The translations under genes were made by a program, and so were the position numbers. Of a stretch of DNA of 64,000 bases, positions 1-64,000 are shown piece by piece. The notes beneath the pieces were generated by a model. It had not been told where the DNA came from. It searched no databases and was given only the letters and a program-made list of their open reading frames with translations. The stretch lies in the NCBI GenBank assembly GCA_964252035.1, contig OZ176200.1; one strand, written 5' to 3'. Origin of the DNA: Podarcis erhardii (taxonomy: Eukaryota). Position 1 is the first letter of the stretch. Each line of letters opens with the position of its first letter.

Positions 1-185
1 TACGCCTTTGATTAAAGTTTCCTCAAAGTTTAATTGCTTCTTGTCCAGCACTGCTGGGACAATTAGTGATACGTTATACTTTTTGGTTAGGTTATGTTCA
101 GGGCTTTAGTTACTGCTTTTCTTACTTCGTTTTTTTCGCTTTCTTTGAAAACAGTGTTATTTAATTATAGAAGAATAAAATGATA

Positions 186-540
186 CAGTGGTACCTCGCA
201 AGATGAATGCCTCGAAAGACGAAAAACTCGCAAAACGAAAGAGTTTTTCATTTTTTGAGTTGCTTCGCAAGACGGATTTCCCTATGTGCTTGCTTCGCAA
301 GACGGAAACGTCTTTCAAGTTTGTTTCCTTTGTCTTGCAAGTTTGTTTCCTTTTTCTTAAAACCGTGCATTCACTTCGAGGAGCAACTCATAGCACGCGG
401 TGTGGTAGCCTTTTTTTGAGGTTTTTGAAGACTTTGGTGATTTTTGAAGCTTTTCCAAAGTCCGTGCTTCGCAAGACGAAAAAATCGCAAGATGAAAAAA
501 CTCGCGGAACGAATTAATTTCGTCTTGCGAGGCACCACTG
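186..540. mobile_element. Tc1/mariner (Tigger-like) MITE
   Basis: TIR CAGTGGTACCTCGCAAGA / TCTTGCGAGGCACCACTG, TA on both sides, internal GCTTCGCAAGACG repeats. Confidence 0.88.
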
Positions 541-1364
541 TACAAGGAAACCAGTAATTAAATTTATGCACCCCTCAAATAATACTAAAAAGCTGTAGTG
601 TGGAAGCAACCTATGACAGGCTGTCCATTTCAAATATTCTTTAAAAACTATTTTCCCCATAACATTTCTGGAGTATTGCCATAATTTGGGTAATAAGAGA
701 GCATTCTCATTTCAAAACTATCGTCCGTTACTTTAAAAAGAATCTTCTCGGGGCTTGATTTACTAAAATATAGTCTACCAGCAGGACATTTTGAAGGGGA
801 CAAAGCTTCCCGATGAGGTCTTTCCCCAGTGGCAAATCATGAGTTGCGCTTCAGTTTGGGCTGCTCACAGAGCAAGTGTTTTCTTGTTCTCCCTGAGGAG
901 CAAGGATCTTCCTCTGGATCCATTTCACATCCCATTCAGTAGGTCTGCTGGACACATAACAGGATTAACAAATGGTCGCTCTCAATCCATGCAATGGAAG
1001 AAACACTGGATTCAGTGATTTGGCTGCAATGGCCAAGACAAGCTATCTTCCGCTGAGCAACTGCTGCCTTTGGTCCCTTGGCAGAAAGGGCACCAGGACA
1101 CGCCACCAGGACAGAGGAGCTGGCTCAGGGAGGGTGACTCAAGTTCTGTGCATTCCTTTCCAGCAGCAGCTTCCTAGATTGTCCTCAGATGCTGGGCTAC
1201 ACCAAGTGTAGTGGGAGGTACAGATGTCAAAGACGAGAATGGAGGTTGGTGGTGGTGCCAGCTGGTCCTCAATCTCCCACCATTAGAATTTTGATTCCTC
1301 ATACAGCGGCACAGTGCTGGTTTGAGGCACTTTTCCCAATGTCTTCTGAAAATCAGAGAGAGAA

Positions 1365-1519
1365 GGGGCACAGTTAGGGGGTGGTCAAAGGCATCAGACA
1401 GCAGGAACCCACTACCAGCACCAAGGTTGCAGGTTCGATCCCTGTTTGGGACAGCTACATATTCCTGCATTGCTAGATATTCCTCAGGGTCCCTTCCAAC
1501 TCTACAATTCCATGATTCC
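1365..1519 (+). mobile_element. tRNA-head SINE with CR1-type tail
   Basis: B-box GGTTCGATCCC; tail GGTCCCTTCCAACTCTACAATTCCATGATTC. Confidence 0.7.
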
Positions 1520-2992
1520 ACGAATATATGAATATATGAGAAGCATTGCTGCTCTTGCTTTGGGTCCAAATATCTCAAGAGGAAAGGAGAGATCCCAAAG
1601 AAGGACAAGTACATTCCATTGTCTCTTACCAACGGTGCCTAATCCTTACTGCTGCTCAACAAAGGTTACAAAGCAAAGTCAGGAAGAAAGAATTCACCCT
1701 TAGCTATGAAAAGTGAATTTCATAGGGGAGAATAGTGCTTGGGAGAGCTCTGCTTTCCAGAGTGATGGGAGTATCAACCCCCAGAATTGCCCTTCAGCAC
1801 TACCATTTGTGATGCTATTTCTAAGTCTACTCATTGCCTTAATCAAAACAGCACAATCCCAGGTACAATGTACCCCATCTGGGAAGGCAGGGGCTGATGG
1901 GAATTGTAGTCCAGAACAGCTGGAGGGCATCAGGTTTGTGAAGGCTGCAATGATACATTTGCACCAGGAATGCCCTTTGAGCCGTATCTGTATCCACGCT
2001 GCAGAAGCTAATACTTCTTATTCATGTAACAAGTATTTTAAAATCATGGATGGATCTGCAGAGAAGGAAGTGGTGCAGGAAATTTAGCCAATTACAAGCT
2101 ACAAACTCTTGCCTTGTTTCTGTCTCCTGACCACACACGCCATCTGCCTCATCAATTCCACACATTAAAAAGGGTCTGGCACCTCTCCACAAGGAAGCTT
2201 GCTGGTGCCTAATGAAGTTATCCATTCATAACAGTAAGGGCATATGCACATACAAAGTGGGTAGAAATATATGGAAACTATTTAACTGTCATGGCCCAAA
2301 GAATCCTTGGAATTGTGGTAATTCTTTGTTAGAGGAGCATGGTTGTCCTCCAGATGTGGAGGATAATGTGATGTCCTCCAGATGTTGTGCCAGCCACCAC
2401 TGTCACTGGCTAGCAGTGATAGGAGTTGGAATCCAAAAAGCATTTGGGAAGGCACCACATTGGCTACCCCTGTTAGATTCTCCCCACTACCTTCGCCAAA
2501 CAGTGAAATTCCAAGATTTCCCGGGGAGAAGGAATGAGTCTGTTGTGCTCTAAGAGTACTGTTGACCCAGATCCCACAGAACAGAGAATGATGGAGGTAG
2601 ATCATTCATCAGGACTTGGCAGAGAGCAAAGTCAAACGTGCTGCTACCTGTGATCAACTTGCCTTCCATAGTTAATCTTCAGGAAATTGATGCCACATAG
2701 GAGACAGCAGTGTCTCTGTGTGGGATAAACCTATCCACAAAGAGTGGAGTCTTTCAAAATGCCACAAGCCTTTACATTCTTCCAGGACAGGTGAATATTT
2801 GCAGTTGCCTAGAGAGGCAAATAAATGACAACTAGACCATTCGCTGAAGGTTACTGATCCTTTCGTGGAGGGAATGGTTATGTATGCAAGGCTGCCTCTC
2901 TATTTTAACCAAACAATAATTATGGCTCAGTCATACAAGTTTCCAATAGCAAGCCAGTGAACGTTGTTAGAACTGAGGTACAATAAGGTTCA

Positions 2993-3283
2993 CAGACCCT
3001 CCAAGTGTCCCTATTTTCCAGGGACGTCCCTGATTTAGAGAAGCCGTCCTGGTTTCTGATTTGATCCCAAAATGTCCCATTTTTCCTTAAGATGTCTCTA
3101 TTTTCATTGGATAAATATTAGAGGGTATAGAGTTATCCAACCCCTGAGCCATCTGAAGGCAATCCTATATAGGGAAGTGGGGTTTTTTAAAATGTTTAAT
3201 GTTTTATTATGTTTTTATATATGTTGGAAGCTGCCCAGAGTGGCTGGGGCAGCCCAGTAAGATGTGTAGAGTATAAATAGTAA
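2993..3283 (+). mobile_element. Composite repeat: hAT-like head plus L2-type tail
   Basis: CAGACCCTCCAA...TTAGAGGGTAT inverted ends (2993-3129); 3232-3283 matches the reverse complement of the L2 tail at 41825-41890. Confidence 0.6.
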
Positions 3284-5545
3284 AGGGGTTAGCAGCAGGA
3301 AGAGGGTGAGTGAGGGAGATGTGGGGTGGCAGGGTGCCCAAATAGTGGGGGTGGGGGTTGATCACCAGAATATGGCAACACTAATCCGGTAATCTATATC
3401 AGACTTCCCCAACCTGCCCTCTTCTCCACCCCCCCCCAAAAAGATACTAAACAATTGTGCACAGTCTGTTACAAAGATTAGAACAGACCATGCTTAGTTG
3501 AGCAGAAGTAAAACAAAAATCCCCATCTGCCTCAGAAGTCAGGGCCAACAGATCTTTGCATTCCTTTATCACATGCTGGTGGAACTGGTCAGCTGTGCCA
3601 GAATATACTGCACAAAATGGCAGTAGATAAATAGCCACCAGCTAGGAACCTGCTCCTAGGTGTTAATGCCCAGGTCCAAGCCTCAAAATGCTAACACACT
3701 GGTATATTTATAATGCATCTCAAAAGCCTGGCTCATAGTGCAATTGGCCCAATGATTACTTGGTATGGATTTAAAGCCATTTGGTACTGAGGAAACATTG
3801 CCCAAAGGATCCATCTGTGCTATAAGAAGCAGGGAAGGCCCCGTCATTCATCTGCCTGATGGGAGGGAAGGAGTCCAGCTGCAGGGCCTCAGCCTGAATG
3901 AAGGTTGGGGAAACCTGGAGGATATAAAAAGCCTCAGAGATGAGGGGGAGGGAGGCCATGGAACTCCAGAGAACATCCTGGGATAACTAGGCCTTTAAGT
4001 GAGGGCCTGCCACACAAAGAAGGCCTTAGCTCTTACTCTTATGTCATCTTCAGGCTCTTCCTCTGAGCACCATTGAGTAGACTCATAAGAGGGCAGCATA
4101 GAGGCATTCTAGGTATACTGTGCCCTGTTTCTCCACAGGAAGGCCCCAGGAGTCTGGGACTTAAGTTTGCCAAAACTAACAGCACAGAAGCCAGGCACCC
4201 CAAGGAAGAAGGTCAACAGGAGGGCTGTACTTATTGTTGATAGTAACCTGGGACATGGTGGAAGATGGCCTGTGAAACAGAAAGCCATCCTTTTGCGCTT
4301 CCACCACCACCTGAGACGCTTCACCCTGCCTCATTGCTGGGCCGGCTCTGCTCTCTTGGATAACCTTCCAGGGAGAAGGCCACACTCCAGCCACACAAAT
4401 GTTAAGGGGTTTCTGTACATACAACTCCTCCCTCCAGGTAAGCAAGAAGCCTTGTTACAGCTGAAGGTATGCCAGCCAAGCAGAAGAACTGGAGATGGTG
4501 CAGAATAGGTCCAGTGAGGGGTGTAGCCCCAAGTGCTGGATACCAAATGGGAGACTGGGAACGATAAGCAGAAATGCATTCATACATTTCCGATCTTGCA
4601 TCTTGTTTGTCCTGATTTACCATTACTAATGTCAGGTATGGTGCCTGTGTATTGAGTCAGCAATATACCTGAAGGATTTCAGAGTCTTTGAAACAATCAA
4701 AACATCATTTCATCCTGCAAGTAATGGATCAGGCACAAAAATGGCTTAAGGCAGCCGGTATGTAAACATGTTACATTTTGCAAGCAGCAATGCTAAAAGT
4801 TGTGGTAGTGCAGTATGTTTTCATCTCAGGATGTCCTTTGCACATGAATAGCACCCTGAAAGATGCATCAATGTTCACATATTGATTGCTCGCTACTCTA
4901 CAGTGAGCTTGCACATATATATAACCCCCTCAAATGCCATGGATAGAATTTTTAAATAATTGTAAATCTAGCACCTTCTTGCAGCCAGCCCCCTTCCCAC
5001 CATGTTTTTACCCGTTCTTGTTTTGACTGCTTCAGAATTCAGCCCAGCATTAAGAAATTCATTACTGCATCCAGTGATTGCCTCTTCACCAACAAACTTG
5101 AGAATGGTGAGCAATAAATATGTGAGCACACATTTTCAACAAGAGGAAGGTAAGGTTTAAGGAAAGATAGATAGTCAGATGAAGCATATTCAAGCATGTA
5201 CTTAGCGGCAACATGAAGGTCTCTTCAGGAAAAAGCGTAGAATTAACATTGCAAAGCAAAGTGCTTTGAGAATTGCAATAGTTATTTTACACAAAAGGCA
5301 CCAATCCAGTGGCTGTTCTAACTGGAGGACTTAACATTCCTTTCGACAATTGCTTGGTGGGTGATCAAATTTGCATCATAAGCCGAATCCAGCATGCTGG
5401 ATCCAGTGAGTGTGCTTTTCCCCACACCAAGCCCTTTCTCTACACATTTTGGCCCTGCAACATGCCATTGGTTTGGTGCCAGTGCCATCTCACAGAAAGA
5501 GTTGTATAAGCAGGTTAGTATGATTCTCCTACCTTAGTCTGAGAA

Positions 5546-5626
5546 TTACTGATCAGGGATGGGAAATGATGGGATTAAGGTACAATGTCCATAATTCATT
5601 ATCGGACAGTTACTGCCCTGGAGTCT
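5546..5626 (-). CDS. FLVCR2: Candidate FLVCR2 terminal coding exon 10 (RLQGSNCPIMNYGHCTLIPSFPIPDQ*)
   Basis: Phase-0 acceptor tacAG after a long AG-free pyrimidine-rich stretch; starts RLQ (human KLQ); length similar to the human last exon; weak sequence support. Confidence 0.55.
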   Translation of the reverse strand, partial: RLQGSNCPIMNYGHCTLIPSFPIPDQ

Positions 5627-6504
5627 CTGTAACAACAGCCATATGTCACAATCCCAAAGAGGGGCAGAATTAAAACAAAAACAGGAGGCACAGACAGATA
5701 GACAGACAGACAGGGAATCATGATGGAATAAGCTGGTGAAACTCTGCAGAACTGAAAGCGAGTGAGACTTTTGATCACTAAAAATTCCACAGAATGTTCA
5801 GCTTTATAAGCCCTGGACTCATTCCAAGGCACAGAAGATCTGATTAACCTAATCCCTGAAGAATTATGTAGTCTCAATGTTAAATAAATTCATTTATTTT
5901 AGCTTACTTCTCTTCTGCCAATTTGTTTCACTTTAAGTAAGGAGGCTCCAAATGTTCAGATTAGCATTTTGGGGTCTGAAAGTTATATATTAATGTGGAG
6001 CAATGTGTCCCCCCTTAAAATAAAATGAAACCAATTGTGCATTTCTCACTTATGCTTGTGATTCTTCTCAAGACCACTGTGCTCCACCTCTCTGTCGTTC
6101 CTTCAGCACCATGTTTTTCCTCCTCTTTTACAACATTATCCCTAGCAATCAGGGATCATGCAGCAAACATGATGGTGCTACAATGCGGTGTCATTAATCA
6201 AATTTGGTACTATCAGAACATCACTGGAAAGTAAACAAAGCCAATTCTGAAATAGGTGCTTTACATTGTTTGTAGGTCATTTTATTATTGCGAGCCACCC
6301 TGGGCTCCCTTTGGAGAGGGAGGGTGGGTTTTAAATTTGAAAGAATAAATGAATTCAAAGTGAAAACAATGCTTTCCACATGACATTACCTTTCCACATT
6401 ACCCTGGGCAAAGGAACACATCAATAGGCTGAACGGGTGCCACAGAGAGAGAAGCACTGATACCATTGTTGCCTGGGCTGCTGCCAAGCAAACATGCTAT
6501 AGCA

Positions 6505-6641
6505 CAGGGGTGGGGAACCTTTGGCCCTCCAGATGTCGCTGAACTATCATTCCCATCATCACTGGTCATTGGACATGTTTGCTGGGGCTGATGGGAGCTG
6601 TATTCAGCAATATTTGGAAAGTAAATTTCCCCCCACTACTG
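6505..6641. mobile_element. Palindromic hAT MITE (degenerate)
   Basis: CAGGGGTGGGGAA left end and internal palindrome as in the 62719 copy. Confidence 0.6.
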
Positions 6642-8413
6642 TTGCAGTCACTTCTTCTCCTGGTAAGACAGCGATGACACATTTTGAGATACCCTCCCCA
6701 CCCCCAAAGAAAAACAAAAATCAGGATAACAATGTGAATTAAAGGAAACTCCTCTCTTTTGGCTTAGTCCTATTTGTAACTCCACAATTCAGAATCCAAG
6801 ACCAGAATCTTCATTATATATTGCAGAAGAGAATCCTTCATTTACCCAATTCAGCATGACCTGATTCAGAGTTAGAATTGCCTCCCCCCCCCCCCCCGTA
6901 GAGATTCTGTCCCTTTTAATAACTGCGTAACAGGCAAGTCGTTCCCATCCTGTATCCCAGGAAAAGGTTCAGTTGCTGAATTCTTGCCTGCCACGCAGCT
7001 GTCTAGAGCACAGGTACCCTGTCAGAAAAACAGTTCACTGCATAAACTAAATATTTCAATATTTGGCTTTACACAGAAGAATCACATAACTGTCACTGTA
7101 TCGAGTGCGGGGAGCTTAAACATTAGGAAGTTATTTGAAATTTGTTAGTTTTGTTTGCCTTTTCAAGAACTGTCTTCTGATGAAGATTTAAAACATAATG
7201 ATGACCCAGGTTGTACTCAATATGTCTGTTTTGAAGTATTGAGTACAGGTAACTTGCAACTCCCGTGCATTTAACTTGTGTTTTACACACCTGGCAAAAA
7301 AATAAATAAAAAGAATGCAGAAAGGAGGGAAAAAACTTTGGCAATCCCACCCGCCTTTGAACCCAACGTATTTTGACCATGTGTGTTCTTGGCTTTACTC
7401 ACTATGCCCAGAATGTAACCCCAGGGTAAGTTGAGAGTCACCTGTACTACTGTGCGTCTGCTACAAAACTTTGCCAAAGATATATGCCAGATACAAAAAT
7501 CAAATAGTCAGAATATAGACAACAAAAGTAGCAAGGAGAACTTTGGAGGAAAAGCTTATGGAAAGCAGAAATGCCCATCTGGTTCCTGTGCCCAAGGGTC
7601 AACTTACAGGCACAGTATCTTAGAGATGGAAGGGATCAGTAGCCCATTCCTCAGCTGAAAGGCAGGATCACCCACCCATCAGACAGTGTGCCCAGTGACA
7701 CCTTTACACTGTGAGCACCATCACATCCACCCTCTATCTTGTTGCACTGTCCCATGGATTGCATAAGCCCATCTAGTCCCTGCAGGGCTCTTATTATGTT
7801 CTCAGAAACAATTACCAGGGATGCTGGGAGTTGCAGTCCAGCAACATCTGGTTCCCTAGTCCTAAATGAATTTAAGATAAGCCAGAACAGCTCCCTGCTG
7901 GAGCCTCCATCATCCCTCCCAATCTGCTCTGGAGGGTCCGCCAACACTCATTGGATTTGGGGAACTCTCCATGGCACATTTTGAGGCACATAGTGGGCAG
8001 GTAGGAGAGTAGTTTCAGTGTGCACAAGTGAAGTCCATTGTGCGAGTAGGACACCACCCCTGGATATTACCCATGATCTTTCACCTTTCTTTAAGCAGCT
8101 GTATTTGCATTTACTTAAGGTTACAAACAGCCTAACACTGGTCTGGCTAGTGCACCAGATGTATGCCCTCAAACAGAGAGATTGCCAGCCTGTCTCTCTC
8201 AGTACTCGCAGCTGGTCCCAGGCACATGCCACACTTTCTCCTGGAGGAGAATCCAACAGCATTCAACCGTTAACAACCCAAACCTGGCACAGCTGAGGCA
8301 GCAACAATACTCCCTCAAGCTGGCACAGTTATTCATCACAATAAAAGCAAAGGAGACTCACAGGTGCAGACGGTTGGCCATAAGCTACCAGCATAAATAT
8401 ATGATTTACTCAC

Positions 8414-8469
8414 AGTCTGTTCATCGCGCAGGTTGGCCTGCTGTCTCCGGAGATCTGCTTTGATGAAAG
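8414..8469 (-). CDS. FLVCR2: FLVCR2 exon 9 (56 nt)
   Basis: ccAG|(A)FIKADLRRQQANLRDEQT|GTGAGT; 56-nt size as recalled for FLVCR2 rather than FLVCR1. Confidence 0.93.
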
Positions 8470-9077
8470 CTGGGGCATTGGAGGAAGAGAAAACAGAGCC
8501 AGGAAGTCACTGTGTGTTGACCATAAGCAGCTCTTCACAGAGCAATGGAGTTCAAGGCAGGGCAACATGAAGAACATGGCTTACGACTCAGAAAGCACAA
8601 CGGAAGTAGGGAACAGGGTCTGCCCTCTCCATGGTGGAAAATAAATTATTTTTAAATCTTAGAACATCTATTCCACTTCTTAAATCTACTCCACTTCTTA
8701 GCCACCCAAACAGGTCCCCAAGGCAGCTTCCAGATTAAAAGCACAATAACACAATAAAAATACAACAGGATATTAATTCAATTATTAAAACAGCAGCATG
8801 GAAGGACACAAAACAACTGGGTTGGCATAAATAGAGCTATTGGAGAAAGAGGATTTTCTTTGCATTTTAATGAGAAAGGTACCTAATGCTCACTTCCTGA
8901 ACGTACATGCAAACTGAAACACAGCAATTTTACTTGCAAAATTGTGTGAGTCAAAACTGCATACAAAAAAAAAAAATGTGTTTGTTAGGAGAAATTTTCA
9001 CTCAAAGGCATCTCAGCCTTTTGGCTAAGAAACCATCCTCTATTTTTTAAGACGCTTATGAATTATCATGAGAATTA

Positions 9078-9110
9078 AAATAATAATAATGATGATGATG
9101 ATGATGATGA
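9078..9110. repeat. (AAT)n(GAT)n microsatellite
   Basis: Direct reading. Confidence 0.9.
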
Positions 9111-9335
9111 AATGCTACAGAAATGTGGAGTACTGAGTTTAAGACTGAAAGAGAAAATAACTGGAAGAACCAAATTTGACCGATTTGCCATCCCTAGGTT
9201 AAAAATAACCATTCAAAGTGATTCAACGTTGCAGCCCTACCCTAAACGTCAGTACTTTAAGCTGGGGTAGCAATACAAGAGTTGTAGGAAGCAGGAGCTG
9301 AAAAGGGTTTGACAATGATTGGATAGTGTAGTTAC

Positions 9336-9447
9336 CAGTTATAACAGTGCCGACAAACAGGAAGCTGCAGAGGAAGAGGTTTCCTGCTTGAGTTCCAAAA
9401 TGTTCAAAGATCTGTGCTTGGCTAATGGTGAAAATTATTCCAAATAT
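9336..9447 (-). CDS. FLVCR2: FLVCR2 exon 8 (112 nt)
   Basis: tcAG|IFGIIFTISQAQIFEHFGTQAGNLFLCSFLFVGTVIT-G|GTAACT. Confidence 0.94.
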
Positions 9448-9499
9448 CTGAAACAAATTCAAACAAGAGTTACAAAGAAGAAACTGAAGAAAGCTACTG

Positions 9500-9647
9500 C
9501 AGCATAGTCCGGTCACACCGCTCCACCTAGCACACTGGCAAAGCTAAGCAGGGTCCAGTATGGTTTCAAACTGAATGGGAGACCATGTGTTGAGATTCCT
9601 GCATTGGTAAGTGTTCAGGGTCCCTTCCAACTCTACAATTCTATGAT
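9500..9647 (+). mobile_element. 5S rRNA-derived SINE with CR1-type tail
   Basis: AAGCTAAGCAGGGTC and TGAATGGGAGACC match 5S internal promoter segments; CR1-like tail follows. Confidence 0.65.
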
Positions 9648-9752
9648 ACCACCTTGAAGAGCTGGATTCATCAACAGAATTCCTGAGCAACAGCAAAGCC
9701 AAGCTAAGAAGTGAGTCTGTTTACCTGCTATATTTTCTGAGCACTCACTCAC

Positions 9753-9858
9753 CTGTGCAGCTACATTAAGAAGGCCCGATGACGTCCCTTCCGATTCTGG
9801 GTATGTCAGTTCTGCCGCAAATTCAAAGCCCAGTGGTAGGTACCCAGTCATGAAGAAA
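9753..9858 (-). CDS. FLVCR2: FLVCR2 exon 7 (106 nt)
   Basis: gcAG|(G)[35 protein letters not shown]|GTGAGT; FLVCR signature motif. Confidence 0.96.
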
Positions 9859-10535
9859 CTGCCAGGAAAGATTGGCGGGGAGGAAAGCATCAGCAGCTGC
9901 AACATTTGGGCCATGCAGTTTCAAAGTGAGGGTGCTTCTCCAAGCTCCACTTCAGTCTCAAAGGCATAACCCTATTTGCTTCCCCCTGGCCAGGAACAGT
10001 TGGTGGCACAGAGCAGGATGGCATAGCTTACCTTGCTTCCTGTTAGTTACTGCTGGTAACCAAGAGGGGAGGGAGTGAGGCTGCAGGGAAGTCAGTGCAG
10101 TGCAGACACAGCAGCAGAAGTGTCTGACTGGCCGTGCGGCAGCACCTGCACTGCACCAACCTCCGAGACGCCTTGCCACTCCCCCTCTTGGTTTACTGTC
10201 AGCAACCTCCACATTGGGAAGCCAGGTCAACAACAGCACCCCACCTCACCAGCAGCTGTTGCCCATAGCATTTCATTCAACCACACTCTGCAATGCAAGA
10301 TGTTCATGGTCAGCAGAGATATGAAAGGATATGATGGCTGCTATGCATATCCCATAGCTCTCACTTTGCCTGGGTATCCATTGTTTGTGGTACTTTCTTA
10401 CTCTTCACTCCACTGGAGAGGGAAAGAAGAGGCATCTTCATCTCCATGTCAAGGCAGCCGCCATATGCCTTCAGAGTGAAACTCCTTCAAAGAAGAGAAA
10501 ATTCACCCTGGGTGTGAGAGGAGAAGCAAACTTAC

Positions 10536-10646
10536 CCCAGCACACCTGCTGTCACAAAGACCACCCAGATATGGCCTAGGTCCAGAGTAAACGTGAAAAC
10601 CACCATGCCCACAAATGACATGATGTAAACCAACAGAGTTGTCTGC
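10536..10646 (-). CDS. FLVCR2: FLVCR2 exon 6 (111 nt)
   Basis: acAG|(K)[38 protein letters not shown]|GTAAGT. Confidence 0.95.
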
Positions 10647-10964
10647 CTGTAACAAACAAAACACAATCAGAATGAAGCTACTGTTCTTACACTGTATTCA
10701 ATGTTTTTAAATTCGGATTTCATTACATTTTAACTAAAATTAAGTTCTATTGTGGGGGGGAACCCCAATAAAAAATCAAATTACCGGGTAATCCGACAGC
10801 CTGACAATATTCATCTTTGCATGCAAGAAAGTTGCAGGGGTTCCTCAAACTACAGCCAGGCCAGCAAATGTCTCCTGACAGCAATAGGCCAAAGGAGGTC
10901 ATGCAATCAGACCTAGAACTCGTGGACATCCAAGGAAGCTTAGGGTTGAAAGATTCAGGATGGT

Positions 10965-11188
10965 TGTTGAACACCCTGGAACTTCGACATTTTGGCTCCC
11001 GAATGATCAAAATCCAGAAGTGACTGTTCCAGTTTTTGAACATTCTTTTAGAAGCTGAACGTCCAATGGGGCTTCTGCAGCTTCCGATTGGATGCAGGAG
11101 CTTCCTGCAGCCAATCAAAAGCCATGATTTGGAAGTCAAACGCTTTGGAAGTTGAACTGATTCCCTTCAACAACCAAGGTACGACTGT
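10965..11188. mobile_element. Degenerate Tigger-like MITE
   Basis: Ends CCAAGGTACGACTGTA; internal GATTGG...CCAATC palindrome; left TIR not found. Confidence 0.5.
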
Positions 11189-11284
11189 ACTTAATTCAAA
11201 CAATGTGTAGTTAAACTATGGGACTCGATGGGCAAATAGCCTGATCCAGCAGGCTATTCTTAAGTTCTTAGCTATAGAAAGTGG

Positions 11285-11560
11285 CAGGCCAGTCCCACCT
11301 AATTTGGCAGAGTGAAGTGGCCACCTCAGGTGTCAGGTAATAGCATCAAGTTGTTGGAACACAGATCTATGTGGTGTGCACAACCTGCCTCACACCTCCT
11401 AGGCTACCTTGCTGCCCTCAGTTTCAGTGGAGGAGGTGTCTCCTCACCAGGGCTGAAGTAAAATTCAAGCACCGGAACATTTTGTGTCTGTACATGGAAT
11501 GGAGGAGATACGCCATCCTCTCCTTCACCTCAGGCAGCAAAATGTATTGACCTGGCCCTA
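11285..11560. mobile_element. Old hAT-like element (related copy reversed at 51425-51668)
   Basis: CAGGCCAG / CTGGCCCTA ends; shares TCCTTCACCTCAGGCAGCAAAA with the reverse complement at 51.44 kb. Confidence 0.55.
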
Positions 11561-12486
11561 GAAAGAGACTGTGGGCCTCATAGTGGTATATCTAGAATGT
11601 CACTTTTTAATTTCTGTAATTAAATTAAACACAGGGTATCCTACACAGATGCTGGTAAGAACCAATAGGTATAGGAAACTGGAGAAATTAACAAGGCCAG
11701 TTAGTGAAGCTGACACGGCTTATTTCTTGAGAAGCTTTCACTAGTATGCAGGGATTAAAGTAGCGAGCACAGTCAGGAAAGCAGGGAAATCAAAGGACAA
11801 CTCGAGGATATAAAAAGCACATGGAAATCACTCCCTGCTGCATTTGCCTAGGAAATTAATCTACAGCCGCTCTGAAGGAGATGGCAGCTATTTTTATGCA
11901 AGAGCAGAGGTAGAATGTGGGTCCTGCAACAGTCCCCTGAACTTTGCACTGCATCTTACTGCATTGTTAAGCTATCTACCTCAGTCAGAGAGACAGGGAA
12001 AAGAGCCTCATGCATGAGCCTACACCAGCTTCCCTGAATTCCCTGAAAACCCCCCACTGCAGTGTTATGTCACTGTAGGGACAACAAAATGGTGGCTGCT
12101 AGTTCTCATAGGAGGAGCACTGCTGCCGCCACCATCACTCCTCTTGCCCTCCTTGTCCTCCTCCTCTGCCAGAAGTAGGGCCCTGCCAATATGTCCTACT
12201 CCCCATTTCTTACATCTGTAATTCAAAAGTTGTCAAGTCCTGCTCTACCTCTTGTGTAAAAGAGTAAGACTTCCCATTGCTCAGGGACCAGTGAGAAAGC
12301 CTGACCTGGAAGATTTTCTAAAGGTCAAGGAGCATCTGCTACTGCTTGGAAGAGGCTTCTGTAGCTGCTCTCAACATGAACTGGCTGAGGTCCCTAAGGT
12401 CACCAGCTTCTGACTTATAGCTTGGCAGAGTCCAGACAAACGCTCACATGTGGTATTGTGAGATAATGCGGTTGAATAAAAAGGAT

Positions 12487-12735
12487 GGGAGTGGCGCTGT
12501 CGGTTAAACCACTGAGCCTAGGACTTGCCGATCGGAAGGTTGCGGTTTGCATCCCCGCGACGGGATGAGCTCCCGTGGTTCCTGCTCCTGCCAACCTAGC
12601 AGTTCAAAAGCACGTCAAAGTGCAAGTAGATAAATAGGTATCGCTCCGGTGGGAAGGTAAACGGCGAGATGAGTGCCGCAACCCCAGAGTCGGTCACGAC
12701 TGGACCTAATGGTCAGGGCTCCCTTTACCTTTACC
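12487..12735 (+). mobile_element. Sauria SINE, internally deleted
   Basis: tRNA-like head with B-box-like motif, AGCAGTTC-AAGCACGTCAAAGTGCAAGTAGATAAATAGG core, (ACCTTT)n tail. Confidence 0.88.
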
Positions 12736-14984
12736 TTAAAAAGGTAACAAGCTTTCCCAGCAGCGAACAGCATGGCGGTGCTGTACTCCTCCCCTGACCT
12801 CTGGCTGGTGTGTTGCTGCATTATCCTGAGATGGGGAGGAGTACAGTGGCAGCAAGGTTGGCATGGTGCAAGTGCACTGGCGGAGCCAATCTAGTATTCC
12901 TGGTGGTGCATTTGGAAAGTCTGATTCACGCTCCTCACCCTCTCCCTCATTGTATGTGACAACGTCTCAGTTGGACAGAGTTGGGCAGCACAGCCCCGGG
13001 CTGCTGGCTATACGTTTGCCAGAGAGAAGGGGGGTTAGTAATGGCCTCTTGCTTTGGGACACTCGCCCACGTAACCTGTCAGGATTGAAGCCTTTAATCA
13101 ACCAAGAAAGGTCTCCCTGCTTCTCCCAACTACTGGCCCTTTAATTGGTCATTTTTTGAACTAGCAAGACCTGGGGGACCTTTACTAACTGAAAGCTCTA
13201 ATCCTAAATAAACTTCCTTAGAAGTAAGTCCACTTAACTGAATGGGACTTCCTTCTGGGTAAATATCTTGTTCATGATGATGGACACCGTGCAATTGTAC
13301 AGCCATCTTATTGTCTGTACCATGGCCTTTTGTACATGCTACTAGACAGGAAACAACATGCAATCACTTCCTGCATCACTTTTGAAGCATATTTATCGGG
13401 AATGGCAGAGCTTTGAAGCTGATCCAAGCTACTTTACAGTATTAAAGTAAGAACAGGAGTGAGAGCAGGGCTTCAGTACGCTTGCTAGGTATTCCTCGGG
13501 TGGAGCAGGGATGGTGAGAGACATTTTACACACAGATTTTTAGGATCTCCCTGGATTTCTTTAAAAAAATCTGCTAGGGAACAGGGAGGGATGTACTTTA
13601 ATATGGGAAGAGGACAAGAGAGGCTGAGACTGAGTCATCCAAACCTAGTTAGCACTCTGAGTTTGCTATTAAAGGGAGTGAGATTAAGGGCAGTCACGAT
13701 TTGCATTCTACTTCTAGTCAACTGTGGAAGAGCAATAACTCAGCAGGGCTGCTAAAGTACAGTTACTGTTTACAGTGGTAGGAGGTATATATAAGTTCAG
13801 TGATTACAGTTCTGCGTTGGGTCAGAGATCTATCCTTAAGGCTTAATGGGAGGGCAGCCTGCTATTTTCAGAGCAAACATGCACAGAACGACAAGAAGCT
13901 GCCAAGTTGTTATATCAGGGATAACCAGGATACAGTAAAATTGTATCCATCTTGCTCCACTCTGAAAAAGCACTCTCTGTAAGTACCCTGCATTCCAGAG
14001 AATGGCTTGGCAGGAGGGATGGGTACCTTTCCCAGTTATATATATCAGCAACAGTTTCCTTACATCGCCCCTGTCAAGCTAAGAGAAAAGGAAAAAATAA
14101 CGCCCCACTAGAGAGTGTCACAGAAGCCCTTACCAGCATGATCTAATTGGTCATGCAACTTCTCAAAAGCTTCCTTCTCAAATGATAATAATAATTTTTA
14201 AAACCTCTTCCTGTACTTTAGGGGATTTATAGCATTTATGTTTGTGTGTGCATGGATTAATTCTTATCCATAAGTGGTAAAAACGGCAAGAGGCTTTGCA
14301 GGATCCTTGTTAAATCAGATGAGCAGAAACACATCACTCCCTAGCAGCAAATTCACCCAAAAGAATTCATTTTACTCACCTCTGTTTCAGGGTAGTCCTA
14401 CATGTTACTGCGGGAAGCAGGCTGGACCCCCCCCCCCGGAAGTGATAGTTGAACCCTTAGCCGATAAATATTTACAAATTACACATCTGGGAGCCATATT
14501 TGCTTTGGCAGCTAAGAAGCTCCAGTCCAGTTATGTTAATGCATCATACTTTATGCTGTTGATTTTCATGCTGCAGACTTCTATGCTGTAGATGTTACTG
14601 GTAATGTTGTGCGATTTTAGAGGAATCCCTTTGTTGTTCATTGTGAAGGCCTTTGGCTACATACAATAAATTGATTGATTGATACTGAGAGAAGCATAAA
14701 CCAAGTGTTCACCTCACTGCGCTAAAGTGAGGGAGAGGGAGGTATCTGCAGGGGAGAAGGGTTTATCCTTCCCCTGAAAGTCTATTATTTGCCAAAATAA
14801 TAATGCTTCCTTCCTCCTCCACACACTTATCTTCTTCACTTGTTCTTTCTGTCATCCCAGCTTAACTACGTATAGAGCCTCTATAGAGAAAGCATGATGT
14901 TAAGCAGTGCTAAAAACTAGCCGTTAGGGGCTGCTGTTTAAGACAGAAAGCCCTTTGATGGAGATTTCCATGCAGTGGCACAGC

Positions 14985-15592
14985 CAGTGGCGTAGCGTGG
15001 GGGGTGCAGGGGGGGCCGGCCGCACCGGGCGCAACATCTTGGGGGGGCGCACTCACCGCCTCCGGAGTCGTCGAAGAGCCTCGGGCGCAGGCTGTAGCAG
15101 AGCCCCATGTCTCACAGAACCAACGAGCTGTGCGCACGTCTGGCCTGAAGGTGTCCGGCAGGCAGCGGCTCTCAGCGCTCGCCGCGGTCCCCGCGCTTCA
15201 GGGCCGCGGAGGGCGCGCCAGGCAGCCCCTCCTCACAGCCCCCCCCCGCCCCCGCCGCCGCCGCCGCTGCAGCTGCTGGGCCATGTTGCATTTTCCTCGC
15301 CTCTCTGCCCTCCTCCTCCTCCAGGCAAGCGGTGTCGTTTGGGCGGCAGTGCCAGCAGCAACTCGCCTCAGATCACCTGACACGGACCCGCTGCCGTGGC
15401 TACCTTACCGTAAACACCCCAGCCCAGGCAGCGGCAAGAAGAAGCTGGCAGCGGCGGCAGGTTAGGGGTTAGGGGCGCAAATTACTTGCCTTGCCCCAGG
15501 TTAGGGGGCGCAAATTACTTGCCTTGCCCCGGGTTAGGAGGTGCAAATTACTTGCCTTGCCCCGGGTGCTGACAACCCACACTACGCCGCTG
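14985..15592. mobile_element. Non-autonomous hAT-type element, long 'loaded' copy
   Basis: TIRs CAGTGGCGTAGCGTGGG / CCCACACTACGCCGCTG; perfect 8-bp TSD GGCACAGC; three subterminal ~34-bp repeats; GC-rich passenger about 15041-15459. Confidence 0.9.
15046..15108 (-). pseudogene. GNAL: Captured fragment of GNAL XL-isoform exon 1 (start codon region)
   Basis: Translates MGLCYSLRPRLFDDSGGGECA, 14/21 identical to recalled human XL-Golf MGLCYSLRPLLFGGPGDDPCA; then runs into TE terminus; no further GNAL sequence. Confidence 0.8.
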
Positions 15593-16009
15593 GGCACAGC
15601 TGCCTTCTGGGAAGTATAAATCAGCAAGGCCACACGCCTGGAGCAGGCCTGGATTGAGTCACACCACCAGGGTCACAACACTTGTGAGGATAGAGGAATT
15701 ATCCTTATACAGGGTCACTGAATTATAGTATGTGCAGCTAGATGGACAGTGACAACTCTGTGCCGCACATTGGGCAATTTTTTAAAAAATTACCTTTAGA
15801 AATACTTAAAGCAATTTATGAAACCCAGATATTTAAGGACTGTTTGAACACACCACAGTGGCAGAAAATTAAAAGTTTTTGTCCCTAGGTACCAAACTTT
15901 CAATAGCTCTAGCTTTGCACAACAGAAAACACCCTGACAACCCGCAGCCTTCTGCAAAATTCCTACTTCCTAGCTCTTCACCACTCAACTTTTCAATTCC
16001 AGTCCATTA

Positions 16010-16250
16010 CAGTGGTACCTCGGGTTACATACGCTTCACGTTACAGATGCTTCATGTTACAGACTCAGCTAACCCAGAAATAGTACCTCGGGTTAAGAAC
16101 TTTGCTTCAGGATGAGAACAGAAATCATGCTCCGGCGGCACGGCAGCAGCAGGAGGCCCCATTAGCTAAAGTGGTCTTCAGGTTAAGAACAGTTTCAGGT
16201 TAAGAACGGACCTCCGGAATGAATTAAGTACTTAACCCGAGGTACCACTG
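16010..16250 (+). mobile_element. Tc1/mariner MITE family A
   Basis: CAGTGGTACCTCGGGTTA...TAACCCGAGGTACCACTG, TA TSD; five copies in window. Confidence 0.9.
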
Positions 16251-16799
16251 TATTAACCTCTCCTGCATCCTGAAGAGTGCTTTGAGATCGGTCTTTGCTC
16301 TTAGTTTTCCTCACAATACTTTGTTTGTGGGCGCACTCACTCACTTTCATTGCCTTATCACAGAAAATCTTCCTGCTGAGGTAAGGCATTTGTCTTATCA
16401 GATAAAAACTTGTATCGCTTCAGTTTTTATTATATTAGTGGTTGGCTTTAATTGCTGTGAGCTGCCTTGAGTGGTGTGAAGGCACCAGAAAAGCAGGAAA
16501 CACATTTTTATATAACTAAATACATTTGCAGGGGAGAATCAGTGGCGGGGGGGGGGGGAGTTAAGCATCCCTACCTCCTGCCCAGCAATTTTTCCTTGTG
16601 TCAGCGCACATCTGCCAAGAGAGCATCTAATCTGGACCTAAGAGGAGTATTGTGGTGCATCTCAATTCCCCTTTCCTCTAGTTACCCACCTCTCTTTCCC
16701 TAGAAACACATTCAAAAAGTTACAGGCATATCTTAGGAAGTAAATCAATGCAATATCTTAGGGATGCTACACATTTAAACCAGCCTTTCTACAATATGA

Positions 16800-17128
16800 G
16801 GGACGTGGGTGGTGCTGTGGGTTAAACCACAGAGCCTAGGACTTGCCGCTGAGAAGGTTGGTGGTTCGAATCCCCACGACAGGGTGAGCTCCCATTGCTC
16901 AGTCCCAGCTCCTGCCAACCTAGCAGTTCGAAAGCACATCAAAGTGCAAGTAGATAAATAGGTACCACTCCAGAGGGAAGGTAAACGGCGTTTCTGTGTG
17001 CTGCTCTGGTTTGCCACATGACCTGGAAGCTGTACATCGGCTACCTTGGCCAGTAAAGCGAGATGAGCGCCACAACCCCAGAGTTGTTCACGAATGGACC
17101 TAATGGTCAGGGGTCACTTTACCTTTAC
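16800..17128 (+). mobile_element. Sauria SINE
   Basis: Near full length; TSD TTCTACAATAT (16787-16797 / 17129-17139). Confidence 0.92.
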
Positions 17129-17436
17129 TTCTACAATATATAAAAATGCTCTTGGACCTCTTGGCAAGCCTTTACTCCAAACTGTGGTCCCCGCATCTTC
17201 CTCCTACCAACCTTTTAAAAAATAAACAAAATGCTATACTTTCTGTTAGTCCCTCCAATGCACAGTTCATTTAGCTAGGACAAGCACAGCCTCACACTGC
17301 AAATAGTAGAAGTCACAGGCACATGTGCCAAGGATTTCAGCCAAATAGCTCCAAAGCTCTTCCAAAGCAGGAAGCAGCTCCTGCAGAGTTTCCCCCTATA
17401 CTTACCTGCTGAATAGCGGTGGTATAAAGGACTTAC

Positions 17437-17540
17437 TTGTATGTTTTGGTTCTGTCCAACCAGAGGCCAGTGATCAAAGCTCCAACCATGCCAGCCACGA
17501 CAATGGTGAGGCCAATGCGACCAGCGTTCAGCTGCTCATC
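17437..17540 (-). CDS. FLVCR2: FLVCR2 exon 5 (104 nt)
   Basis: gcAG|[36 protein letters not shown]|GTAAGT. Confidence 0.95.
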
Positions 17541-18258
17541 CTGCATCAGCAACACACAAATGCACAGAGCAGTTTGCTTTCAAGCACACAAACAGCTGGA
17601 GGGACAACAGGAGACCTCAGGGTGGAACCAAGAGCACTGAAAACCGATGTGGTACACAGGACCCAGGGGGTAGGCTGGGACCAGAGAGACCCTGCTCAAG
17701 GCTCCACTCCAGCAGTGAGGCTCACTAGGTGAGAATCAACCTTCGGGCAATGGAATGAGAACCTGCTCCAGCCTGAGGACCACATACTCACATGCACAAT
17801 TTCCCAAGGGCAGCATGCCAGTGATTAAAGAGGCCGGCAGCAAAAGTGGGCATGGACTAGGGAGAATCTGGAGGCATTATCAGCACTACTAGGCTTTGAA
17901 GACACTGTTGGGAGGTGGTATTATATTCCTGATCCACACACGTACACAAAATCAGGAGTGTTTCTCCCATGCACAAGGCTTAAAATGACATTCTGCTTGG
18001 AATACGCATGCATGAAATCTGCCTTGATTTTTCGAATGCCTCTCTTCCTTTTCCCCTTGAGCATCAGAAAATGACTGAGTGCTCACATACATGGAATTAA
18101 GAGGCTCAGAAATTATTTTCAGCCTCGTGTTCTCAGGCTCTCGCCTTCGTTCTTCATTCTAAGGTTCCCCTAGAACAGAGGATCACAGGCATCTATTATG
18201 CAGCAAGGGCCAGTGTCCTGAAGGGGAAGCTATGACACCTGAACAGAATGTCACTTAC

Positions 18259-18326
18259 CTTATAGTGGCTGATCACCATGCGGGTGAGTAGGGTCGAGAG
18301 AGCATAGAAGCAGCCTGTGTTTAAAC
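18259..18326 (-). CDS. FLVCR2: FLVCR2 exon 4 (68 nt)
   Basis: ccAG|(G)LNTGCFYALSTLLTRMVISHYK|GTAAGT. Confidence 0.94.
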
Positions 18327-20611
18327 CTGGAAGGTAGATAACAAGACAGCAAATTCATAGCGTGCCCTGGATTATGAGACACACAGCAGCACTGCCAGGT
18401 CTCAACCACAAAATCCAGTGAGGTCAAAGCTAAATCGGGGTTTGAACCCTTGTTAAAGTCTGGACAAACACACATAGACCAGCTTTGTTGTCTTCGCAAT
18501 CTTGATACTAATCTTCAGGTATTTCCTGAACACACACAACACCCTTTCCTCTTCCTGCAATTGTACACTTGAGTTTATTTATTGGGACAGGGGGGAAATT
18601 AAGAAATACAGTACTGAAATGCAGGCACACAGACAGGACAATGACTAGAAGAGGGCATTACTTTGGAACAAGCATCATTCATTCACATCAAAGCTGTTGT
18701 CTCATTAGCCAGGTAGGAGCCGGAGGGAGGGTAGAGATAATGAAAAACCCAGAGCACAGGTGAGAGGGATGCAGTACACAGGGATGCAGTCTGCAATTCC
18801 TCTTTCACAATTTTCTAGAGGAGACCATCTGAATAACTGGGCACAGCCTTTGATGTACACTTTTATTGCAGCCCAGCTCTCCCCACAAGGCCAGCCGCTG
18901 CCGCTGTCACCATTCCTACTTCTAAAATAGTGTGGTGTTTCTTCACAGCTCCATCAATGTCTCTAGCGGAGCCTTTCTCTGCGTTTCAGTTTCCGTGTTT
19001 AACGGGAAGGAGACAAATGAGCTGTTTCAACATCCCCAAAGCACAATGCAGCAGTTTGGATTCCTAAAGGGGACTTGTCAGAACAATAACGAAATGCACA
19101 AACTGCACAGATTCATCACTGGCCTCTGCCCACAGTAGAATTAATTGCCGCAGACACAGCAGTGATTTCTAAACCTTTCATCGCTATCGATCCTTTTCTT
19201 TAAAGTTAGGACCTGATTTGTATGATCAGGTCCAAGAGATCAGTGACAGTTCACTGCCCTTCTGCTCAGTGTGGACGGTAATATCAATCATCATCATCAC
19301 CATCACCACCATCATCTCAGTAGGATGGACTGCTAGTTTGACCACACTTACAATGAATCCAAATTCTGCCAGCAGTGCTGTGGCAAAAAAAACAACACTG
19401 CAGAATATTTAACATGGCCATACAGAACGCAGAATGGAAAGCCTGTTATTTACAAAAGGGAGATAAACCACACAGAAGGAAGTCAAGAACTCCCAGTCGA
19501 GAGACATGACAGTGAACTTTGAATACTCCTGTCTTCTTCAGGAGGAAGGTCGATTGCAATCACTCTGGCACACTCTTCAAACAATCAGCAAGCCAACCAC
19601 CGAGGAAGTGATAAGGCAGGCAAGATGCTGACAGCACACATTCCAGGGGACCATCTGACCCTGAACATAGGCAGCAGCACACCTTGCCCTTTGTGCTACA
19701 CTGTTTTGACAGAGAAATGGGATGCATTGAAGGATATGCTTAAGGCCAATAACACAGTCTTGGCGGGGTGGAGGGTGGGGGAACTGGTAGAAGTCAGGAA
19801 CTTGCAAGGACTCTGGAATTCATTTCATGCCATTTGTACAAATAAAACCACATCCTTTCTCTTGTCACAAGACCACAGCATCACAAGATTTTAGTGTGAC
19901 CTTATAGAGAAGCATGCAGAGCCCTACTTGTTACAGCTGTCATTGCTGTAAAAGAAACAACCACATACACACACACACCCAAACCAATGCGTGACTTCAC
20001 TGAAAAGCTTCATGATAAATTTGGAAGCCAAAAGGAATGTCCTATTAATTTGTATGAGAAAATGAATGCCTGGCTAACTGCTCATTAGAGAAAGTTTTGT
20101 CATCTCCCTTTCTCCCCTAGTGCTTTTTGTTTGTTTGTTTGAACCTTATTAGAGTTTGAACCATTGGCAGAGTCTTGGGAAAGGGTGGAAAAAATTGCTT
20201 GTGGAGGCCAGATGAAGCCCCCGAACTGAGAGTTGGCTATCCCTGTTCCAGCCATGCTACTGCTATACCTACCTGCTCCCTGTCACAGTTTAATCCAAAG
20301 CAAGATTCACCCCCCACAATTCCCCCCACACACACCTAGCAATATTTAAGTCCAATGTAGCCACAGCAGTGCAGCTGTGGAATGATTATCTGGAGGGAGG
20401 GAAATAAGTGACACCCTGCCTCTATATAGTCCAAGATATACGAAATATTTGGTTGTTTTGGATGTTTTCAACCTGCTTATCTGTGAAAGGAGGCTGGGAA
20501 AGAGGTTAAAAGGAATAGTTTTCAAAACTATAGACTGGAAAAACCCTGGGATACTCTGGGAGGAAGGGCAGGATATAAATTGAATACATAAATCATAACA
20601 CATAATAACTG

Positions 20612-20853
20612 AAACAAAATAAAAAAATTAAAAAATCTTTCCAGTAGCACCTTAGAGACCAATTTAGTTATTGGTATGAGCTTTCGTGTGCATGGACACT
20701 TCTTCAGAAACCATGCACACGAAAGCTCATACCAATAACTAACTTAAAGTTGGTCTCTAAGGTGCTACTGGAAGGGATTTTTATATTTTTTTATATTTAT
20801 TTTATTTTGTTTTGACTACGGCAGACCAACACGGCTAGCTACCTGTAACTAGT
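20612..20853. mobile_element. Penelope-like fragment with inverted terminal duplication
   Basis: Arms about 20639-20695 and 20711-20773 are reverse complements; 12-bp flanking duplication ACATAATAACTG. Confidence 0.75.
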
Positions 20854-22023
20854 ACATAATAACTGGCTACACATTGCTTTGGACTGCCCTGGGCAAGATA
20901 AAGCAACCAACAAATTTAATACTAATAATAACTAAATGGCCTAAATGTGAGAAATGCTCTCAGGAAGATCCATTTCCATCCTTTTTTTTTTTAATTACTT
21001 TAATCCGTAACTGATCCCTGCCTCTTTCTTCTGAATTCCGTTCCACTGAATGACAGGGACAAAAGAGAGAGAGAAGACTTTCTGTCTGAAAGTCGTGCGT
21101 CTCTATTTCCTCAAAAGAATTCAAATGCAGAACAATAGTAGGACTGTCTCTAGCAACTAATTGTGATGCTCAGAGCAGCAGAGATGCCTGAATGCAAAAA
21201 GACTGCAGTACAGTACTGGTTCTGGAGGGATTAAGGAGAAGCAGGAACACTCTGCAAACTGTATTCCCACTCAAGACATCTTCTGCACTGTGCACAGGAG
21301 GAAGGAAAAAAAGACACCCCAAAATTGCTCCATCTCTTTCAGCCAGGAAGCCAAACCACCCAATCACTCCTTTGGCTACATAGCAGAACTGGAGCCAGAG
21401 CTCTCACAGCAATGAGAGGTCTGTCTTTACAACACTGCATACCCTGATCTCTCAAATAAACAAATAAGGTGGTTGTTGTCTAGAGCTAGAGAGAACCCAT
21501 AGAAAACAGGAGACATATCAATCTTTTCTGTTACTGTGGAGAGAGAACTGAACACAACCATCAAATCACTCTCGCTGTGCTAGGGCCCATAACTGAGACT
21601 TCTGTTGAGCAGAAGACATTGGGAGGAATTATGAGGCTTTGATTCTGTCTGGGCAAGCATTTCAGTTTGTCGGACAGAATAATTCCCCCTCTTCTCCTGC
21701 CACATGCTGTCCCCGGGGGTACTCCCATCCAACTCCTGAGTCAATTTTGGGGCAGGGTGTGTGTGTGCAGGAGGAGGGCGGGACAGGCCTACTGTGCAAG
21801 TGGAAGTCTTTGCTTAGGGCTTCTGCTGACAGGACTCCTCAGCTGAACCCTCCCCACACATTTCCACAGAACTTTACAACTCCTCCCTGTTTATAGATGC
21901 TTCCTCAAAGGAGGTTTCTTCATATTCTATTCAAAAACTTTCCCTTCCTTTTTATTTTCTCTGAGTTGCTGGTTTGTTAAAGGTTTTTTGGTGTGTGTGT
22001 TTGCAAAATTAGGAAGAAAAATA

Positions 22024-22281
22024 CCGTATTTTTTGCTCTATAAGACACACTTTTCCCCTCCTAAAAAGTAAGGGGAAATGTGTGTGCATCTTGTGGAGCG
22101 AATGCAGGCTGTGCAGCTATCCCAGAAGCCAGAACAGCAAGAGGGATTGCTGCTTTCACTGCATAGCGATCCCTCTTGCTGTTCTGGCTTCTGAGATTCA
22201 GAATATTTTTTTTTCCTTTTCCTCCTCCAGAAACTAGGTGCGTCTTGTGGTCTGGTGCGTCTTATAGAGTGAAAAATACGG
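22024..22281. mobile_element. Tc2/pogo-like MITE family B
   Basis: CCGTATTTTT / AAAAATACGG TIRs, TA flanks, internal palindrome CAGAAGCCAGAACAGCAAGAGGGAT. Confidence 0.88.
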
Positions 22282-22735
22282 TACTTGTTTTAAAGCTATC
22301 CCTCCGTACTGTGTTGGCAAATAGAGTTTCCAGTTTCAACCTTCATATTTAACTGACTGAGTTAAAAATATGAAATTGCATGTGCTCAGAGTTGTTGTTG
22401 TTTATCAAAGTTAGCAAACTGTGTCTTATGGAGTTTAGCATTTAAAGCAGTGGAATAAAGTGGGGTGGAAGAGAAATGTTCATTGTGTCTTCAATACTGA
22501 CACATGAAGAAATCAGAGGAGTGCCTCTAAACATTTTGATGATGGTGCTGACAGCAGCAAGAATCTTCTGTCAAGACTAAGTACAAGGAAGCTTTCTTCT
22601 TAATAAAAAGTTACAACCTTTTACATAGGTGGGGCTAACAGAAAGGGGAACACAAATCACAACAGATCATGGGATGTGGTTCTGACTGTGCTCTTTCCTC
22701 ACAAAATATTAGTTGCAGACTGTCTTAAAGGAAAT

Positions 22736-23232
22736 TGTTTTTTTTTTATTAAATTTTGACATAAATATATTTCGCAAACGTACAAAAGACAGAATGAAAA
22801 AGAAAAAAACAGAAAAAGGGGGGGGGGAGAAAAAGAAAAAGAGAAAAAAAAGAAATACATGAAATACATACAACTTTAATGACATTGATCGACTTCCCTT
22901 TATCTCGATTTCGGAAAATATTACCTTGTTTATCTATCTGCTGTGTCTATTCCTTAATAAAACTTTTTACGTAGTAAGTGTTATCTCATGCCTACTGTGA
23001 TTTCTGTAAGTACATATGTGTTTCTGATCAACATTTTGATTTTCCCCTTGTCTCTATTTCCATATATATCCTAAATTTGTCCCATTCATTTTTAAATTTT
23101 AAACTTCTTTGATTTCTTATTTTCTGTGTCAATTTAGCCAGAGATTGGATGCTTTGGTATGTGTCTTTCTAAAAGCTGAATTAATTTTAATTGTATTTTA
23201 TCTTTAACTCGATTTGGAATGTTTTCTGTGTT
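22736..23232 (-). mobile_element. L1-clade LINE 3' fragment
   Basis: NEWDKFRIYMEIET C-terminal motif on minus, T-rich UTR and poly(A) (poly-T on plus at 22736). Confidence 0.75.
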
Positions 23233-23403
23233 GTTGGTTTTTTTAAAGGACGGCTTATTACAAAAGGAGTTGCAGTTTTATACTTAAGCTTGCTGCCTTG
23301 AGTACTGTATGGCACAAAGGCAGCCTAAGAATTAAAGAAAACGAATGAATGACAGAGAAACTGCCATGTTGGCTGCTTCTTATCAGCAGGAAAGGAACCT
23401 TAC

Positions 23404-23544
23404 CATAACTGACTATTAGAAGCACAAAGTTGACATTGCGAAACAGACGGACAATAGATTGCAGATAGGAATATTCCTCAGGTGATGCTGTATAGATCAA
23501 GGCTTGGGCCCGGCTCGGAGGATATGCAGGCTTTTCCTTGAACA
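23404..23544 (-). CDS. FLVCR2: FLVCR2 exon 3 (141 nt)
   Basis: AG|(V)FKEKPAYPPSRAQALIYTASPEEYSYLQSIVRLFRNVNFVLLIVSY-G|GTAAGG; phases fit neighbours. Confidence 0.95.
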
Positions 23545-24046
23545 CTATGGAAAGAGCACAGAACCAGAAATTAGGGATGGATTGGACGCTGTGCCCAACT
23601 CTGCAGAACAAACATAGGAGCATTGGCAAAGAACCTTGCAGAGCAGGGGCTGATTTTGACAGAAGGGTGGGGCCTCAGCCTGTCAATCACCTGATGTCAC
23701 ATGATCTCCTTTGGCCCTTATGAGTGATTTAGATGGCGATGAAGCCATGGAAGCTTCAGCAATCAACTGATCACCGCCACTTGCATGGCATGTGTATGGC
23801 ACTTTGCAAGCCCTGGTGGTTAGCTGATGAGAAGCCGATTTCAGAAAAGAATAAACCTATCTGGTGCAAACTTTAGTCATCATTCTCACCTAGAGGTTTG
23901 TCATATGGATTTACTATTTCCAGACAGTACATATTTTACAGGAAGCAGGTGTCAAAAAGAGAAGTTCACGATTTCCGGATTTCACAAAGTGTCCAAACCT
24001 GATTTATAAATCAGCCTTAAACTGTATCCCACTTAAGTCTACTTAC

Positions 24047-24188
24047 CAAAAGCTACTAAGATGAAGAGTGCTGTTGCCACAGCTGCAGTCATAAAAAACA
24101 TGATGCTAATATGATAGGCCAGCTTCTCCTCCTCTTCCACATCGGGAACCAGAACTGGAGGCAGGAGGAAACCCACTGCAATGCCAAG
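24047..24188 (-). CDS. FLVCR2: FLVCR2 exon 2 (142 nt)
   Basis: tttAG|[48 protein letters not shown]|GTAAGT; size matches recalled human FLVCR2 exon 2. Confidence 0.95.
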
Positions 24189-26601
24189 CTAAACACAGAA
24201 AACATCATCAGATGCTGTTTGTCATCTCTCACACTTGTCTAGTCCAGTAAACTTATCTATGGTCTACGGAGGAGGTTGTTTTAAATCTACTTCATCTCAT
24301 ATTTTACCGAAAGCCATCAGAAGTGATCACTGCAGAACCACCACTTATCCTGACAGGAGCAACATTATGCATAGAGGACCCTTGTCCTTCCAACTCTACC
24401 ATTTTATGATTAACAAATCCTATAAAGGCTCAGAATTCTACAGCTATCAATTCTGCTTATGCTAGCTTCACCAGCTAAAGCCAAATTCCACAGTTTAAGC
24501 TGGCGGAGTATGCACAAATATCCAAACATTTGGATACACTTGGCTAGACATTCTTAAGACCAGTATTAAGCCCACCCAACATTCATTTGAAGCTAGGCAC
24601 TAGTAAAATACAGTCCTTAGGAGTGTGCCTTTGACTATAAATTGTTAGGAATCACAAGTAGGAAGAATGCTATTGCGCTCATATCCTAACAGACTTTACA
24701 TAGTCATTTGTTTAGCCACTATGAAAACAGGATGCTGGACTAGACGTGCCTTTGGCTGAATCCAGGAGAGTTCCTCTTATGTTAACTGCCTCTCAAATTG
24801 ACATCAAGTTAATACCAATTTGCGTGTGAATATACCTATTCAACTGAACAAAACCCCAAACAGTGTACAGAGGACCATAACACCCATAACAATGATGAAA
24901 TTATAGAACATCAACATGAGTAAGATACATAAGCAAAAACCTTTTGACATCTTAAGCAAAAGCTACATATTCTTACTGAAGGCTTGAAAGAATAAAAATG
25001 TATCAAAGTGTTTTCTAAAGGTTGTGAGATTTAAGCCCAGATGAGCTCCCCATTGTCAGGAAGTTTTTTAGGCTGCCTCCTGTGAACTCTCACAATTTTA
25101 AACAGCAAAGGAATTTCAACCAGGGCTCATTGAACTAGCATGCAATGTTCTTGCACTGAGCCTTGTGTTAAGGTGCGCTAGCACTTTGTGCCTCAGCCCT
25201 ATGTATAATTACATCGCCGCCCTAAATACACAAAAGGGTTAAATTGTTTCCCAAATTTTAAAATGCAAAGCCTTTTCAAAGAGGAAATCCAAAACTAGGT
25301 ATCCTTTTTAAAGATATTCATACGAGTCGATAAGGATGGGTACTTCATATCAACCCTGCAGCTAACAAACATGGATGAACCTAATATTGTACATGCTGTG
25401 ACATCCCAGCATGTCAGTTCTCCTAGCTGAGACACAGGGAGAATGGGCTTAGTTAATACAGTACATCACTCCCTTTAAGAGCAAACTCAGGTGTTGAGTG
25501 CCAACAGAAACTGATCTAAAACAGGGGTGCTGAGAAACCAAAGAGAGGTACTGGCCAACTTAGGTGTGAGGGGGAGCCTGTCCAATAAGGACTAAGCATA
25601 CTCATGTTGGGAAATAGAAACTGGGAATTTGGTGTGGGGATGGCTGGTCTGCTGGGGGAGGTTGTAGCAGGTTGGCTGAACAGTTGCTGGGAATCGCAAG
25701 GAGGCAGTGCTGTTGCATTCAGGTGCTGCCTTTGCATTTCCCCATAACATTTGATTTACCGCTAAGAGAACAGGATTGTGGCCTAGATGGGCCGCTGACC
25801 TAATTTAGCAGACTCTTCTCTTCTTATACTGTGAGATGAAAAGACAATGTAGTATTTTGTGGCAGGTCCCACCTTTTTGTCTAACTGCGCATTCCTTCAC
25901 AAGAAGTCTACTCTAAATAGACTAAGTGAACTGGAAAAACTTATTCTCTCTTTTACAGACGATGGTGGGCTCTCAGGCCAGACTTTCAGCATTTGTGACT
26001 GCTATGCAGGCTGCATGGCTGTGTCTTGCTTATCTTGTATGAAGGTGGAATCAAAGCTTTGCTTTTCTACATGAAAGACTTGACTTGCATATTTAGGTTA
26101 ATGTGCCCTGCTCTGTCACAACCAACTCTACGGACTGCTGTTTAAACACAGAACCAGAATACATCGCTTCTGTTTTGTTGGTATTACCAGCTATTTCACA
26201 ATAACTGTGAAACAGGAGCAGAACTTAGGAAAACTGAAATATATAATTGTTATTACAAACATATATGACAAATGTGTTACAAAATAAATTGTGAAAACTA
26301 AATAGCTCCTCATGTTATGGTGGAGAAATTCAAATTATGGACTGTGTCATGTTTGACCTTTCAATATATTAACTTGTTTTCAATTGTGAAACCAATAATA
26401 CCATCTAAACTTACAAATCATTAACTCCCACAATGTTTGCTGGAGATCTTCATTTGCCAGGCATCGCCCTGAAAGTCCCTCTTATCATTCCACACCTGGG
26501 CTGCTTTGGAGCTATTATCATAGTGAGACAAATGTGGGCAGAGATTCCTGAAACTCAGATCATTTGTATGAATGACAGAGCCGCAACTGAAAGCTATAAT
26601 G

Positions 26602-26776
26602 CAGTGATGTCTATCAGGTAGATCGCGGGATGAAAGAAAGTGATCACCGAATGTAATGTTGGCCTCTAAAAAAAGCTCCACAACTTTGGCCCTTCCCTCC
26701 AATGTCAATGGGTAGATCACTGCCAGTTTTTTATACCGGGAACAGATTGCAGTCCCTTGGGAGTAGGACGTCCCTG
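26602..26776. mobile_element. Same hAT family as 57167, short copy
   Basis: Perfect TSD CTATAATG; shares CAGGTAGATC left end and GGTAGATCACTGCCAGTTTTT right end. Confidence 0.85.
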
Positions 26777-27094
26777 CTATAATGTAATGCACAACATATC
26801 CCACTTCAGTGCATGGGACAATTAAGAAGAGATTTCCAAGAATTTTGCCACTAGCACTTTCAGTGTGAGAAGCACTTCAAACTGCTTATCACGTTCATCC
26901 TGGAAAAGGGCCCTATAAATATGTAAGTGCATCCACTTTGTGGACTGGAAACAAACAAACTCAAAGGTAAGTGCCCTGCCCAAGGATAGAGTAGACTTTT
27001 TGATGGCTCAGTGGCATCATAAACTATTGTGCCATGTTTTAGACCACAACTAAAAGTTGCGCTTCTATTCAGGTCACTCTGTTCAACTCCTCTC

Positions 27095-27615
27095 AAAAGC
27101 AATGACAAACCTAGACAGCATCTTAAAAAGTAGAGATATCACCTTGCCCACAAAGGTCCGTATAGTAAAAGCTATGGTTTTCCCAGTAGTGATGTATGGA
27201 AGTGAGAGCTGGACCACAAAGAAGGCTGATCGCCAAAGAATTGATGCTTTTGAATTATGGTGCTGGAGGAGACTCTTGAGAGTCCCATGGACTGCAAGAA
27301 GATGAAACCTATCCATTCTGAAGGAAATCAGCCCTGAGTGCTCACTGGAAGGACAGATCGTGAAGCTGAGGCTCCAATACTTTGGCCACCTCATGAGAAG
27401 AGAAGACTCCCTGAAAAAGACCCTGATGCTGGGAAAGACTGAGGGCACAAGGAGAAGGGGACAACAGAGGATGAGATGGTTGGACAGTGTTCTCGAAGCT
27501 ACCAGCATGAGTTTGACCAAACTGCGGGAGGCAGTGGAAGACAGAAGTGCCTGGCGTGCTCTGGTCCATGGGGTCACGAAGAGTCGGACACGACTAAACG
27601 ACTAAACAACAACAA
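27095..27615 (+). mobile_element. Bov-B (RTE) LINE 3' fragment
   Basis: MTNLDSILKSRDITLPTKVRIVKAMVFPVVMYGSESWT...RLND with a premature TGA at 27303-27305; (CAA)n tail. Confidence 0.95.
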
Positions 27616-28001
27616 TTCCCAAGGTCCCCAAAAGAAGACAACCAGCTTAATTTCTCTATAGCTGTGAGGAAAGAATACAGATCTGAGCCTTTACTTGAAA
27701 AGGAAATAAGGCCACTGGCCACACTGGCTGGGAGTTGGAGTCCATGGAATATTTGGAGGTCCCCCATCCCTGATCTACAACTATAGCAAATCCTAAAACT
27801 GATGCCAGCTACTTCCTCCCACAGACCAGCATGCAATAGTAGATCAGAACAAACCTAAAATTTAAATATTCCTCTTGTCATTTCTTCTGTTTTTACATGC
27901 TCAGCTGGTGGTTAGGATAAAAGAAATTTGGTCAAATTTCTTCACTATCATGACGGGCAATCCTGCACTTCACATGTGGTTCGGAGACAGTTGCCAATAT
28001 A

Positions 28002-28260
28002 CCGTATTTTTTGCTCTATAAGACTCACTTTTTCCCACCTAGAAAGTAAGGGGAAATGTGTGTGCGTCTTATGGAGCGAATGCAGTCTGCGCAGCTATCC
28101 CAGAAGCCAGAACAGCAAGAGGGATTGCTGCTTTCACTGCACAGTGATCCCTCTTGCTGTTCTGGCTTCTGAGATTCAGAATATATTTTTTCTTGTTTTC
28201 CTCCTCCAAAAACTAGGTGCGTCTTGTGGTCTGGTGCATCTTATAGAGCGAAAAATACGG
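28002..28260. mobile_element. Tc2/pogo-like MITE family B
   Basis: As 22024 copy, TA flanks. Confidence 0.88.
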
Positions 28261-28356
28261 TAGTTCCTTCCGTTGGCAGGAAAACCACAACAGGCTCTAA
28301 GAACAACTTTTAATTTGGATACATTGGGTAGCATTCAACATAGCATTACTCAGAGT

Positions 28357-28722
28357 AAAAGGAAAAGGTAAAGGACTGCTGACAGTTAAGTCCAGTCACG
28401 AACAACTCTGGGGTTGTGGCGCTCATCTCGCTTTACTGGCCGAGGGAGCCGACGTTTGTCCGCAGTTTTTCCGGGTCATGTGGCCAGCATGACTAAGCCA
28501 CTTCTGATGAAACCAGAGCAGCACACAGAAACGCCGTTTACCTTCCCGCTGGAGCGGTACCTATTTATCTACTTGCACTTTGATGTGCTTTCAAACTGCT
28601 AGGTCGGCAGGAGCAGGGGCCGAGCAACAGGTGCTCACCCCGTCGTGGAGATTCGAACCGCCAACCTTCCAATCAGCAAACCCTAGGCTCAGTGGTTTAG
28701 ACCACAGCGCCACCCGCGTCCC
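28357..28722 (-). mobile_element. Sauria SINE
   Basis: Full length reverse copy; TSD TACTCAGAGT (28347-28356 / 28725-28734). Confidence 0.92.
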
Positions 28723-29099
28723 TGTACTCAGAGTGCATCCATTGAAATTAATTAATAAGGTTAACTGAGGTCCATTAATTTCAACAGGTCTACTCTAAGT
28801 AAAACTCAGTTGTCTACTACCCAGTGTTTTGTGAACACTGTTAAACGAAGAGTAAAAAAGCAGAAAGAAGCCCCCCAAAAATATGTTAAAGTCAATCTTG
28901 CTTTTTCACTTTTTTTTATTACAGACAAAAGCAAAATGAAAAGGTTTAAGCATTATTTCTCAAAGAAGCCAAAGACTCACACATCCTGGCAATCCTTATG
29001 ATTGCACCTCCTAGAAGGATTTTCCAGAAAACTTTTTGTCCACAATTAAAATGAGCCTGAAATGTCTGTCAGTGAGAAAAAGAATTAATGAGCTCTGCC

Positions 29100-29257
29100 C
29101 AGTGGCGTAGCGTGGGGGGTGCAGGGGGGGCCGGCCGCACCGGGCGCAACATCTGGGGTTAGGGCAAATCCACAGGTTAGGGGGCGCAAATCCACGGGTT
29201 AGGGGGCGCAAATTACTTGCCTTGCCCCGGGTGCTGACAACCCACGCTACGCCACTG
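29100..29257. mobile_element. Same hAT family as 14985, short 'empty' copy
   Basis: Same termini CAGTGGCGTAGCGTGGG / CCCACGCTACGCCACTG; perfect TSD GCTCTGCC; no passenger. Confidence 0.9.
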
Positions 29258-29546
29258 GCTCTGCCAGGCCTTTCAGGATTTTTGGAAGGAAATGAATGCA
29301 AAGGCAAGAGACATCACCTCTCTTTTCAAGTGGTGCATATAGCCTTACTTGACACCCCACTGCACTTTGCCCTATTTTCTCCAGTCATGCTTCAGCTCTA
29401 CTCAAACACAAATACACCTTATGCTTTCATTTGTTTTATTTCCCTAGACACCCAGTGTAAAATATCTGTGATCCCCCCCTTTATTTACCGGTAATTATAG
29501 GCATTGGAGTTGGGATGTTGGGAGTGATTTTCAATAGACCACAGCA

Positions 29547-29903
29547 TAAGGTAAAGGTAAAGGGACCCCTGACCATTAGGTCCAGTCATGGCCGACTCTA
29601 GGGTTGCAGTGCTCATCTCGCTTTAGTGGCCAAGGGAGCCGGCATACAGCTTCTGGGTCATGTGGCCAGCATGACTAAGCCACTTCTGGCAAACCAGAGC
29701 AGCGCACAGAAATGCCGTTTACCTTCCTGCGGGAACGGTACCTATTTATCTACTTGCCCTTTGACGTGCTTTCGAACTGCTAGGTTGGCAGGAGCAGGAA
29801 CTGAGCAACGGGAGCTCACCCCGTCATGGGGATTTGAACCGCCGACCTTCTGATTGGCAAGTCCTAGGCTCAGTGGTTTAACCCACAGCGCCACCCGCGT
29901 CCC
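29547..29903 (-). mobile_element. Sauria SINE
   Basis: Full length reverse copy. Confidence 0.9.
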
Positions 29904-32222
29904 TTGGACCACTGTGGATGCATTTCCCCTAATAAACATGGAAGTGGGCACGTGATCCTTTCCCATGTAAGAACTGCCTTCGTGGAGGATGTATATGACC
30001 AGTGGTACCAGCAAAACCACTGCTGGACAAACACCCTCCAAGTACCACAATCCCTCCACCCTCCTTTCCAGGCTGGTTTGCACAAAACACAAATAGACTG
30101 ACTCAACCTCACCACACACAAATAATGTATATTGCTTTCTAATATAGCACAAAGGACTCCATTTAGAAAAGCAATTTGAACTTCATTTAAAAAAGAAAAG
30201 AAAAACAGCTTTGGCAGAGTTTGTAGTAAGCCTTTATGGACTGAACATCTGAAATAACCACATGCAGAAATGCATAAACACGGAGCTATTCAGGGGGAAA
30301 GCAGAATACCACAGGGAGCATGGTCATCAGCTAAAAAATTCTGCAGAGTAAGAAAGGAAGGCAGATATAACTCCTACAGAATAAAGCACAGCCGGAAATG
30401 CGAACACATCTTGCGACCAAGCAGCCAATGACATGGCACTTTCAAAAAGGACTTCTGACCTGGTCACAACTCATCTCAGAGGTTCAAGTCACTGAGCAGC
30501 ATCTTCCTTTATTTCCAGCACTCAAGCAAGTGTGTCATCACTTCTGTCATCAAAATCACACCAACCACATGCTAAAAAGGAAATATTAGCCAACTTGGGG
30601 AAACACCAAAGTTTACACAAATACAAAGGGGGGGGGGGCTAAAGAGATAGGACCCAAAAGCACCCCAGTGATGGCTGAGCATGTTCACTGGGCATGAAGT
30701 GCACTGTTGGGGAGGATGGAAAACAAAGAGGAAGAAAGAAGGGAATGGAGAGACCTGAAAGAGAAGAAGGTGGTTGACTGGGACCAGGAACAATATGTTG
30801 CAGGGAGGGATTGTTGCAGGTCCAACCTGTGGCCTTTAAGTCAAACTGGCTTAATGTTTATCCTACAGTCTCTTTTTCCTTAACAGTGCAATCTTATCCA
30901 TGTTTAAATGGAAAATTCCCACTGAGTTCAATGAAGCTTACTCACAGGGAAGTGGATCTAAAAGTAGAGCCTCAGGGTCTGATTTCTAATGGCTACTGTC
31001 TAGGAGGAGAGATTCAGGAACCAAACAGGTTTCCAAGTGTGGGGAAACCATATATGAGTAAGCACCACTCAGATCAAAGGGACACTCCAGAACAAGGTAG
31101 GAACAGAGCAATGTAGCTGGAATATCAAACAAACACATTTTGCAATACCAGTCACCTAAATTTCAAAAGGAGTGTTGTTCTCCACAATTTGCCAAGACAC
31201 AGAAACTTGCCAAAGTGAACTTGAGAATCACACCCCCAACCAAAGGATAGCAGAAACATTTTTTAAATGAGTTGCCCAGGGTCAGCTGAAGGCACCATGG
31301 GAAGGTGCTGTGAAACTGCTCCTCCTGCCTGCCAGGAATAGCGTAATGGCCAAGGGGAGACCAAGAGGGTCCCATCCATCAGCCAGAGAAGGAGCAGCTG
31401 CAGGAAACCTGCAGAAAGGATGCTCCACTCCAAATGCCAGCTGCACTGGGACCGCAGAAGCAAGATGGGAAGATGCTCTACATCCACCAAAGAACAAGAG
31501 CCCCCAAAAGACTATTCAGTAAGGAAACATCAACAAGCAAATAAATAAACAGAAAATGGCCTAAACTCAACTACAGAGAAATGCCTGGTTATTCTTCACC
31601 TCTTTGTTCTGGCCTTAAAGAACTTATTTCCTTCCTCTACTTCTTCCACCCTCTCCCCTTCCCTGCTGTGTCTTTGTGAGCCCGGTAGCAAGGCCCCTCC
31701 CTCCCTCTCTTTTTAATGTGAACTTCTTTGGGAAACAATAATTTTCTGAAAAGCAGCACTAAGATGGAGTAAAATAAATAATCACACCGGTTTTGCTGGC
31801 TACTACAAGACCCACAAGGGCAGAAGACACATGGCTACACCCTATTTCCTCCTCACTAGGGAGATATTTCAGCCATTCATACAGAAGGGTAAATGCTGCA
31901 ACTATCTGGTGAAGCCTTACCAGAATGGTGCTTATTCCACAATTTCCACTGTCAGCCATATGTATGGACAGCAGCCTTGAGCAGAGGAGAGGAAGTCCCT
32001 GGTACGTGCGGGTTGTGGGGATTGGATGTGCCATTGCCATAAGTGCAACCAATCCCAAAAATAAGTGCACTGCAGTCAGGCCCAAGCTAAGTGTCAACAG
32101 ATGCACTACAGAAAGTGGCATGCAGGCTATTTGTGTCTCAGTGTTGCTTAATTTCCCCTCTGGCTGGCATCTAGGTTTACAAACCCAGTCATTTCTTCAT
32201 GAGCCACATCTCTGCTGGAATA

Positions 32223-32463
32223 CAGTGGTGCCTCAGGTTACATACGCTTCAGGTTACATATGCTTCAGGTTACAGACTCGCTAACCCAGAAATAGTGCTT
32301 CAGGTTAATAACTTTGCTTCAGGATAAGAACAGAAATCGGGCTCCGGCAGCACAGCAGCAGCAGGAGGCCCCATTAGCTAAATTGGTGCTTCAGATTAAG
32401 AACAGTTTCAGGTTAAGAACGGACCTCCGGAACAAATTAAGTACTTAACCTGAGGTACCACTG
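32223..32463 (+). mobile_element. Tc1/mariner MITE family A
   Basis: Full length, TA flanks. Confidence 0.9.
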
Positions 32464-32686
32464 TACAACACACACTCCACTTTCTCCCCTGGACTTTAGA
32501 AGCAATTACTGTGGTACCTCGGGTTAAGTACTTAATTCGTTCCAGAGGTCCATACTTAACCTGAAACTGTTCTTAACCTGAAGCACCACCTTAGATAATG
32601 GGGCCTCCTGCTGCTGCTGCACCGCCGGAGCACGATTTCTGTTCTCATCCTGAAGCAAAGTTCTTAACCTGAAGCACTATTTCTGG

Positions 32687-32832
32687 TTACAGATAGGTAG
32701 CCGTGTTGGTCTGCCATAGTCAAAACAAAACAAATTCCTTCCAGTAGCACCTTAAAGACCAACTAAGTCACTTCTTGGTATGAGCTTTCGTGTGCATGCA
32801 CACTTCTTCAGATACACAGATTTCTTCAGATA
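32687..32832. mobile_element. Penelope-like retroelement terminal fragment
   Basis: GGTAGCCGTGTTGGTCTG...CCAGTAGCACCTTA...GAGCTTTCGTGTGCATGCACAC; flanked by 12-bp duplication CACTATTTCTGG. Confidence 0.75.
32778..32815 (-). ncRNA. Minimal type I hammerhead ribozyme motif (Penelope-associated)
   Basis: GUAU CUGAAGA A GUGUG-CAUG-CACAC GAA AGCU C^ AUAC: core, stem II, palindromic stem III, 4-bp stem I. Confidence 0.65.
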
Positions 32833-32888
32833 CACTATTTCTGGGTTAGCGGAGTCTGTAACCTGAAGCGTATGTAACCTGAAGCATA

Positions 32889-33038
32889 CCATATTTTTCT
32901 GTATATAAGACGCCCCCTATTTTCGGGGATTCCAAATTGAGAAAATGGGGGGAGGTTGTATCCATGTATAAGATTACACACAATTCTGAACATGATTTTT
33001 AAATTAAAAAACCTAGTCTTATACACAGAAAAGTACTG
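32889..33038. mobile_element. Tc2/pogo-like MITE
   Basis: TA-CCATATTTTTC ... GAAAAGTACTG-TA termini. Confidence 0.7.
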
Positions 33039-33662
33039 TATATTGCACATCAAGAAATGTACCACTGATGCTAAGAGGATGCCAATACTAAGATCTGTTG
33101 TATTTTTGTGCATTTCAGGGGTCCCACAAGCCTATAGATACTTTCCTCTCATACATGGGTACTGATGTGACCACCCTGCACCCTGGAAATCGAATATTTG
33201 ACTATAAAACTGACTTACCTTGCAGGGTTGTTGTATTATTTGCAACTCGATAGTGCTCATGAAGCACTTTGAACACTGAAAAAATTAGGCATTACTGTTC
33301 CTTGGCCACCTTTATTTATTTATATTATATGTTTCTCTGTGGAAATGTTTTCTGGTATTTATTGGGGATATTCCATTGCCAAACCCTCGACCAGCTCATT
33401 TCAGTCCCCCTCCTTTACCAGAATCAAATGCACATCCTAGTTCAGTTCAATACTCAGATAAAACTTGCCTTTCATATGCAGACTTCTGGCCCTCCTGGAC
33501 TCACCTTCAGGGCAAAGTTAAAGCAGCAAGGTTGGGTTAATCTAGCTGGCTAGCAGGAATTTGTAGTCACAATATGTGAGGGACATATTTAAGGGCACTA
33601 CAAATGTATGTGTGAATGTTCGGAAAAGCATATTGCAATTATCCAATGCACTTTTCTTTGGC

Positions 33663-33991
33663 TCAGCATACTACCCTCATAGCCGGTGAGGTGAAGCAAT
33701 TTGCCTCGTCAGCAGATCCAACCCGTGCTTTGCCACTGTGCCATTGCCAGCTCACTGCCCATGCTGATGCCACAACATCTTTGCCCTCTCTGCTATTGCT
33801 GCACCTTCACCACTGCCGCTGCATCGTAGAGGCAGTGAGGGTCCAGCTGCATACAAGGGTGCAGTTGTGGTGGAGAGGCCAGCAACAGTGTGGGCACAAC
33901 ACTGGGGGTAGAGAGGTGGCATGGATCGGGGTGCGGGTGTGTCAGGTGGTGGGGCATTTTGCCTACAGTGGCAAAATGTCCAGGGCCACCC
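33663..33991. mobile_element. Old hAT-like element with decayed GC-rich interior
   Basis: Left end resembles the 11285 family; right end GGCAAAATGTCCAGGGCCACCCTG; no clean TSD. Confidence 0.45.
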
Positions 33992-34022
33992 TGCCAGCCT
34001 GTGTATCAGGACATATTTTATT

Positions 34023-34131
34023 GTAATAATATAATATTATAATATTATAATATTCTTATAATAAATGTAATATAATATATAATAATATATAATAATAATG
34101 TAATGTAATCATAACATAACATAACATAATA
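34023..34131. repeat. AT-rich (ATAAT/ATAAC)n microsatellite
   Basis: Direct reading. Confidence 0.85.
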
Positions 34132-34239
34132 TGCAAGAACTTAAAGGCAGTCTCTACCAAACACCATTACCATTTATGACTTCATTTGCAGAAATTACAT
34201 CTAGTTTAATTTGACACCAAAGTACCCATCAAATATATG

Positions 34240-35332
34240 AAATATTTAAAGAAGATAAAAAGATTGAATTCGAGAATCAGCCCTCTAAACTCGAAACAGA
34301 ATTAATAAATAATAAAATCAGGGTAATTTCGAGAATATATTGACTCCTCCTGGAATGGGAAGTTAAGGAGGAGGAGGTTGAGACAACAATGATTAGATGG
34401 GCATAGGACATTGGACGTCCAATAATGATGGCCGAATGGGAAGAGCTTTGGAGAACAAATATGAGATTTACGGCGTGTTATAACATCAAAGAAAAAGATG
34501 CAGCACAGATGGTACCTCACCCCCTCAAGACTATCAAAGATGTATAAAAACTTAGCGAATACTTGTTGGAGGTGTGGTGGGAGTAATGGCGACATGTATC
34601 ATACGTGGTGGACATGTAGGAAGATCAAAGTGTTCTGGGGCTTAATTTACGAGGAGTTGAAAAAAATGTTCGGAATAACTTTTTTAAAAAGACCAGAGGC
34701 ATTTCTGTTAAGCATTGTTGGCAGGGACATCCCGAAGGCCTTTAGGGAGGTATTCTTATATGCAACGGCCGCAGCTCAGACGGTGGCAAAAGGGTGGAAG
34801 GAACAAGAAGCCCCAACAATCACGGACTGGCATTACAAGCTACAAGAATTTGCTGAAATGACGCAGTTAACAAATACTCTGAGAGGCAATTCGAAACAAA
34901 AAATTATGGAAAAGTGGGATAGATATAAAACATATGTTAAAAAATACAGTATAGGTTCACTATCTATGCTAGCATTTGATTGATGTTGGAGTGAGAATGA
35001 GTTGAGAAATAAGACTAAGAGCACATATTCATATAGGAATGTATTAGATAAAATGTAAAGAAATATACAATTATAAGAGTACATTCATTTGTAAAAAAAG
35101 GAATATACAACGGGATAGACAGGAAGTCTAGTGTGTTGGTATGTATATGATTCGGGGGGTGTTTTTCTTTTTTCTTTTTGTTCTTTTTTGTTTTGTTTCA
35201 TTTTCTTTCTAGGTATATAAAATTTGTATATAAATTTTGTATACATGTTGGAAATTATATTATATAGTATAGTATGCTGGTTTGTTAAAGGTTTTTTGGT
35301 GTTGTGTGTTTGCAAAATTAGGAAGAAAAATA
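34240..35332 (+). mobile_element. L1-clade LINE 3' fragment
   Basis: ORF2 C-terminus with CWRC...HTWWTC zinc knuckle and KWDRYK motif, stops upstream, AT-rich 3'UTR. Confidence 0.9.
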
Positions 35333-35593
35333 CCGTATTTTTTGCTCTATAAGACTCACTTTTTCCCTCCTAAAAAGCAAGGGGAAATATGTGTGCATCT
35401 TATGGAGCGAATGCAGGCTGTGCAGCTATCCCAGAAGCCAGAACAGCAAGAGGGATTGCTGCTTTCACTGTGCAGCAATCCCTCTTGCTGTTCTGGCTTC
35501 TGAGATTCAGAATATTTTTTTTTTCTTGTTTTCCTCCTCCAAAAACTAGGTACGTCTTGTGGTCTGGTGCATCTTATAGAGCGAAAAATACAG
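35333..35593. mobile_element. Tc2/pogo-like MITE family B inserted in an L1 tail
   Basis: As 22024 copy; followed by an A-rich tail. Confidence 0.88.
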
Positions 35594-36929
35594 TAAATAA
35601 AATGCAAATAAAAAATAAAAATAAATAAAAAAATTAAGTTGACACCAAAGCCCACTTTGGATAGCCACCAAACATAAGTCAAACATGTTGGGTCACAACA
35701 GCAAAAAACTACAGTACCAGACAAATTATTCCTCTAAACAAAATGACAGCCTAGCTGAAAGGCAGAGGGCTACTAAAAACATTATGAACAGCTCAAGGAA
35801 CAGTACTCTGTGATATCGCATCCAACATTTTATAAGAGATACTATCCAGACTTTTGTCCTTGAAACAAAAGCAAAGTCTACAAGATATGTCTAACGTACC
35901 ACGTCCCCAATGGCAACCCAAAAACATTGTCTCCCTATCTCAGTGTTTGCATTCTGGGTTTAAGGTCAAGATACTCAGCTGGAGAGCAGGAAAGCAGAAG
36001 GAGTCTCATAGATCCCTCTTGCAACATTGTGTGTGGTGTGTTCCAAGAAATCATGTGATAACTTAAACAATGAAAAAGCACAAGTGGGGATTATTTAGAA
36101 TGGGGCAAACGCACTAGCTGACAAGCCTTTTGAATAAATGTTGGTAATTAGATGCTATCTTGAGCTACCTGAACAATGGGAAATTGTGAGAGATAGAAAG
36201 GCAATCTGCTCTTCCTCCTCACTGATTCCTTCTCTTTCAGTAACTACTTGTTGGCAAAGAAGATCATTTCCTTTCAGGTTTTACTTACTGTATCTTCTAC
36301 AAGTTCAGTATCAGCAGAGGGGGATTTTGGGGAGTGCGACTGGTTCTGGTGCACTTGGTGCCAACACAAAGGGCTTTGCAATTATAATGTAGTGAATTGA
36401 GCAGAATGGAAGAGTTGGGAAAGGCGTTGAATTTTGGCCTCGTACAGGATGCTGCTGAAATTTTTAAGACCACTGGTATCAGTATTAACTGTTATCTTCT
36501 TGGTTCCAGCTTGGCAACCTGTAAACCTGTACTTAGAATGGCCTTGAGTTTTCTTTATCCTTTCAGCCAGCAGTCTAACCAGACTATTTTGTTCTGCACT
36601 ATAATATAATTACCAGACTCCAACAGAGTGAGACATCAGAAAGATAAATCAACTTTATTTCAACCAAGGAGACACATGAAATCTGGCAGGAAGAGGCTCT
36701 GGTCACATCAAATACTTAAACAATGCACCATGAAAATGCAGCACAGGCAATATGCCAAGGCAACATGCTCCCCAAATATGCTAGCATCCCCTGGACTCCT
36801 GCCCAAGTGCAAAGCAGCGGGCAAACGCGTTGACATGTTTCTATTGCATAAGTATCTATGTTACACCATGAAGCAGCCGCAAATGTTGCAAAATTACAAA
36901 AGTCAACTCTTTGTTACAGTAACCTGTAC

Positions 36930-37500
36930 CATAGCTGTCAACTTACAGATTTGAAAATAAGGGACCAGCAGCCTTGAAAATAAGGGACCACCAGCCAAAA
37001 TAAGGAACCTGCAGCCTCACCTGTTCCAGGCACTCCAGTCTTCCTGTCCTCCTGCAGTCTGGTCAAACTCATGCTGGTAGCTTCGAGAACACTGTCCAAC
37101 CAACTTTGTAACCAGAGGTTCAACTAACTAGAATCTGAATCACATGCACCACAAGGCCTATGCAGCCTCAACTTAAGATGGCTCCGTGGCCTGGCTTTGC
37201 ACTGCAAAGTTTGCAGTAGCACATGCAACAAAATGGTGTCCAGCATTCAAAAAAAACCCTCAGCTTGCATTAACTAGCCACACACAAGGCATGCAAGCTC
37301 CACCCCCCAGTCGTTCTTAGAATTCTTATTGGGTGAGCAACACAGCCAAGCAACACAGTTGGAGCCTTCCTCTTCCCTGGCCGGCAGGGAGGGAGGGAGA
37401 GGAGCTGCTTCCTTTGAAATTTAAGGGACATCCATAAATAAGGGACATGGCACTGGAATAAGGGACTGTCCCTTCAAATAAGGGACACTTGATAGCTATG
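36930..37500. mobile_element. hAT-type element with passenger (includes Bov-B piece)
   Basis: TIRs CATAGCTGTCAA / TTGATAGCTATG; perfect TSD ACCTGTAC; AAATAAGGGA subterminal repeats. Confidence 0.88.
37028..37102 (-). mobile_element. Bov-B 3'-region fragment lacking tail, inside the hAT at 36930
   Basis: Reverse complement of the WLDSVLEATSMSLT...segment of the Bov-B copy at 27.5 kb. Confidence 0.8.
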
Positions 37501-37544
37501 ACCTGTACCCTCTTTAGGGAAAAGAGGGATCCCACTCTCCAATC

Positions 37545-38338
37545 CAGGGGTTAGCAAACTTTTTCAGCAGGGGGCCGGTCCACCGTCAATCAGACCTTGT
37601 GGGGCCAACTATATTTTTTTTTGGGGGGGAACGATTTTCGCCCGCCCACAAAGAGGCCTGAAGATGCTTCGCTTTACCTGTCCCAGTTGCTGTCCCAATA
37701 GCTGCAGTTGGGTTTCTCCAGCCAGCCAAGCGCCATGGCAGAGTAGGAGGCTGCGTTGGCTGGCGAAGGCAGAAGCAGCAGCCCCAGCAGAGGAGCCGCG
37801 GACGGAGGTAGGGGAACCAGAGCGTCGCGGAAGCTTTTACCCACCACCTGCTGCTACCGCTTCCCAAGGGGCAGTGTGAAGACAGAGCCTCCTGCCAACC
37901 CGCAAGCAGCGGCTGTGGCCACCGCAACAGCCTGCCTGAATGCCATGGGAGGAATGAAGGAGGGAGGGAGGGATGAAGAAAGCGTGTGAGGAAGCGGCGC
38001 AGAGAGGGAAGGAAGGGCAGACTGAGGGAGAGGAAGGAGGAGGAGGAGGAGGAAAATGCAGCAGCGGCCGGCAGCTGGCGTCACATGCCCCCTTCACAGC
38101 ACCGCCCTGCTGAGGCAGGCAGGCGGGTGAGCTGACTACCGCTATCGATGGCACCAGGCATGGGACAAGATTGCTTCATCCCTGAGGAGAAAAGCGCAGC
38201 CGTGTGAGGGAAAGAGAGGGAGAGGAAAAGAATATGTGCGCTGGCAATCCACTCTGCGATTCCTGTACCGTTCATGGGCCGGATCTAGAAGGCAATTGGG
38301 CCTGATCTGGCCCGTGGACCTTAGTTTGCTGACCCATG
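37545..38338. mobile_element. Non-autonomous hAT (Charlie-like termini) with passenger
   Basis: TIRs CAGGGGTTAGCAAACT / AGTTTGCTGACCCATG; degenerate 8-bp TSD CTCCAATC/GTCAAATC (6/8); GC-rich interior. Confidence 0.8.
37678..37946 (-). pseudogene. PGAM5: Captured PGAM5 exon 1 copy with donor site, one in-frame stop
   Basis: MAFRQAVAVATAAACGLAGGSV...GKR*...YWDSNWD-AG|GTAAAG; both ends match recalled PGAM5 (MAFRQALQLAACGLAGGS; WDPNWDR at exon 1 end, phase 2). Confidence 0.85.
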
Positions 38339-38382
38339 GTCAAATCCCATATAAAGGATCTATCTTTGAGTTCTATTTGACC

Positions 38383-38385
38383 TTT

Positions 38386-38429
<44 letters not shown>

Positions 38430-38470
38430 TCCTCCCTCCTTTCCTTCCTTCCTTCCTTCCCCCCCTCTCT
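38383..38470. repeat. (TTTC)n/(TTCC)n microsatellite
   Basis: Direct reading. Confidence 0.95.
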
Positions 38471-40273
38471 CCCTCTGTCTGCATGTGTGCATTTCCAGAC
38501 AACTCTGGCAGAGGAACTGTTCAGCTGCTGACTTAGGTCTCTAACAGCTCAATCAGTTCTACAAAGTTAAGTGTCTCTGCTATGAAGAGCCATTTAAAAT
38601 GCATCAATGGTACTTGTTGTGAGAGATCATTCTTAAGGACGTGCAATTTCAGTCCGGTGAGACAAGCACACTTATCTCTTTTCAAATGCATACAGCAATC
38701 TTCACCATCACCTTCATATGGAAACATTTGCTTCCAACGACACTGACTTTTAATGATCACAGCTATTATTATGCCTATATCTTCTGCGTGTGCAGAACTC
38801 AGGAAGTGCGCCTGAAAGCCAAGGCATCTTCTTATTGCGCAATGTCAGCATCAGGCACTTCCCTTTTGCCTTCAGCAATCCACACCTGTGAGGGGGAAGA
38901 ACCTGAACACAGAGCATTTCTTATACAGGAGCCGGAGGGAAACTTATTTTGTTTGCTCTTGTTCAGCTCCGTAATATCCTGATTTTAGAAAAGAACATCA
39001 TTATTGAGCACAGTAGATGCTAGCAATAATATTCTGTCTAGGACAAATAACTGCAGAGCACCATACTTGGCAAGAAAATAAAGAAAGATTTTCAAGTAAG
39101 AGGATCCATCAAGTTTGCAGGAGTACTAATACATCCCCTATGGTGGCCATTCATTGCACAGAAAATGTTCCAAATACAAGCTATTATAAAGTAGCTTTGT
39201 TCATTGCTCACCTGACTGGAAGCACACTTATCTCCTTTCAAATGTGTACAGCAATCTTCACCATCACTTCCAACAAATTATAAAACAGCAATAAAATATC
39301 AAACATTAAAAACGTACCTGTCTCTACCTATTCTGACAGAAACATAACCTTTTATACTCCTTTTGTTTGTTATTATGTTATGCAGTTTTTGTGTTTTTTT
39401 ATTATAAACTGGTCCTCACTATCTTAACAACAAACAGTTTAATAGGGTGTGATTCACCTAATGAGCCCTTGGCAAGGACTTCTGCTTCCCCAAATCTCCT
39501 CTTCTCAGGCACCCACCCAAATTGGCTTGGGGGGTTTCTGGAGAACCCCAGAACAGTGTTTGCTGTGGGCAGGGAGGGGAGGAGAGCATTTCAACTGGCT
39601 AGCTAAAACACTTCCACTGACAGAAGGATCAGAAGAGCATATTGCTGAATACAACTCACAGTCTTTGAGGGTTGGAGGGATAGTTGCATGATCTTATATT
39701 TAAAATGAAGGCCTTAGTTTCACAGTGAGGCTAACCACAAACGCAAAGGCAGGAGAGTCCTGGGATTCCCTCTTAATCAAGATAAAAGCGGCAAATGCAT
39801 GTGGGAATTCCCTTTGATGCAGCAGAATCAGCATTTAGGGAGACGGCACTAGAGCAAGGATAGCCAATGCTGTGGTCTGCAGATATTGCTGGACTCCCAC
39901 CAGCCCCGGCCAGCATGGTCACAGATGATGGGAATTGTTGTCCTAGCCTAGAGCATCTGTTGGATTCCACACTGGCTAACCCTGCGGAAGGATAGAGAAC
40001 ATTGAACACTTCCGCCACATCATGCACAAACAAACTCACGAGAGACAATTGTACTTTGATGTTCATGTACATTTCCTTTATTTTCCCCTGCCCAGGAAGC
40101 CACTTCTCTGATAACAATGCCAATTTTGAAAGGAGGGGGAAGTATAGAGCTCAGATCTGCTGCCAGTATCACAAGAGAGCCACTAATTGTTTTTAACTGT
40201 CTTTATTGATAATTTTAATATTTATCATAGTAGAGGTTTTACTACAATCATGCGGTATTATAAATGTTGGTTA

Positions 40274-40277
<4 letters not shown>

Positions 40278-40311
<34 letters not shown>
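40278..40311. repeat. (AT)n microsatellite
   Basis: Direct reading. Confidence 0.95.
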
Positions 40312-40313
<2 letters not shown>

Positions 40314-40512
40314 AAACCAGTAAGAAATACAGTACTGTATGAAGTAAAATAAAAGAGAGAGGGGGAAAAACTGCACAAAATAACTGGATTGTTATTTTAA
40401 CTTCATAAGGAAGTTCTGAAAATTCAGTAACAATAAAAACCTGGAAAACCACCTTATACTGTCGGAGAGCATGAAAACTGTTCCAGACTTCTGCTGTTAG
40501 CTAGGAAAGGTA

Positions 40513-40749
40513 CAGTGGTACCTTGGTTTGCAACCGTTTTGGATTACAACCATTTTGGATTACAACCACATCAGACCCTGAAGTGTGTGTCTCTTTTTTT
40601 TGATTACAACCCATTTTTATTTTGGATTACAACCCTTTTTTTGGGGGGGGGGAGGCCCCATTGGTGAAAGCGCGCCTTGGGTTACAACCTGTTTTGGTTT
40701 ACAACCAGACCTCCAGAATGGGTTATGGTTGTAAACCAAGGTATCACTG
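40513..40749. mobile_element. Tc1/mariner MITE
   Basis: CAGTGGTACCTTGGTTT / AAACCAAGGTATCACTG, TA flanks, GATTACAACC repeats. Confidence 0.85.
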
Positions 40750-41802
40750 TACTGAACTTTAGCAGAAGCACATCCCTAGGGACAGTAATGGGCTGGATGA
40801 ATAAATGGAAGCTTAAACAAGATACATGCACTCCCAGTCAGAAAGGACGCAGACTCTGGAATAGGGATTCAGCCTGTTTTGGATGGGATAGTACTCACCT
40901 TGAAGAATCAGACTCACAGTCTGGGCACCCTCCTGGGTTCTGCCTTGCACCAGGATTTGCCAGGAGAATTTATGCCTAATTTAGGCTGGTGCACCAGCTA
41001 TGCACATGCCTGAGGAAGTATAGCAACACATGTCTTACACCTAGATTTACTCGCCACTGTTACTTTCCACTGGTTAGTGATTCCTTTATGCTAGCAAGCG
41101 TTTAGCCTTTAAAGTAGATCACGGGCGGGGAACCTGTTTGGCTCCACAGGTCAGATCCTTATCAGGATTGGTCTCTCAAACCAAATCTGAGAGGTGAGTG
41201 GCCTGCCTGTAAATCATCTGATATCACAACGGCATCATGTTATTTGGTGTTTTGAAGTCCCAAAGTTGGAACATCAAAGCACACCAATAAAGTGGGGGGG
41301 GGCGTGTTTAGTTTTAGCAGGAGTTTTGATTCAACCCCCTTCCTGATCATAGGGGTTTCAATACAAAGTGATTTGTTCAGGCAAACTGACCAGAATTTAA
41401 CACCAACACCACCCTGCTGATCAGCTGATGAACTAAGTGTACCATCCTGTTGCATTATCTGTGAACACCAGTTCTCTGCAGGGAACTAGTGCACACCACC
41501 AATGAAGAACTGAACACCACCAGCCCTGCCCACCAGCTGGCACCTACCGATCAGTGTGATGTCAGCTGATTGGCAGGGGAACTAGAACCCCAGATGGGCC
41601 AATGGCAAGTAGCAATTTGGGTTTGCTCTGGAATGGATTGATATTTGCTCCGATTTACAGCTAAAGAGCAGGTTTTCCCTGAGAATGGAGAAAACTACTT
41701 GGACCTGTGCCTAGAAAGAGTGAGTCAAATGGAAAACCATGTGGGCCTGTCCTTTCTGGGCATGGGGCAAGCAAAAACATGGATGAGCGCTCTCAAGATC
41801 AG

Positions 41803-42256
41803 ATGATAATGATAATGATAAGAATTTATTATTTATACTCCGCCCATCCGGCTGGGTTTCCCCAGCCACTCTGGGCGGCTTCCAACAAAATATTAAAATA
41901 CAGTGGTTTTTTAAACATGAAAAGCTTCCCTAAACAGGGCTGCCTTCAGATGTCTTCTCAAAGTCTGGTAGTTGTTCTTCTCTTTGACATCTGATGGGAG
42001 GGCATTCCACAGGGCAGGTGCCACTACCGAGAAGGCCCTCTGCCTGGTTCCCTGTAACTTGGCTTCTCGCAGCGAGGGAACCACCAGAAGGCCTTCGGTG
42101 CTGGACCTCAGTGTCCGGGCAGAACAATGGGGGTGGAGACGCTCCTTCAGGGCCGAGGCCGTTTAGGGCTTTAAAGGTCAGCACCAACACTTTGAATTGT
42201 GCTCAGAACATACTGGGAGCCAATGTCGATCTTTCCAGACCGGTGTTATGTGGTCT
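41803..42256 (-). mobile_element. L2 LINE 3' fragment
   Basis: FKVLVLTFKALNGLGP RT C-terminus and GAAGCCGCCCAGAGTGGCTGGGG tail with microsatellite end. Confidence 0.85.
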
Positions 42257-43149
42257 TATGTAGAGGAAAGGACTACCTCCTTTCCTCTAGCCCCCAGCAT
42301 CTCTTTGTCTCTGACCTTATACTATTGAACAAGATGGAAATAGTTGGTATTATTTAATTTGGTGGTCCTCAAACCCTGTTTGGCCATGGACCACTGCTAA
42401 GAATATTGGTGGACCACTCAATGATTCTTCTGTGTATTGTAGCAATTACAATGGTGATAGATGCTGTATGATTTGTAATTTTATTTTTGATCGCTTCTTT
42501 CATTTCCGTATGTTGGACAAGGTTCAACGTACTTTGTCCCTTCTGTGCCCCCACCCACTAATTTATTTATTTTGATGGTGTTGCCATTGCAATGACATGA
42601 CAACTTGCTCAATTGATCTGAAAGAGGCACCAGGACACATAGTGGCTGCTTTGGTGGCGAATGCACAAGGATTAATACAAAAAAGGCCCCCCATTAAATG
42701 TGCTTTTAATGGAAGGTGTGGGTGTGACCAGAGATCCTTGTAGAGATCAAGTGAGCACTGACAACAGGGCGACTTTCCCAAAGACCTTCCTTTTTACCCT
42801 GGCATTTCCTGATTGTAGATATTGAAGTTTTATTTTAGTTGTGGCTGTTGCAGCTGAACCGCTGTAGTTGAATCACTTTGAGATTCATACATTTATAAAT
42901 GAAAAGCTGTATCTAAGTTTTGAAAGACACAATCGGAATTCTATAAACTTCAACCTGCAACACAATATAAGAAACACAAATGCAATAGAAAATCAGTACA
43001 AATATTAAAAGGCAACGGATGCACCATCTCCTATTTTCAGCCACAGATACACTATGAAGGATCTGAGTCAAGCCTGTGGACAGCTGGTGATCTGTGGATC
43101 ACAACTTGGGAACCCGTGGCTTAATGCATACCTGAATATTTTGCCACCT

Positions 43150-44720
43150 ACCTGGTTACCAAAGACAGCGATGGAGCAGGCACTGGAGACCTCCCGGGAC
43201 CCAAACCAGACGGAAGCGATGTGGGACGGCATGCCCAGGATGAAGACTTGGGCCAGCGAGCAGACGACCTGTCCCAGGACGGTGACGGGGAAGAGGTTTG
43301 GCTTCGTGCTGCCCGTCTTCACCCAGGCGCCCACGCAGTTGAGAGCGGAGCCCGCCAGGGCGATGAGGCGCAGCCCCTTCTTGTCGAGCAGCCAGGCGAC
43401 CGGGAAGAGCAGCGGGATGTAGACGAGCATGTAGCACATGGAGAGCCAGTCGATGGCGAAAGGGGTCACGCCGTAGAAGCGCGCGAAGACCACGCTGATG
43501 CTGCCGTACTGGATCCACTGGAAAGCGTTGCAGAACGAATAGGCGCTGAAGAGGAACACGATTGCCCAGCGGCGCCGCGTCAGGCGCACCTCCGGCACCG
43601 ACCCCGGCGCCGACCCGTTGGGCGTCTCGGCGTCCGCCGGCTCGGGCTTCGACTCTTGCAGCAGGTCGGGCTCGGCTCGGTACCCCGTCCGCTTCTCTCC
43701 CAGCTCCGGCTCCCCGCTCACCATAGCGGCCGAGGAAGTGCGCGCTGAGCGACAAGTTCCTCCTCCGACGGCGGGACACCAGCGCGGGCTCGGGGACCCC
43801 TCGCTCTTCCCTCAGCCAGCAGCCCCGGTGCCGCGAGCGCCCCCCGCGCGCCCGCCTCGCCTCGCCGGACTTTCCTCCTCTTGCGCTCACCTTTCGCGGC
43901 TCATGTTGCCAGCTCAAGGTTTGCCTCCGCGGCGCACGTCACCACGCCCCGCCCGCCGAGGCGCGTCAGCCAGAAACCACCGCCCCCCCCCCCGGCCCGC
44001 GTTGGAAGGAGCTACCTGGACGCCCACCACCACGCCCCTCCGGGCGCGGATTGGCTGCCTGCCCCCCGCCCCTCTGCGCTGCTTCCTGCTCTTGCTATGG
44101 CAACTCTCTCCGTCCCGCGAAAAAGCCCCGGGAGGGGCGCAGAAAGTGGCGCAGGCGCGCGCCCCCCGACGGTCCCGTCCGGGAGTCTGCAGCCGCGCGG
44201 CGCCGTTAGCCGTGCGCCCTGCGCAGCCTCCGGGAAAGCGGGGTGGGGGTGGGCCTGCCGAGCTCTTCTCCCGCCTTCCGCTCGCACCTTTTCGGCGGCC
44301 TCACGAGCTCCCGCTTCGTTTTGCTCTGAGGGCGGGAGCGCGGGAAGGACCTGACAAAATTCTTCCGGCGGCGCGTCGACCGAGAGGAACGTGGCTCGAA
44401 AGACCGCCAGTCATCCGGTCCTAGTCATTAGCTTGGGGAAGAGGGGGGCGACGTCCCGGTTCGCGGGCTGCCAGGCTGAGGGTGCGCACACCGACCAGGT
44501 CGGGTCCCCCCCCCCCTCAATTCGGATTGGAAAGTAAACGGGGAGGGTGCGCGCAGCCTGCCGGTAAAATCGGGGGCTGAAGCTGCTTCCTAGTTCCTGG
44601 TTCGCTGCCCGAGGCAAAAGCGACTTGATAAAAGAGCGGGGAACCAACTCTCTGTCCATAGCACAACGGGGCTTGCAGGTCAGTGGCCGAAGTCCCGGGT
44701 CGCAAATGACCTCCGAGAAA
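43150..44720. promoter_or_regulatory. FLVCR2 CpG island / promoter
   Basis: Very GC- and CpG-rich over exon 1 and upstream; GC/KLF boxes at 43942-43954 and 44030-44038, CCAAT (minus) 44050-44054, NRF1-like GCGCAGGCGC 44149-44158. Confidence 0.85.
43152..43724 (-). CDS. FLVCR2: FLVCR2 (MFSD7C) coding exon 1, 191 codons
   Basis: ORF MVSGEP...[27 protein letters not shown]...VFGNQ matches the FLVCR family N-half; ends at CAG|GTAGGT donor (phase 0); inside CpG island. Confidence 0.96.
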
Positions 44721-47700
44721 GCAGCAGATGTTGGGGGCAGATCCAAAGCTAGGGGCCCAGAGAGGATGGCGCAGACTCCTGCACATCCTTCCTTCTCAAC
44801 TCTTTTTTAAGTGAGAAGGTAGCTGGCTGTGCATGGTAACAGATGCTCATTGCATTATTTTTAGTTTTAAAATATATTATCCCTTTATAGAACAATGTGG
44901 TGCTGATTCCCAAGTTATTACATTTCACATCAGGACAGCAGAAACAAACTCTTGTTCTTGTGGTGCTCTGAAGGGAGTGAATACAGAATGAAAAACAGCA
45001 CATGCTGAGAGTATTTATTTACCTTTAACCAGGGCTGGCAAACTGTTATCTGTTTGTTTTTTGCTGTAACATATCAAGAAAGAAGCATTTGTAAAGCATG
45101 AGGAGGAGGCGGAGAAGAGAAATACTCTCTGTGAAGTGATAAACATGGCTATTTTAAAGCCCCACCCATATCCCCCACCCACCTTAAGTCCAGAGTCTAA
45201 AATTCCCTAGTGGCACCACTGCAGTAAGTTAAGCACTGAAAAGAAAGTCTATTAATACAGCTTTTCAGCAGTATAAAGCAGAACATTGTAGTGCAATGGT
45301 AGAAAGATCCTTCTGACCTCAGTTGAAGTCGGTAGCACTTGCTCTTTTTGCAAAAGCTCATTATATCACAGAACAGAGTTTCATAAAACTGAGTGAAATG
45401 CTATACAAGCACCTTCAGTTGGGGGAACAGGGCTCTGTACAAAGAGAGTAGCAGCAGCCGACAAGTCAATAACGGATTCAGCAGAGAACTGGGTCAGCTC
45501 CCACTGCAAAACATAACACTTGGCTCCTGATGCAAACAAAAGAGCATGTTCTCCCGCTCTTGTGATGGGGAGGGGGAGGAGAGGCATCAAATCCAGCTGC
45601 AGACATTTTCGGCATCTTTTACATTGTAGTCCTAAGCATATTTACTTGGAAGCAAGTGTCATTGATCTCAGTGGAACTTAATACACAATCTAGGAAGTAA
45701 GGGTTGCAGCCTTGTAAGCTCAAACTGAATCCAGAGAAGATGGCGGTACGGTTAGTAGGTGGTTCATCAGCCCTGATAAATTGTATTGAGTTTGTTCTAG
45801 TAAGGGGTACATAAAATATGAATAAGGTACATATTCTGGGCACTTCCAGACTGTCTCCCCCCCCCCGCCAGGTGAGATTCAATTGCATCTTGGCAAACTC
45901 TCACTGCACAATTAAAGCTGGTTTGGGAGCGCTTGCAAAACAAACCCACTTCCCCAAAAGATCAGATTTATATTGAAAAGGAAAGTGAACAGAAAATGCA
46001 CTGGAAGGTGTGGGATAACACATCATCCAGTCTCTACTCAAATAAATCAGGAGAAATGCTCATTAGACAGCTGACACATAATCATATCTCTCTGCAAACA
46101 AATCAGGCTGAATGCTAATTAAACAGGTAATCTGGAAGCAAACTTTGTCGTTGGAGACATAGATTGCTTCTCTAACATAGAGTGCTATCCACTTGATTAG
46201 CCTGGACTAGGGGGGCTAAGCTAGTCCTGGTTTTGGGAGGGAGGCAGCAGGGTTCCATCATTCTGTCTGAGGCCTGGTGAAGGGAAGAGTGTTGTGTATG
46301 CAACATTCCCTCTCCTCTCCTCCATCGCCCTCGCAAGCTGGTGTCTCTGGTCCTAACTGTTCCCCTATGCAGCATTTCACCGCACTCCACTGTAGAATAG
46401 CATTTGTGATTATTAGGTAGCTGGTTCTGCAAGAAGTTAAGGATTAAAAACATATAAATTCAGAGTTGATAAGCCGGCTACGGACACTAAAAACCATTAA
46501 CTAATGTCAATGGCATTAGTTTGATGCATTCCCTGTTTATGGCTCATTTATGGGCTAGAACTAATTTGGAAAGGCATTTTACTAGCTGTAATGGATAAAC
46601 ATCATGAGGAATAGGCTCTGCAGGTAAGAAAGGTCAATTACCTTTCCAGTATTAAACAGGCAGTTCAAACTTCATCTGGCATGCAAGCACAATAATAGCA
46701 TATGAACGATTTATGAGCTAGGCAGGTTTAACATGTTCTACTGTAACAAGTCTATAAAATGGTTTTGCATGCATCTTGGGTTGGTTTGCATGCATCTTGG
46801 CAGAAGGTGTTGCATCTTGGAACTGAAGACTAGGGTAGCATATTATAAATGCAAAATTCTAGGCCTGGTTCTTTGTGTGATTTACCTTAGAGAGATTAGA
46901 CCCCTGTTTCTAGTTGTAGTTTCATGACTGGAAAACTCATTACTTAATCCCTGTTGTGTGGAATCTTGGGTCACCCATGGCTAACTCCCTAGTCCAGTGG
47001 TTCAGAACCTGCAGCCTGAATGTCGCGCATGGAGGGAATGCAGGGGAGCCAAAATGGATAGAGTGATGGGAGGAGATGTGGGTTAAAGCCTTCTACAACT
47101 GTTTGATTCAGGCCTCTGGCAAGAGTGGCCTGTCCCTTCCCCCCCCTCCCCGAAGCCCATTGGGTAGGGAGAGACTGTGTCAAGCGATGGCCCCACTCAC
47201 TTTTGTCTCCAGCCATCCCTATTATTGGCTTTGTTGGGATGCAAGGTTGAGTCTTATGCAACAAACCCACTTTTCCCACTTTTTGCAATAAGGAAAGTGA
47301 TGAGGAAACACACTGGAGAGTGTCTGACCTCCCCTCAAAGAAATCAGAATCTAGCCAATGTTGTGTAACCTCTGAGTAAAAAAATCAGGCAGAATGCTCA
47401 ATAGCATGTCCAGTGACCATCATAGCTTGGCCACAAACATCATTTCCTGTTTCCTGTGCTTTCACTAGCTTTTCTAAACTAGGATATTATTCAGTTTTCA
47501 TGTCCGATGTTTGAACTTAAATTCACTTCTTATGACTTTAAGGACAAATAACATACTCAAGAGCCAAGAAAACACATTGTAGGCCCCTGCAGCGTAGATT
47601 CACCTCACTCTTGACCTGTAGCTAAACCAGATGAGCCCTACACAGCTGCGCTCATGCCGTTCCTTCTCCCCCTTGTGCTTTCAAGTTAAGTGGACAGACA

Positions 47701-48520
47701 TTTATTATTATTTTCATGCCCTAAATTGCACTGTGTTCTACACACAGGAAAGGGTCATATACCGAAGGCTTGCAGCTTGAGTGCATCAGCAACACTGTGC
47801 ACGTACCCAGTGTTTTCCAGCCATATACTCCAGGGCACCCTGTGCCCAGACAGATATAAAATGACAGGTGGGCATGAGGAGAGAATGCAACAAGTCAATG
47901 GCACTCTTTCTGCTCCAGAGGACTGGCACAAACAAAACTCACTTGTGCTTCCCTGGGTAGCAGACCTTATAATCAGGATCTTCTGTGCAAGTAAACAAAA
48001 TATTGCCTCTAAGGCCCACAAATGAAGAAAAAGCATGAACTTCTTTCCTCACTACCATCTCAAGGCCAAAAGGACTCTCAGCTCAGCCTGCAAGGGCATT
48101 GCCATGAGAGAGAGAAAGGAGGTGAGATTGTAGATTGTGCTAGAGAATGCTTATGCAAACATATTTCCCTGTTATCTGTGTTGGTTTCCCAGATCTTGTG
48201 AGGTTTGCTGAAGCTGTTTGGAAGAAATATTAGAACAGAGCAAGCAGCATTATGAACTGTAAGCTGCTCATCCAGGCACTCCTCTAGAGTAAAGACACAA
48301 AGTGTTTGTACTGGAAACTTAAGGACACTCTTCCCCAGCCTGATGCCCTCCAGCAGAGGCACCAACTCCTAGGATTGAGTCATTTGGGCGCCCCCAATAT
48401 TTGGGATGAGGCAGTGCCCCTGATGTCCGAAAAAACAGGGTGGAGGCGGCCAAGTGCAGAGGCAAGTGTGGCGTGGCTTCAGTGGCTGGCTTCTCCAACC
48501 ACACATTTCTTACTCCTGCT

Positions 48521-48699
48521 CATAGCGGTCAACTTTCAGATTTGAAAATAAGGGATCAGCAGCCTTGAAAATAAGGGATCAGCAGCCTCGCCTGTCCCGG
48601 GGACAGTCTCCAGGATATCTAACAATCCAGGATAGCAGTGGGAAACGGCGCTGGAATAAGGGAATTTCCCGCAAAAAAAAGGGAAGGTTGACAGCTATG
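48521..48699. mobile_element. Same hAT family as 36930, short copy
   Basis: CATAGCGGTCAAC / GTTGACAGCTATG TIRs; perfect TSD CTCCTGCT; shares left about 70 bp with the 36930 copy. Confidence 0.9.
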
Positions 48700-49566
48700 C
48701 TCCTGCTGCAGTAGGGAATGTCCTAGAAGTAGCTTATACCTGACAGTAGTTTCAGCTCAAAGGAATTGGATCACTATTTGTTCAGAAAAATATAGAGAAA
48801 TGTTCAGAAGGAGATAAGGCAAATCCTGGCATCATGTGTGATACACACACCCTGAAAGAACATGAGCAGCAGGGATTTTTTAAAGCCAGAACTCGGCAAA
48901 ACTCAATTTCGGCACCTCTCAGGTGGGCACCTTTGCCATTATAAGAGAACAAGGGATGTGTTCATGGCAAGTTCCAGCACCTCTTTTTCTAGAAAAACAG
49001 CGCTAATGAACAGTGATATAAATTCCTTACAAACTTTGAAAGAAGGTGATTGGGTGATTGATGGGAGTGTCCCTGACTTTGTGCACATCAGGCCAGGTTA
49101 AAAATAGGGTGCATGCCCCATTAAATGAAAACAACTTCTATACACATGCTGATGAGCCAAGCAGCAGCCCAGAGTACAAACTCTGAGCCAAGTGGCAGAA
49201 TGTGATGGAGCAGGGGTAAAGGTTGTGAACCGTTCATGAGATGGTCAGTCTATTCCCCTGCACATAATTAAGAGTGCATACTCAAGATAAGAACATAAAC
49301 ATTGCCTTACTAGATCAGGTCAAGGTCCATCCTGCATTCTGCTGCCAACAGTGGCCAACCTTAGGAAAGCACACATATGTGAATGTGACAGCCATCGTCT
49401 TTGACCCCACTTTCTGGAAGCGGGAGGTATACTGCTTCAAAACATGGAGGGTTCACTCTAAGCCACTGCTGCAGTGTTCATTCATCTATATTCAACCCTG
49501 TTTCCAAATACATCTAAGCTGGCAGCCTTCATCACCATCTCATGGCATTAAATTTGGCAACGACTA

Positions 49567-49900
49567 TGGGTTAAACCACAGAGCTTAGGACTTGCCGATC
49601 AGAAGGTTGGCGGTTCGAATCCCCGTGACGGGGTGAGCTCCCGTTGCTCGGCCCCTGCTCCTTCCAACCTAGCAGTTCAAAAGCACGTCAAAGTGCAAGT
49701 AGATAAATAGGTACCACTCCAGCAGGAAGGTAAACGGCGTTTCCGTGCGCTGCTCTGGTTCACCAGAAGCGGCTTAGTCATGCTGGCCACATGACCTGGA
49801 AGCTGTACGCCAGCTCCCTTGGCCACTAAAGCGAGATGAGCACCGCAACCCCAGAGTCGTCCGTGACTGGACCTAATGATCAGGGATCCCTTTACCTACC
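49567..49900 (+). mobile_element. Sauria SINE, slightly 5'-truncated
   Basis: Same body as other copies; followed by an older CR1-like 3' remnant. Confidence 0.9.
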
Positions 49901-52377
49901 AAATTTGAAGGCTCTAAAAGGACTTCAGACAAATTCATGGGGGTGGGGGAGGCTATCAGTGGCTACTAGCTATGATGGCTATGTTCAAGGACTTCCACTT
50001 CCACAACAGGGCTTTCCTGCCTCTTCCTCCTCGCACACACACAATTTCCTGGGGGTGGGGTTTCAGGAGAACCCATGGATCAGTGCATAGCAAGAGAACA
50101 GAGGGGGTTGGTCATTCCTTCATGGAAGCCCAAATGCTTGCCTTGATGGAGCATTGCCTTGATCTTAGCATGACATTGCATTCTTCTCAACACCTCCAAA
50201 TCCTAGGTGCTTGGAGTCACACTTGATTGGTCACTGAGAATAGGATGCTAGGCTGGAAGGGCCTTGGGCCTAACCCAACAGGGGAATCTTCTTATGTTCT
50301 TATATTGGGCCATTCACTATGCGTTATATGTGCTTCCTTTTTTCTGTCCTGAACCTACTGCCAGTCAGTTTCACTGAATCACAGTTTGGCCCCCTTTCCC
50401 TATTGCACAGCTCCTGCACAACAAGAAGAAACTGAGGAGACAGCCCTGTTCCTAAAGATGCCTTGATGAGGAAAGCTGTACCCATGGAAGGCAAAGGAAC
50501 TCAGGAACACCTAGCAGCTCTCTAAGGGAACAAGAGAAAATTCTAAACACCATTGGGGGCAGCTGTGCAAATATTAAGAATAAGGGGAAAGTTACGGTTC
50601 TAAGGCAAAGAGGACATGATCTGAGCTTCTTGTGGTGATGGAATGTGTTGGAAATTCCGAAGGAGCTCAGTGGAAGGAAAAGGCCAGAGGTGGGAGTAGG
50701 CTGGGAAGCAGCAAAATGTGGTTAAAGTCCAACAAGCCACATATTGTAAAACAAGAAATTCTTTGCAGCTGAGGAGTGGTGATTTTTGAAGATAATTGAG
50801 ATGAAGGATTGACTTTAGTGCTGCTCTTTTTTTTTTTCTAGACCAGAAGTATTGCAGAAACCTGATTGATTGCCTTCCAGCCTTTTGTGATTATGTCATT
50901 TTGTTCTTCAGCGCTGGTTCTTCAAATATTCTGACAGATTCTTACAAAACTTTCACTAATAGGGTATGTAGAAGGAGTTGGTGGTGGTGTAGAAGGTAAT
51001 TAATCATTGTAATAATAATAAAAGTAGTAGTTTCATCCGCATTATTTTAGTACATGGTTGTTGTATTGAGAGCTGCCTTGAGTGTTCAGAAACGGGATGC
51101 CATAAAGGTGGATAAATCTATTGTGTTTCAGACCAATAAAATATTTAGTGGGTTAGAATTATCTGTCTGCTTTTACTACTTTGAATCTGATTTATCTTTC
51201 TGTTTTCTACCTCAGGTCAGGTTGCCTAGTGCAGAAACATTCTGTAAAGGTGAGGAAACCCAATGGTCAGTCATTATGAAGAAATGAGTCAAAACAATGG
51301 GATTCTTTATGGAGAGGACAGTGGGGAGCGCTAGGAGGACTCCTCTTCCAACAGAGACTCCTCTTCCACTAGAGCTGCCAGGATTAGGGAAATTCTCTCT
51401 TACTCTTGAAAGCAGGTATATAAGCAGGGCTGACCCAAGACATTTTGCTGCCTGAGGTGAAGGACAAGATGATTATTGCCCCACATTCCGTGTACAGAAG
51501 TCAGCTGGACTTGCAGTTGGGTTTCACTTCCACACTTGTCACAGGGCCACATCCTGCACCAGACATGAGGGCAGCAGGGAGTTCAGGGCAACCCACAGCT
51601 CTCTCCTGCAACACCTTGCCTCTGTGCCCCCCTGTGGCCTGACTCTACCCAATGGTAGGGCCAGCCCTCCTCAGAAAGAATAAAGGGAAAATCCCATATG
51701 ATCTAGCTGCTAAAGTGGCTTTATGTCCATGTTTTAGGAGGTGGATAAACAATCAGGCTATTTACTAATCACTTAACTACTATTTAATACATTTTCATCC
51801 TGCTGTTGTATTTGCAGTTTTGTACACCCCCTAGGCTGAGCTGGCATTCTAATTTGCATGATGGAGGAAGGACCAAAAGCTCATCTCCCCATGCACATAT
51901 GTGAGATGGGTCTTCGTATCTGGGATTACCTGATTCCCCCCCCCCCTTTGGGGGGGCGAGGTCCTTATTTATAATGAAATTGAAACTTAAAGCAAATGTC
52001 ACAAATGAAAATCATGTGATTGCAAAGTTGGACGTGTCAGCAAGTGAAGAGGTTCAGCACTGACCTTTGAGGCGTAACCAGAATTAGTCATCATCAGATT
52101 ATCATAGTCTGCATTAACACAAGTAACCATTATCTAAATGGATTGTGTTGAATCAGAAATACACACTTACTTTGGAGTGAACTCCACTGAACTCAGTGAG
52201 ACTTGATTCTAAGTTAAGGTGTACTTACAGTGTAGGATTCCATTGTTTAAAAGTTCAGCACTCTAGTTGTTAATGCTGCAGTTCTCCTTAGGGCCGATAG
52301 ATGTCAGCATTTGCAACAAATGCTTCATTTTATACTATGCTCACTTGAAAGCTGGTCATTCTGGAATCAGGGGAACT

Positions 52378-52472
52378 TAGAATCATAGAATCACAGAGTT
52401 GGAAGAGACCATAAGGGCCATCGAGTCCAACCCCCTGCCAAGCAGGAAACACCATCAGAGCACTCCTGACAT
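52378..52472 (-). mobile_element. CR1 3' end
   Basis: Reverse (ATTCTATG)n-type tail and GGGGGTTGGACT motif. Confidence 0.75.
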
Positions 52473-52949
52473 AACTTATTCTCTAGTTTAGAGAACGTGG
52501 TTAGGATAAGACCCTAAACTGTGCTTTTGTTCTGTGTTTGAAAGGGATAATGCTACCCTTGATTGCAAATGCCTGTAATTTGCTTATTGGTTGCGGCCAG
52601 GTTGGTCATCTCTCAAAGATGGAAAAACTCATATTTGGTTATGCTGGACAAATGCTATGCTAAAGCATTGTTTATTACCATCTCAGAAAAACCAAGACAC
52701 TATTTAAAACTTTAAAGAGCCATGCAACAGGGTCTTCCTCTAGTCCTCCTCAACTTCTTCCTCCACTGTTGGCACAAATTCCAAACTTACTCCTCCAGCA
52801 GGTAAATTAACCTCCTTTTGTACCTAGTTTTGCTCCTTCTTTACATTTCCTCTACCTCCTGGCATTACACAATGACATCGCAACAGCCTCTTCGTTCAGT
52901 ATGACCATTGCTTACTATACAAGACCTCGCCTTACGAATTCTGAATACC

Positions 52950-53092
52950 AGTTGCTGGCAGCTGCCGGAGGAGAGAGGGTTGTTGCGCTCAAGTCCTGCT
53001 TGCAGGTTTTGCACAGGCTTCTGGCTGGCCGCTTCGAGGATGCTGGATTAAATGGGCCGTAGTCCTGATCCAGCATGCTCTTCTTAAATTCT
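52950..53092 (+). mobile_element. CR1-type 3' remnant (similar short tails near 11225, 24725, 25775, 50240)
   Basis: GGATGCTGGA..AGATGGGCC...CTGATCCAGCA..CTCTTCTTA tail. Confidence 0.6.
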
Positions 53093-53172
53093 TAATTCTG
53101 ATCTCTGGATTCTAATCCCACAATGAATACTTACCTCAGAATAGGGGGGAGGGCCATCACAAATAGTGGTGT

Positions 53173-53672
53173 AAATTAAAAGACGCCTGCTTCTTGGGAG
53201 AAAGGCAATGACAAACCTAGACAGCATCTTAAAAAGCAGAGACATCACCTTGCCAACAAAGGTCCGTATAGTTAAAGCTATGGTTTTCCCAGTAGTGATG
53301 TATGGAAGCGAGAGCTGGAGCATAAAGAAGGCTGATTGCCGAAGAATTGATGCTTTTGAATTATGGTGCTGGAGGAGACTCTTGAGGGTCCCATGGACTG
53401 CAAGAAGATCAAACCTATCCATTCTGAAGGAAATCAGCCCTGAGTGCTCACTGGAAGGACAGATCGTGAAGCTGAGACTCCAATACTTTGGCCACCTCAT
53501 GAGAAGAGAAGACTCCCTGGAAAAGACCCTGATGTTGGGGAAGATGGAGGGCACAAGGAGAAGGGGACGACAGAGGATGAGATGGTTGGACAGTGTTCTC
53601 AAAGCTACCAGCATGAGTTTGACCAAACTGCAGGAGGCAGTGGAAGACAGGAGTTGGACACGACTAAATGAC

Positions 53673-53711
<39 letters not shown>
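53173..53711 (+). mobile_element. Bov-B (RTE) LINE 3' fragment
   Basis: 155-aa open RT C-terminal frame; 36-nt in-frame deletion relative to the 27 kb copy; long (AAC)n tail. Confidence 0.95.
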
Positions 53712-53789
53712 CATACTTTGAATGTAAGAGGTTCCAGATTCAATCCTTACATTGCTTGGAGGCTACAGTGGTATATTAATTTTTATATA

Positions 53790-54150
53790 TATATAAATAT
53801 ACGATACGATAATCTTTATTGTCATTGCCCCATACAGAACAACAAAATTGAAAAAATCTACATCAGACATTGAAAAACCAACAAGCCTGCTATCCCAGCT
53901 ATCCCAGCCTGGTTAGCCCCCTAAAAACACTGATACCCCATAATTAAATTAAATATACTTCCACAGAGACTACCTTACACTGCGTTTAAAACCAAAATCG
54001 CATTTGAATAGAAACTGTTTCTCAGGCGGCTAGTCCTAGTCTTTATAACCCTGTACCTACTTCCAGAAGGCAGAAGCTGAAAGAGATAATTTCCAGGGTG
54101 CGCACTGTCTTGCGCCATCTCTGCAGCTTTCTTATGGCACCTGCAAGCAT
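53790..54150 (-). mobile_element. Rex1/Babar LINE 3' fragment
   Basis: HPGNYLFQLLPSGSRYRVIKTRTSRLRNSFYSNAILVLN* is the typical Rex1/Babar C-terminus. Confidence 0.8.
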
Positions 54151-55220
54151 AGATTTGAAATAAGCAAAGAAACAAACTTCAGGTAGGGCTGAGAAAGACT
54201 CCTGTCTGAAATCCTAGCAAGTCACCGGCTGTCAGTCAATGTATACAATACTTTGCTAGATGGACCAAATTAGGCAGCTTCCTAATATGCCCACCTGAAG
54301 TGGCTTTTTAAAAAATTATTTTTAGGCAGGACTTCCCACTAGTAGTTTTTGTATGAGTGCCTTATAGTTCCCCTCCCTCTACTATAAATGGGTATTTCAA
54401 AGGTCCAAGGGACATTTCATGGGGCTTTCCATCCCCACTGGTCCCCATATTCTGGGCAGATGTGGGGAATACTGTATATTTTAGCTAGGGGCCACATTCC
54501 CTTCTGATCAATGTTCTAGGGGCCACATGCCAGGGATGAGTGGGGCCAGAGGGCAGAGGAATGAATGCAAATTTTACCTTTGTACAGTAGGCTAGTCAGT
54601 GTCTACACCCCCCTCTCTGTTCCCCTTCGAAGGAAGCAAGAGGACCGATCAGAGTTCAAGGACGAAATAGGGGAAAGCACTGGAGGGGTGTGTGCAAAGC
54701 AAATTTGGTAGGTGGTGCAGCTGGGAAGAGGCCGTGGCCTGGAGAGAGTCTTTGAGGGCCAGTTAGAGAGCCTTAGAGAGAGCCACCCCTACTTTTCATA
54801 TCTCAAGGCAAATGAGAGGTCACTGGGTTTGGTGTGGAGGGAAAACCCTGGTGATAAGAGCTTTTTTTTTTTTCTGGTTATGCCCAAAGTTGCCATTTTT
54901 GTATTCCGTATAGGAATTATGGCAATCCAAGCACAGTTTTTTTATGCAGCAATCATATTTGCTCCACAGCAGGAGAACAATATGTTCTCTGTTTATCAAA
55001 GCTTCTCACACAAGACCCTTTCTGGACAAAAAAACACAGTGTGGATGTTACTCTACTGAAGAATGTTGCAGCTGAGAATTACCACAGCCTCAAATCGTCC
55101 TCAGATCAGAAAAATCACTGGGAAAACTAGTAAGATAGGGAATGGGAGCAGCTGCTTAAAACACACAAGCAGGCATCAGGAATTTTGCAGGCTTCTCACT
55201 TTCTCCCCCACCTTCCCTAA

Positions 55221-55373
55221 TATGGGCGTAGTCAGTGGGGCAGGGAGGGGCAGCTGCCCTCCATCAAGTAAAACAATAGAATTGCTTAACTAACTGACCA
55301 ATCATGATGGTTCTGCCCCCCCCCCACAACAAAGTCCTGCCTCCCCCCAACAAAAATCCTGTCTACACCCATG
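55221..55373. mobile_element. hAT-type MITE
   Basis: TATGGGCGTAG / CTACACCCATG termini; TSD TTCCCTAA/CTCCCTAA (7/8). Confidence 0.7.
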
Positions 55374-56373
55374 CTCCCTAACACAAGTTTTAACAAGTAT
55401 TTATCAGGCCCAATTTTCTCAATGGAAGCTATCTTTAATGTGTAGAGATGCAGCCTCAAGTTCTCCATTGCAGCTATATGGAGGACTGGACAGTAGTTCC
55501 CATCAGAGGGGGAAAGGTGCAGCCCTAGAGGTAACAGGAAATACTTCAACTTTGGTGTTTCTATGAAATTATTTCAAAAGACAGAACAGATTATGCCTGG
55601 CTTTATGGAATTTGTGCCATAGCTTTGCTGTACTGTATCTCCCAAACCAATTAGCAATGCAACTATACAGCTCGCTGCCTCTGTGTATTGCATAACTATT
55701 ACAACATTTTTCAGGACCAGATTTTCTATCCACCAGAGTAGACCACCGTTTTACTGAGCATTTGTCCTGATTTATTTGCAAAAACTTTTCAGGGTGTCTG
55801 CTTGTTTGAAGGAAGGTTATTACACGATGTACCACTCAATTGCCACGCCAAACTTGCTAGTGCATTTCCCTGTCGCAAGTTACCTCAGAAAGTTTGATAT
55901 TTTTGGAAGTGGGTTTGTTGTGGTTGGAAGAGTTCAAGTCCACTTTCACTGTACAACCCTAAATTTGCCAGCATATGCTTAAATCCCACCTGCAAAGTAG
56001 TGACAATCTGGAAGAAGCCTCAGAATGACTTCCTCCTAGGGCAAATAGCAGCTGTGGGTGAGGAATTTGGATGAGGACCATGGCTGGGACAGAGGGTTAA
56101 ATTCCCTGACCACCACCACCACTGCAGTCTTAGTCCACCTTGGTTTCCTCTGTGGCTGCTATTTAGCAAACAAAACCCCAAGCACAGCATTGTTCATCAT
56201 GTAGAACACGTATTTTGTCCTGAATATGCAGCAACAATTCATAGTGGCTTCCTTGCCCAGTTTCCCTTGTCTCGTTGTTTCTTAACTCTGCAAGGGAAGG
56301 TCAGACCAGGTTTAAAAAATAAAACATTAAACTTATATATATATATATACTGTATATATATAAAAAAGAGATC

Positions 56374-56379
56374 TTTATT
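56374..56379 (-). terminator. Probable BATF polyadenylation signal
   Basis: AATAAA on minus strand about 380 nt after the BATF stop, followed by an AT-rich tract. Confidence 0.55.
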
Positions 56380-56754
56380 TAAAAAAATAATGGATCAACA
56401 CCTTTTGTTCTCTGTGTCCACAGAACCACTAGTATACATTTTACAACAGAACATGGCTTATTGTACAAGGCTCTGTGATAAGAAGATCAGTGCAAACAAC
56501 AGAACAGTACCGATAGCGGTTACTGTAGATTAAATCACACACACAATAACCTGCAGGTGAGTCTCGCATGTCACAGGTTCTTCACAAAGGCCAAATCCTA
56601 CTGACATTTTACTCCTTATTCAGGACAGCACCTGCCAACAGATATATGGGAATACCCCCCCCCAATGGTCCATAGTGGTGAGGTACATCTCTCCTCCTCC
56701 TCCTTCTGTCCAGGCACGGAGTCTGCAAACTTTTCCCAGTCCTAGAAGTTGCTC

Positions 56755-56964
56755 TCAATGCTGGAAGCATGGGGCACTGATGTGGGTCTGGGGAAAGGGG
56801 AGTGGCGTGAAAAGCACTTCGGTGGGGGCTGGGGGCTGCGTATGGAGGATGGAGCAGTGAGTCTCGTGGGAGGTCAGCATGGCAGAGAAGTGTTTCAGTT
56901 CATCTGACAGTTGCTTGATCTCCCGGCGCAAAGCGGCATTCTGCCTCTCCAAGTCTTGACTCTC
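56755..56964 (-). CDS. BATF: BATF exon 3 (leucine zipper to stop, 210 nt)
   Basis: aaAG|ESQDLERQNAALRREIKQLSDELKHFSAMLTSHE...HISAPCFQH*; matches BATF C-terminus; BATF-FLVCR2 synteny. Confidence 0.95.
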   Translation of the reverse strand, partial: ESQDLERQNAALRREIKQLSDELKHFSAMLTSHETHCSILHTQPPAPTEVLFTPLPFPQTHISAPCFQH

Positions 56965-57166
56965 CTTTGAAGAAAAGGGGGGAGGGAATCAGTTAGAAAC
57001 GATAGGCCCACCGTGGAGAAAGAAAATGGGGCAGTCCAGTGGCTGAAGGGCCAAATGCAGGCCTTGGCCTAATTATATGTAGGCGACATGGCGAGGAAAA
57101 ACTGAGGTAAAAGAGGATGAAAGAAGGAAGTTGCATCCACACCATAAATTTATATTACATTTAAAG

Positions 57167-57765
57167 CAGGCATGTCCAACAGGTAGATCATGATCTATTG
57201 CGTATCGAGACCCCTCAGCCACCTCCTCATTGGGAAAAAACTCACACCAGGACACAGGTATTAAGTTTATGTTATTGGGCATATTTGGTCACAACTTTAT
57301 TGAATTACAGAATGTGAGCGGTATTGGCTTAGGAATTGATTGAACCCAACTATATCTGACTCCTGCCCGCAGCGCAGGAAGTCCGTTCCAAGAGGAAGTC
57401 CTCCGGCTCGCTCCTCCATTTAAACTGCCCCGGCCATGCCCTCCTGGCCAGCGGATTGGCTAGCCAGGCTCTGATGTGGCTGGGATCCCCCGGGCAATGG
57501 GGGACAAAGTCCCCTGCTCCCAGTGGGAAGTGGATGGCCATGTGGTCCACCACAACTCCTCCCCACTGTTAGATCACCGACTCCCCTCAATGTTGTCTCC
57601 CCTGAAAAAAGCTCAACTACTCTGACCTGAACCCCTAAAAATGGGGCTTTCCTCTTCCCTACAAAAGCTCAACAACTTAGACCAGAACCTCAAAAAATGG
57701 GGGTAGATCACTGCCAGTTTTTAACTGTCGGTAGATCGCAGTCTCTTGGGAGTTGGCCACCCCTG
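57167..57765. mobile_element. hAT-type element with LTR-like passenger in BATF intron 2
   Basis: TIRs CAGGCATGTCCAAC / GTTGGCCACCCCTG; perfect TSD ATTTAAAG; GTAGATC motifs; insert about 57201-57564. Confidence 0.85.
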
Positions 57766-59171
57766 ATTTAAAGCATGCAACTTTCCCCAGAGAATCCTGT
57801 ATAGCCCAGACTCTTCCCTCCTTTCCTAGTAAGGGACAATGAGCCCTGCTGCAGGCCTCTATTTTAAAGTCCTGTCAAGGAACTGTATATAGCCCTGTTT
57901 TAATAGATTGATGGATTACCATTATCAGTGTGGAACCTGAATGAGTAAACAAGGTTCCAACATGCTAGTAAAAGTGAGAAAAGGGCAGGGAAATGATACA
58001 TTGGGGATATCAACAAAAGAAAGCAGGATCTCACTATAAGGTGGAGGACAGAGGTGGTGATTTAGAGTGCAGCACGAGAGGCGGAGAGACACTGAATTTT
58101 TGTACCGTGCAGAGTGAGTGCTGCTGAAATATTGAGACCCCAAGATCAGCCACTGGTGGAGGGTGGTTAGTTAATTATGAGTTTAGGACAGTTCAAGAAA
58201 CTAGCTGTATCTTTTAACAGTGGGCATTATGAAAAACACAGGTTGATACTTGCAGCTCAAGGGAGGAAGAGGTCTTAGCTTGCATCCTGCTATGTCCTGT
58301 GAGCAGGATAAGCAATCCCTTTCTTCATCTCTTAAGGCCCCAATGGGGGAATTTCCTTTTAATGCAAATACCAGCTTCAGAGGAGGGATTTTCCTCAGAA
58401 CTGCAGCAGGGGAGGAAATGGTTAAATACCCCCCCCCCATAAGATCTAGATAATTATCACTTCCTCCCCCAACTGGTGTTATTTGCATTTAAAAAGTTAA
58501 AAGCAAAGACACATTTAATGTCAAGTTTAGTTTGGCCCTGAAAGAGAAAAGAGAGGGTGGGCAATAAATTAGCTGCCTTCCAGCTCTGTCTAGATTACCA
58601 GAATTATTTCCTTTCATCTTTCCTGGCAGGGAGGTGTATCCCCAGCTACTCCTGTGCAACTCAATTTGCTTCTGTTCTTCAGAGCTAGAAGTTGAAAAGG
58701 AGGAGGGAGGGCATCCAGTAATTATTTTCTCCACAACAGATGAAGTGATGATCTCTGAGGTTTGCGGTTGCCAATTCCCACAATTGTAGTGACACTTGTT
58801 TTTTTTCAGTCACCAAAGTCACAGGAATTGCAACAGAGAACTGTGGCCCATGCAGATGTGTACAGAACTTGGGGGTCATGCTATGGGTTTCCATGTGAAT
58901 ACACACATCCGGTGAGCCGGTGTGGTACAGGGCAGTGTTTTCCCCAACTTTGTTTTCTGTAGACCACTTGAAAATTGCTGAGGGCCTTTGCAGGCCACTT
59001 AATTATTATTTTTTGTGCCTGCTGTACCAATTGCAATAGCCCTGCTTATTTGGTGCCTCTCAACAACCACTCATGTTGAGAACATCCAGGCTGTTGAGGA
59101 GGAAAGGAGACTTCTGCTTCAGGAGAGGCACTAAAGGGAGCACCATAGGATAGGAACCTCTGGTTCTAGAG

Positions 59172-59307
59172 CAGTGATGGCCAAACCTGGCCCTCCAGCT
59201 GTTTTGGGACTACAACTCCCATCATCCCTAGCTAACAGGACCAGTGGTCAGGGATGATGGGAACTGTAGTCCCAAAACCACTGGTGGCCCAAGTTTGGCC
59301 ATCACTG
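59172..59307. mobile_element. Palindromic hAT MITE inserted in a SINE head
   Basis: 15-bp TIR CAGTGATGGCCAAAC; internal palindrome; partial TSD ending TAGAG. Confidence 0.8.
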
Positions 59308-59490
59308 GGTTAGAGCATCCATCTAGGACCTGGGAGACCTGGTGATTCCCACTGGTGACCACGCACCAGTCCCTGTCTCTCAGCCTAACTAAAGCTTCAT
59401 TAGGTTGTTGTGAGGATAAAAATGGGGAGGAGAACCGAGTGTGCCCCCTTGAGCTACTTATACAAAAGGCAGGATATAAATATAATATTA
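59308..59490 (+). mobile_element. MIR-like/Squam3-type SINE
   Basis: CTCTCAGCCTAAC...GGTTGTTGTGAGGATAAAAT core and GGCAGGATATAAAT tail. Confidence 0.6.
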
Positions 59491-59705
59491 CATTCTAGAA
59501 AATTAGAAAGTATGGCTTTCTACAAGGTACATTGCCTGGAGCCCTTTTATAACATGCAAAATAGGCCTTAGGTACATTTGTAGAAAGAAGAGATCCACAG
59601 CAAGAAGCATCATAATTATTTTTTTGCTTTATAGTTTTCAGTTAGAAACCTCTCCCATCTGCTAGGCCCCAAAAGTGGCGGGGGGTGGGTGGGTGGGTGG
59701 AGGCT

Positions 59706-60060
59706 TTCCAAGCACAATTCAAAGTGTTGGTGCTGACCTTTAAAGCCCTAAACAGCCTCGGCCCAGTATACCTGAAGGAGCATCTCCACCCCCATCGTTC
59801 TGCCCGGACGCTGAGGTCCAGCTTTGAGGGCCTTGTGGCAATTCCCTCTCAATGCAAGAAGGGAAGTTACAGGGAACAAGGCCATCCTGTGGAATGCCCT
59901 TCCATCAGATAAACAAAAAGACACTTTGACTTTTTGTAGACAAGTGAAGGCAGGCTTGTTTCAGGAAGCTTTTAACGTTTGATCTTTTGCCGTGTTCCTT
60001 TATATTTTGTTGGAAGCCACCCAGAGCAGGTGGAGCAGGATTTAAAAAATAAATAAAAAT
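59706..60060 (+). mobile_element. L2 LINE 3' fragment
   Basis: AQFKVLVLTFKALNSLGPVYLKEHL; same family as the 41.8 kb copy. Confidence 0.85.
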
Positions 60061-60712
60061 GAGCAGGCCTCTGTTTTTGACTGCAATACTGTATCTAAGA
60101 AGTGGTAGTGGGAATGGGTCTGTGTGGGTGGGGTTCATAGCCTTTTTTCGCTAGCTACTCTAGAGTTTCCAGGCTGATTGACTGACGTTTTCTTCCTGTA
60201 AACTCATGTTCTGGGCAAACCCAAGCAGAGAACCCAGCCCCGTGCTGATAGCGGATGACATTTTCAGTCTTCGGCCGCACTCTCTCCCCAGCCGGCGACT
60301 TATGAGAAATGACAGCAGTGTATCCTCCGCCGCCTGTAGGTTCCCACTGCCTGTCACCAAGCCCTTTTCATACACGCGTATTTCCTCGGCCACAGACATC
60401 CTGACCCGAGAGAGCGTGCGGCTCAGGCCTCAAGGAGACAGAGTGGGGGTGGGGAGGTCAATAACTGCCATCTAGAAGTAGAAAAACCACCTGCCACAGG
60501 AAACCTGCTACTGGCCTAGAAGGAAAGTCTCACTTGTTTCTTTCAGCAGCTGGGGAAAGCGGCAACGCAATGGGGAAATTCACCAGAAGATAAAGGGGAG
60601 GGGAGCTTCCCTCTCCTTGTAGGTGCAAAAACACGGGGAAACGTTTCGTACAGAGAACAAGGCTGCTCTCCTTTAAAGTCCTGTTTGCAATTAAGATTGG
60701 CGGCATGGCGTA

Positions 60713-60938
60713 CAGTGGTACCTCAGGTTACATACGCTTCAGGTTACAGACTCCGCTAACTCAGAAATAGTGCTTCAGGTTAAGAACTTTGCTTCAGGAT
60801 GAGAACAGAAATCGTGCTCCGGCGGCGTGGCGGCAGCAGGAGGCCCCATTAGCTAAAGTGGTGCTTCAGGTTAAGAACAGTTTCAGGTTAAGAACAGACC
60901 TCCGGAACGAATTAAGTACTTAACCTGAGGTACCACTG
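60713..60938 (+). mobile_element. Tc1/mariner MITE family A
   Basis: Full length, TA flanks. Confidence 0.9.
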
Positions 60939-60960
60939 TACTGCTGAAAATATCTTTCCA

Positions 60961-61130
60961 AAGGCAGCCTCATTGGATTCTGCATTATCTTACTGAATGC
61001 TATTGTCGACACTGGCTGGCAGCAGATTTCTAGGGTTCAGGCAAGGGTCTTTTTCAGCCCTCCTTAGAGATGCCTGGGACCTTTTGGGTGTAAATTGTGT
61101 GCTCTGCTACTGAGCTATTGCCCTTCCCCA
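60961..61130 (-). mobile_element. Old tRNA-derived SINE
   Basis: GGGAAGGGCAATAGCTCAGTAG head; GCTGCCAGCCAGTGTCGACAATA body shared with 54181-54290. Confidence 0.6.
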
Positions 61131-61551
61131 TTTGCTCTTTTATCTTCAGACAAAGGCACTGCTCTTGTTGTGCAGATACTGCTTTTCCCACAGCAGAAGC
61201 AGTTGTGTTTGCAACTGTGGCCAGTTTCAGCAGTTCTGGAGCCACAAGCAAAAGACATTGGCCATAAATGTGAGCGATCTGGTGCAGAGCTGAGTCACGG
61301 GCCTAGTTCAGACAGAAAAGAAGAGCAACAAGTGGACTAGATCTGTACTTGGAATGTACCACAGCAGGTGGGGAATTGCATGCTTGGATGCTTTCTGGTG
61401 AAAAAGAAAAATGACTTGCCCACATAAAACTAGCATATCAGAGAGAAGGCTAGGTGAGAATTTTTCTCCATTATACTGTATCTTGGTTTCTACATGCAGA
61501 TGTAGCGTTCAATATGTGTGATTGCTGCTTACTTTTACCCAGTGCTCAGTA

Positions 61552-61793
61552 CAGTGGTACCTTGGGTTAAGTACTTAATTCGTTCCGGAGGTCCATTCTT
61601 AACCTGAAACTGTTCTTAACCTGAAGCACCACTTTAGCTAATGGGGCCTCCCGCTGCTGCCGTGCCACTGCTGCACTATTTCTGTTCTCATCCTGAAGTA
61701 AAACTCTTAACCTGAAGCACTATTTCTGGGTTAGCGGAGTCTGTAACCTGAAGCATATGTAACCTGAAGCGTATGTGACCTGAGGTACCACTG
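61552..61793 (-). mobile_element. Tc1/mariner MITE family A
   Basis: Full length, inverted relative to 60713, TA flanks. Confidence 0.9.
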
Positions 61794-62254
61794 TACTAGC
61801 ATTGCAGTACTGTGGAAGGTATAGGAATGCATATGCTCACCTCAATGCATATACAGTATACTATGGGATTCAGGGTGTATGCTCTGGATAATTTGTGGTA
61901 TCTGTGTTATTAAGTGCATAGAAGTATTGAAATGAATTGACATCATTGCTGATATAGGAACAAGCGGGGGAACTATACTAAGGGAGAAAGGTTCTGGGAT
62001 TAGCCTGCTAGACTCCCATAAATCAAGAAAGCCTTTCTTTTCCTGTGAGGGCCCTATATGGCAGATTGCTAAAGCAACGAAAAAATGAATATTGAATTAT
62101 ATGAGGAGCTTTTACAAAAAGGCACACTGAGCCACACAATTGCCTACCTGCAGTCTATGGTGGTACTGTTCAGGAACAATTTTTAGCACCACACCTGCAC
62201 GAAACAGGGCTAATCCCAGAGAAATCCTGGTGGGTAGGGAATGGGCATTCTTAC

Positions 62255-62359
62255 CATGTGCAGGGTATCTGCTTTCTGTGTCTGTTTCTGTCGGCTCTTC
62301 TGGGCTGCAATACGATTCTTTTCTCTTCTTTGTACTTTTCTCATATCATCCGAAGATTC
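62255..62359 (-). CDS. BATF: BATF exon 2 (basic region, 105 nt)
   Basis: ccAG|ESSDDMRKVQRREKNRIAAQKSRQKQTQKADTLHM|GTAAGA; near-identical to recalled BATF bZIP basic region. Confidence 0.95.
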
Positions 62360-62718
62360 CTGGGTGAGGGGAATCATGCAATACAAGGTATGACAACAGG
62401 AATACCACCTTAACATCTATACATGTAAGGATCTTGCATAGAATGCCAATGTTGGGATAGAAAGCAGAAGGAAGTGTTTTTCTCAGCAATTCTCTCTCCT
62501 CCTCTGTTGTCTCCATGGCAGATTCAGTATCAGGTTGATGGAGGATCCTCCCCTCCCTCAAATTTGCCCCAATTCCTAATGCAGGAGAAGTAAGTGCGTC
62601 TAAGGATCAGGAGAACCAGCAGGTTAATTATATGAGACATCAGAGATGAGCAACAACCCTTTTGGAACTCTCAGTACAAAAGAGTTGGGGTGTTCATCTT
62701 ACATTCAGATAACTAGAG

Positions 62719-62848
62719 CAGGGAAGGATGACCTCCAGATGTTGCTGGACTACAAATCCCATCATTCCTTACCATTGGCCATGTTGGCTGGGGCTGATGG
62801 GAGCCATAGTCTAACAGTATCTGAAGAGCCACAAATCCCCCATTCCTG
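62719..62848. mobile_element. Palindromic hAT MITE (older)
   Basis: TSD AACTAGAG/AACTACAG (7/8); same ctacaaatcccatca core as copies near 1873-1947, 2335-2471, 6505-6641 and 39860-39985. Confidence 0.7.
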
Positions 62849-63374
62849 AACTACAGTATTGGGTTTTATGTAAAAGTCCCCCAACCTACCAATCCCAGCC
62901 TAGCTATGGTGCTAGGATATAGCGTGAAGGCACATGAGACTACCAGCTTACAAAGCTACAGCAGTTTAGGCCTGCTTAGTATCTCTCAGTAGGTGATGGA
63001 CTACTTGGGAATCATACGCTGCCTTGGGTTTCATGAAGAAAGCAGGGAGGGATATAAATGTTAAGACAAAAAAATCGATTCACCCATGTCTTACATGCCT
63101 TTGCCTCATTTTTTAAAAAATTACATCATGTCCAATGATGTAATTTCATGCCTTCCTTGGATAATCTCTTACTGAGTTGTGTTTAACAATTCTTGTAGGG
63201 TTACTACTTCCTTTAGAATATGAGTCTATAAACTCTTTGCACAGATTTGTTCAAGTTTTAAGGACCCGTTCCTAGCAAAGTAAATATATGGTCTCCATCT
63301 TAGGATTTTAAAACTTATCCCATCTTGGGTGGTTGTGGTGCTGGAGGCATCTTAACTCTTTCAACGTTTTCTTG

Positions 63375-63530
63375 AGGGGACACAATGGATCAGCACACCT
63401 GGCCGCTAACCAGAAGGTTGGTAGTTCAAGCCCAACCAGGGATGGCTATGGGCAGGATTGCTGCATCGCAGGGGGTTGGACTAGATGACCAATGGGGTCC
63501 CTTCCATTCTACAATTCTGTGATTCTATGA
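63375..63530 (+). mobile_element. tRNA-head SINE with CR1-type tail
   Basis: B-box-like AGTTCAAGCCC; GCAGGGGGTTGGACTAGATG...ATTCTGTGATTCTATG tail. Confidence 0.7.
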
Positions 63531-64000
63531 CCTCCAAAGTTTCTTCTTTTTTGGGACCGTGACTTCACCCCAGGGAGAATGGCACAATCCAGCAGAGGCT
63601 TGAGCAGTTCCAAGCAGTTGAGGACATTTTATGCCACCTATCTGTAAACAGTTATTCTGCTCCGATAGCCATCAATGACATTTGTGATGCTTTTCTGCAA
63701 GAGTATCACCAAGCTTCCTCATTCGGTCCCTGCACTGCTGTAACTTTAACTGTTGCGTATTAGCCTATTGCCTAGCTTCTTATCTTTGGTTTAGATTTTC
63801 TGAATAGCATTCTCCTGGGTCTGTCCCTACATCAGTTCCTTCAAATTCCTACGAAAATCCCGACAGCGCTGAACGTTTCTCATTCATTCTGTTCCTCTCT
63901 GTTTCAGCACACGAGACGAACCGAAGTGTTTGGCAAAGTGGCAAGACGGTATCCATTGGAGCTCATATTTCATATCTGGATTTGTTCTGGTGCCTTTAAG

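What the first reader, a model, noticed from the sequence alone, without database searches (positions are those of the whole stretch)
14985..15592. hAT element carrying the start of GNAL XL exon 1 inside FLVCR2 intron 5
Seen: TIRs, a perfect 8-bp TSD (GGCACAGC) and a ~420-bp CpG-rich passenger that is absent from the 158-bp sibling at 29100. On the minus strand the passenger has gacATGG (good Kozak) at 15108 encoding MGLCYSLRPRLFDDSGGGECA. From recall this is 14/21 identical to the N-terminus of human XL-Golf (GNAL long isoform). The frame then runs into the TE end and stops at 14938 (56 aa, below the ORF-track cutoff). CpGs are largely intact, suggesting a recent or unmethylated insertion. 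Inference: DNA-level capture of the GNAL CpG-island 5' end, now sense to FLVCR2.
Basis: partly seen in the sequence, partly recalled or inferred. Interest (0 to 1): 0.85.

Follow-up and report, generated by a model that had tools for sequence, protein, structure and literature searches.

The report
Cargo-carrying hAT transposon, high-copy family
A 608-base hAT-type "cut-and-paste" transposon that carries a 414-base CpG-island-like cargo with a start codon sits in an FLVCR2 intron; it is a young insertion, missing from a related species, and is one of thousands of copies, while its proposed origin from the GNAL gene could not be tested here.

Summary
Window 14985-15592 is a non-autonomous hAT-type element. 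It has 17-bp TIRs (15/17 matching) starting CAGTG and a perfect 8-bp TSD, GGCACAGC. Its 414-bp cargo (15044-15457; GC 70%, CpG o/e 0.79) is absent from the 158-bp sibling at 29100. On the minus strand, sense to FLVCR2 (intron 5), the cargo reads ATG-MGLCYSLRPRLFDDSGGGECA.

New here:
- A DNA contig from a relative about 3-4% diverged runs from 14979 straight to 15596. It skips exactly 616 bp (element plus one TSD), so this is an empty site and the insertion is young.
- The cargo is not a one-off. Summed contig depth suggests about 2,000-7,000 copy-equivalents in the window's species and about 100-400 in the relative.
- This copy differs from the family majority mainly by CpG transitions. These created the GTGAGT "donor" and changed two codons, which argues for germline methylation.
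- No reads or joints show transcription from this locus.

The GNAL-XL origin still rests on recall alone, because no tool reached a GNAL locus or protein.

Best reading: one member of an amplified Pack-TIR-like hAT subfamily, probably non-functional at this site. First readers of this scan noted at least six similar elements elsewhere in this genome.

The parts
14977..14984 (.). left copy of the 8-bp target-site duplication, GGCACAGC
   Evidence: family D8, spacing 616; the relative's contig keeps only one copy
14985..15592 (.). whole non-autonomous hAT-type element, 608 bp
   Evidence: exactly this stretch plus one TSD copy is missing from the organism G contig (record 11)
14985..15043 (+). 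left arm, with the 17-bp TIR CAGTGGCGTAGCGTGGG at 14985-15001; 98% identical to sibling positions 1-59
15044..15457 (-). cargo: 414 bp, CpG-island-like (GC 70%, CpG o/e 0.79), absent from the sibling. Read on the minus strand it is about 350 bp of GC-rich non-coding DNA followed by the ATG and about 19-21 codons. The boundaries are uncertain by about 9 bp, because GGGGGCGCA at 15043-15051 also occurs in the 33-bp arm repeat.
   Evidence: high summed depth and many contig variants in two species
15046..15108 (-). ATG (15108-15106, context gacATGG) plus 20 further codons, MGLCYSLRPRLFDDSGGGECA. The family majority gives G at residue 13 and R at residue 20. This is the stretch said from recall to match the GNAL XL N-terminus.
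15051..15056 (-). GTGAGT donor-like hexamer just after codon 17. It is specific to this copy, created by two CpG-to-TpG changes; the family majority reads GCGAGC.
   Evidence: (15051 A>G, 15055 A>G in the majority of contigs)
14938..15108 (-). 56-codon ORF plus its stop codon (14938-14940). It runs from the cargo through the left arm into the intron. No domain and no homologue were found.
15466..15567 (+). 3.1 tandem copies of a 33-bp subterminal repeat in the right arm, consensus GGGTTAGGGGGCGCAAATTACTTGCCTTGCCCC
15576..15592 (-). right TIR, matching the left TIR at 15/17
15593..15600 (.). right copy of the TSD, GGCACAGC
29100..29257 (+). 158-bp cargo-less sibling of the same family, with 17/17 TIRs and its own TSD GCTCTGCC at 29092-29099 and 29258-29265
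17436..17540 (-). FLVCR2 coding exon 5, upstream of the element. It aligns to human FLVCR2 residues 340-375. The exon's upstream boundary is approximate.
10536..10651 (-). FLVCR2 coding exon 6, downstream of the element. It aligns to human FLVCR2 residues about 373-412. Its limits come from a 3064-nt RNA contig.
   Evidence: (record 15)

Best explanation
This is one young copy of an abundant non-autonomous hAT (MITE-like) family. The copy belongs to a 'long' subfamily that carries a 414-bp CpG-island-like cargo between the left arm and the 33-bp subterminal repeats.

The cargo was acquired once, before the window's species split from a relative about 3-4% diverged. It was probably copied from the 5' end of a host gene by template switching or gap repair at short G-rich homologies. 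By recall that source is the promoter/5'UTR and first ~20 codons of the GNAL XL first exon. A hAT transposase supplied in trans then spread it to roughly thousands of sites. That makes it a multicopy Pack-TIR-type transduplicate.

This copy landed in FLVCR2 intron 5, in the sense orientation, after the split.

At this site it most likely does nothing:
- The 56-codon ORF is a truncated gene start that runs out into the TIR and the intron.
- The copy is losing CpGs in the way methylated DNA does.
- The splice-donor-like GTGAGT is an accident of that decay.
- No transcript from this locus was seen.

Shown: the element anatomy, the empty site, the high copy number, the CpG-decay pattern and the host gene with its orientation. 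Inferred: a single capture followed by amplification, the capture mechanism, and methylation. From recall only: GNAL XL as the donor.
For: Anatomy:
- 8-bp TSD, TIRs starting CAGTG, and a cargo-less sibling with its own TSD.

Mobility and age:
- The organism G contig (2386 bp, depth 49.6) aligns 13038-14979 and then directly 15596-16027, with record positions 1948 and 1949 adjacent. It skips 616 bp, which is 608 plus 8.
- Organism A contigs bridge both junctions with 0-1 differences.

Copy number:
- Unique flanks have depth about 85 in X1 and about 50 in X14.
- Positions deep inside the cargo (15197, 15323, 15350, 15357) have 158,000-407,000 in X1 from 48-99 distinct contigs, and 4,700-13,200 in X14 from 8-24 contigs.
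- The two end bins (14836-15033, 15430-15627) reach 1.4-1.9 million in X1 and 0.26-0.33 million in X14.

Decay:
- At 15051, 15055, 15323, 15350 and 15357 this copy has TpG/CpA where the majority has CpG.
- The cargo holds 40 CpG now and 46 with the majority letters.

No coding role:
- No Pfam domain.
- No homologues.

No local transcription in the runs laid:
- Flank depth is 0.
- No joint from the element to exon 10536-10651 is listed.
- The RNA contig over the cargo carries the majority letters, so it comes from other copies.

Context:
- Unchecked first-reader notes list at least six more GNAL-XL-like hAT elements, and other hAT elements with promoter/first-exon cargo, in this genome.
- Pack-TIRs formed by hAT elements are documented in animals (PMC8277862).
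Against: - The donor gene was never seen.
- The tool warns that summed contig depth is not a copy number. My estimate assumes that depth at interior cargo positions comes from cargo copies only.
- The direction of change is not proven. The 608-bp form could be ancestral and the 158-bp form a deletion derivative, with the GC-rich interior being old transposon sequence.
- Only the seven best-supported cargo differences were listed (391 rows hidden), so the CpG-decay share may be biased.
- RNA reads over the family show a 5-7:1 strand bias in the sense of the ORF. A purely passive element does not explain that.
- The two TSDs do not fit the usual hAT target preference, nTnnnnAn.
Confidence: 0.6

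Rival explanations
1. The interior is native transposon sequence, not a host-gene capture. The 608-bp form would be an older internal-deletion derivative of an autonomous hAT, for example its GC-rich 5' UTR/promoter and the start of an ORF. The 158-bp MITE would be a further deletion. The MGLCYSLRP resemblance to GNAL XL would be a coincidence or a faulty recollection.
For: - The cargo is high-copy in two species and makes up a sizeable share (very roughly 10-40%) of family members, as expected for a normal subfamily.
- MITEs usually arise by internal deletion.
- No database hit ties the cargo to any host gene.
Against: - If the recalled human sequence is right, a 9/9 identical N-terminus starting exactly at a Kozak ATG, plus LF and then G in the family majority, is very unlikely by chance.
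- The cargo has no transposase-like ORF.
- Other hAT families in this genome are noted with different gene-start cargos, including one at 37545-38338 in this window.
Confidence: 0.2
2. The cargo was captured from a host gene other than GNAL XL whose product also begins MGLCYS..., or from a lineage-specific paralogue.
For: - The cargo has the look of a gene 5' end: a CpG island and an ATG in good context.
- The identity of the donor rests on recall only.
Against: - I know of no other vertebrate protein with this N-terminus. That is recall, not a test.
- Searches found none, but they were blind to proteins longer than 98 aa or too insensitive for 20 residues.
Confidence: 0.1
3. The cargo works here as a mobile promoter and alternative first exon. 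Transcription would start in the CpG island on the minus strand. The ATG plus 17 codons would splice from the new GTGAGT to FLVCR2 exon 6, giving a chimeric or truncated FLVCR2 transcript.
For: - The element is in the sense orientation, with a Kozak ATG and a consensus donor 52 nt downstream.
- Family RNA reads are biased 5-7:1 to the ORF's sense strand.
- An RNA contig over the cargo has depth 40.9, against 18.5 for the FLVCR2 mRNA contig.
Against: - No joint from about 15057 to 10651 is listed, and read depth is zero in the flanks.
- The RNA runs are from organism H, about 2.5-3% diverged, which may lack this insertion. The test was therefore weak.
- The donor would leave the exon in phase 1, and no check was made that this fits exon 6.
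- The CpG-decay pattern suggests the copy is methylated.
- RNA depth along the element roughly tracks DNA copy number.
Confidence: 0.07
4. A unique, single-copy capture event seen at this locus.
For: Only one loaded copy occurs in the 64-kb window.
Against: - Interior cargo positions carry roughly 2,000-5,000 times the unique depth, from dozens of distinct contig variants.
- The cargo is also present in the relative whose orthologous site is empty.
- First-reader notes list more copies elsewhere in this genome.
Confidence: 0.03

Closest known systems
Pack-TIRs of animals (hAT and Tc/mariner elements carrying duplicated host sequence; Tan et al. 2021, PMC8277862)
   Same: A non-autonomous TIR element with a TSD whose interior is a non-transposase, gene-like fragment absent from the plain family member. 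hAT is the commonest carrier superfamily in that survey (208 of 370). Their multicopy frog example also carries a 5' UTR fragment.
   Different: That survey found only 4 multicopy cases, and the frog example had three copies. For the lizard genome it used, it lists 0 Pack-TIRs and only 77 TIR elements. The cargo-bearing form here appears to number in the thousands. The parental locus, a defining item, was not seen here.
Pack-MULEs of rice and other plants (established knowledge: they preferentially pick up GC-rich 5' gene fragments and can be multicopy)
   Same: Capture of a GC-rich gene 5' end including the start codon, amplification after capture, and non-coding chimeric ORFs.
   Different: A different superfamily (Mutator, 9-bp TSD, long TIRs) in plants. 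Here the element is hAT-type with an 8-bp TSD and 17-bp TIRs, in a vertebrate.
Non-autonomous hAT families of lizards (hAT-N families of Anolis carolinensis; Novick et al. 2010, PMC3014272)
   Same: Short elements of 135-800 bp, 8-bp TSDs, TIRs of 12-57 bp mostly starting CAG, and copy numbers from hundreds to over 1,000, with recent activity.
   Different: None of the TIRs tabulated there is CAGTGGCGTAGC. That paper's text has no mention of captured host sequence.
GNAL long (XL) first exon
   Same: By recall, the human long isoform begins MGLCYSLRPLLFGG. This copy begins MGLCYSLRPRLFDD and the family majority begins MGLCYSLRPRLFGD. The fragment is a CpG island, as the long-isoform promoter is reported to be (recall).
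   Different: Only about 19-21 codons are present. The rest of the exon, the intron and all G-alpha domains are absent, and the frame runs into the transposon arm. No sequence of any GNAL gene was available to compare.

Membership tests
hAT superfamily, non-autonomous element | 8-bp target-site duplication | tested here: met
   GGCACAGC occurs twice at 616-bp spacing. The sibling has GCTCTGCC twice. The relative's empty site keeps one copy.
hAT superfamily, non-autonomous element | short TIRs whose ends fit 5'-YARNG | tested here: met
   The TIR is CAGTG..., 17 bp, matching 15/17 here and 17/17 in the sibling.
hAT superfamily, non-autonomous element | target preference nTnnnnAn (a tendency, not strictly defining) | tested here: not met
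   Neither GGCACAGC nor GCTCTGCC has T at position 2 or A at position 7. Two sites are too few to judge.
hAT superfamily, non-autonomous element | an autonomous partner with the same TIRs that encodes a hAT transposase | not testable with these tools
hAT superfamily, non-autonomous element | evidence of transposition (presence/absence at an orthologous site) | tested here: met
   The organism G contig joins 14979 to 15596. Organism A contigs bridge both junctions.
Pack-TIR (transduplicating TIR element) | TIRs and a TSD enclosing sequence that is absent from the plain family member and encodes no transposase | tested here: met
   A 414-bp interior is absent from the 158-bp sibling. The ORFs have no Pfam domain.
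Pack-TIR (transduplicating TIR element) | a parental, TIR-less copy of the interior at a host locus | not testable with these tools
   There is no access to the rest of the genome. Protein and paper searches were blank.
GNAL XL first-exon fragment | peptide identity to an actual GNAL XL N-terminus, and DNA identity to the species' own GNAL locus | not testable with these tools
   The length filter hides proteins of about 450 aa from a 56-aa query. A 20-residue match cannot reach significance against 1.84 billion proteins. The match is recall only.
CpG island / promoter | over 200 bp, GC over 50%, CpG o/e over 0.6 | tested here: met
   414 bp, GC 70%, o/e 0.79.
CpG island / promoter | unmethylated state and transcription start sites | tested here: inconclusive
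   Five of the seven listed differences are CpG transitions, which suggests methylation. RNA reads over the cargo come from other copies and another species. Their strand bias is unexplained.

The most novel reading that the evidence does not exclude
A host CpG-island promoter with its start codon (GNAL XL) was captured once by a hAT MITE and then copied to thousands of sites in one lizard lineage, ten-fold or more above the number in a close relative. This would create a population of mobile CpG islands. Through CpG decay these can gain splice donors, as in this copy, and so supply alternative promoters and first exons to host genes such as FLVCR2.
Probability: 0.15. Interest if true: 0.85.

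Novelty: new member of a known kind. Interest (0 to 1): 0.55.

Why it matters
Gene-fragment capture by cut-and-paste transposons is well known in plants. In animals it was catalogued only recently, and almost all cases are single-copy. The one lizard genome in that survey scored zero (PMC8277862).

If the cargo really comes from a host gene, this family would be by far the most amplified animal Pack-TIR. It would also be a natural experiment on what happens to thousands of dispersed copies of one CpG-island promoter: methylation, decay and occasional exonisation. The large copy-number difference between two species only 3-4% apart points to very recent, perhaps ongoing, hAT activity.

The single copy in FLVCR2 is probably of no consequence by itself.

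Tried and rejected
- Global MAFFT alignment of the element and its sibling mis-placed the left arm. BLASTN replaced it.
- I searched the 153-aa plus-strand ORF over the cargo against 5.8 billion proteins, hoping to catch ORFs called on other copies or on the parent locus. Nothing scored.
- The same search with the 56-aa ORF found one candidate and no hit. The length filter excludes full-length G-alpha proteins.
- phmmer of the 56-aa ORF against 1.84 billion representatives gave two hits. Both are unrelated internally repetitive proteins.
- PDB sequence searches with the ORF, and with the PGAM5-like ORF of the second element, gave nothing relevant.
- Paper searches for the peptide, for XL-Golf names and for the TIR string gave nothing relevant.
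- Findings look-ups by sequence and for CHMP1B, a gene I recalled as lying inside GNAL, were blank.
- The prokaryote-type promoter/terminator scan is irrelevant here and was blank.
- I considered reading the GTGAGT as the captured gene's own exon-intron border. I rejected this because the family majority has GCGAGC there.
- I considered the RNA contig over the cargo as the parent gene's mRNA. I rejected this because it appears to begin about 27 bp inside the transposon's left arm (inferred from the distances to its end listed).

Full report
**What is in the sequence**

Window 14985-15592 is a 608-bp element.
- It starts with CAGTGGCGTAGCGTGGG and ends with that sequence's near-complement, matching 15/17.
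- It is flanked by a perfect direct repeat, GGCACAGC, at 14977-14984 and 15593-15600 (family D8, spacing 616).
- A 158-bp relative at 29100-29257 has 17/17 TIRs and a different 8-bp duplication, GCTCTGCC.
- A 23-nt end pattern occurs exactly twice in the window, against 0.00 expected by chance.
- BLASTN between the two copies shows they share element positions 1-59 (98%) and the right arm from about position 474-482. That leaves a 414-bp interior, 15044-15457, found only in the long copy.
- The right arm holds 3.1 tandem 33-bp units.
- The interior has 70% GC and CpG o/e 0.79. The intron flanks have o/e 0.23-0.35.
- On the minus strand, gacATGG at 15108 opens MGLCYSLRPRLFDDSGGGECA. The frame then continues through the left arm, with its stop codon at 14938-14940, giving 56 codons.

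**Host gene**

Minus-strand exons in the window match human FLVCR2 slightly better than FLVCR1 in each of four tests, for example 55.4 against 49.2 bits.

Coding exons lie at about 43.1-43.7 kb, 24.1 kb, 23.4 kb, 18.3 kb and 17.44-17.54 kb. The element comes next. It is followed by 10536-10651 (limits from an RNA contig) and exons near 9.8, 9.4 and 8.44 kb. The element is thus in intron 5, counting coding exons, and its ORF is sense to the gene.

**It is a real and recent transposition**

I laid contigs and reads of four public runs on 10480-16400.
- In organism A, the best DNA holder and probably the window's own species, contigs bridge both junctions: 13921-15007 with no differences and 15582-16030 with one.
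- In organism G, whose flanks differ by about 3-4%, one 2386-bp contig of normal depth (49.6) aligns to 13038-14979 and continues without a break at 15596-16027.
- That contig skips 616 bp, exactly the element plus one TSD copy. This is the clean empty site expected if the element never inserted there.

**It is not a one-off**

Depth from the same call (28):

| Place | Organism A (X1) | Organism G (X14) |
|---|---|---|
| Single-copy flanks | about 85 | about 50 |
| Cargo interior (15197, 15323, 15350, 15357) | 158,000-407,000, from 48-99 distinct contigs | 4,700-13,200, from 8-24 contigs |
| The two end bins (14836-15033, 15430-15627) | 1.4-1.9 million | 0.26-0.33 million |

The tool warns that summed depth is not a copy number. 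These cargo positions are more than 100 bp from either arm, and the variants sit about 30 letters from contig ends. I therefore read the figures as order-of-magnitude estimates:
- about 2,000-7,000 cargo copies in A, against about 100-400 in G;
- about 17,000-22,000 family ends in A, against about 5,000-6,500 in G.

The cargo therefore predates the A/G split and was amplified much more in A. This copy is one of the post-split insertions. First-reader notes of this scan, which are unchecked, list at least six other GNAL-XL-like hAT elements of 438-587 bp in other genes of this genome. They also list hAT elements with other promoter/first-exon cargos.

**This copy against the family**

The best-supported differences inside the element are at seven positions where most contigs carry another letter: 15051, 15055, 15071, 15197, 15323, 15350 and 15357.
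- Placed in context, five are CpG in the majority and TpG/CpA here.
- One is a transversion at a CpG, and one is a non-CpG transition.
- The cargo has 40 CpG now and 46 with the majority letters.

This is the signature of germline methylation acting on a young copy. It does not fit a protected, unmethylated island. One caveat applies: 391 further rows were not shown.

Two of these changes turn the majority's GCGAGC into GTGAGT at 15056-15051 on the minus strand. The splice-donor look-alike after codon 17 is therefore specific to this copy and not a captured exon border. The majority peptide is MGLCYSLRPRLFGDSGGGER.

**Expression**

RNA runs that held cargo words all come from organism H, which differs from the window by about 2.5-3%.
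- A 376-nt RNA-library contig (depth 40.9) covers most of the cargo. It carries the majority letters and seems to begin inside the left arm, so it comes from other copies.
- Raw stranded reads (X40) give zero depth in the flanks.
- No joint from the element to exon 10536-10651 is listed.
- Along the element, RNA depth roughly follows DNA copy number.
- Reads over the family are 5-7:1 on the strand that corresponds to the sense of the ORF. The two reads on the FLVCR2 exon suggest a library in which the first mate is antisense to the RNA. I cannot explain this bias. It is the only hint of promoter activity.

**The GNAL claim**

I could not test it.
- The word-indexed protein search only sees proteins of 31-98 aa for a 56-aa query, and it found nothing.
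- The 153-aa ORF over the cargo found nothing.
- An exhaustive phmmer run returned only two unrelated repeat proteins.
- The PDB and paper searches were blank.

If the recollection is right, nine identical residues from a Kozak ATG, then LF, then G in the family majority, are far beyond chance. I put the GNAL origin at about 0.6.

**Mechanism**

I infer the following.
- A single capture into the family backbone, between the left arm and the first subterminal repeat.
- The capture may have used G-rich microhomology. GGGGGCGCA at the left junction, 15043-15051, recurs in the 33-bp unit at 15504-15512.
- Trans-mobilisation by a hAT transposase then followed.

This is the Pack-TIR model (PMC8277862). 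That survey found 370 cases in 100 animal genomes, 208 of them on hAT elements. Only four were multicopy, and its lizard genome row shows none. The TIR is not among the Anolis hAT families tabulated by Novick et al..

**Verdict**

- The element, cargo, orientation, intron and recency are right.
- The donor gene is untested.
- The event belongs to a family, not to this locus.

The locus itself is probably inert. The family-level picture, a cargo-bearing hAT subfamily in the thousands that differs more than ten-fold between close relatives, is the interesting part and is cheap to verify with the assembly in hand.

Noticed in passing
window 37545-38338: A second element of a different hAT-like family, with ends CAGGGGTTAGCAAAC... 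/ ...GTTTGCTGACCCATGG. Its GC-rich cargo reads, on the minus strand, MAFRQAVAVATAAACGLAGGS... and later ...WDSNWDR followed by gtaaag. By recall this resembles PGAM5 exon 1 with its splice donor, as another first-reader note says. A PDB sequence search with the second piece gave nothing relevant.
   Followed up: partly
window 14836-15627 (RNA run X40): Stranded RNA reads over this MITE family are strongly one-sided: first mate on + versus - is 81 vs 12, 21 vs 3.9, 5.6 vs 1.6 and 95 vs 38. That is the sense of the cargo ORF. Neighbouring SINE-like repeats are near balance or biased the other way. This is unexplained.
   Followed up: no
window 12460-12855 and 16008-16400: Very high-copy repeats. 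Summed contig depth is 5-27 million in both DNA runs, which is 10^4-10^5 times the unique depth. They are abundant in RNA and have sharp ends at 12737, 16008 and 16252. They are probably SINE-like elements. Lesser repeats lie at 10876-11271 and 11470-11667.
   Followed up: no
window 15460-15475: The junction between the cargo and the right arm reads GGTTAGGGGTTAGGGG, a telomere-repeat-like motif that also begins each 33-bp subterminal unit.
   Followed up: no
window 27057-27605 (+) and 53087-53671: ORF fragments that look like the C-terminal part of a BovB/RTE-type LINE reverse transcriptase (…ITLPTKVRIVKAMVFPVVMYGSESWT…). By recall this would fit a squamate genome.
   Followed up: no
window 43071-44400 (-): FLVCR2 exon 1 ([11 protein letters not shown]...AVFGNQ) lies with GC-rich upstream sequence, presumably the gene's own CpG-island promoter. 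The whole 5' half of the gene, with a first intron of about 19 kb, is inside the window.
   Followed up: no

What the first reader, a model, noticed from the sequence alone, without database searches (positions are those of the whole stretch)
14985..57765. A Pack-hAT system: paired empty and loaded copies in three families, with first-exon cargo
Seen: three hAT-type families each have a short and a long copy, all with perfect 8-bp TSDs (29100 vs 14985; 48521 vs 36930; 26602 vs 57167), and a fourth family (37545) is loaded. Both identifiable gene cargos are GC-rich first exons containing the ATG of unrelated genes. Known: Pack-MULEs in plants favour GC-rich gene pieces, and Pack-type TIR elements have been reported in animals. 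Inference: this lineage may have an unusually active gap-repair capture process that disperses CpG-island first exons and promoters into introns. No transposase is present in the window, so mobilisation would be in trans. Whether this is already described for lacertids could not be checked.
Basis: partly seen in the sequence, partly recalled or inferred. Interest (0 to 1): 0.8.

Follow-up and report, generated by a model that had tools for sequence, protein, structure and literature searches.

The report
Old gene-carrying hAT mini-transposons, not fresh captures
Seven small cut-and-paste (hAT-type) transposons in and upstream of a lizard FLVCR2 gene are real, and one carries a copy of the first exon of PGAM5, but the long copies belong to repeated transposon subfamilies that spread after rare old captures, a process already described in animals.

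Summary
All six paired elements exist at the stated places with perfect 8-bp target-site duplications. The fourth-family element (37545-38338) has only a 6/8 duplication.

- **37545-38338:** it carries PGAM5 upstream DNA, the whole coding exon 1 from the ATG, the splice donor and about 27 nt of intron. The peptide aligns to the N-terminus of cobra PGAM5, which matches human PGAM5 (5MUF). The same loaded element lies collinear at two other Podarcis lilfordi loci, with a further copy known from an annotated protein. Read depth suggests tens of copies. Pairwise distance is about 0.18, so this is an old, amplified Pack-hAT subfamily.
- **36930-37500:** the interior is covered hundreds of times over single-copy depth, so it is an ordinary long family form built of repeats, not host cargo.
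- **14985-15592:** it holds 422 bp of CpG-rich DNA starting an ORF. The GNAL-XL origin could not be tested here.
- **57167-57765:** the interior is undetermined.

Earlier notes of this scan list at least seven more GNAL-type loaded copies on other DNA of this genome. They were not checked here.

Pack-hATs are known in animals (Tan et al. 2021). An unusually active capture process is not supported. This is a new member of a known kind.

The parts
14985..15592 (.). F1_long: hAT-type non-autonomous element, 608 bp, TIR CAGTGGCGTAGCGTGGG, perfect TSD GGCACAGC (14977-14984 and 15593-15600)
15041..15462 (-). F1 insert absent from the short copy: 422 bp, GC 0.70, CpG o/e 0.78. On the minus strand, about 354 bp are followed by an ATG at 15108 and 23 codons (MGLCYSLRPRLFDDSGGGECAPP) before the transposon sequence resumes. 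The GNAL-XL origin rests on recall and was not tested. A 9-bp microhomology (GGGGGCGCA) links the insert's left end to the subterminal repeat unit.
   Evidence: searches returned nothing
29100..29257 (.). F1_short: 158-bp copy of the same family, perfect TSD GCTCTGCC, in FLVCR2 intron 1
36930..37500 (.). F2_long: 571-bp element with an 8-bp TSD, TIR CATAGCTGTCAAC, perfect TSD ACCTGTAC. The whole interior is repetitive, at about 840-2600x read depth against about 3x in the flank.
37026..37105 (-). Piece of a very abundant repeat inside F2_long, about 90% identical to the ends of 27095-27548 and 53201-53654. Reads pile to about 32,000x at 37056-37115 and run on into their own consensus on both sides (loose ends at 37048 and 37102).
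48521..48699 (.). F2_short: 179-bp copy, perfect TSD CTCCTGCT, upstream of FLVCR2
26602..26776 (.). F3_short: 175-bp hAT-type element, perfect TSD CTATAATG, in FLVCR2 intron 1
57167..57765 (.). F3_long: 599-bp hAT-type element, perfect TSD ATTTAAAG. It is only 74-83% like F3_short at the ends. The origin of the interior (about 57200-57560, GC 0.54, CpG o/e 0.42) is undetermined.
37545..38338 (.). F4: 794-bp hAT-type element, TIR CAGGGGTTAGCAAAC / CATGGGTCAGCAAAC, decayed TSD (6/8). The termini have about 1300-6300x read depth.
37650..38255 (-). F4 cargo, about 606 bp (GC 0.61): about 309 bp upstream of the PGAM5 ATG, coding exon 1, the donor and about 27 nt of intron. Read depth is 8-68x against about 3x in the flank, which means tens of copies.
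37678..37946 (-). Copy of PGAM5 coding exon 1: ATG at 37946, 89 codons plus 2 nt, ending ...YWDSNWD(R). There is one in-frame stop (TAG at 37856-37854) where other copies read Q. The GT donor is at 37677-37676 (GACAG|GTAAAG).
43145..43724 (-). FLVCR2 coding exon 1 within the gene's own CpG island (43.0-44.5 kb, GC 0.67, CpG o/e 0.97)
24042..24188 (-). FLVCR2 exon 2 (matches residues 224-269 of 8qcx). Intron 1 therefore holds F4, F2_long, F1_short and F3_short.
10535..10666 (-). A later FLVCR2 exon (residues 373-412 of 8qcx). F1_long lies in an intron between this exon and exon 2.

Best explanation
The window holds seven non-autonomous TIR transposons with 8-bp TSDs (hAT type), from four families. 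They lie in introns of FLVCR2 and upstream of it. The long copies are not freshly loaded partners of the short ones. Each belongs to its own repeated subfamily.

**F4 (37545-38338).** This is an old, multicopy Pack-hAT. Once, in an ancestor, repair of a double-strand gap at a hAT element switched template to the PGAM5 locus (inferred). The repair copied about 309 bp of upstream DNA, the complete ATG-containing exon 1, the splice donor and about 27 nt of intron. The chimera kept both termini. A hAT transposase supplied in trans then moved it to tens of places (shown: collinear copies at independent loci; inferred: the enzyme).

**F1_long (14985-15592).** This is most likely the same kind of product and younger, with a CpG-rich 5' gene start. 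The GNAL-XL origin is unverified.

**F2_long.** This is simply the common long form of a family with hundreds of copies, and its interior is a mosaic of repeats. F2_short is an internal-deletion derivative.

**F3_long.** Undetermined.
For: **Structure**
- Six perfect 8-bp TSDs and short TIRs.

**Read depth (run X24)**
- The unique flank has about 2.5-4.5x.
- The F2_long interior has 840-2600x. Assembled contigs of run X15 skip internal parts, which marks deletion derivatives.
- The F4 termini have about 1270-6300x.
- The F4 cargo has 57-68x at 37656-37775 and 26-32x at 38076-38255.
- Nearly all cargo reads share letters that differ from the window copy, as expected for one member of a family.

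**F4 cargo is PGAM5 exon 1**
- The two window peptides align to residues 1-32 and 40-96 of P0014 (Naja naja). BLASTP aligns 20/32 residues at the N-terminus and 13/17 at the end of exon 1.
- P0014 carries PF00300 and matches human PGAM5 (5MUF) at E = 2.4e-74, including the WDxNWDRREPL segment.
- WDxNWD is the conserved N-terminal PGAM5 motif (PMC5501728).
- The exon copy is followed by GTAAAG.

**Other loaded copies**
- L001 and L002 come from two other P. lilfordi chromosomes. They are collinear with the window element from TIR to TIR and have different flanks.
- A further P. lilfordi copy is known from protein P0002.
- Pairwise K2P is 0.18-0.19 for all three pairs, and similar in cargo and termini.
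- A gecko locus has the exon-like sequence without F4 termini.

**F1**
- The insert sits exactly at a breakpoint of the short form, with 9-bp microhomology.
- Unchecked notes of this scan list at least seven other GNAL-type loaded copies in this genome.

**Literature**
- Pack-hATs and the gap-filling model are described in Tan et al. 2021 (PMC8277862).
Against: - The parental PGAM5 locus of this genome was not retrieved. The host-to-transposon direction rests on the exon being conserved from snake to human while the hAT ends are not seen at the gecko locus.
- Copy numbers are rough. Sampled coverage was only about 1-3x, reads needed 85% identity while the known paralogues are about 84% identical, and the central GC-rich part of the cargo was not measurable.
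- Runs X22-X24 may come from a related Podarcis rather than the window's own species.
- F1 cargo identity and copy number were not tested here.
- The F3_long interior was not tested.
- No autonomous hAT was found, so mobilisation in trans is inferred.
- The F2 TIR starts CATAG, so a P-like superfamily is not excluded for that family.
Confidence: 0.72

Rival explanations
1. One reading: this lineage has an unusually active gap-repair capture process. It repeatedly loads hAT mini-elements with CpG-island first exons and promoters, so short and long copies are empty and freshly loaded states of the same elements.
For: - Two elements with gene 5' ends lie in one 64-kb window.
- The F1 insert lies precisely at a breakpoint of the short form, the termini are 98% identical, and CpG content is still high at 0.78.
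- An unchecked scan note describes one ~165-bp backbone with 'different CpG-rich inserts'.
- Tan et al. report that multicopy Pack-TIRs tend to have high-GC cargo.
Against: - The F4 cargo has the same boundaries in three loci and is old, with K2P about 0.18. That is one capture, then amplified.
- The F2_long interior is high-copy repeat DNA.
- The scan notes on GNAL describe the same cargo again and again, not different cargos.
- Only two capture events are identified, and one is unverified, so no enrichment test is possible.
Confidence: 0.15
2. All long forms are just longer family consensus sequences with no host origin, and the exon resemblance is chance.
For: - True for F2_long by read depth.
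- The F4 and F1 long forms are themselves multicopy.
Against: - The F4 insert matches PGAM5 from Met1 to the exact end of exon 1 and is followed by a GT donor. Linked E-values are 1e-27 and 2e-74.
- Only about 1-5% of reads at the F4 termini are matched by cargo depth, so the cargo is not the family's general interior.
Confidence: 0.06
3. Transposition-independent gap filling in place. A hAT element already sitting at each site was broken and repaired with ectopic host DNA, giving single-copy Pack-TIRs. This is the main route proposed for animals by Tan et al. 2021.
For: - This model explains most animal Pack-TIRs (PMC8277862).
- The TSDs would be preserved.
Against: - The F4 cargo is present at other loci with its own TIRs and different flanks, and at tens-fold read depth.
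- Unchecked notes report that the F1 loaded form recurs in other windows.
Confidence: 0.05

Closest known systems
Multicopy Pack-TIRs of animals, for example Pack-hAT-N8_XT of Xenopus tropicalis (Tan et al. 2021, PMC8277862)
   Same: A non-autonomous hAT backbone carries a few hundred bp from the 5' end of a host gene. In the frog it is 291 bp of the CAPSL 5' UTR. The element is found at several loci with separate TSDs and has high-GC cargo.
   Different: - Here the cargo includes a complete ATG-containing coding exon, the splice donor and the start of the intron.
- Copy number appears to be tens rather than 3-5.
- The family is old, with about 18% pairwise distance.
- The host is a lacertid lizard. 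That study found 0 Pack-TIRs in its only lizard genome, anoCar2.
Pack-MULEs of rice and other plants
   Same: Non-autonomous TIR elements carry GC-rich 5' gene fragments and are amplified by a transposase supplied in trans.
   Different: The superfamily is different. MULEs have 9-11 bp TSDs and long TIRs (established knowledge). These elements have 8-bp TSDs and TIRs of about 13-17 bp.
Internal-deletion derivatives with filler DNA made by abortive gap repair (maize Ac/Ds, Drosophila P elements)
   Same: - Short copies keep only the termini and subterminal repeats.
- The breakpoints show microhomology (9 bp at the F1 junction).
- Contigs of other F2 copies skip various internal parts.
   Different: No autonomous parent was seen here, so the relation between deletion series and parent is inferred.
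Single-copy Pack-TIRs made by transposition-independent gap filling (Tan et al. 2021)
   Same: TE ends flank host-derived DNA, by way of template switching.
   Different: The F4 loaded form is present at several independent loci, so it transposed after the capture.

Membership tests
hAT superfamily, non-autonomous element (MITE-like) | 8-bp target-site duplication | tested here: met
   Six of the seven elements have perfect 8-bp TSDs. F4 has 6/8, and its paralogue L001 has 7/8.
hAT superfamily, non-autonomous element (MITE-like) | Short TIRs (about 10-25 bp), typically starting CAG/TAG (YARNG) | tested here: inconclusive
   F1, F3 and F4 start CAGTG, CAGGC/CAGTG and CAGGG. F2 starts CATAG, so a P-like element with an 8-bp TSD is not excluded for F2.
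hAT superfamily, non-autonomous element (MITE-like) | An autonomous partner that encodes a hAT transposase with matching termini | not testable with these tools
   Nine of the 16 ORFs of 130 aa or more in the window were scanned and gave no Pfam family; the other seven lie in the F1 insert and the FLVCR2 exon 1 / CpG island. The rest of the genome could not be searched.
Pack-TIR (Tan et al. 2021) | Both TE termini flank internal DNA that is not TE but derives from a host locus | tested here: met
   - F4: met. The interior matches PGAM5 exon 1 with its donor.
- F2_long: not met. The interior has 840-2600x read depth.
- F1_long: not verified.
- F3_long: not tested.
Pack-TIR (Tan et al. 2021) | A parental copy is identified elsewhere in the same genome | not testable with these tools
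   No search of the lizard genome was available. Only a cobra PGAM5 protein and a gecko exon-like locus without hAT ends were obtained.
Multicopy (transposed) Pack-TIR | The same cargo with the same boundaries lies inside the same termini at different loci with different flanks | tested here: met
   For F4, the window copy, L001 and L002 are collinear from TIR to TIR with unrelated flanks. A fourth copy is known from protein P0002. Cargo depth is 8-68x against about 3x in the flank.
Pack-MULE | Mutator-type ends: 9-11 bp TSD and long TIRs | tested here: not met
   The TSDs are 8 bp and the TIRs are about 13-17 bp.

The most novel reading that the evidence does not exclude
Lacertid genomes carry hAT mini-transposon subfamilies that have amplified modules of promoter, first exon and splice donor (PGAM5, and perhaps GNAL-XL and others) to tens or hundreds of copies. 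Many lie sense-oriented in introns, as both do here within FLVCR2. They could therefore act as dispersed alternative promoters or first exons that make chimeric transcripts. That would be an animal counterpart of rice Pack-MULE biology, on a scale not reported for vertebrates.
Probability: 0.2. Interest if true: 0.7.

Novelty: new member of a known kind. Interest (0 to 1): 0.4.

Why it matters
In animals, transposed (multicopy) Pack-TIRs are rare. Tan et al. found four among 370 Pack-TIRs in 100 genomes, each with a handful of copies, and none in their only lizard.

A lacertid hAT subfamily that carries a whole first exon with its donor, in tens of copies, is a clear additional case. It shows that such elements can spread CpG-rich, promoter-like DNA into introns.

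It also matters for annotation. The P. lilfordi gene set calls these transposon-borne exon copies 'hypothetical predicted protein, partial', and CpG-island or promoter predictions in these genomes will be inflated by them.

It does not show a new mechanism.

Tried and rejected
- **F1 insert, protein searches.** I searched the 153-aa antisense ORF and the 56-aa MGLCYSLRP ORF. Both returned nothing, so neither the GNAL origin nor the F1 copy number could be tested.
- **Peptide strings in papers.** A full-text search for the strings found nothing relevant.
- **PDB and Pfam on the short cargo peptides.** No hit.
- **ESM Atlas on the exon 1 peptide.** It returned only generic small mitochondrial membrane proteins and was not used.
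- **Scan-note look-ups by sequence and by relatives.** Both returned nothing.
- **Rfam and tRNA scans of the window.** Nothing found, so the abundant repeat inside F2_long could not be typed as a tRNA SINE.
- **Frameshift in the window's PGAM5 copy.** I first read one there. Reading the sequence base by base showed a single in-frame stop instead.
- **Gecko locus L003.** No PGAM catalytic exon was found within 11 kb downstream, so it is only a tentative parent-type locus.
- **Rejected explanations.** A processed pseudogene nested in a MITE is rejected because the cargo keeps the donor and intron start. An assembly artefact is rejected because reads and independent loci show the same structure.


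Full report
**1. What is there**

A self-comparison of the window and direct reading of the named places confirm seven TIR elements.

| Element | Coordinates | Length | TSD |
|---|---|---|---|
| F1_long | 14985-15592 | 608 bp | GGCACAGC, perfect |
| F1_short | 29100-29257 | 158 bp | GCTCTGCC, perfect |
| F2_long | 36930-37500 | 571 bp | ACCTGTAC, perfect |
| F2_short | 48521-48699 | 179 bp | CTCCTGCT, perfect |
| F3_short | 26602-26776 | 175 bp | CTATAATG, perfect |
| F3_long | 57167-57765 | 599 bp | ATTTAAAG, perfect |
| F4 | 37545-38338 | 794 bp | CTCCAATC / GTCAAATC, 6 of 8 |

- The TIRs are short, about 13-17 bp.
- They start CAG in F1, F3 and F4, and CATAG in F2.
- The F1 and F2 pairs are clearly one family each (92-98% at the 5' end).
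- The two F3 elements share only 74-83% at their ends.
- None of the nine ORFs of 130 aa or more that were scanned matches a Pfam family, so no transposase was found. The other seven such ORFs lie in the F1 insert and the FLVCR2 exon 1 / CpG island.

**2. Read-depth test of 'loaded'**

Raw reads of three DNA runs, and the contigs of the run that matches the window exactly in the flank (X15), were laid on 36576-38375. The figures below are from WGS run X24, summing both orientation columns.

| Stretch | Depth |
|---|---|
| Unique flank 36576-36875 | 2.5-4.5x |
| F2_long interior, all bins | 840-2600x |
| 37056-37115 | about 32,000x |
| F4 5' terminus | about 6300x |
| F4 3' terminus | about 1270x |
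| F4 cargo 37656-37775 | 57-68x |
| F4 cargo 37776-37835 | 37x |
| F4 cargo 37836-37955 | 8-14x |
| F4 cargo 38076-38255 | 26-32x |

- At 37048 and 37102 the reads run on into a different consensus. That stretch is a piece of the repeat also seen at 27095-27548 and 53201-53654.
- X15 contigs show other F2 copies that skip 256, 366 and other lengths of the interior.
- F2_long is therefore the ordinary long form of a family with hundreds of copies. F2_short is a deletion derivative. The interior is not single-copy host cargo.
- The central low-complexity part of the F4 cargo (about 37945-38065) was skipped by the tool.
- At most variable cargo positions nearly all reads carry a letter different from the window's, for example 37 of 38 reads at 37690. 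The window copy is one diverged member of a family.
- Depending on whether single-copy depth is taken as the observed ~3.3x or the ~1.3x expected for a ~1.5-Gb genome (my assumption), the cargo stands for roughly 10-50 copies at 85% identity or more.

**3. Identity of the F4 cargo**

- On the minus strand, an ATG at 37946 opens 89 codons plus 2 nt that end at 37678.
- The exon copy is followed directly by GTAAAG.
- There is one in-frame TAG at 37856-37854.
- A profile-free search of 1.84 billion representative proteins with the 57-aa ORF found three P. lilfordi 'hypothetical predicted protein, partial' entries (70-75% identity), plus squamate read-through ORFs.
- One of these, P0006, was used as a query. 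It found a 228-aa Naja naja protein (P0014) carrying PF00300, at E = 1e-27 over the whole exon 1 region.
- The two window peptides align to residues 1-32 and 40-96 of P0014. BLASTP aligns 20/32 residues at the N-terminus and 13/17 at the end of exon 1.
- P0014 matches human PGAM5 (5MUF) at E = 2.4e-74. The WDxNWDRREPL segment follows exactly where the window's exon copy stops.
- WDxNWD is the conserved N-terminal activating motif of PGAM5 (PMC5501728).
- The cargo is therefore about 309 bp of PGAM5 upstream DNA, the complete coding exon 1, the donor and about 27 nt of intron.
- The presence of the donor and intron start excludes an mRNA-derived copy.

**4. The loaded F4 element is a transposed family**

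- DNA around two of the P. lilfordi proteins was retrieved: L001 on OX395135 and L002 on OX395143.
- Each contains the whole element, collinear with the window copy from TIR to TIR, with the same cargo boundaries and unrelated flanks.
- L001 has a 7/8 TSD (ATCTAACT / ATCTAACC).
This suggests, but does not prove, that the window comes from that chromosome of P. lilfordi.
- Pairwise K2P is 0.18-0.19 for all three pairs and similar in termini and cargo. This is a star-like pattern: one capture and then a burst of transposition long ago.
- A Gekko kuhli locus has the exon-like sequence without any F4 terminus. This fits a host origin.

**5. F1_long**

- Compared with F1_short, 422 bp (15041-15462; GC 0.70, CpG o/e 0.78) are inserted exactly after ...GCAACATCT.
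- The insert's left end shares 9 bp (GGGGGCGCA) with the element's subterminal repeat unit. This is the kind of microhomology expected from template switching.
- On the minus strand, an ATG at 15108 opens 23 codons (MGLCYSLRP...) before transposon sequence resumes.
- I also recall this as the start of the GNAL XL isoform, but that is memory, not a test.
- Earlier notes of this scan are unchecked AI notes and serve only as leads. They list at least seven further hAT elements with a 'GNAL XL' start in other windows of this genome. One follow-up states hundreds to thousands of copies.
- If that holds, F1_long is also a member of an amplified loaded subfamily and not a local capture.

**6. F3_long**

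Its interior (about 57200-57560) has no recognisable ORF and could not be tested.

**7. Context**

- FLVCR2 runs on the minus strand.
- Exon 1 is at 43145-43724, inside a true CpG island (GC 0.67, CpG o/e 0.97). It matches FLVCR2 structures better than FLVCR1 (267 vs 221 bits).
- Exon 2 is at 24042-24188, and a later exon is at 10535-10666.
- F4, F2_long, F1_short and F3_short therefore lie in intron 1.
- F1_long lies in a later intron.
- F2_short and F3_long lie upstream of the gene.
- Both gene-start cargos are in the sense orientation of FLVCR2.
- Whether they are used as promoters or first exons is unknown.

**8. Known or new**

Tan et al. 2021 (PMC8277862) report the following:
- They described 370 Pack-TIRs in 100 animal genomes, of which 208 are hAT.
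- Most were single-copy and attributed to transposition-independent gap filling.
- Only four were multicopy, three in frog and one in alligator.
- One frog hAT carries 291 bp of a 5' UTR in three copies.
- Multicopy cases tend to have GC-rich cargo.
- Their only lizard (anoCar2) had none.

Searches for lacertid or squamate Pack-type reports in the held library found nothing specific. The phenomenon and mechanism are therefore known. The lacertid PGAM5-carrying family is a new member, notable for carrying a whole first exon with its donor and for its copy number.

**9. Verdict**

- The 'paired empty and loaded copies' framing fails for F2 and is weak for F3.
- The inferred 'unusually active capture process' is not needed. 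A few captures followed by ordinary trans-mobilisation explain what is seen.
- The same kind of element was already noted repeatedly by this scan on other DNA of this genome.

Noticed in passing
window 16008-16252; 32221-32689; 60723-61795: Tc1/mariner-type MITEs (TA|CAGTGGTACCTC...GAGGTACCACTG|TA), about 245 bp and 90-93% alike. There is one solo copy. One place has two inverted copies side by side. Another has two inverted copies that flank 604 bp of apparently unique DNA, which could be a composite or two independent insertions.
   Followed up: partly
window 27095-27548 and 53201-53654: Two copies (95% identical over 454 bp) of a very abundant repeat. Its terminal ~80 bp also sits inside F2_long, where about 55 bp (37048-37102) draw about 32,000x read depth. 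No tRNA or Rfam match was found, so its class is unknown.
   Followed up: partly
window 12491-12738, 16799-17128, 28359-28723, 29548-29904, 49564-49897: Five copies (82-91% identical) of a repeat of about 350 bp, in both orientations. Not classified.
   Followed up: no
window 21964-22283, 27996-28262, 35271-35595: Three copies (about 93-94% identical) of a repeat of about 270-320 bp that contains an internal inverted segment.
   Followed up: no
window 38380-38440: A (TTTC)n / (TTCC)n microsatellite lies about 40 bp past the 3' end of F4.
   Followed up: no
L001 3001-3196 and L002 3001-3267 (P. lilfordi GCA_947686815.1): The public P. lilfordi annotation calls the transposon-borne PGAM5 exon 1 copies as separate genes ('Hypothetical predicted protein, partial'). 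These are likely annotation artefacts caused by this element family.
   Followed up: partly
L003 9111-10243 (Gekko kuhli CM122942.1): A PGAM5 exon-1-like sequence is split by about 700 bp between the MAFR...SVAIG part and the ...YWDINWDR part. The record is flagged UNVERIFIED_CONTAM. No PGAM catalytic exon was found within 11 kb downstream.
   Followed up: partly
window 15466-15567: F1_long has three tandem copies of a ~32-bp subterminal unit (GGTTAGGGGGCGCAAATTACTTGCCTTGCCCC). F1_short has variant units in which CCAC replaces the TTACTTGCC part. These may be transposase-binding repeats.
   Followed up: no

Follow-up and report, generated by a model that had tools for sequence, protein, structure and literature searches.

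In plants there is ample documentation of cut-and-paste transposons that capture gene fragments; in animals such capture is considered rare, with captured fragments mostly present as single copies. A survey of such Pack-TIR elements in 100 animal genomes reported 370 cases, 208 of them in hAT elements (Tan et al. 2021; PMC8277862). Only four of the Pack-TIRs were multicopy, one example having three copies in Xenopus, and the multicopy elements favoured GC-rich DNA, whilst the single lizard genome analysed (anoCar2) gave no Pack-TIRs (Tan et al. 2021; PMC8277862). The corresponding plant elements, Pack-MULE and Pack-TYPE, prefer GC-rich 5' regions of genes and often form chimeric transcripts (PMC8903248).

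The element described here lies at positions 37545-38338 of a 64-kb stretch of DNA (the window) from the lacertid lizard Podarcis erhardii. It very probably belongs, as a decayed copy, to a multicopy lacertid family of Pack-TIRs (Pack-hATs) whose cargo derives from PGAM5, the gene of a mitochondrial phosphatase, and which was amplified after one capture. We found no paper on a PGAM5-carrying lizard transposon, and searching the literature with the printed N-terminal peptide likewise returned none. The lizard elements most closely recall Pack-hAT-N8_XT of Xenopus tropicalis, which carries the CAPSL 5'UTR: in both, the interior of a non-autonomous hAT element has been replaced by a few hundred base pairs of GC-rich DNA from the 5' end of a gene, element and parent gene are unlinked and the copies stand at separate sites with distinct TSDs (PMC8277862). 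The lizard family is, however, estimated at tens to about 100 copies as against three in the frog (PMC8277862), its cargo comprises upstream DNA, a complete first coding exon, a splice donor and the start of an intron, its host is a lacertid, and it is old and decayed rather than young. The capture and amplification of gene fragments by TIR elements is shared with the plant systems (PMC8903248); unlike Pack-MULEs, the lizard element is an hAT with an 8-bp TSD (9-11 bp in Mutator), resides in an animal and carries one fragment from one gene rather than a mosaic.

In every feature tested, the lizard PGAM5 family fits a multicopy Pack-TIR. The interior is host-gene DNA (matching the PGAM5 loci of Podarcis muralis, L002 4733-5320, and Zootoca vivipara, L004 2708-3321), no transposon arms abut exon 1 in the parent loci, three sequenced copies have the same junctions, two of these have TSDs of their own, and read depth over the cargo is 13-148 times that of single-copy DNA. 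The family stands out in its copy number, in its host lineage and in a cargo that takes in, as one complete block, upstream DNA, exon 1, the donor and the start of the intron. Because the parent is unambiguous, the junctions are mapped to the base, the empty carrier is known and tens to about 100 copies are present in several species, it is a good system in which to ask how captures arise and whether host genes gain new transcript starts from the scattering of a CpG-rich first exon and its working splice donor.

The 794-bp window element has the structure of a non-autonomous hAT-type transposon, much as the original prediction had it. Its TIRs (CAGGGGTTAGCAAACT at 37545-37560 and, as reverse complement, CATGGGTCAGCAAACT at 38338-38323) match at 14 of 16 positions and it is flanked by 8-bp TSDs, CTCCAATC at 37537-37544 on the left and GTCAAATC at 38339-38346 on the right, that agree at 6/8 positions; a match of this quality between flanking 8-mers has a chance probability of about 0.004 (binomial estimate). 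When the TIR motif was searched for with two mismatches allowed, the two element ends were the sole sites in the 64-kb window, with 0.09 expected by chance. The termini fit the 5'-YARNG pattern of hAT elements, one reading CAGGG and its counterpart CATGG, the latter being a decayed CAGGG (the family majority letter gives CAGGGGTCAGCAAACT). The TIR-bearing arms, at 37545-37632 and 38258-38338, are, like the TSDs, given without a strand. Both are found in high copy number, very high for the first, and many CpG sites in the second have decayed to TpG or CpA.

Arm abundance was estimated by mapping the contigs of three DNA runs and the raw reads of one RNA run onto 37200-38700 at 80% likeness or above. 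In one of the DNA runs (X1), summed contig depth over 37545-37607 and 38271-38338 reaches about 3.3 million, as against about 132 for the single-copy flank at 38477-38700, which puts the arm family on the order of 10^4 copies; the element ends thus belong to a repeated family, the absence of which the original prediction had named as grounds for its rejection. A scan of metagenomes for the arm sequence gave no match.

A cargo-free relative of the element is found in Zootoca vivipara, at the PGAM5 locus (L004:1545-1768). The two window arms align to its ends, the 38258-38338 arm corresponding to positions 3-84 of this 224-bp element, so that both TIR ends have been kept around the cargo in the window copy; the arm at 37545-37632 aligns in addition with arms in the two P. 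lilfordi copies described below (L001 and L003). The orthologous site in P. muralis (L002, around 3805-3815) is empty, reading ...CTG CCTTAAAT GTATAG..., whereas the filled site in Zootoca reads CCCTAAAT, element, CCTTAAAT, a clean 8-bp TSD. As read from this filled/empty pair, the transposon family moved after the Podarcis/Zootoca split, and the 8-bp duplication together with the YARNG-type termini supports the assignment of the window element to the hAT superfamily as a putative non-autonomous member; it may belong to the Charlie subgroup. Neither the window nor the other loci examined yielded an autonomous hAT element or a transposase. The Zootoca insertion is lineage-specific and is separated by about 0.94 kb, on the upstream side, from the PGAM5 segment present in the composite element. 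With around 10^4 copies in the genome, its proximity to PGAM5 is probably a coincidence.

Between the arms, the cargo is arranged on the minus strand. Reading inwards from the 38258-38338 arm, an outer low-complexity part of uncertain origin (38197-38257) is followed by DNA that in the parent lies directly upstream of the PGAM5 start codon (37947-38196; 5'UTR and proximal promoter region), a broken copy of the exon-1 coding part (37678-37946; colinear with L002 5001-5275) and the first 45 nt of PGAM5 intron 1 (37633-37677), starting with the GT donor at 37677-37676. The minus-strand frame is exactly as originally read: the ATG at 37946 is followed by 30 codons (MAFRQAVAVATAAACGLAGGSVFTLPLGKR), a single TAG at 37856-37854 and a further 59 in-frame codons ending in YWDSNWDR, the last exon base (37678) completing AG before the GTAAAG that begins at 37677. 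In addition to the TAG at codon 31, this exon-1 copy has a 6-nt deletion at around 37878/37877. The cargo as a whole has a GC content of 0.61 and a CpG observed/expected ratio of 0.5, as against CpG ratios of 0.16-0.24 in the flanks; the values for 37947-38196 are 0.60 and 0.54. This composition accords with the reported preference of multicopy Pack-TIRs for GC-rich DNA (PMC8277862).

Identification of PGAM5 as the parent came from searches at both protein and DNA levels. A word-based protein search with the 59-aa piece returned a 64-aa 'hypothetical protein' of Podarcis lilfordi as its one match, and the locus that encodes it (L001) contains an intact 92-codon ORF. A phmmer search with this ORF, run over 1.84 billion representative proteins, matched one protein from Naja naja (E 1.3e-13) and a 'PGAM family member 5' from Chelydra (E 8.9e-8), both with a His_Phos_1 domain; the named matches in this search that bear His_Phos_1 are PGAM5 proteins. 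A second search, with the Naja N-terminus as query, retrieved PGAM5 proteins from birds, turtles and a large number of squamates, Zootoca and three Podarcis species among them. The broken window ORF was searched as two separate pieces, one alignment carrying an X at the stop. A further search match (P0007, 4396 aa) was set aside, having no real alignment to the ORF.

Against residues 1-92 of P. muralis PGAM5, the L001 ORF (L001:9922-10197) is 84% identical with no gap; the two window ORF pieces reach 75% and 78% identity to that protein. At the DNA level, the minus strand of 38196-37633 is 80.5% identical to P. muralis L002 4733-5320 over 595 nt, and the Zootoca vivipara locus (L004 2708-3321) is about 80% identical to the cargo, bearing out the PGAM5 origin that had been proposed from the window alone. 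The P. muralis gene, at L002 5001-19307, adjoins ANKLE2. The coding part of its exon 1 (L002 5001-5275) ends in phase 2 at AG|GTAAAG, as the original prediction had it for the WDPNWD-R end of PGAM5 exon 1, and exon 2 (..REPLALMNL..) lies about 6 kb downstream. The features expected of a PGAM5 source are present in the cargo, namely the N-terminal membrane anchor (MAFR..ACGLAGGS), WDxNWD at the end of exon 1 and a phase-2 donor.

The parental DNA in the cargo comprises 268 nt upstream of the ATG, the whole of the exon-1 coding part, the true donor and the initial 45 nt of intron 1. On the intron side, the expected match to the parent was found, 42/45 positions of 37633-37677 being identical to P. 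muralis L002 5276-5320; homology to the parent ends at GAAAATC (window 37633) and the transposon arm starts at GTTC. We considered whether 37608-37665 might instead be ordinary interior of the transposon, so that just about 10 nt of intron would be left, and rejected this: the empty element at L004:1545-1768 matches far worse than the PGAM5 intron does. On the other side, the suggested match to the 5'UTR and promoter was borne out for 37947-38196 by BLAST (L002 4733-5000 and L004 2708-3000) but not for 38197-38257; these outer 61 nt are common to the three known copies, align poorly to both parent loci and are weakly like the parent's DNA further upstream.

The original prediction had noted a middle about 25 codons longer than in human PGAM5 and had offered lineage-specific length and a mosaic among the explanations. 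All reptile and bird PGAM5 N-termini in our alignment have a longer exon 1 with the motif PPGLLLLPSP...GW.EK...YWDxNWDR, and since every one of them carries the extra middle, its length is lineage-specific and the mosaic explanation falls away. The excess over mammals is around 25-28 residues. The mammalian row in this alignment is elephant-shrew PGAM5, whilst the human comparison rests on a published account in which the WDxNWD motif includes W58 and W62 (PMC5501728). One further protein, from Gekko kuhli (P0009, 111 aa, labelled UNVERIFIED_CONTAM), has a PGAM5 exon-1-like segment ending YWDINWDR and continues with non-PGAM5 sequence; it could represent either read-through into an intron of the gecko gene itself or a further duplicated fragment.

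The composite is not confined to the window. At P. lilfordi L001, a second complete copy is 79% identical to the window element over 726 nt and is flanked by its own 7/8 TSD (GGTTAGAT / AGTTAGAT). A third composite copy is present at P. lilfordi L003, where no recognisable TSD was found. The three copies have identical arm/cargo junctions at both ends, lie at unrelated loci and share differences from both parents, including 9-nt deletions at alignment columns 156-164 and 247-255. In a maximum-likelihood tree, they form one clade with 97% support that is nearly star-like, with copy branches of 0.11-0.13 and a branch of 0.03 to each parent; in the site patterns, 25-29 changes are private to each copy and nine are common to all three. 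As judged from these comparisons, the three copies share one origin and stand at separate sites. Their shared junctions, shared differences from the parents and grouping as a clade (97%) argue for a single capture.

For an estimate of family size, read depth was taken over the cargo outside the low-complexity stretch 37945-38065. In run X1 the depth is 1778-9467 over 37608-37862 and 2992-6257 over 38067-38270, against 132 for a single copy, giving about 13-72 copies, and the same calculation for a second run (X10) gives about 47-148. Each variant site is typically covered by 20-40 distinct contigs, in three species. These figures suggest a family of roughly 15-130 copies per genome in three species, a crude value in being based on summed contig depth, and one that leaves the number of full-length members uncertain because depth falls toward the centre of the cargo and several contigs have internal deletions. 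Many family members may have lost part of their sequence or may have diverged too far to be counted. The genome-wide copy count that the original prediction had called for is available as this depth-based estimate, which supports multicopy status. The window copy is one decayed member of this multicopy family and the capture is not specific to the window locus. A contig of run X1 near-identical to the window over 37660-37944 has a depth of 74, as against 132 for the flank contig at 38477-38700; the insertion might be heterozygous in the sequenced animal, or the difference might be noise in contig depth.

The copy branches are also informative as to age. Podarcis and Zootoca differ by about 7% per lineage in the non-coding DNA upstream of PGAM5, and since the copy branches are longer than this, we infer that the burst of amplification is, roughly, as old as the Podarcis-Zootoca split or older. 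The window copy would likewise be ancient, in agreement with its decayed TSD, the CpG-to-TpG changes in its arm, the TAG and the 6-nt deletion.

Could the PGAM5 sequence have reached the element in some other way? A processed PGAM5 mRNA fragment retroposed into a transposon would account for the presence of exon 1 alone and for a poly-A/T-rich run near one of the arm/cargo junctions. The cargo, however, contains an unspliced donor followed by 45 nt of intron 1 as in the parent, includes at least 268 nt of upstream DNA, and has neither exon 2 nor a poly-A tail at its end, leaving this explanation with a vanishingly small probability. The intron start (matched at 42/45) and the upstream DNA (268 nt) being retained, retroposition is excluded and the cargo is, on these alignments, captured genomic DNA, as the original prediction had argued from the donor and about 45 nt beyond it. 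It is scarcely more credible that the direction was the reverse, the cargo being the older and lacertid PGAM5 exon 1 having been derived from the transposon: the same exon-1 architecture (MAFR..ACGLAGGS..WDxNWDR, with REPLAL in exon 2) is found in snakes, geckos, turtles, birds and a mammal, the parent loci adjoin ANKLE2, and no arms abut exon 1 in either parent, the arms being unmatched in the P. muralis locus and the Zootoca locus having only the insertion about 0.9 kb upstream. That a local duplicate of PGAM5 5'-end DNA came by chance to lie between two unrelated transposon fragments is extremely improbable. Whilst the imperfect TSD (6/8) in the window and the very common occurrence of the arms in the genome would allow such an arrangement, the same composite with the same junctions is found at two other, unrelated P. 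lilfordi loci, one of which has its own 7/8 TSD, and cargo depth is many times that of single-copy DNA in three species.

Capture of genomic PGAM5 DNA by an hAT element, the reading that we prefer, could have proceeded as follows. An empty non-autonomous hAT of about 224 bp would have lost a 76-bp interior and gained about 625 bp from the 5' end of PGAM5, comprising about 270-330 nt upstream of the ATG, the whole of the first coding exon with its donor, and the 45-nt start of intron 1. Template switching would be the most likely route, either while an excision gap was being repaired or where a replication fork had stalled; both gap-repair and fork-stalling template-switching models have been discussed for such captures (PMC8277862). 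Homology at the junction between the replaced 76-bp interior and the parental intron was at chance level (a score of 9, which was reached in 87/500 shuffles). The composite would then have been mobilised in trans by an hAT transposase and amplified to dozens of copies.

What the window copy carries is a gene fragment rather than a PGAM5 paralogue, because only exon 1 has been copied. The His_Phos_1 catalytic domain that a functional PGAM5 copy would possess is lacking: PGAM catalytic motifs were not found anywhere in the window, Pfam searches with the window ORF pieces gave nothing meaningful and a search of PDB sequences with the 59-aa piece gave a spurious match only.

The setting of the element nevertheless raises the question of whether it acts on a host gene. 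A minus-strand exon at 43071-43724, a large first-exon-like ORF, matches the Pfam family MFS_1 (E 1.8e-10) and is probably the CpG-island first exon of a host transporter gene. The element lies in an intron of this MFS transporter gene, in sense orientation and about 4.7 kb downstream of the MFS_1 exon. In P. lilfordi, the first ~128 residues of a gene model for 'ephrin type-A receptor 5 isoform X3' (P0006 / P0013) are a translated cargo copy, including a frameshifted stretch, that reaches the PGAM5-type donor and then continues with Eph receptor sequence. This N-terminus may be either a chimeric transcript or an annotation artefact; taken at face value, the model would suggest that host exons can be joined by splicing to the cargo module (GC-rich upstream DNA, first exon and donor).

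The sense orientation of the window copy within the intron, its intact GTAAAG donor and the use of a sister copy as first exon in the EPHA5 gene model could all be taken to favour a functional copy, one that is a coding mini-gene or that provides the MFS gene with an alternative promoter and first exon. Such a function is very unlikely: with its stop at codon 31 and its 6-nt deletion the copy is heavily decayed, and the dN/dS ratio between two copies, 0.58 from few sites, gives no clear constraint. One RNA run (organism G) did provide 15 strand-specific reads, with 12 distinct starts, on 37710-37862 in the sense of the ORF. At 16/16 positions where these reads differ from the window, however, they have the letter of the P. 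muralis parent, and four of these letters are absent from the Zootoca parent and from all copies. Since the differing letters equal those of the parent, the reads derive from real PGAM5 mRNA, and in this one run, from a species other than that of the window, transcription of any cargo copy was not seen. The window copy is most likely without function now.

For the family as a whole the prospect is somewhat better, though still doubtful. Its members would serve as portable modules, dispersed over the genome and made up of upstream DNA, the first exon and its donor, and some of the ~100 copies may give host genes alternative 5' exons or promoters. If true, this would amount to the shuffling of first exons by a Pack-hAT, on a scale so far undescribed in vertebrates. 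There is also a warning here for annotation, as PGAM5-like first exons in lacertid gene models (P. lilfordi EPHA5 X3 and several 'hypothetical proteins') are transposon-derived.

Several other features of the window were noted. The left flank at 37250-37540 is a very high-copy repeat (depth in run X1 up to 1.6 million) with reiterated GTCCCTTA-like units, and an (AAAG)n/(AAGG)n microsatellite lies directly to the right of the element at 38378-38476. The zone 42000-46000 is GC-rich (GC 0.51-0.55). A second cargo-carrying hAT is present at 14985-15592, beginning CAGTGGCGTAGC; it resembles the PGAM5 element in being short and of hAT type, in carrying GC-rich cargo that looks like a first exon and in lying in the region of the same host gene, but belongs to a different TIR family and carries a different cargo. 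We considered whether the two cargoes are related, there being a 53-nt match of 79% between 38030-38077 and 15270-15321. This match is low-complexity, (CCT)n-like sequence and was treated as chance; the (CCT)n-like stretch of 38030-38077 is also present in the upstream DNA of the PGAM5 parent.
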